Source: an uncultured virus (IMG/VR IMGVR_UViG_3300037294_000661) (lineage: Duplodnaviria; Heunggongvirae; Uroviricota; Caudoviricetes). Taken from it: a stretch of 20,000 bases of DNA. The first letter of the stretch is position 1. Each line of letters opens with the position of its first letter. The position numbers and the translations under genes were made by a program. Below the pieces are notes generated by a model. It was not told the origin of the DNA. It searched no databases and was given only the letters and a program-made list of their open reading frames with translations. This document shows positions 1 to 20,000 of the stretch, piece after piece. The DNA lies in IMG/VR virus record IMGVR_UViG_3300037294_000661; one strand, 5' to 3'.

Positions 1-216
1 CACGCGCTCGACCGGCGAGGTCGGCGACAGGCAGTCCATGATCGCTTTCAGGTACGGCGTGCGGCTGGTGCGCCAGCGTCCCGGCTCGGCGGATGCCTTG
101 GAAGACAGCATCCGGTGCCGATCCGACCACTCCGATACGGTCAGCAGCGGATCTGGCGTCAGTCCCTCGCGCCAAGCACGCTCGATCTCGGCGGCTCCTT
201 CGTAGTCCATTTCCAT
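1..216 (-). CDS. Phage terminase large subunit, GpA (lambda-like) family, 5' part only
   Basis: Not in the ORF track because it runs off the window edge. The ATG at 216-214 overlaps the upstream stop (TGATG). It translates as MEMDYEGAAEIERAWREGLTPDPLLTVSEWSDRHRMLSSKASAEPGRWRTSRTPYLKAIMDCLSP, the typical GpA N-terminus (P-x-x-TVSEWAD..., PGRWRT-x-RTPY). Confidence 0.92.
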   Translation of the reverse strand, partial: MEMDYEGAAEIERAWREGLTPDPLLTVSEWSDRHRMLSSKASAEPGRWRTSRTPYLKAIMDCLSPTSPVERV

Positions 217-743
217 CAATCCACCCTCGGACGCAGCTCGCCCAATTCCTGCAAGTGCTCGCGCACGGCAGCCTCCAGGGCCACGTGCATCGCGTGCGGA
301 TCGATGCCGAGCTTCGCTGCCATCTGTGCCGAGACGCGCGCTGGCCAGTTGAGCCACGCGTCGCGTTCCGACCGCGCCAGCTTGAAAACGTGGGCGATGG
401 CCTGCGGCCGATCCACCAGTTCGCCCTTAAGGCGGGCCAGACGCACCTTGTTCGTCTGCGCCTTGACGACCTCGTTGACGGTGCGGGCCTGAAGCAACGA
501 CGTGCCGCCCGAAGGCAGCGCGGCGGTCTGCTCCCCGGCGTTCTCTCGTACCGCGACGCTCTCTGCGCGCTGTTGCGTTCCCTTTTTTGGGGTGTCCGTG
601 TTGCGTGCCCACTCGCGGTCGGCACGGTCAGGATCAATGGTGCCGTCAGCCTCGGGCGTCACCCGACCGGCACGAATCGCCTTGTGCACGGCGGTGTCGG
701 TGACCCCACGGTGACGGGCGTAAGCGCGTATCGAAATTCCCAT
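216..743 (-). CDS. Probable terminase small subunit (Nu1-like)
   Basis: N-terminal HTH (MGISIRAYARHRGVTDTAVHKAI), a coiled region ending RLKGELVDR, and translational coupling to GpA. ATG at 743 is preferred over the track's TTG at 755. Confidence 0.75.
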   Translation of the reverse strand: MGISIRAYARHRGVTDTAVHKAIRAGRVTPEADGTIDPDRADREWARNTDTPKKGTQQRAESVAVRENAGEQTAALPSGGTSLLQARTVNEVVKAQTNKVRLARLKGELVDRPQAIAHVFKLARSERDAWLNWPARVSAQMAAKLGIDPHAMHVALEAAVREHLQELGELRPRVD

Positions 744-783
744 TGGCCTCTTCAATCATTTGTTCGTCATTCACGTGGATTCA

Positions 784-814
784 GCTTGGCTTCCATCTGG
801 AACAGCGCGTTCAT
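784..814 (+). promoter_or_regulatory. Repeated promoter/operator motif, copy 1
   Basis: GCTTGGCTT-ccatctg-GAACAGCGCGTTCAT; 34 nt before the ATG at 849. Confidence 0.7.
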
Positions 815-848
815 ACGTTCGTCATCCACTTTTTCAAAGGACACGGAA

Positions 849-1055
849 ATGAGCCAGATCGAAACCATCCTCACCCTGATCGCACAGAAGCACCTCGGCA
901 TGGAGACCCTGGAAACGCGCAAGTCGGACAGCCTCGACTTCCACGACACAGCGGTCTGGTGCATCCGCGACGCCCTCGAAGCCGCATTCAAAGCGGGTGC
1001 CGAATTCGGCGCATCGTTGCCAAAAGCCACGGAGTCAGAGATTGCCAACAGCTGA
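849..1055 (+). CDS. Small phage protein, DUF6900-like (68 aa)
   Basis: MSQIETILTLIAQKHLGMETLETRKSDSLDFHDTAVWCIRDALEAAF; ETLETR-x-SDSLDFHD is a recurrent motif of phage/ICE small proteins. AAAGGA/GGAA purine stretch upstream of the ATG. Confidence 0.75.
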   Translation: MSQIETILTLIAQKHLGMETLETRKSDSLDFHDTAVWCIRDALEAAFKAGAEFGASLPKATESEIANS

Positions 1056-1066
1056 TCGAAAGGCAT

Positions 1067-1115
1067 TGAAGCCAAGCACGAAATGCTTGGCTTCAGTCCC
1101 GAACAGCGCGTTCAT
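1067..1115 (+). promoter_or_regulatory. Repeated motif copy 2 (1085-1115), overlapping a 12-bp perfect inverted repeat
   Basis: GCTTGGCTT-cagtccc-GAACAGCGCGTTCAT, 34 nt before the ATG at 1150. Hairpin TGAAGCCAAGCA-cgaaa-TGCTTGGCTTCA at 1067-1095. Confidence 0.7.
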
Positions 1116-1149
1116 CACATCGCCATCAACCAATACGAAGGAGTACCAA

Positions 1150-1665
1150 ATGACCACCACCCAACTCACCGCCAGCCAGCACGCAGTCCTTGCCCACGCC
1201 ATTCATCACGGCGACGGAAAACTCGACTGGTTCCCGGACAACATCAAAGGCGGCGCACGGAAGAAAGTCCTCGACGGACTGTTCAACCGCGCCCTCATCA
1301 CCACCAACGGCAGCGACTGGTTCGTTGCCGCCGAGGGCTACGACGCCCTTGGTTGCGCACGTCCAGCGCCAGCGCCCTTGGCCTCAGACCCCGAGATCGA
1401 GGCCGCCGTGACGGCCGCAGAGGCCACGTGGGCGCAAGAGCGCACCGACACCAAACCCCGCACCCGCGAGAACAGTAAGCAGGCCACCGTGATCCAGATG
1501 CTGCGGCGTTCCGAGGGCGCAACGGTGCGTCAGATCTGCGAGACCACCGGCTGGCAAGCGCACACCGTGCGCGGCACTTTCGCCGGAGCCTTCAAGAAGA
1601 AACTTGGGCTCGCCATCCTCTCGGACAAGACCGACGGCGGCGAGCGGGTGTACCGGATCGCGTGA
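1150..1665 (+). CDS. DUF3489-domain protein (C-terminal winged-HTH-like)
   Basis: RBS GAAGGAG before the ATG at 1150. C-terminal SKQATVIQMLRRSEGATVRQICETTGWQAHTVRGTFAG...RVYRI is the DUF3489 signature. Confidence 0.85.
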   Translation: MTTTQLTASQHAVLAHAIHHGDGKLDWFPDNIKGGARKKVLDGLFNRALITTNGSDWFVAAEGYDALGCARPAPAPLASDPEIEAAVTAAEATWAQERTDTKPRTRENSKQATVIQMLRRSEGATVRQICETTGWQAHTVRGTFAGAFKKKLGLAILSDKTDGGERVYRIA

Positions 1666-1695
1666 TCCAGAAAGATTGAAAATGAGGCCATGATC

Positions 1696-1726
1696 GCTTG
1701 GCTTCTCAATCGAACAGCGCGTTACT
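1696..1726 (+). promoter_or_regulatory. Repeated motif copy 3
   Basis: GCTTGGCTT-ctcaatc-GAACAGCGCGTTACT; 36 nt before the ATG at 1763. Confidence 0.65.
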
Positions 1727-1762
1727 ACGGGTGTCGCAACGATCAACCCCAAGGAGCCAACG

Positions 1763-2131
1763 ATGAACACCACCAACCAAATCCCCGCCACCCAGAACCA
1801 AGACTGGGGCTTTTGGGGCTCGATGAACGAGAACGCCAGCGCAGCGTGGCCACTGGCGATGACCGCGATCTCGGACGCCACCTGCCAGCCACTCGAATCG
1901 GTCAGACTTTTCCTCGACAGCCGCCACGGACGTCACTTTGCGGATGGCGTCCGCAACCAACTGCACGCAGGCCAGGCACTGGACGACGCGATCCACGCGG
2001 CAACAACGCAGTGGATGACTTGGAAGATCAACCGCCATACCGCCAAGGACTATGGCATCCCACGCGGCTTGCCCTACCTAACGGGCTTTGTGATTCACTG
2101 CGAGATCACCGACGAATCGCTAGCTGCCTGA
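1763..2131 (+). CDS. Phage hypothetical protein (122 aa)
   Basis: RBS AAGGAG; protein-like motifs T-x-N-x-x-WGFWG-x-M and FLDSRHGRHFAD. Its 3' end overlaps the convergent methylase by 37 bp. Confidence 0.8.
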   Translation: MNTTNQIPATQNQDWGFWGSMNENASAAWPLAMTAISDATCQPLESVRLFLDSRHGRHFADGVRNQLHAGQALDDAIHAATTQWMTWKINRHTAKDYGIPRGLPYLTGFVIHCEITDESLAA

Positions 2132-3366
2132 GCATCGAATGCCACGCCATCCGACTCGCGGGTGGCTTGCTTGCCCGTCCAGTCCTGCCAGCGGCGCACG
2201 ATCACATCGACGTACTTGGGGTCGAGTTCGATCAAGCGCGCCAACCGTCCTGATTTCTCAGCGGCGATCAACGTCGTGCCGGAGCCCCCGAAGGGGTCAA
2301 GCACCACGTTGCCCGGGCGACTCGAATTGCGAATGGCTCGCTCCACCAGTTCCACCGGCTTCATTGTTGGGTGCAGATCGTTTTTGTGCGGCTTCTTGAT
2401 CTGCCAGACGTCGCTCTGGTCGCGATCCCCGCACCAATGGCGCGTCGCGCCTTCGGGCCATCCGTAGAGGATCGGCTCGTACTGTCGCTGGTAGTCGGAT
2501 CGGCCCAGAGTGAAAGTGTTCTTGGCCCAGATCACGAAGGTCGACCACTTGCCACCTGCCTCGCGGAAGGCTGACTGCAGCACATCCAGTTCACTGGAGG
2601 ACATCGCCACGTAGATACCACCCCGGCAGTTGGCGATGGTCGGCGTTAACGCCGCCAGCAGGAAATCGTAGAAGCCATCCCCGAGGTTGTCGTTCAGGAT
2701 CGCGCGGTTGGTGCCGCGCATCTTGTCTTTGGCCGTGTTGGCGTAGTTCACGTTGTACGGCGGGTCGGTGAACACCATGTCCACCTGTGCGCCCTGGAGT
2801 AGTTGCTCGAAGCACTCTGCTTTTGTCGAGTCGCCGCACAGCAGGCGGTGGCCACCCAGCACCCAGACATCGCCCGGACGGGAGATTGGCGTCTCGGTAA
2901 TCTCGGGCACGGCATCGTCGTCAGTCTCACCGTCACCGTTGCCATCCTCATCGGCCAGCAAATCTGCCAACGCATCCGCGTCGAAGCCGGTCAGCGACAC
3001 ATCGAAGTCGTCGTCCTGCAGCGTCACCAATTCGATGCGCAGCATCGCCTCGTCCCAGCCCGCGTTCTCGGCGATCCGGTTATCAGCTATCACCAGCGCA
3101 CGCCGCTGGGTGGGGCTCAGGTGTTCCAGCACCACGACCGGCACCAGTGTCAGTCCAAGCTTGTGGGCGGCGGCCAGTCGTCCGTGACCAGCGACGATCA
3201 CGCCATCGGCCCCGGCCAGAATCGGGTTGGTGAAACCAAATTCGGCAATCGAGGCAGCAATCTGCGCGACCTGTTCATCCGAGTGTGTCCGCGCATTGCG
3301 GGCGTAGGGCAGCAGTTTGGCGGTCGGCCACTGCTCGATTTTGTCGGCAAGCCAGGACGCGCTCAT
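2095..3366 (-). CDS. ParB-N-terminal-domain fused beta-class DNA amino-methyltransferase (DPPY, probably m6A)
   Basis: ParB-like N-terminus (PYARNARTH...IVAGHGRL), acidic linker, catalytic TDPPY, HPTMKP, SAM-binding LDPFGGSGTT. The ATG at 3366 overlaps the upstream stop (ATGA). Confidence 0.92.
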   Translation of the reverse strand: MSASWLADKIEQWPTAKLLPYARNARTHSDEQVAQIAASIAEFGFTNPILAGADGVIVAGHGRLAAAHKLGLTLVPVVVLEHLSPTQRRALVIADNRIAENAGWDEAMLRIELVTLQDDDFDVSLTGFDADALADLLADEDGNGDGETDDDAVPEITETPISRPGDVWVLGGHRLLCGDSTKAECFEQLLQGAQVDMVFTDPPYNVNYANTAKDKMRGTNRAILNDNLGDGFYDFLLAALTPTIANCRGGIYVAMSSSELDVLQSAFREAGGKWSTFVIWAKNTFTLGRSDYQRQYEPILYGWPEGATRHWCGDRDQSDVWQIKKPHKNDLHPTMKPVELVERAIRNSSRPGNVVLDPFGGSGTTLIAAEKSGRLARLIELDPKYVDVIVRRWQDWTGKQATRESDGVAFDAQAASDSSVISQ

Positions 3367-4778
3367 GGCGACACCGCCGCGCCTGCCAGTCGTTCGGCGG
3401 CCACGACCTCGAAGGTCTGGCCCGTGCTTTCTCCAACGCCCAGCAGCGTCACCGGCACATCCGGGAAATTCTGCCGGAAGCGCTTGATCGCAACGTCCAC
3501 GTATTCGGGAGCAATCTCGACCACGCGGCACCGGCGACCCGTGCGCTCGGCGGCCAGCATCGTCGTACCACTACCGCCGAACGGCTCGAACACAATGTCG
3601 CCGCTGTCCGAGTAGGCGTCGAGAATGAACTCCGGCAGCGCCACCGGGAATACGGCGGGGTGGTCGATGTCCTGACCAATCTTGCCTTTGTGCCGCATCA
3701 CCCGGATCACCGAGTCGGGAATCCGCTTGTCCTGCGTGGGCTGGCCTGCGTGCGTCCAGCCGCCAACCTCGCCATCCTTGCCGCGCATCGCTGTCGACGA
3801 GCCATCAGCGCGCAGATGCGAATCCTGTCCCGCGTGCTTGCAGGGCACGATCTTGTTGGGCTTGCGGTTTTGCCGGTTGAAGTGAAAAACGAATTCAAAG
3901 CTCGGGGCCAGCCGCCCCTGCCAGTCGCCGGGCATCCCCGGCCCTTGATCCCAGACGTACCACGCGAAGCGCCGCCAACCCTGTGTGCGCATCCAGCCGA
4001 GCCAGCCGTCCCAATACGGGATGAATTCGTTGTCGCGATGGATCAGTCCGAGGTTAACCAGCACCTGCGCGTCCTCGGCCATCGGCACGTTGCCGAACAC
4101 GCCGCGCATCAGGCCATCCCAATCGGTAATGCCACCGCTGGCGTAGTCACGCTGGTTGCCGTAGGGCGGCGAGGTGAAGCAGAGCTTGGCTTGCTCGCCC
4201 CGCATCAGACTGGCGATCACGGACGGGTCGGCGGCGTCGCCGCAAATCAGGCGGTGCTGACCCAGTACCCACACATCACCAGTGCGAGACACCGGAGTCG
4301 TCGGAGTGTCGGGTACGTCGTCGGCAGTATCTGGCTCGTCGGCGTCCTGCTCCTGGTCGCCATCACCATCACCGAGCTCATCGGCCAGCAGTGCTTCGAT
4401 CTCGGCATCCTCGAAACCGGTGAGTGCGAGGTCGAACCCGGCTTCTGACAACTCAGCCAACTCCAGCGCCAACATCGCGTCATCCCATCCGGCATCCAGC
4501 GCGAGGCGGTTGTCGGAGATCACGTAGGCACGCTTTTGCGTCGGCGACAGATGCGCCAGTTCAATCACCGGCACCTCGGACAGGCCCAGCTTGTGCGCGG
4601 CGGCGAGCCGACCGTGGCCTGCGATGATGCCGTTGTCGCCATCCACCAGCACCGGATTTGTCCAACCGTACTCGACGATGCTGGCGGCGATCTTGGCCAC
4701 CTGTTCGTCGTTGTGCGTTCTTGGATTCCGGGCGTAGGGGATCAGCGCCTCGACCTTGCGGTACTCGACGTTGAGCAT
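3363..4778 (-). CDS. ParB-N-terminal-domain fused beta-class DNA amino-methyltransferase (SPPY, probably m4C)
   Basis: ParB-like N-terminus (PYARNPRTH...IIAGHGRL), catalytic FTSPPY, HPAVFP, FEPFGGSGTT. Confidence 0.92.
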   Translation of the reverse strand: MLNVEYRKVEALIPYARNPRTHNDEQVAKIAASIVEYGWTNPVLVDGDNGIIAGHGRLAAAHKLGLSEVPVIELAHLSPTQKRAYVISDNRLALDAGWDDAMLALELAELSEAGFDLALTGFEDAEIEALLADELGDGDGDQEQDADEPDTADDVPDTPTTPVSRTGDVWVLGQHRLICGDAADPSVIASLMRGEQAKLCFTSPPYGNQRDYASGGITDWDGLMRGVFGNVPMAEDAQVLVNLGLIHRDNEFIPYWDGWLGWMRTQGWRRFAWYVWDQGPGMPGDWQGRLAPSFEFVFHFNRQNRKPNKIVPCKHAGQDSHLRADGSSTAMRGKDGEVGGWTHAGQPTQDKRIPDSVIRVMRHKGKIGQDIDHPAVFPVALPEFILDAYSDSGDIVFEPFGGSGTTMLAAERTGRRCRVVEIAPEYVDVAIKRFRQNFPDVPVTLLGVGESTGQTFEVVAAERLAGAAVSP

Positions 4779-4795
4779 ATTCAGTTCGTGTCTCT

Positions 4796-4845
4796 CAAAA
4801 AGAAGCGGCCCGGACGGGTAAGGAGGGAACCCCGTCGCGGGCCGC
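4796..4845 (-). terminator. Intrinsic-terminator-like hairpin just upstream of methyltransferase 1
   Basis: Minus strand GCGGCCCG-c-GACGGG...CCCGTC-CGGGCCGC followed by TTCTTTTT. Confidence 0.55.
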
Positions 4846-4869
4846 GAGCGTCGCTGCTGCGTTGAAATG

Positions 4870-4905
4870 AAAAAACCCGCCGACGTTCAGACCGTGGGCG
4901 GGTTT
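4870..4905 (-). terminator. Intrinsic-terminator-like hairpin
   Basis: Minus strand AAACCCGCC-cacggtctgaacgtc-GGCGGG followed by TTTTTT. Confidence 0.6.
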
Positions 4906-4932
4906 CGTAATGCGTGCTGGATGGTGGCGGGG

Positions 4933-5029
4933 TGCAAACTGCAAACCCTGCAAACCTCGGTTTGCAGTCGGACGCTAGCGCAATGCCGCGCTGTCGCCTC
5001 CCGCATACGATTTTGGGAAAGAAGGACCC
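4933..5029 (-). other. Putative lambda-like cos site (cosQ-like 5023-5029, cosN-like 4991-5002, cosB-like TGCAAAC repeats 4933-4967)
   Basis: Minus strand GGGTCCT (the lambda cosQ heptamer), then 20 nt, then GGGAGGCGACAGCGCGGCATTGCGCTA. This is 21/27 identical to the lambda left end GGGCGGCGACCTCGCGGGTTTTCGCTA (recalled from memory). Orientation matches the GpA terminase. Confidence 0.7.
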
Positions 5030-5083
5030 CTTTTGCCTTGGGTCACTTCCTATATCGTCACCGCTGTCCAGAAGATAGCCGAA

Positions 5084-5169
5084 ATACTACCCCCAAACCG
5101 CTCGTTTTGTTGCATGGCCAAACCGCGTCAAAAGGGACAAACAGGGCAAAGCGAGGACAAACGCGGCAA
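5084..5169 (-). promoter_or_regulatory. Putative activator-dependent late promoter with phased direct repeats
   Basis: GGACAAAC-NN-GGCAA occurs twice (5135-5149, 5155-5169; 20-bp period). Minus-strand -10-like TAGTAT at 5089-5084, with no consensus -35. Confidence 0.4.
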
Positions 5170-5172
5170 GCA

Positions 5173-5589
5173 TTACCCGACGTTGCTCACGATTTTGGAA
5201 GGCGAACACCTGCCTTCGGCGTTGAGATTGGTCGCAACGATCTCCAGCGCTTTCTGCCAGCGTCGCCACGCCGTGGTGCGGTCGCAGGCAAAGCGGATCG
5301 TGATGTCACGCCAGCCGTAACGCTTGGCCCGCATCCACACGAGGTGACGTTGCTCGACCTCAAGCCACTGCACCCAGCGCATCGTCTCCAGCATCCGTTC
5401 GATGTCGACGGGGCTGGGTGGGAACGGGCGGTAAACCTTTTCGTCAGCCGCGAACGACTCCCACTCCTTGCGAACAAATGCAGGCCAGCAGTTGAAGTAG
5501 CCCTGCACACGCACAGGGGGCAGGCGACGTCCGGTGGTGGCAGCGTCCTCAAAGCGTGCGGCCACGTCGTCGATAGTCCACTCAGCCAT
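5173..5589 (-). CDS. DUF6362-like protein with sigma-region-4-like C-terminal HTH; putative late-gene regulator
   Basis: MAEWTIDDVAARFEDAA...WLEVEQRHLVWMRA...WRDITIRFACDRTTAWRRWQKAL. It is the last early gene before cos, the position held by Q/RinA-type regulators. Confidence 0.7.
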   Translation of the reverse strand: MAEWTIDDVAARFEDAATTGRRLPPVRVQGYFNCWPAFVRKEWESFAADEKVYRPFPPSPVDIERMLETMRWVQWLEVEQRHLVWMRAKRYGWRDITIRFACDRTTAWRRWQKALEIVATNLNAEGRCSPSKIVSNVG

Positions 5590-5785
5590 GATGAGACCCT
5601 CCGTACAGGCGTTCACCAATGCGGCGCACGATCTCGCGCTCGATGAAGTCCAGTCGCTCGTCGGACTCGTTGATCACCAGGATGTGCTGGTCACGCCAGC
5701 CGTTGCGTTTCATCGCATCCAGATCCGTGGTGTTGGGCTGCAGCCGACCCAAGGGGCAGCGGTATTGAGGTGTTGGAACCTTCAT
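5582..5785 (-). CDS. Small phage hypothetical protein (67 aa)
   Basis: MKVPTPQYRCPLGRLQP...IGERLYG; RBS GGAGGTG at the end of the upstream gene; coupled with its neighbours. Confidence 0.7.
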   Translation of the reverse strand: MKVPTPQYRCPLGRLQPNTTDLDAMKRNGWRDQHILVINESDERLDFIEREIVRRIGERLYGGSHHG

Positions 5786-5786
5786 C

Positions 5787-6263
5787 TCACACCTCCTGCG
5801 TTTCGATGGCCCAGTGCAGCAGTGCCAGGGCATCGGCTTCGTTGTCGTCGCACGGTGTGTGCCCACGCAACTGGACGGAGGCGATCATCTCGTCCTTGCC
5901 TGCATTGCCTTTGCCGGTGGCGTGCTTCTTGATCGTGCCGACCGGCACGCCTTGGTAGGGGATGTTGTGATGTTCACACCAAGCGGTCAGATGGCCCATG
6001 AAACCGCCATAGGCGTGGGCAGCATCGACGCCCGCGTGTCGTCGAACCTCCTCGAAATAGACCGCGTTGATGTGGCCGCTGGTGGTCAGCAGTTCGGCCA
6101 GCCAGCGCTTGAATCGCAGGAAGCGCATTCCGCCGCCTTCAAAGCGCTGCGGCTTGAAATGCTCGGTGCCACTGGTGATCGTGCTGTCCAGTTGGTGCAG
6201 TGCCCAGCCGGTGTGCGAACCCAGATCAAGGGCAAGAATGGTGCTGTTGGTTGTCGTGTTCAT
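5787..6263 (-). CDS. Phage RuvC-like Holliday junction resolvase
   Basis: ILALDLG-x-x-TGWA, VYFEEV, KKHATGKGNAGK and DDNEADALAL match the RNase H/RuvC catalytic pattern. RBS CAGGAG is at a suitable distance from the ATG at 6263. Confidence 0.8.
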   Translation of the reverse strand: MNTTTNSTILALDLGSHTGWALHQLDSTITSGTEHFKPQRFEGGGMRFLRFKRWLAELLTTSGHINAVYFEEVRRHAGVDAAHAYGGFMGHLTAWCEHHNIPYQGVPVGTIKKHATGKGNAGKDEMIASVQLRGHTPCDDNEADALALLHWAIETQEV

Positions 6264-6288
6264 CGTCATTGCTCCTGAAGTTTTGGGG

Positions 6289-6392
6289 CGAGTGACGGAT
6301 GTGACGGGTTTGCCGGATATTTCTCTTTGCCTGCGTACGTGCGCGCACACGTGTAGAGAGTTATACGGAGAATCCGTCGCATCCGTCACTCG
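6289..6392. repeat. 104-bp imperfect palindrome with GTGACGG-type iterons; putative replication origin
   Basis: 31-bp arms (6289-6319 and 6362-6392) match at 26/31 and flank a 24-nt alternating purine-pyrimidine core (6332-6355). Directly downstream of the primase-helicase. Confidence 0.65.
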
Positions 6393-6405
6393 ACAGTTTT
6401 GCTGG

Positions 6406-8694
6406 TCAGTCATCGCGGTACGGATAGCTGGAGTTGTAGGGCTTGGGTCTGAGGGACAGCCCCGTTAAACCGCGCACGCCACCGGTCAGTCGGCATTTCT
6501 CAAACTTGCGGGTCGCCATCAGTTCGGAGAAACGTTTCACCGATCCGACGAACTCGCCCGCGCGTTCGGCCCACTCGCGCCAGTCAGAAAACAGATCGGA
6601 CACGCCTTCGCGGCTGGTCTTGGCCAGCAGGCAGCGCTCCTCGATCCATTGCCCGAGCGCGTCCTCGGCCTCGAAATACTCCTCGGTCGCCGACACCACG
6701 CTGGCTGGCGGTTTCAGCCCTTGCTGTTGCCAGCGGCTGCATCCCTCGACCGCCCACGCCAAAATGCCATCGCGCTCCTTGAGCAGCTTGTCGGTGAGCC
6801 TGCCGTCCCGCTTTTCGGGCGGAATGGTGACCGTGAACGGAATCAGGTGCAGACGACGCTTCATCGCCTCGTCCACGTTGCGGATCGATGGCTTGTGGTT
6901 GCCCGCGATCACCAACTTGAACTGGGGCACGTACTCGAAGAAGTCCTGGCGCATGAAGCGCGCCGACACCTTGTCGCCGCCAGTGATCGCCTTGACCTTG
7001 GACTCGTTCCAGCGCCGACCCTGTTCGGTTTCGATGGAGGACACGAAGCGTGCGCCGCGCAGTCCGGCCAGATCGGTCGGGTGCCGGTCGTTGCGCGCGT
7101 CCATGAACGTGTCCATCGGCGCGTTGGCCGCGTAGTCACCGAGGATCGTGGTGATGACGTTGACGAACACGGACTTGCCGTTCGCGCCTGTGCCGTACAG
7201 GAAAAACAGCGCGTGCTCGCTGGTAATACCGGTCAGGCAATAGCCCACCATCAGTTGCAGGTAAGCGATCAGGTCGGCATCGCCACCGGTGACATCGGCC
7301 AGAAACCCATGCCACGTTGGACAGTCGCCCTTGGGGGTGGCCGTGCTGACCTTGGTCATGCGGTCGTCACGCCGGTGCTCGCGCATCCGGCCTGTGCGGA
7401 GATCGACCACGCCACCCGGGGTGTTGAGCGCCCACGTATCGGCATCCCATTCCTCTGCACTGGACGCGTGCTTTGGATCGGATCGGGCAATTTTCTCGAC
7501 CGCCGAAATGGTCGACGAGCTGGCGAGTTTGGCCTTCTGCCTTGGACTGTCTGCCTTGAGCGATGCGTTACGGCAGATGCCACGGGCCAGATGCGAGACG
7601 TAAAGCATCTGATCGGCATTCCAGCGCACGCCCGTCCACACCAGCCACTTGCCCCACAGCGCGCAGTAGCGCCAGTCCTGACCATAGCGACGGGTGAAGG
7701 CGGTCGACAGTCCGTCCTCGGTACTCCAGTCGATGCCCGTCAGCAAATCCGGCGGCGCAATATCCTCAACGGAGCGCATTACGGGCAATCGCTTACCAAC
7801 AGCAAGAAAGCCAGCCACGTCAAAACCATCAGGAATGGCGTCGGCAGCGTCCCAACCCTCGGGCTTGTCATCGGGTGGTACGAGGATGGCGACCGTGGTC
7901 GCACCGGCGTGCAAGATCGCCTGCGAAGCGCGGTCGGCGTAGTCCCAGCCCGGCGCATCCCGATCCGGCCAGATCAGCACCGACTTGCCTGCCAGCGGTT
8001 GCCAGTCCGTTTTATCGACCGGAGCGTTTGCACCATGCATTGCGGTGGTCGCCACCACACCGGCATCGATCAGCGCCTGCGCGCATTTCTCGCCTTCGAC
8101 CAGAACGATGTGGCTGGCAGCAAGCAAACCCGGCTGGTTGTACAGCGGGCGTGGCTCGGGCGGTGCCATCTTGCGGCGCTTGGCATCCCAAGGCCGGAAT
8201 TCCTTCTTCCGCCCCGGAGGATCGTACCGATAGACGACTGCGATCAGTTTGCCGGTGGCATCAAAATAGTCCCACTTGGCGGTCGCGGGGCCGAGATCGT
8301 CGGACGGCGGTGCTACCTTAGCTTTGCGCGCCGGTGTTGACCGCGCACGCCCAAGCAGATCACTGGCTTGCTGCAGCACCCTAGGAAAGTCGGCATGGAT
8401 GCTGGCTCCGAGGTAGGCCGCGATCAAATCGAAGATGTCGCCACCGTCGCCGTTCGCGCGATCCGTCCAGAGTCCGGCCTTGTCGCCGGTCAGCACCACC
8501 TCGAGGCTGTCGCCGGGACTGCCCAGCACATCGCCGATGAGAAACTTGCCCTGACGCTTTTTACCCGCTGGGAACATCGAGGTCAGTACCGACTCCAGTC
8601 GTGCGATCAGTTCCGCGCGAATCTCGTCGCGCTCGGTGTTAAGCCCGGCGTCCCGGTTTTCGATGGGCAGGGAGATGTCGTTGAAGTCGATCAT
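6406..8694 (-). CDS. Phage/plasmid primase-helicase, P4 family (Toprim + D5_N + SF3 helicase)
   Basis: Toprim motifs (LVEGEKCA, IWPDRDAPG, GWDAAD), LNTPGGVVDLRTG, Walker A YGTGANGKS, KAITGGD-x-VSARFM, GNHKP. Confidence 0.93.
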   Translation of the reverse strand: MIDFNDISLPIENRDAGLNTERDEIRAELIARLESVLTSMFPAGKKRQGKFLIGDVLGSPGDSLEVVLTGDKAGLWTDRANGDGGDIFDLIAAYLGASIHADFPRVLQQASDLLGRARSTPARKAKVAPPSDDLGPATAKWDYFDATGKLIAVVYRYDPPGRKKEFRPWDAKRRKMAPPEPRPLYNQPGLLAASHIVLVEGEKCAQALIDAGVVATTAMHGANAPVDKTDWQPLAGKSVLIWPDRDAPGWDYADRASQAILHAGATTVAILVPPDDKPEGWDAADAIPDGFDVAGFLAVGKRLPVMRSVEDIAPPDLLTGIDWSTEDGLSTAFTRRYGQDWRYCALWGKWLVWTGVRWNADQMLYVSHLARGICRNASLKADSPRQKAKLASSSTISAVEKIARSDPKHASSAEEWDADTWALNTPGGVVDLRTGRMREHRRDDRMTKVSTATPKGDCPTWHGFLADVTGGDADLIAYLQLMVGYCLTGITSEHALFFLYGTGANGKSVFVNVITTILGDYAANAPMDTFMDARNDRHPTDLAGLRGARFVSSIETEQGRRWNESKVKAITGGDKVSARFMRQDFFEYVPQFKLVIAGNHKPSIRNVDEAMKRRLHLIPFTVTIPPEKRDGRLTDKLLKERDGILAWAVEGCSRWQQQGLKPPASVVSATEEYFEAEDALGQWIEERCLLAKTSREGVSDLFSDWREWAERAGEFVGSVKRFSELMATRKFEKCRLTGGVRGLTGLSLRPKPYNSSYPYRDD

Positions 8695-8951
8695 TCGGCT
8701 CCCTCGTCTTGCGCTTTGCTGGCGCGTTGTTTGTCACCATCACCCTGCGGCGCTCTGCTGCTGGCCGCCCATGCGGAAAGTTCAGACATCCGGTAGCGCA
8801 CCAAGCCGCCAAGCAGGTAATGCGGGATGCGGTACTTGCTGCGCATCGTTTGATCGGCAAACCAGTAGTACGGCAGGCTCAGTGCTGCCGCCGCCTGCTT
8901 GGCGTCGATCATTGGTTCGTCGTCGGCAATGCCTGTGTTGTTGTCATTCAT
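8691..8951 (-). CDS. Small AlpA/excisionase-like HTH protein
   Basis: MIDAKQAAAALSLP...IPHYLLGGLVRYRMSELSAW; ATGA-coupled on both sides. Confidence 0.75.
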   Translation of the reverse strand: MNDNNTGIADDEPMIDAKQAAAALSLPYYWFADQTMRSKYRIPHYLLGGLVRYRMSELSAWAASSRAPQGDGDKQRASKAQDEGAE

Positions 8952-9685
8952 GATTGCGTTCTCCAGCAGCGGTCTTGCCACGCACACATCCGGCATTCAA
9001 AGTGGGTCTGGTCAGCGAAGGCGCGTGGCAGGAGTTCTGCTGCCTCGGTCGCCGTGATCACCTTCACCGCCCGATCCGACATGCGTTGGGCAAGGGCTGC
9101 ATCAAAGGGGACGAGCTCGACGTAGATCTCCATCGTGTCGGCGTTCACCGCCGTGAAAATCGCGGGGTGCTCGTGTAGTTCGAGATAGGCCTGATACAGC
9201 GCGACTTGCGCCGCGTAGACGGGCTTGGAAATGGCGAGCCGGTTCTTCTCCAGATCGCGCCACGACTTCGAGCCGAGGCATTTGTTTTCCCAAAGGGCTG
9301 GATAGGCGAAACCCTCGGGGCCACCGACGAACACGCCGTCGATGTGGCCCTGCAGGCGTCCGTCTGCCACCGAGAAACCAAATTGCTCGCCGTCGGCCTT
9401 GTGGGTGCGCAGATCGAAACCCGCGTCCCGCAGCCACCCGACCATGCACTCCTCGTTGACGTGGCCACGCTCGAAGATGCGCAATATCCGACCCTGCACG
9501 TCCCGCCCGTAGTCGACCGGTGCCTGCGCGTATTCGTATTGCAACGCTCGCTCGCAGGCCACACCCAAGCGGGATGCGCCAAGGTAGTGGCGTACCGTCT
9601 GCCGGGCACGCGCTCGTTGCAGACCGGCATCGACCAACACGCTGATTTGCCCGGCCACGCTTGCCGTGGAATTGAAGTCGATCAT
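8948..9685 (-). CDS. PD-(D/E)XK exonuclease, Cas4/RecB-like, with a four-Cys cluster
   Basis: ASRLGVAC, GHIDG, ENK, Q-x-x-x-Y (QVALY) and C-terminal CRMCAWQDRC. Confidence 0.8.
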   Translation of the reverse strand: MIDFNSTASVAGQISVLVDAGLQRARARQTVRHYLGASRLGVACERALQYEYAQAPVDYGRDVQGRILRIFERGHVNEECMVGWLRDAGFDLRTHKADGEQFGFSVADGRLQGHIDGVFVGGPEGFAYPALWENKCLGSKSWRDLEKNRLAISKPVYAAQVALYQAYLELHEHPAIFTAVNADTMEIYVELVPFDAALAQRMSDRAVKVITATEAAELLPRAFADQTHFECRMCAWQDRCWRTQS

Positions 9686-10158
9686 GGCTTGGTCTCCCAA
9701 GGCAGGTCGTCCTCAAGATCGGCGAACGGATTCGCCAGCGGATCGGGCGTGGAAGGCATGCCGCGCACCGGCGGAAACTTGGTCACCTCGTGGTGCTCGA
9801 CCATCGCCTCGGTGTAGCGGGTGACGATGGCGTCGATAACCCGCAGCGCTTCGGCTTCCGAGTAATCCCCGAGGGGCTTCGTGAAGCCAATTTCGCCAGC
9901 GGCTTCACCAAACGCCTTCAGGCACTTTTTCATCGAGGCGATCTCGATGTCAGAGGGATCGATCATCACGACCTCCTTGCGCTTGCCCGGCTCTTCCTTG
10001 GCTTTGAGCCAGTTGCCGTACATCGTGTGAAATACGTTCTGGCATCGTTGCGAGCAGAACACCCAGTCGATGGGGTAGCGCCGGGGATTGCCAACACCGT
10101 GTTGGTTGTCGGTGTGGCCGAATCCCCGCGCCTGACGTTTGCAGACCCAGCATTTCAC
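9682..10158 (-). CDS. DUF6511-like protein with N-terminal Zn-finger-like Cys motifs and an acidic C-terminal tail
   Basis: GTG start coupled to the upstream stop; CWVC...FCSQRC; ends PFADLEDDLPWETKP. Confidence 0.7.
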   Translation of the reverse strand: MKCWVCKRQARGFGHTDNQHGVGNPRRYPIDWVFCSQRCQNVFHTMYGNWLKAKEEPGKRKEVVMIDPSDIEIASMKKCLKAFGEAAGEIGFTKPLGDYSEAEALRVIDAIVTRYTEAMVEHHEVTKFPPVRGMPSTPDPLANPFADLEDDLPWETKP

Positions 10159-11009
10159 GCCACCTCCTCAAACTCATCGACCAGCAGACCGAGTTGCAGC
10201 GCGCCGCCCGCGAAGGCTGCCTCGCAACGCCTGCTGAAGTCGCGGTAGTTGGTCGAACAGCGCGCAATCGCCGTCACTGAGTGAATCTGCTGCTCCAGCC
10301 GCGCCAGTCCCTTTTCGGTCAGCCACTGGTGGTGCTTGTCGGAGAGGCGCTTGCGACTGCGAATCTCGTCGAGCAACTCCTCCGGCAAAACCGGCCCGTA
10401 GACCCAACGCTGCGTGATCTGGCCAAGTACGTGCGGTGGGTTCTGCGCGTGCCCCTGGTACTTCCAGCCAAACAGCCGGTAGATGGCGCGGTAGTAGTCG
10501 GCGTGAAAGCGACGCTCCCACGAGCAGCTGGATTGGCGCAGCAACTTGCTGATCAAATCCTGCAGCGCATCGGGTGCTCGGTGGTACTGGTAGCCCGTCG
10601 CCTCATCGATCAACGCGACCTCGCCGGTGGTGGCCAGGGCGTGCATGATCTTCATGCAGTTGGGAACGATCCCCTTGCGCGCCTTGTGCAGCGTGCCGGT
10701 CAGCGCCGAATTGACAACGGCAGAGGCCAGATCCGCAATGATTCCGGCCGGGAAGAACTGCGTCTGCCGACCGGACGGCAGCAAAATCGGCTCACGTGTT
10801 TTATCCAATTCCGACAATGAGTTAGGTGCGAAATCAGCCAAAAACCGGGCGAATCGGCCCCCCTTGTGTGTTTCGTGAAAACCGAGCAACTTGGCGAGCT
10901 GGCGGCGGACGTAGCCGCGTTCGCCTCCCTTGAGGACAACAGCTTCGCATTCCAGATCGCCGAAACGCACGACGCCGTAGTGGCTGGCAGTGAGGATGGA
11001 TGTGTTCAT
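10155..11009 (-). CDS. P63C-domain protein (phage Mx8 p63 C-terminal family)
   Basis: RBS GGAGG; ALIDEATGYQ and WERRF-x-x-x-YYRAIYRLFGW are characteristic of P63C proteins. Confidence 0.75.
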   Translation of the reverse strand: MNTSILTASHYGVVRFGDLECEAVVLKGGERGYVRRQLAKLLGFHETHKGGRFARFLADFAPNSLSELDKTREPILLPSGRQTQFFPAGIIADLASAVVNSALTGTLHKARKGIVPNCMKIMHALATTGEVALIDEATGYQYHRAPDALQDLISKLLRQSSCSWERRFHADYYRAIYRLFGWKYQGHAQNPPHVLGQITQRWVYGPVLPEELLDEIRSRKRLSDKHHQWLTEKGLARLEQQIHSVTAIARCSTNYRDFSRRCEAAFAGGALQLGLLVDEFEEVA

Positions 11010-11020
11010 GGCAATCCTCC

Positions 11021-11659
11021 TCACTGCGCCCATGACGGTTTGCCCGTCACGGATGCGCGTTGCGGAGCAGCAGCGGGAGCCTGATAGACCGGTGCTGCCT
11101 GAGCTGGAGCGCCGGAAGTGCCACCGCCCGGGTTTGCCTTGGGCGGCAAGCCCTTCAACTTGGCGTAGTCGGCGTGGTCAGGCTCGACCGCCACCTTGAC
11201 CACATTGCGATCCGCGCCCTTGGCGTCCTTTTCGATATCAACGCGAACGATGAATTCGATACCGTCCAGTTCGTGAAAGCCCTGGATGCGGCGGGCAGCG
11301 GCGGCCTGCGGTGTGTTGTCCTGCGGGTGGATATTGCGGGCACTGTTGAGCGTAGCGCGGATAAAGCTGCGCCCCATCTGACCCCACGTCGGCCCCTTCT
11401 TGGACTGCAGGCCAATGTTGCTCCACATCTTGCGTTTGGCATGCTCACCGTCGGTGACCACAAACTCGGCAGAGAGGTAAATCGACCCGGTGTCGAAGGA
11501 TTCGGTGGCGTAGCCGCCACCCCAACCCTGTTCTGGATCGTCGTAGCCACCGGGCTTGATGGTCATGCGCACCGGCACCACGGTGCCCTTGGGGATTAGG
11601 TCGAAGCCGGACTGCTGTGAGTCGGCGTCATTAAAGTCATTCCATGCGTTGGCAGTCAT
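11021..11659 (-). CDS. Putative phage ssDNA-binding protein (DUF669-like)
   Basis: Follows the Sak4-like ATPase; beta-rich core (FDLIPKGT, EFVV-x-x-G-x-HAKRK), Pro/Ala-rich linker and C-terminal KPSWAQ; RBS AAGGAG. Confidence 0.6.
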   Translation of the reverse strand: MTANAWNDFNDADSQQSGFDLIPKGTVVPVRMTIKPGGYDDPEQGWGGGYATESFDTGSIYLSAEFVVTDGEHAKRKMWSNIGLQSKKGPTWGQMGRSFIRATLNSARNIHPQDNTPQAAAARRIQGFHELDGIEFIVRVDIEKDAKGADRNVVKVAVEPDHADYAKLKGLPPKANPGGGTSGAPAQAAPVYQAPAAAPQRASVTGKPSWAQ

Positions 11660-11664
11660 TGCGA

Positions 11665-12510
11665 TTACTCCTTGGATTCTGTTTGGATGGGGGTGGCGGC
11701 GATGGCCGTCGGAGAGCCACTGGCGCACTTGGCGATCAGCGCGCCGAGATGCGGCGGCTCCAGCACGTCGAGACGACCGCTGCGGTCTTTGGCGGGGAAG
11801 CCGTAGGGATTGACGGTGTGGGTGACGAAGGCGCGATACGAGCTGCCGTCATCGGCCTTGAGCTCGGCCAGCGTCACGACCTCATCGACGATTCCGGGCA
11901 GCTCGAGGCTGGTTTTACTGCCCTCGATCTGGGGCACGAACACCTTGCGATTGAAGTCATCCAAGCGCTCGTCGAGGATGGCCACGAAGATCACGTTCTT
12001 GCCCCGGGCGTGCTGCAGATGGGTCAAGGCCCCGATCATTTCTTGGCCGAGCAACCCGTAGGCCGCACGAAGATCAGGCTTGCCGGAGCGGTCACTGACG
12101 GCACCCGGCTGTGACTTGCACCACGCAAAGCACTGCCGCGACAACTGCGTGATCGAGTCCAGGAAGAAGGTCTGGTAACGATCCAGTTGCGTGGCATCGC
12201 CAAACTTTTCGATGACGTGGTCGTAGTGCGCTTGCGAGAACGCGCTCTCGGCGGGCAGCGATTTGTCGGGGCCAGCGAGGAACACGAAGAAGTCACGACT
12301 CTCCGGCCAAGATGCTGGACGGATGGTGTCGCCCGGCCAGTCCGCCACCGAAAGATCGCCAGCCTCAATGTCGAGGAACAGCGTGGTGGCGGGGTCGAGG
12401 TCTTTGAGGCGGGTGGTTTTACCGATGCCAGACTTGCCCAGCAGCAAGAGCTTGACGCCCTTGCGCTCGGCCATGCGTTCGACGGCGGACACGATGGGGA
12501 GCTTTTTCAT
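11665..12510 (-). CDS. Sak4-like (AAA_24) phage recombination ATPase
   Basis: Walker A GKSGIGKT, LFLDIEAG, Walker B FFLDSIT, C-terminal AKDRSGRL. Confidence 0.82.
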   Translation of the reverse strand: MKKLPIVSAVERMAERKGVKLLLLGKSGIGKTTRLKDLDPATTLFLDIEAGDLSVADWPGDTIRPASWPESRDFFVFLAGPDKSLPAESAFSQAHYDHVIEKFGDATQLDRYQTFFLDSITQLSRQCFAWCKSQPGAVSDRSGKPDLRAAYGLLGQEMIGALTHLQHARGKNVIFVAILDERLDDFNRKVFVPQIEGSKTSLELPGIVDEVVTLAELKADDGSSYRAFVTHTVNPYGFPAKDRSGRLDVLEPPHLGALIAKCASGSPTAIAATPIQTESKE

Positions 12511-12989
12511 GGTGCATCCCCCTCGATGGTCAGCGTGAACGAGGGCTTGCCGGGTTCGACCGTTCGGGCGGCGGCGAACTGCTGCTGCAGTGCCGGTGGC
12601 CAGTTGGTGTAACGCGACTCGGATACGGCCAGCTTGACGTCGATGTAGCCTTCGACCTTCTCGCCGGAGGACACAATGCGTTCGGCAATCTCGGCCAACT
12701 GCTTCTGGTTCCAGCTGACCTTCTTGGGCATCTCGAACTTGATGTGCAGCGGGCCGTCGCTGATGTGGGCGGTGCCAAAATCGCGGCCGGAGTCGTGCAG
12801 TGCTGTGCGGCCCTGTCCGCCGAAGCGTTGATCCAATGCAGCATCAAGTTTGGTGCGCGTTTTCTTGGCCCAATCGATCAGGTGATCAAGGTTGGCGTCA
12901 GCCTCAGCCAGCTGGGCAGGCGGCAGGTTGGCCAGTTGGCTCACCGACATTTCGGCGAGGTCAGCGGGGAATACGGTCAGATCGCTCAT
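12507..12989 (-). CDS. Phage hypothetical protein of the recombination module
   Basis: 160-aa ORF, ATGA-coupled to the ATPase, with a plausible RBS (AAGGGGG). Confidence 0.75.
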   Translation of the reverse strand: MSDLTVFPADLAEMSVSQLANLPPAQLAEADANLDHLIDWAKKTRTKLDAALDQRFGGQGRTALHDSGRDFGTAHISDGPLHIKFEMPKKVSWNQKQLAEIAERIVSSGEKVEGYIDVKLAVSESRYTNWPPALQQQFAAARTVEPGKPSFTLTIEGDAP

Positions 12990-12999
12990 GGCCGCCCCC

Positions 13000-13263
13000 T
13001 TACTGGTATGCCCGAGCGAAGGTCGAGTAGCGCGAAACGCGCCGCTCGAAGGCTTCGACTTCGGAGATCAGGTAAGTGACACGGGCTCCCAGCTTGCAAA
13101 AGACTGGGCCCAAGGAATCTTGCCGCCAGCGGCGAAGAGTTTTGACGGAGAGCCCCCAGCGGGTAGCGAGCTCGTTTTCATCGATGGCGATGCGCGTGGC
13201 ACCGTCTCGAATGTTCCGGCGGTGTGGCCGACCGGATTCAACTGATGGGACTTGGTTTTGCAT
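13000..13263 (-). CDS. AlpA/excisionase-like HTH DNA-binding protein
   Basis: IDENELATRWGLSVKTLRRWR...GPVFCKLGARVTYLISEVEAFE; RBS AAGGAGG. Confidence 0.85.
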   Translation of the reverse strand: MQNQVPSVESGRPHRRNIRDGATRIAIDENELATRWGLSVKTLRRWRQDSLGPVFCKLGARVTYLISEVEAFERRVSRYSTFARAYQ

Positions 13264-13355
13264 TTCGATGTGCCTCCTTTATGAAATGGGCACATCGAAG
13301 TTTCCGCATGGATTTATGGGCGGTGTCTGGTTCCGTTTATGGTCAGATTTATGGG
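13264..13355 (-). promoter_or_regulatory. Regulatory leader of the AlpA-like gene: RBS-overlapping hairpin and TTTATG repeats
   Basis: Perfect 11-bp inverted repeat TTCGATGTGCC/GGCACATCGAA (13264-13274, 13289-13299). TTTATG(G) at 13278, 13313, 13336 and 13348. Confidence 0.55.
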
Positions 13356-14281
13356 TTGCGTCGCACTCGGTAACGCGCACGTCGCGCTTTTTCAATCACA
13401 TCTTCTCGGGCCTGTTGGCCACCGAAAGCGTCGTCGAACGACTGATAGCCGGTGTTGGCCAGCCCGTTAACCTCCGCCCACGACATTTCTGGTGGTGCCT
13501 TTCCTACGTCGCCCCACATCACTTTGATGATCTTTGCGCGTTCGGGAGCGAGCTCGCGCGACGAGACGAAATGTGGCAATTTCAAACGGTCGCCCTGAAG
13601 GAATTGCTCGGGCTCGGGGATGCCGTTGATCGTCAAGAACCCACGCAAAACCCGGTCGAAGGCGCTCGCGTCGAAAACGTCCTGCCCGTTTTCCACGCGA
13701 ATGAAATCGTTCAGGCTGCGTATGACATGGTCACGAGGCAGGTTGTCGCTGCTCGGTCGATGCCGCAGGAGCACACCACCGCGAGGCCACGCCGTGTCGC
13801 ACAGCACTGGCGTCGTTTCTGAGGCCGGTGCGCGCTCCCATAAACGCCCGACAAACACCGGCGCGAAATCATGGGTGCCAGCGATTCGCACATTACCGAG
13901 GTGCCAGAGGTGGTCTGGTACCCGAGTGCGCTGTTGCGATAGCTGTCGTGGCTCTATGCCGATCAGACTGCACAGATCGGTGAGCCACGTATCAATGCGC
14001 AGCGCGTAAAGCACGATGTCAGAGAGCGGGCGCGTGACGATTCGAGATCGCTGTTGGGGGCTCCGGTATCGGAACACGCCAGCGTCCTCGTCAATATCGG
14101 CCTCGACCTCTTCCTCCGAATCGAGGAAAGGCACCATCACGCGGGTCAGGTAGCCATCCTCAACCACCCACCGACGGCGAACAAATTCGGCTCGGTGGTG
14201 GCCGACGGTGGTGGAAATCACGCGCGGCTCGACGCTGCGCAAGCGCTCAATGGTGTTGAAATATTCCAAATACGCAGACAT
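13349..14281 (-). CDS. Hypothetical protein (310 aa), possible C-terminal winged-helix domain
   Basis: RBS GAGGAG before the ATG at 14281. The C-terminus (ERAKIIKVMW...MSWAEVN...FDDAFGG...YRV) looks wHTH-like by eye. Confidence 0.7.
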   Translation of the reverse strand: MSAYLEYFNTIERLRSVEPRVISTTVGHHRAEFVRRRWVVEDGYLTRVMVPFLDSEEEVEADIDEDAGVFRYRSPQQRSRIVTRPLSDIVLYALRIDTWLTDLCSLIGIEPRQLSQQRTRVPDHLWHLGNVRIAGTHDFAPVFVGRLWERAPASETTPVLCDTAWPRGGVLLRHRPSSDNLPRDHVIRSLNDFIRVENGQDVFDASAFDRVLRGFLTINGIPEPEQFLQGDRLKLPHFVSSRELAPERAKIIKVMWGDVGKAPPEMSWAEVNGLANTGYQSFDDAFGGQQAREDVIEKARRARYRVRRNP

Positions 14282-14291
14282 GGTGTGCTCC

Positions 14292-15728
14292 TCAGAATTC
14301 ACACAGGACGCCGAGCCGCGCCAATTGCTCGACCACGCGCTTGCGGTCATCCTCGGTCTTGCTCTTGTCATTCAGGCCGTTGGGCGACGTGATCTGGACG
14401 GCCACGTTGTGTGCTTTGCGGTGCGGTTGCTTTGCCATCCGGAAAACCAGCTTCACCTGCGACAAGGCATAGCCAGTCAGATCATCCAATCCGTAGTCGT
14501 CATAGGCGACTTGGTAGATGTGGCGGCTATCGCGCCGATCCCGACCAATCATCAGCGTGCTCGACAGGTGCTGGACAATGTCGCGCCCGTTGGCTTCGTC
14601 GATGGTGTTCTGCTCGAATGGGCGCGCGATCTTCACTTGCAAGATCGAGATCTTCTCCACGCCGTCGACGAGATGCTGTTCAAGGCGCTTGAGCATGGCG
14701 TGTGTGGAAAATCCCAGAAGATCGAACTCACGCATGGGCATGTCGTTGATCGCCCCCTCGCAGGCCAGTACGACATCACGGAAGATGGTGGCTAGGTCAC
14801 GGCGCGATTCCCTGTCCTCGCAGAACACGCCAAGCGCACCCGTGCCGGGTTCCCACGAGAAGATGGCCGACATGGCGGCGGGCTCTTCGTGGTCAATCAC
14901 TTCACCGTCGGCGACTTGTTTGAAATGTGCCGTCGAGCCATTGAAGGTTGCGGTGAGCGTATGCAACAGCACTGGCGTCGAATCGTCTGCGTCCTCCCCG
15001 CAGCAGCGATCCGCATGAGCGAGGTCGCGCCGCGTGAATTGCTCGATCAGAATCTGGTCGGCGGCCACCTTCGGATAGAGGGCTGCGATCCGGGTGCGCA
15101 GCAAATCCTGCACGTCGACGTCGACCTTGGGCTCGATGCCTTTTGGCCCGAGGTAATGGCTGGAAAAGTTTTCGCTCTTCCACTGCCGATGCATCACTTG
15201 CAGGCGCTCGGCGTGCTCAAAGCGGTGTTCGGCCTTGACGCCGTCCGATGGAAATTCCTGGAGAAGATGCAGGTGCAGCGCGCGGCTGTACCTGTCGGTT
15301 GGCACAACGAGTACCGCCGCGTCGCCATCATTCTTTTCCTCGAGCAAGGACTGGACGGCCTGCGCGCCGTACTCATCGTCCAGCAGTACCACCAGTTCAG
15401 CCGCACGCTCGATGCGCTGCTGTTTATCGGGCATGAGTTTGGCCACGACGTGAAACAGCGCCTTGCGCGCTGAAATCGGCAGCACCCCCTTTGCGACTTC
15501 GACCAGCGCCGCAATTTCAGGCAGCGTGGTGTCGGCGGCGCGCTCGACCAAATTCAAGATGAGTGCCGGTCGTTTCACCTTGCGGGCCAGGGTGACGAAA
15601 TGCTCCATGCAGGGGAGGACATCGGGGCCATCGTCCGATTGCCGGTTGCGCGCTTTCTTTGATGTCTGCTGATCTGCAGCCGACTCTTTTTGTTTTGCGA
15701 TGTTGTTTTGTTCGACTGCCGTCATCAT
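14292..15728 (-). CDS. Hypothetical protein (478 aa)
   Basis: Long ORF with RBS AAAGGA; no catalytic motif recognised. Confidence 0.75.
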   Translation of the reverse strand: MMTAVEQNNIAKQKESAADQQTSKKARNRQSDDGPDVLPCMEHFVTLARKVKRPALILNLVERAADTTLPEIAALVEVAKGVLPISARKALFHVVAKLMPDKQQRIERAAELVVLLDDEYGAQAVQSLLEEKNDGDAAVLVVPTDRYSRALHLHLLQEFPSDGVKAEHRFEHAERLQVMHRQWKSENFSSHYLGPKGIEPKVDVDVQDLLRTRIAALYPKVAADQILIEQFTRRDLAHADRCCGEDADDSTPVLLHTLTATFNGSTAHFKQVADGEVIDHEEPAAMSAIFSWEPGTGALGVFCEDRESRRDLATIFRDVVLACEGAINDMPMREFDLLGFSTHAMLKRLEQHLVDGVEKISILQVKIARPFEQNTIDEANGRDIVQHLSSTLMIGRDRRDSRHIYQVAYDDYGLDDLTGYALSQVKLVFRMAKQPHRKAHNVAVQITSPNGLNDKSKTEDDRKRVVEQLARLGVLCEF

Positions 15729-15757
15729 GAAATTCCTTTACTGAATGAAGTGCGCGA

Positions 15758-15775
15758 TTGCGCGAACGGTTAATT
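15758..15775. promoter_or_regulatory. Putative repressor operator, copy B
   Basis: TTGCGcGAacgGTTAATT; 14/18 identical to 16953-16970. Confidence 0.5.
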
Positions 15776-15784
15776 GCTGGTTTC

Positions 15785-15808
15785 AAAAAATGCCGACACG
15801 AAGTCGGC
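15785..15808 (-). terminator. Intrinsic terminator after the ImmA-like gene
   Basis: Minus strand GCCGAC-ttcgt-GTCGGC-ATTTTTT, about 20 nt after the stop codon. Confidence 0.65.
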
Positions 15809-15827
15809 GGCTAGGTGAGAGCAAGGA

Positions 15828-16661
15828 TCAAGCGATACCTGCTCCCGGTGTCAGAAGGCCGTAGCGTTCCATCCGAACCTGGATGAATCGCCGGTGAACG
15901 CCGAAGCGTTTTGCCAAGGCCTTCTGCAGACACTCCATGTCGAAGAAGCCAATGTCACCATCGGCGGTCAGCCGCATCGTGGTGCCGGGCAACTCCGGAT
16001 CGAGAGATGGACTACGGTGGATCGTCACACCGTGCTTCGGTGCCAGTACTTCAACCGCGCGGTACAAATGCTGTCGCGGCACAAGCAATGAGCCCATGAA
16101 TTCATTAGCACGCAGCTCGGCAAAATGGATATTGCGCTCAAGCTCGCTGTTACGTACTGCGCTCGGCTCTGGCTGTTTTGCCAAGTGCTCGGCGTCACGA
16201 GTCTCGGTTCGGTAGGCCTTGCGTGCCAGCTCCGAAGGGTCGTCGAACAGGCCAGGGCCCTGAGCGGCGGCGGCAATCCAGCTCGGCGCATCAAAAATGG
16301 CGTGGCCAAGCTCGTGGGCAAAGGTACTGAGCACCAGCTCCTCGGATGCCGTGTCACTGATAGGCGAGACGGACAGCATGGTGGCATCCGGTGATGCCTC
16401 GGGATCAAACTCGCAAACACCCAGTACCGGATTTCCCTGCTCGTCGTTGACGGCGTGCTCGGTGTCGACCCACAAGTCGAACTGGATGCCATTGATTTTC
16501 AGTCTGCTGATGTCGCGCAACACCGACAGCGAGATGGCATCGGTATTGGCATCAACCAGTTGCTGGCGAGCCAGCACTGCAATGCCTTCGACTTCAGAAT
16601 GTTTGATGTAGCGAGGGAGTTTCCGGTCGCAGCACCGGTAGGCGAGAGTCAACTCCGGCAT
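15828..16661 (-). CDS. ImmA/IrrE family zinc metallopeptidase (anti-repressor)
   Basis: HEXXH motif (STFAHELGHAIF), downstream E-x-x-AN-x-F-x-x-x-LLVP, C-terminal HTH-like LAKRFGVHRRFIQVRM; adjacent to the XRE gene. Confidence 0.9.
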   Translation of the reverse strand: MPELTLAYRCCDRKLPRYIKHSEVEGIAVLARQQLVDANTDAISLSVLRDISRLKINGIQFDLWVDTEHAVNDEQGNPVLGVCEFDPEASPDATMLSVSPISDTASEELVLSTFAHELGHAIFDAPSWIAAAAQGPGLFDDPSELARKAYRTETRDAEHLAKQPEPSAVRNSELERNIHFAELRANEFMGSLLVPRQHLYRAVEVLAPKHGVTIHRSPSLDPELPGTTMRLTADGDIGFFDMECLQKALAKRFGVHRRFIQVRMERYGLLTPGAGIA

Positions 16662-16940
16662 TCATTTCTCTCCCGTCGCGCGTTTGCGATACATCCGAAC
16701 GATATCTCCCACGTCCTCTCGCATGTCCGGCGGGAGGCGACTGGCTTCGATGAAGGCCTCGTCGGGGTTCTCACCAAGAATTTCTGCGGCTTTGCGGATC
16801 AGTTCGTCCTTGGGCGGCTTTTCCATCTCGCGCTCAATGCGCGACCAGTAGGCCGGTGAGATGTCGAGTTGGCGCGCGAAGTCGTTCATCGCAATACCCT
16901 TCGCGTCCCGTTTTTGTCTGATGTAGGTTCCAAAACCCAT
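16662..16940 (-). CDS. XRE-family HTH transcriptional repressor (ImmR-like)
   Basis: FGTYIRQKRDAKGIAMNDFARQLDISPAYWSRIERE; no S24 autopeptidase domain. Confidence 0.92.
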   Translation of the reverse strand: MGFGTYIRQKRDAKGIAMNDFARQLDISPAYWSRIEREMEKPPKDELIRKAAEILGENPDEAFIEASRLPPDMREDVGDIVRMYRKRATGEK

Positions 16941-16952
16941 GATGTAACCCAG

Positions 16953-17025
16953 TTGCGTGATTAGTTAATTTACTCAATCATAAAGGCAACAACCACGACC
17001 GTCAACTGTTTTGTTAACGCGCAAT
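16953..17025 (-). promoter_or_regulatory. Sigma70 promoter of xre-immA with flanking operator-like sites
   Basis: Minus strand TTGACG (17005-17000), N17, TATGAT (16982-16977). Operator copy A, TTGCGtGAttaGTTAATT, at 16953-16970. Partial inverted copy (ATTGCGCGTTAA on the minus strand) at about 17014-17025. Confidence 0.7.
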
Positions 17026-17133
17026 CTACGAATCACTGCGACCGCAAGAAATGACCGCCATTACCCTGCGTTGCCATCCTCTTCGGAAGATCGCGCTCAA
17101 TATTCATGACAGTTGCTATTCCCCGGAGCCGTC

Positions 17134-17328
17134 ATGAACAACATCGAAATCAATCCTCCGTCAGAGATGTCGTCCAGCGCCCGCGCTGCCGAGATCACGA
17201 CAATCCTTGCGGCCGCCATCGTCCGCACCCAGCTTGTGCAGGCCGTCAAACAGAGAGATGTTGACCTTGGCTTACTGCCCGACCAGCGCGTTCATACAAC
17301 CCCTTATCAAGAAAAGAGGTTGTCATGA
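17134..17328 (+). CDS. Small hypothetical protein (64 aa) upstream of DUF2924; coding status uncertain
   Basis: GGAG RBS and ATGA coupling to DUF2924, but its 3' part contains the repeated DNA motif. Confidence 0.5.
   Translation: MNNIEINPPSEMSSSARAAEITTILAAAIVRTQLVQAVKQRDVDLGLLPDQRVHTTPYQEKRLS
17265..17295 (+). promoter_or_regulatory. Repeated motif copy 4
   Basis: CCTTGGCTT-actgccc-GACCAGCGCGTTCAT; 29 nt before the DUF2924 ATG. Confidence 0.65.
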
Positions 17329-17774
17329 ACGAAAAACAAGCATCCGTCGCCGCGCGCATCTCCGACCTGTCGTGCCTGCCGATGGCCGAGCTCTGGACAC
17401 TGTGGGATCGGTACTTCACCCGCCGACCGGCTTATCCAAACCGCACTCACGTTGAATCCCGCGTCGCTTACAAACTGCAGGAGGATGCATTCGGTGGCCT
17501 CGCTGTCGCCACCCGCCAGCGGCGGGAGGCCATTGGCGCGAAGCATTCCAAGATCAAGCAGCGTGCCAAGCCCCGCGAGTTCAACTTTGCACCGGGAACG
17601 GTGCTGTTACGCGAATGGGGCGAGAGGGAACACAAAGTCACGGTGTCTGCCACCGGCCAGTTTGAATACGAGGGTCGCCCCTTCAAGAGTCTGACCGCCG
17701 TGGCGCGGTACATCACCGGCGCGCGCTGGTCTGGGCCCTTGTTCTTTGGCTTGGCGAAAGGCGGTGCGAAATGA
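17325..17774 (+). CDS. DUF2924-domain protein
   Basis: RVAYKLQE-x-AFGGL, PGTVLLREWG, FEYEGRPFKSLTAVARYITGARWSGPLFFGL. Confidence 0.9.
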   Translation: MNEKQASVAARISDLSCLPMAELWTLWDRYFTRRPAYPNRTHVESRVAYKLQEDAFGGLAVATRQRREAIGAKHSKIKQRAKPREFNFAPGTVLLREWGEREHKVTVSATGQFEYEGRPFKSLTAVARYITGARWSGPLFFGLAKGGAK

Positions 17775-19159
17775 ACGACCCTGTGCAAATCGCCAGCAGC
17801 AAGCCCCGCAAACGTTGCGCCGTCTACTGCCGGGTGTCATCAGACGAAAGACTGGATCAGGAATTCAACTCCATCGATGCCCAGAGGGAAGCTGGCCACG
17901 CCTACGTTGCCAGCCAGCGTGCCGAGGGATGGATACCGGTAGCCGACGACTACGACGACCCCGGATTTTCGGGAGGCAACACGGATCGCCCTGGGTTGAA
18001 ACGATTGCTGGCCGATATCCAGCGTGGGCTTGTCGACATCGTCGTGGTCTACAAAATCGACCGCCTCACGCGCAGCCTTGCCGACTTCTCCAAGATGGTT
18101 GAGGTGTTCGAGCGCCACGGTGTGTCCTTCGTATCGGTCACCCAGCAGTTCAACACCACTACCTCGATGGGGAGGTTGATGCTGAACGTGCTGCTGTCCT
18201 TCGCACAGTTCGAGCGGGAGGTCACTGGCGAGCGCATCCGGGACAAGATCGCGGCGGCCAAGCGCAAAGGAATGTGGATGGGTGGCGTGCCGACTCTGGG
18301 CTACAACGTCGAAAACCGCCTGTTGGTCATCAACGAAACCGAAGCGGCGGTGGTACGCCGCATCTTCGAGGAGATGCTGACCATCGGCGCGCCGACGCAG
18401 ATCGCCGCCAACCTGACCGCCGAGGGCATTACCACCAAAGCATGGACAACGCAGGATGGCCAGATCCGCAACGGGACGCAGATCGACAAAAAGTACCTGC
18501 ACAAGCTGCTGCGCAATCGCATCTTCCTTGGCGAGATTTCTCACAAGGGAAAGTGGTTCCCCGGCGTACAAGCGCCCATTATTGAACCCGCTCTGTGGGA
18601 TCGCGTACACGAGGTACTGGCCAAGGACGGTCACACCCGGTCGGTGGAAACCAAGATCAGATCGCGCACCGACGCCTTGCTGCGCGGCCTGCTGTACGCG
18701 CCATCAGGCGAGCGGATGTACCCGACCTACTCGCGCAAGAACGGGCGCAAGTACCACTACTACGTGTCCAAGTCGGAGAGCCGCTTTGGCGCACCGGGCA
18801 AAACTTATGAACGCCTGCCTGCTCCAGAAATTGAGGCTGCGGTGATCGCGCAGATCCGCACCGTGCTGACCAGTCCGGAGTCTATTGCGTCGGTGGTGCG
18901 CTTCGTCCAGCGCAATGGGGCCCAGATCGACGAGGCGACCACGGTGATGGCGATGGGGCGACTGAACGACGTCTGGGAGCAACTGTTTCCGGCAGAGCGC
19001 CATCGGATTGCGAATCTGATGATCGAGCGCATTGATCTTGTCCACACGGGTGAGGTTCAGGGCATCAAGGTGAAATGGCGCGAGATTGGCTGGAACGCGC
19101 TGATCGAAGAATTCGCGCCGAGCAGCATTGGTGCGGAAATGCTGGAGGTCGAGGCCTGA
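17771..19159 (+). CDS. Large serine recombinase (integrase)
   Basis: Catalytic AVYCRVSS, DDPGFSGGNTDRPGL, VYKIDRLTRS, FAQFERE-x-x-GERIRD, recombinase domain (LRNRIFLGEI...IIEPALWDRV). Confidence 0.95.
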   Translation: MNDPVQIASSKPRKRCAVYCRVSSDERLDQEFNSIDAQREAGHAYVASQRAEGWIPVADDYDDPGFSGGNTDRPGLKRLLADIQRGLVDIVVVYKIDRLTRSLADFSKMVEVFERHGVSFVSVTQQFNTTTSMGRLMLNVLLSFAQFEREVTGERIRDKIAAAKRKGMWMGGVPTLGYNVENRLLVINETEAAVVRRIFEEMLTIGAPTQIAANLTAEGITTKAWTTQDGQIRNGTQIDKKYLHKLLRNRIFLGEISHKGKWFPGVQAPIIEPALWDRVHEVLAKDGHTRSVETKIRSRTDALLRGLLYAPSGERMYPTYSRKNGRKYHYYVSKSESRFGAPGKTYERLPAPEIEAAVIAQIRTVLTSPESIASVVRFVQRNGAQIDEATTVMAMGRLNDVWEQLFPAERHRIANLMIERIDLVHTGEVQGIKVKWREIGWNALIEEFAPSSIGAEMLEVEA

Positions 19160-19530
19160 TGGACGACTCACTGGAAACCTTCGTGCCCTTGGCGTTTCGT
19201 CGCAAGGGGGCACGGCGTGTGGTCACGGATGACCGACACGTCCACGACGTGACGCTGCTGGAAGGACTGGCGCGGGGCTTTTACTGGCAGCAACTGGTCG
19301 ATACCGGGGCAATGGAAAGCGGGTCGGACATCGCGCGGGCAGAAGATCTGCATCCGTCCGTGCCCAACGAACTGATGCGCCTGACCTTGCTCGCGCCCGA
19401 CATCATCGAACTTTTGATGTCCGGCAGGCAGCCGCGCCGAATGAACCTGATCTGGTTCCAGCGGAACCCGGTGCCGGTAGATTGGGTGGCGCAACGCCAG
19501 ATCGTGCAACGCTTTGAGGAGGATGTATGA
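19159..19530 (+). CDS. Recombinase-associated small HTH-like protein, paralogue 1 (123 aa)
   Basis: TGATG coupling to the integrase; ETFVP...ARGFYWQQLVDTG...SDIARAE...LMRLTLLAPDIIE. Confidence 0.8.
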   Translation: MDDSLETFVPLAFRRKGARRVVTDDRHVHDVTLLEGLARGFYWQQLVDTGAMESGSDIARAEDLHPSVPNELMRLTLLAPDIIELLMSGRQPRRMNLIWFQRNPVPVDWVAQRQIVQRFEEDV

Positions 19531-20000
19531 GCAAGAAGCACCGGGGTCGGTACCAGGGTGACCCAGTCACCTACCAATTGCCGTCACCCGCAGGCGGTGT
19601 GCAATTGGAGACATTCGTGCCTTGGACGCTGGTCAAACGAGGCTTGAGGAAGCAGATCATCACGCCGCTGGATGCGCCGCAGGAATTCATGGAGGAGGCG
19701 CGCCTGGAGCGGCAGGCCCGCGAGTCGGTGCAGGACACCGCGCTGCTACGCGCCCTCGGGCTGGCCTATCACTGGCAGCGGTTGCTGGACGAGCAGCGCG
19801 TGGGTTCGGTGGCCGAGATCGCTGAGGCCGAGGAGATCAACGTGACACAGGTGCGCCGCCTGATGCGGCTGACCTTGCTGGCCCCGGCGGTCGTCGAGCA
19901 GTTGGTTGGTACGTCGGAAACGCCGCTGGAACAATTGATGCGCTGCCCGTGGCCCACTGCGTGGAAAGACCAGATCAGGGTGCTCGCTCCCACGGCGTGA
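19527..20000 (+). CDS. Recombinase-associated small HTH-like protein, paralogue 2 (157 aa)
   Basis: ATGA coupling; ETFVP...LAYHWQRLLDEQ...AEIAEAE...LMRLTLLAPAVVE...PTAWKDQ. Confidence 0.8.
   Translation: MSKKHRGRYQGDPVTYQLPSPAGGVQLETFVPWTLVKRGLRKQIITPLDAPQEFMEEARLERQARESVQDTALLRALGLAYHWQRLLDEQRVGSVAEIAEAEEINVTQVRRLMRLTLLAPAVVEQLVGTSETPLEQLMRCPWPTAWKDQIRVLAPTA

Follow-up and report, generated by a model that had tools for sequence, protein, structure and literature searches.

The window, i.e., the whole stretch of 20,000 nucleotides analysed here, is an AcaML1-like prophage. Its minus strand carries the gene of the terminase small subunit, terS (216..743; phrog_57, E 8e-34), and two genes combining ParB_N with N6/N4 DNA methyltransferase domains (2095..4778; domain matches). 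Between them, on the strand opposite to both, lies an island of small genes: a DUF6900 gene (849..1055, plus strand, 68 aa; PF21841, E 9e-24; cassette 1), a DUF3489 gene (1150..1665, plus strand, 171 aa; E 6e-32) with two predicted winged-helix domains, and a 122-aa gene (1763..2131, plus strand; phrog_8020, E 2e-46, no Pfam match; cassette 3). The island is also placed between a cos-like site and terS. Far downstream, an exchangeable control module on the minus strand (13349..16940) encodes proteins of 310 aa and 478 aa, an ImmA/IrrE-like protein and an XRE protein. It is followed on the plus strand by a conserved 64-aa ORF (17134..17328), the DUF2924 gene (17325..17774, 149 aa; E 9e-47), a large serine recombinase (17771..19159, 462 aa; Resolvase, Recombinase and Zn_ribbon_recom) and two small genes of 123 and 157 aa (19159..20000; phrog_14161), which end the recombinase operon. 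PADLOC matched 0 of 17 proteins.

Both gene groups are headed by the same motif, CTTGGCTT-N7-GAMCAGCGCGTT, which occurs in four copies with 0 mismatches, all on the plus strand (C at 785, 1086, 1697 and 17266). The rest of the window holds no further match even when up to 3 mismatches are allowed, and 200 shuffles of the window gave a mean of 0.00 and a maximum of 0 matches, so none is expected by chance. The 31-nt spans (784-814, 1085-1115, 1696-1726 and 17265-17295) end 34, 34, 36 and 29 nt before the ATGs at 849, 1150, 1763 and 17325, each of which has an AAGG, GGAG or GAGG run upstream; the four copies and distances given in a preliminary description thus proved exact by pattern search and shuffling. 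Copy 1 (785..814) consists of a −35-like TTGGCT (786-791), a 17-bp spacer and GTTCAT at the −10 position (809-814), with a transcription start predicted from YRY enrichment at 821 (CGT). For copy 2 (1086..1115) and copy 3 (1697..1726, a GTTACT variant), the predicted starts are 1122 (CGC) and 1733 (TGT), respectively; in copy 4 (17266..17295, a GACC variant) the expected start, 17302, falls in CCC, with no YR. An overlapping reverse site at 17311 (11.2 bits) is absent from AcaML1 and was taken as chance. The motif copies are not among the calls of a sigma-70 promoter scan of the window. Rfam covariance models gave 0 matches in the window and tRNA only in 20 alphaproteobacterial loci.

Acidithiobacillus phage AcaML1 (JX507079) carries four exact motif copies with the same layout in the same two places. 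Gene order is shared and DUF2924 is 81% identical, but the control module differs. Record JX507079 has no promoter or repeat annotated, and the passages searched in papers naming the phage contain no promoter analysis of it. A literature search on the motif strings and combined terms found no paper on the motif, and DUF2924 goes unmentioned in PMC12286644. A set of 27 records, selected because they carry the motif or DUF2924, holds 113 motif sites, versus 0 in the control. Site numbers for the strict motif in IMG/VR and GTDB are to be read as at least the values given, among the matches listed. Behind 191 of 210 such IMG/VR sites among the matches listed stands an ORF with an RBS, the distance peaking at 34-36 nt and amounting to 29 nt before DUF2924; in most sites the motif ends 26-38 nt before the start, and a separate RBS follows the window copies. 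An element marker is present in 71 of 80 GTDB loci among the matches listed.

In Alphaproteobacteria we found a looser form, CT(G/T)GAYT..AGCRT..AT, with spacing identical to that of the window motif. It heads DUF3489 islands, DUF2924-recombinase operons and mini-elements of DUF3489, DUF2924 and recombinase; the latter show the neighbourhood pointed out in the preliminary description. A leave-one-out matrix, seeded from the beta form, matched 45 of 59 alphaproteobacterial loci at ≥14 bits, as against 0/59 on the opposite strand and 1% of shuffles. For a held-out set the query was the N-terminus of the recombinase rather than DUF2924, and 3 of 50 distinct loci were dropped as too short; here the matrix matched 37/47 loci versus 0/47 on the opposite strand, with 22 distinct 30-mers, all on the coding strand. 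Two results count against a private promoter: an unseeded Gibbs search returned coding or RBS signals only in 10/10 runs, and in Wolbachia phage WO, DUF2924 and the recombinase lack a preceding site in 3/3 records. The shared promoter class proposed earlier is supported by spacing and start distance, which are conserved in hundreds of sites.

The motif appears private to the elements. Five whole genomes yielded 16 matches, mostly within elements, and 0 in the control, a count that is partly circular, and 26 Mb yielded 6 matches, 4 of them in elements, although the exact pattern used makes this a weak test of a host regulon. A single core-gene site, at phaC, recurs in 1 of 25 congeners. Read from the other strand, its CAT is an ATG start codon, which accounts for this site as a chance match but not for the motif as such, since the CAT end is found in only 13/47 alphaproteobacterial sites and is absent in window copy 3. 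In TSS supplements of strains that may or may not carry the element, the motif strings are absent for Methylorubrum and B. cenocepacia, and the ctggacttc rows for B. japonicum do not correspond to motif sites; contigs of four RNA runs showed neither a transcript start nor an end. Of 301 genomes sampled from one class, 49 contain DUF3489 elements.

Copy 4 lies within the 3′ end of the 64-aa ORF and occupies part of its last third, a dual coding arrangement overlooked in the preliminary description. The frame is open in 65/65 relatives (other frames 32 and 17), divergence by codon position follows the order 3 > 1 > 2, and a resembling ORF occurs at 8 of 11 alphaproteobacterial sites. Within copy 4, third codon positions are 0.88-1.0 identical, compared with 0.73 in DUF2924, which is too conserved for pure protein coding. 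Of 80 DUF2924 loci selected by their protein, 79 have the copy with ≤2 mismatches.

The motif has the geometry of a promoter; judged from sequence, positions 2-7 are very probably the −35 and positions 25-30 the −10 element, with a start approximately 7 nt later and leaders of 23-30 nt. The −35 hexamer is near TTGACA (TTGGCT in beta-type sites, TGGACT/TTGATT-type elsewhere) and precedes the −10 hexamer by a fixed 17 bp. Spacer positions 10-15 vary freely, and A/C-G-C-R at −15 to −12 is near invariant. T30, corresponding to −7T, is found in 202/202 sites among the matches listed, though it is outside the search pattern, and in 43/44 alphaproteobacterial sites; G-14, C-13 and T-7 do not change between divergent lineages or in mini-elements with a single copy. 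A YRY 7 bp past the −10 element is described in excerpts of PMC12641261 as a general bacterial start element. Of 95 de-duplicated beta-type sites among the matches listed, 70 have YR at positions 36/37 (YRY in 69; other offsets 26%), as do 26/44 alphaproteobacterial sites (other offsets 22%), but the signal does not stand out in the held-out set of DUF2924 type (9/22 at position 37, 10/22 at 33).

Sigma-70 needs an A at −11 to open DNA. This base is T in all 95 beta-type sites among the matches listed, where the search pattern fixes it, and T in 22/22 (A in 0/22) of the held-out set; −11A occurs in 0/80 DUF2924 loci chosen by protein. Among 44 alphaproteobacterial sites we counted T in 29, G in 9 and A in 4, hence T is preferred but not required. 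As the base required by ordinary bacterial promoters is missing, a helper protein is probably needed. A sigma-54 signature (GG-N10-GC) was seen in 0/272 beta-type sites among the matches listed and in 4/47 alphaproteobacterial sites. The GAAC-N5-GTTC dyad, which the preliminary description had linked to a possible operator, was not supported: with all four pairs it occurs in 190/272 beta-type sites among the matches listed, a pattern-biased number, but in 1/47 alphaproteobacterial sites, and it is broken in copy 4 (GACC). A conserved inverted repeat, as in a palindromic (LexA-like) operator, was not found across the alphaproteobacterial sites, nor was a conserved hairpin over 80 sites (mean folding z −0.62, 7/80 below −2; window copies 1-4: 0.35, −2.18, −0.81 and 0.08).

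Since each accessory gene has its own motif copy, promoter and gene appear to move together as a cassette. Behind 364 motif sites among the matches listed we distinguished 39 first-gene clusters, and 245 island sites among the matches listed show 34 adjacency types. The spacer CTCAATC follows the 122-aa gene in 44 of 60 sites regardless of the upstream gene, and a 92%-identical relative carries an extra 309-bp cassette bounded by two motif copies that share 23 nt. The copies might supply short homology for cassette gain and loss, a pattern from which a recombination mechanism is inferred; against this, gene association switches modestly from upstream to downstream across the motif. Distant copies within one element (7 pairs) show weak similarity, with p 0.03 for positions 16-30 and p 0.21 for the whole motif. 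Among 29 cargo representatives, 26 are without a Pfam match, a KleA/KleC homologue and DUF932 occur once each, and no Ard/Psi or other anti-restriction family was found. Motif copies are further found upstream of a gene placed behind the lysis genes, as a moron might be.

Which protein might read the motif? The XRE or 310-aa protein, suggested earlier, was not supported, as 32 of 33 loci that extend to HTH_17 and show no match to their module still have the motif. DUF3489, a candidate reader, heads the mini-element operon; its model shows two winged helices, and its best Foldseek rows are winged-helix regulators, none at E ≤ 0.001. It is absent from two carriers (G003 and G010), both of which keep the DUF2924 motif copy. 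DUF2924, a candidate reader or recombinase partner, was modelled as a SAP/LEM-like helical domain plus a RAMA-like domain with weak fold matches; the comparison with MPND (Z 6.5, rmsd 3.0, 65 aligned) is a lead only, as Z is under 8. Foldseek gave no match at E ≤ 0.001 for the DUF2924 model either, and Atlas searches with both proteins gave no usable match. A predicted complex of DUF2924 and the recombinase scored 0.30 (mark 0.32), which speaks neither for nor against an interaction. The foremost candidates for a helper are DUF2924 and the recombinase's C-terminal or adjacent small proteins, all present with the motif everywhere we looked; DUF3489 and the 64-aa ORF follow as candidates.

Taken together, we consider it probable, with some reserve, that the motif defines a private promoter class which travels with cassettes and is gated by a putative element-encoded factor. 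Of the regulon proposed in the preliminary description, the dedicated promoter class for the antisense small genes and the DUF2924/recombinase operon is supported, while the dyad operator and the XRE or 310-aa reader are not. The promoter would belong exclusively to AcaML1-like prophages and to related elements with DUF2924 and a serine recombinase. A T or G rather than A at −11, next to near-invariant bases at −15 to −12, leads to a helper model to which we give slightly less than an even chance: host RNA polymerase would dock via the −35 element and −7T and fire only with a sequence-specific, element-encoded helper contacting −20 to −11. The antisense island and the recombinase operon would then be activated jointly when the element is unrepressed, presumably on entry or induction, with "establishment" at entry as a hypothetical role. 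More speculative, and somewhat unlikely in our view, is a new mode of initiation, in which a sigma-70-type promoter with a good −35 and −7T but without −11A would be opened by a small element-encoded adaptor reading −15 to −12. This adaptor could be DUF2924, to which SAP-like and RAMA-like domains are ascribed, or the 64-aa protein, as its gene contains the promoter. It would function in several bacterial classes and give complete prophages and minimal recombinase elements a common switch, possibly in trans.

Non-consensus promoters that the housekeeping polymerase uses only with a dedicated factor are known from the lambda CII set (PRE, PI and PaQ), where CII binds a direct repeat flanking the −35; PafBC sigma adaptation reportedly works likewise, with the −35 contact being replaced. 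In the CII set, int is tied to a promoter that faces the late genes, much as the motif ties the recombinase to promoters facing the packaging operon, but the motif has a near-consensus −35, deviates at −11 and has no direct repeat. According to excerpts of Arbiol et al. (2010; PMC2839356) and Comeau et al. (2014; PMC4122927), the PeSLs of T4-type phages are repeated promoters before small genes that act as cassette exchange points, and the motif is likewise repeated directly upstream of small genes in a variable region. However, PeSLs are described there as sigma-70 consensus promoters with a terminator stem-loop, whereas the motif lacks −11A and a conserved hairpin, belongs to temperate elements and also heads a recombinase operon. 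The asymmetric SAS/ESAS repeats of Cluster K mycobacteriophages precede many small unrelated genes, and their function, as that of the motif, was inferred from position (excerpts of PMC3203893). SAS coincides with the translation start, and ESAS additionally carries 17-bp inverted repeats; the motif, in contrast, ends 26-38 nt before the start in most sites, is followed by a separate RBS and has promoter geometry.

A further resemblance, to Reg576 on p576 and CUP/ArdK/ArdR on pKM101, consists in one conserved element before several small-gene units and in KleA/KleC-like and DUF932 genes as cargo, as far as excerpts of PMC6294495 describe these systems. They belong to conjugative plasmids and have repressed promoters, Ard anti-restriction cargo and, for CUP, regions of >400 bp, whereas the motif comprises 30 bp, is non-consensus at −10 and has a repressor only as a candidate (PMC6294495, excerpts). 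Several small-gene operons behind one conserved element, as described in PMC6294495, favour an establishment regulon by zygotic induction, in which host sigma-70 would read the promoter unaided on entry until a DUF3489 or DUF2924 repressor binding the conserved bases shuts it off, as Reg576 does on p576. Its other supports are the KleA/KleC homologue and DUF932 (2/29 cargo representatives) and DUF3489 as a predicted double winged-helix protein encoded first in the mini-element operon. We regard this explanation as unlikely, for entry promoters should be of strong consensus, yet the motif lacks −11A and was missed by the sigma-70 scan; moreover, anti-restriction families are missing from the 29 representatives, DUF3489 is missing from two carriers, and, with the cos-like site on one side and terS on the other, the island occupies the end that is the last to be ejected in lambda.

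An alternative sigma factor, either an ECF-like one encoded by some family members and acting in trans on others or one of the host, would explain C-13, G-12 and T-11, which resemble ECF −10 elements. An ECF-like gene (Sigma70_r2, some with r4) was indeed found in 8 alphaproteobacterial or other element loci, in 5 of them directly behind the recombinase operon. Yet the strictest motif is found where no sigma-like gene is seen, in the window, AcaML1 and the 27 beta-type records (Sigma70_r2 over cut-off in 0/27; own ECF-like family profile 0/5), and the host scan reported above, a weak test, reveals no host regulon; this makes the proposal distinctly unlikely. A weak unregulated moron-type sigma-70 promoter whose copies are kept alike by recombination or gene conversion would fit the site behind the lysis genes, the near-identical beta-type copies and the cassette indels ending at copies. 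We rate it as highly unlikely, as conversion should also homogenise the freely varying spacer, and as G-14, C-13 and T-7 are constant across divergent lineages and single-copy mini-elements. That the motif is no promoter, but a binding or recombination site of the serine recombinase complex or a SAS/ESAS-like translation signal, is scarcely credible: although it always accompanies the recombinase module and marks cassette joints, its strict orientation, 26-38 nt distance, −35/17/−7T geometry and YR at +1 would be left without reason, there is no conserved inverted repeat, and each copy is followed by a separate RBS.

The prophages and integrating elements concerned form a large, barely studied family, and literature naming DUF3489 or DUF2924 is sparse. 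The motif offers precise access to this family: it predicts a start site, narrows the readers to a few candidates and comes with AcaML1 as an inducible laboratory model, and its sites point to dozens of families of small accessory genes of unknown function. Should a helper be required, the motif would constitute an orthogonal switch of broad host range, would represent a new means of opening promoters without −11A, and would also show when these large serine recombinases are expressed.

The four copies of the motif in the window (785-814, 1086-1115, 1697-1726 and 17266-17295, all on the plus strand) were recovered by pattern search, with no other match at up to three mismatches and none in 200 shuffles of the window. 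They end 34, 34, 36 and 29 nt before ATG codons at 849, 1150, 1763 and 17325, with a separate RBS-like run ahead of every ATG, exactly as the preliminary description had it. An Rfam search of the window returned no match, and the copies were not among the promoters predicted by a sigma-70 scan of the window. The lone consensus sigma-70 promoter lies at 16977-17005 (minus strand), ahead of the XRE gene. A second repeat (17059-17089 and 5171-5201, plus strand; core ATTACCC-N2-(G/A)TTGC), kept in relatives, has one copy upstream of a 64-aa ORF and the other just past DUF6362, and is possibly a second regulatory site.

The window covers the part of a prophage that serves control, replication and packaging. 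It encodes a terminase small subunit (terS), an antisense island of DUF6900, DUF3489 and phrog_8020 (122 aa), two ParB_N-methyltransferases, DUF6362, a primase, Sak4 and an XRE/ImmA module; behind DUF2924 come a large serine recombinase and two phrog_14161 genes. The closest named phage, Acidithiobacillus phage AcaML1, has the same gene order, a DUF2924 81% identical, and four exact motif copies, of which one precedes DUF2924 and the others lie in the antisense island. A lambda-like signature at about 5029-4991 (minus strand), GGGTCC and 27 nt on a 12-mer sharing 9/12 bases with the lambda left end, probably acts as cos, judging from sequence; comparable signatures were found in 8/16 other loci examined. 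This location would put cos on one side of the island and terS on the other, with the island genes running against the late transcript, and methyltransferases and island would form the first 4 kb of the virion left end. The 64-aa ORF (17134-17328, plus strand; no Pfam or PHROG family) is open in 65/65 relatives and holds copy 4 in its last third; comparable ORFs precede DUF2924 at 8/11 alphaproteobacterial sites. Third codon positions within copy 4 are 0.88-1.0 identical, as against 0.73 in DUF2924, and therefore the constraint there acts on DNA.

Conservation of motif and spacing in homologous elements, proposed earlier as a test, was borne out: 79/80 loci picked by DUF2924 alone carry the motif at up to two mismatches, and an RBS-bearing ORF follows 191/210 IMG/VR sites among the matches listed, with a distance peak at 34-36 nt. 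The strict pattern gave at least 168 stretches and at least 210 distinct sites in IMG/VR, and a relaxed one at least 134 stretches and at least 161 sites in GTDB; the GTDB matches listed are mostly from Burkholderiales and Xanthomonadales by record title, and also from Nitrospira. An element marker accompanies 71/80 GTDB loci, and most of the remainder lie among mobile cargo. Five whole genomes contained 16 matches, nearly all in elements (control 0); the only core-gene site, before phaC, recurs in 1/25 congeners. A third class of sites lies downstream of lysis genes (loci L401:1500, L539:5169, L540:1298, L541:4420 and L542:7369), where each site precedes a small gene; these genes form a single conserved 96-aa family that matches neither Pfam nor PHROG. 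Copies outside recognisable family elements (loci L260, L290, L325, L326 and L343), neighboured by ParB/RepB, toxin-antitoxin, AbiEii and HTH_17 genes, may be remnants or a use of the motif by other mobile elements.

Behind the sites, 364 complete first genes fell into 39 clusters. Among the cargo representatives, 26/29 have no Pfam family, the other three being HTH_17, DUF932 and KleA/KleC. The 245 labelled island sites show 34 upstream-downstream pairings, and the spacer tracks the downstream gene, with CTCAATC in 44/60 sites ahead of the 122-aa gene. G007, a 92%-identical relative, has an extra 309-bp cassette between two motif copies sharing 23 nt; the window junction does not correspond to its precise deletion.

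DUF3489 occurs in 49/301 genomes of one alphaproteobacterial genome's class (G005; the tally takes in unpublished G050), 38/47 of these with DUF2924. Iteration of a matrix that had the beta form as its seed gave the consensus CT(G/T)GACTT-N8-A..RRAGCGT..AT with identical spacing; an unseeded search of the alphaproteobacterial loci did not recover it. At 14 bits or more, leave-one-out scoring found it in 45/59 loci (other strand 0/59; shuffles 1%), and loci outside training gave 37/47 at 14 bits versus 0/47. Collapsing the held-out matches left 22 distinct 30-mers, every one of them on the coding strand and from a recombinase operon. Forty-eight longer regions held 69 sites versus 6 in shuffles, a partly circular count, located ahead of islands, of DUF2924, and of DUF3489 in mini-elements. 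The adjacency of DUF3489, DUF2924 and a serine recombinase, described earlier for proteobacterial elements, is real in 19 such mini-elements, which lack matches to terS, primase, Sak4 and DUF6362; a site precedes DUF3489 in 17/19. Ahead of DUF2924, a phage record of 40% GC carries a site of 18.6 bits, and none stands at this place in three Wolbachia WO records. Alphaproteobacterial DUF3489 genes (L404-L420) often have a two-hairpin leader, without Rfam match, between promoter and RBS.

Motif positions 2-7 are -35-like and stand 17 bp from positions 25-30. As first described, the hexamer has this spacing and no canonical -10; the geometry was kept and T30 proved invariant (202/202 IMG/VR sites among the matches listed, a base outside the search pattern). 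After removal of similar sites, YR occupied positions 36/37 in 70/95 beta-type sites (69 YRY; 26% at other offsets) and 26/44 alphaproteobacterial ones (22% elsewhere). The general bacterial start element is YRY centred 7 bp past the -10 element (PMC12641261), which sets T30 at -7. The held-out sites showed no YR peak at the expected start (9/22), and copy 4 of the window has CCC there. On this numbering, G at -14 and C at -13 hardly vary, -12 is occupied by a purine, and T stands at -11 in 29/44 alphaproteobacterial sites (nine have G, four A and two C) and in 22/22 held-out ones. Sigma-70 nucleates DNA opening at the -11 A; since this A is mostly missing, the motif is not an ordinary housekeeping promoter. 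A sigma-54 promoter (required spacing in 0/272 and 4/47 sites), a hairpin (7/80) and the dyad GAAC-N5-GTTC as operator, an earlier suggestion (1/47 alphaproteobacterial sites), were discarded. With spacing conserved across lineages and matches nearly all in elements, the proposed dedicated promoter class is upheld, and the motif is almost certainly a promoter.

As to its reader, the XRE and 310-aa proteins had been named as candidates; in 33 loci reaching HTH_17 without match to the window XRE, ImmA, 478-aa or 310-aa proteins, the motif is kept in 32, and the module was dropped. The proposed motif scans gave matches in related elements, whereas no host regulon was evident in genome scans, one of which used an exact pattern that also missed true sites. 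Because, in addition, beta-type records show no element sigma (Sigma70_r2 over cut-off in 0/27; the ECF family's own profile in 0/5), we tentatively rank first an element-encoded helper that would let host polymerase use the promoter. DUF2924, the most constant partner of the motif, is predicted from weak fold matches to combine SAP/LEM-type and RAMA-like domains; with a ParB_N-methyltransferase near 7/20 mini-element regions (L499-L518), the latter hints at a link to methylation. Over positions 16-30, the two copies of an element that lie 16 kb apart resemble each other slightly more than copies from different elements do (74/105, permutation mean 64.3, p 0.03, 7 pairs); over the whole motif p was 0.21. 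A repressed entry promoter would come second: DUF3489, predicted to fold into two winged helices, is a candidate repressor, but is absent from two motif carriers. Third would be an alternative sigma factor, for which an ECF-like gene speaks in eight alphaproteobacterial or other loci (L475:2756-3229, L480, L481, L483, L490-L492 and L497), five times directly behind the recombinase operon, but which the same beta-type counts disfavour.

No paper with the motif strings or combined terms was found in the literature covered, which mostly excluded subscription journals and the original AcaML1 papers, and DUF3489 and DUF2924 are seldom named there. PeSLs head gene cassettes and serve their exchange (PMC2839356, PMC4122927); the motif likewise heads cassettes and may serve their exchange, but the two defining features of a PeSL, a consensus sigma-70 promoter and a terminator stem-loop, are not those of the motif. 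Plasmid establishment regulons share the layout, but are marked by a cognate repressor, transient expression after entry and Ard cargo (PMC6294495), and no Ard family was seen among the 29 motif cargo representatives. Heading small-gene units with one repeated upstream element is already known. The motif, widespread, confined to a single family of integrating elements and unusual in its -10 region, would be a new form of this.
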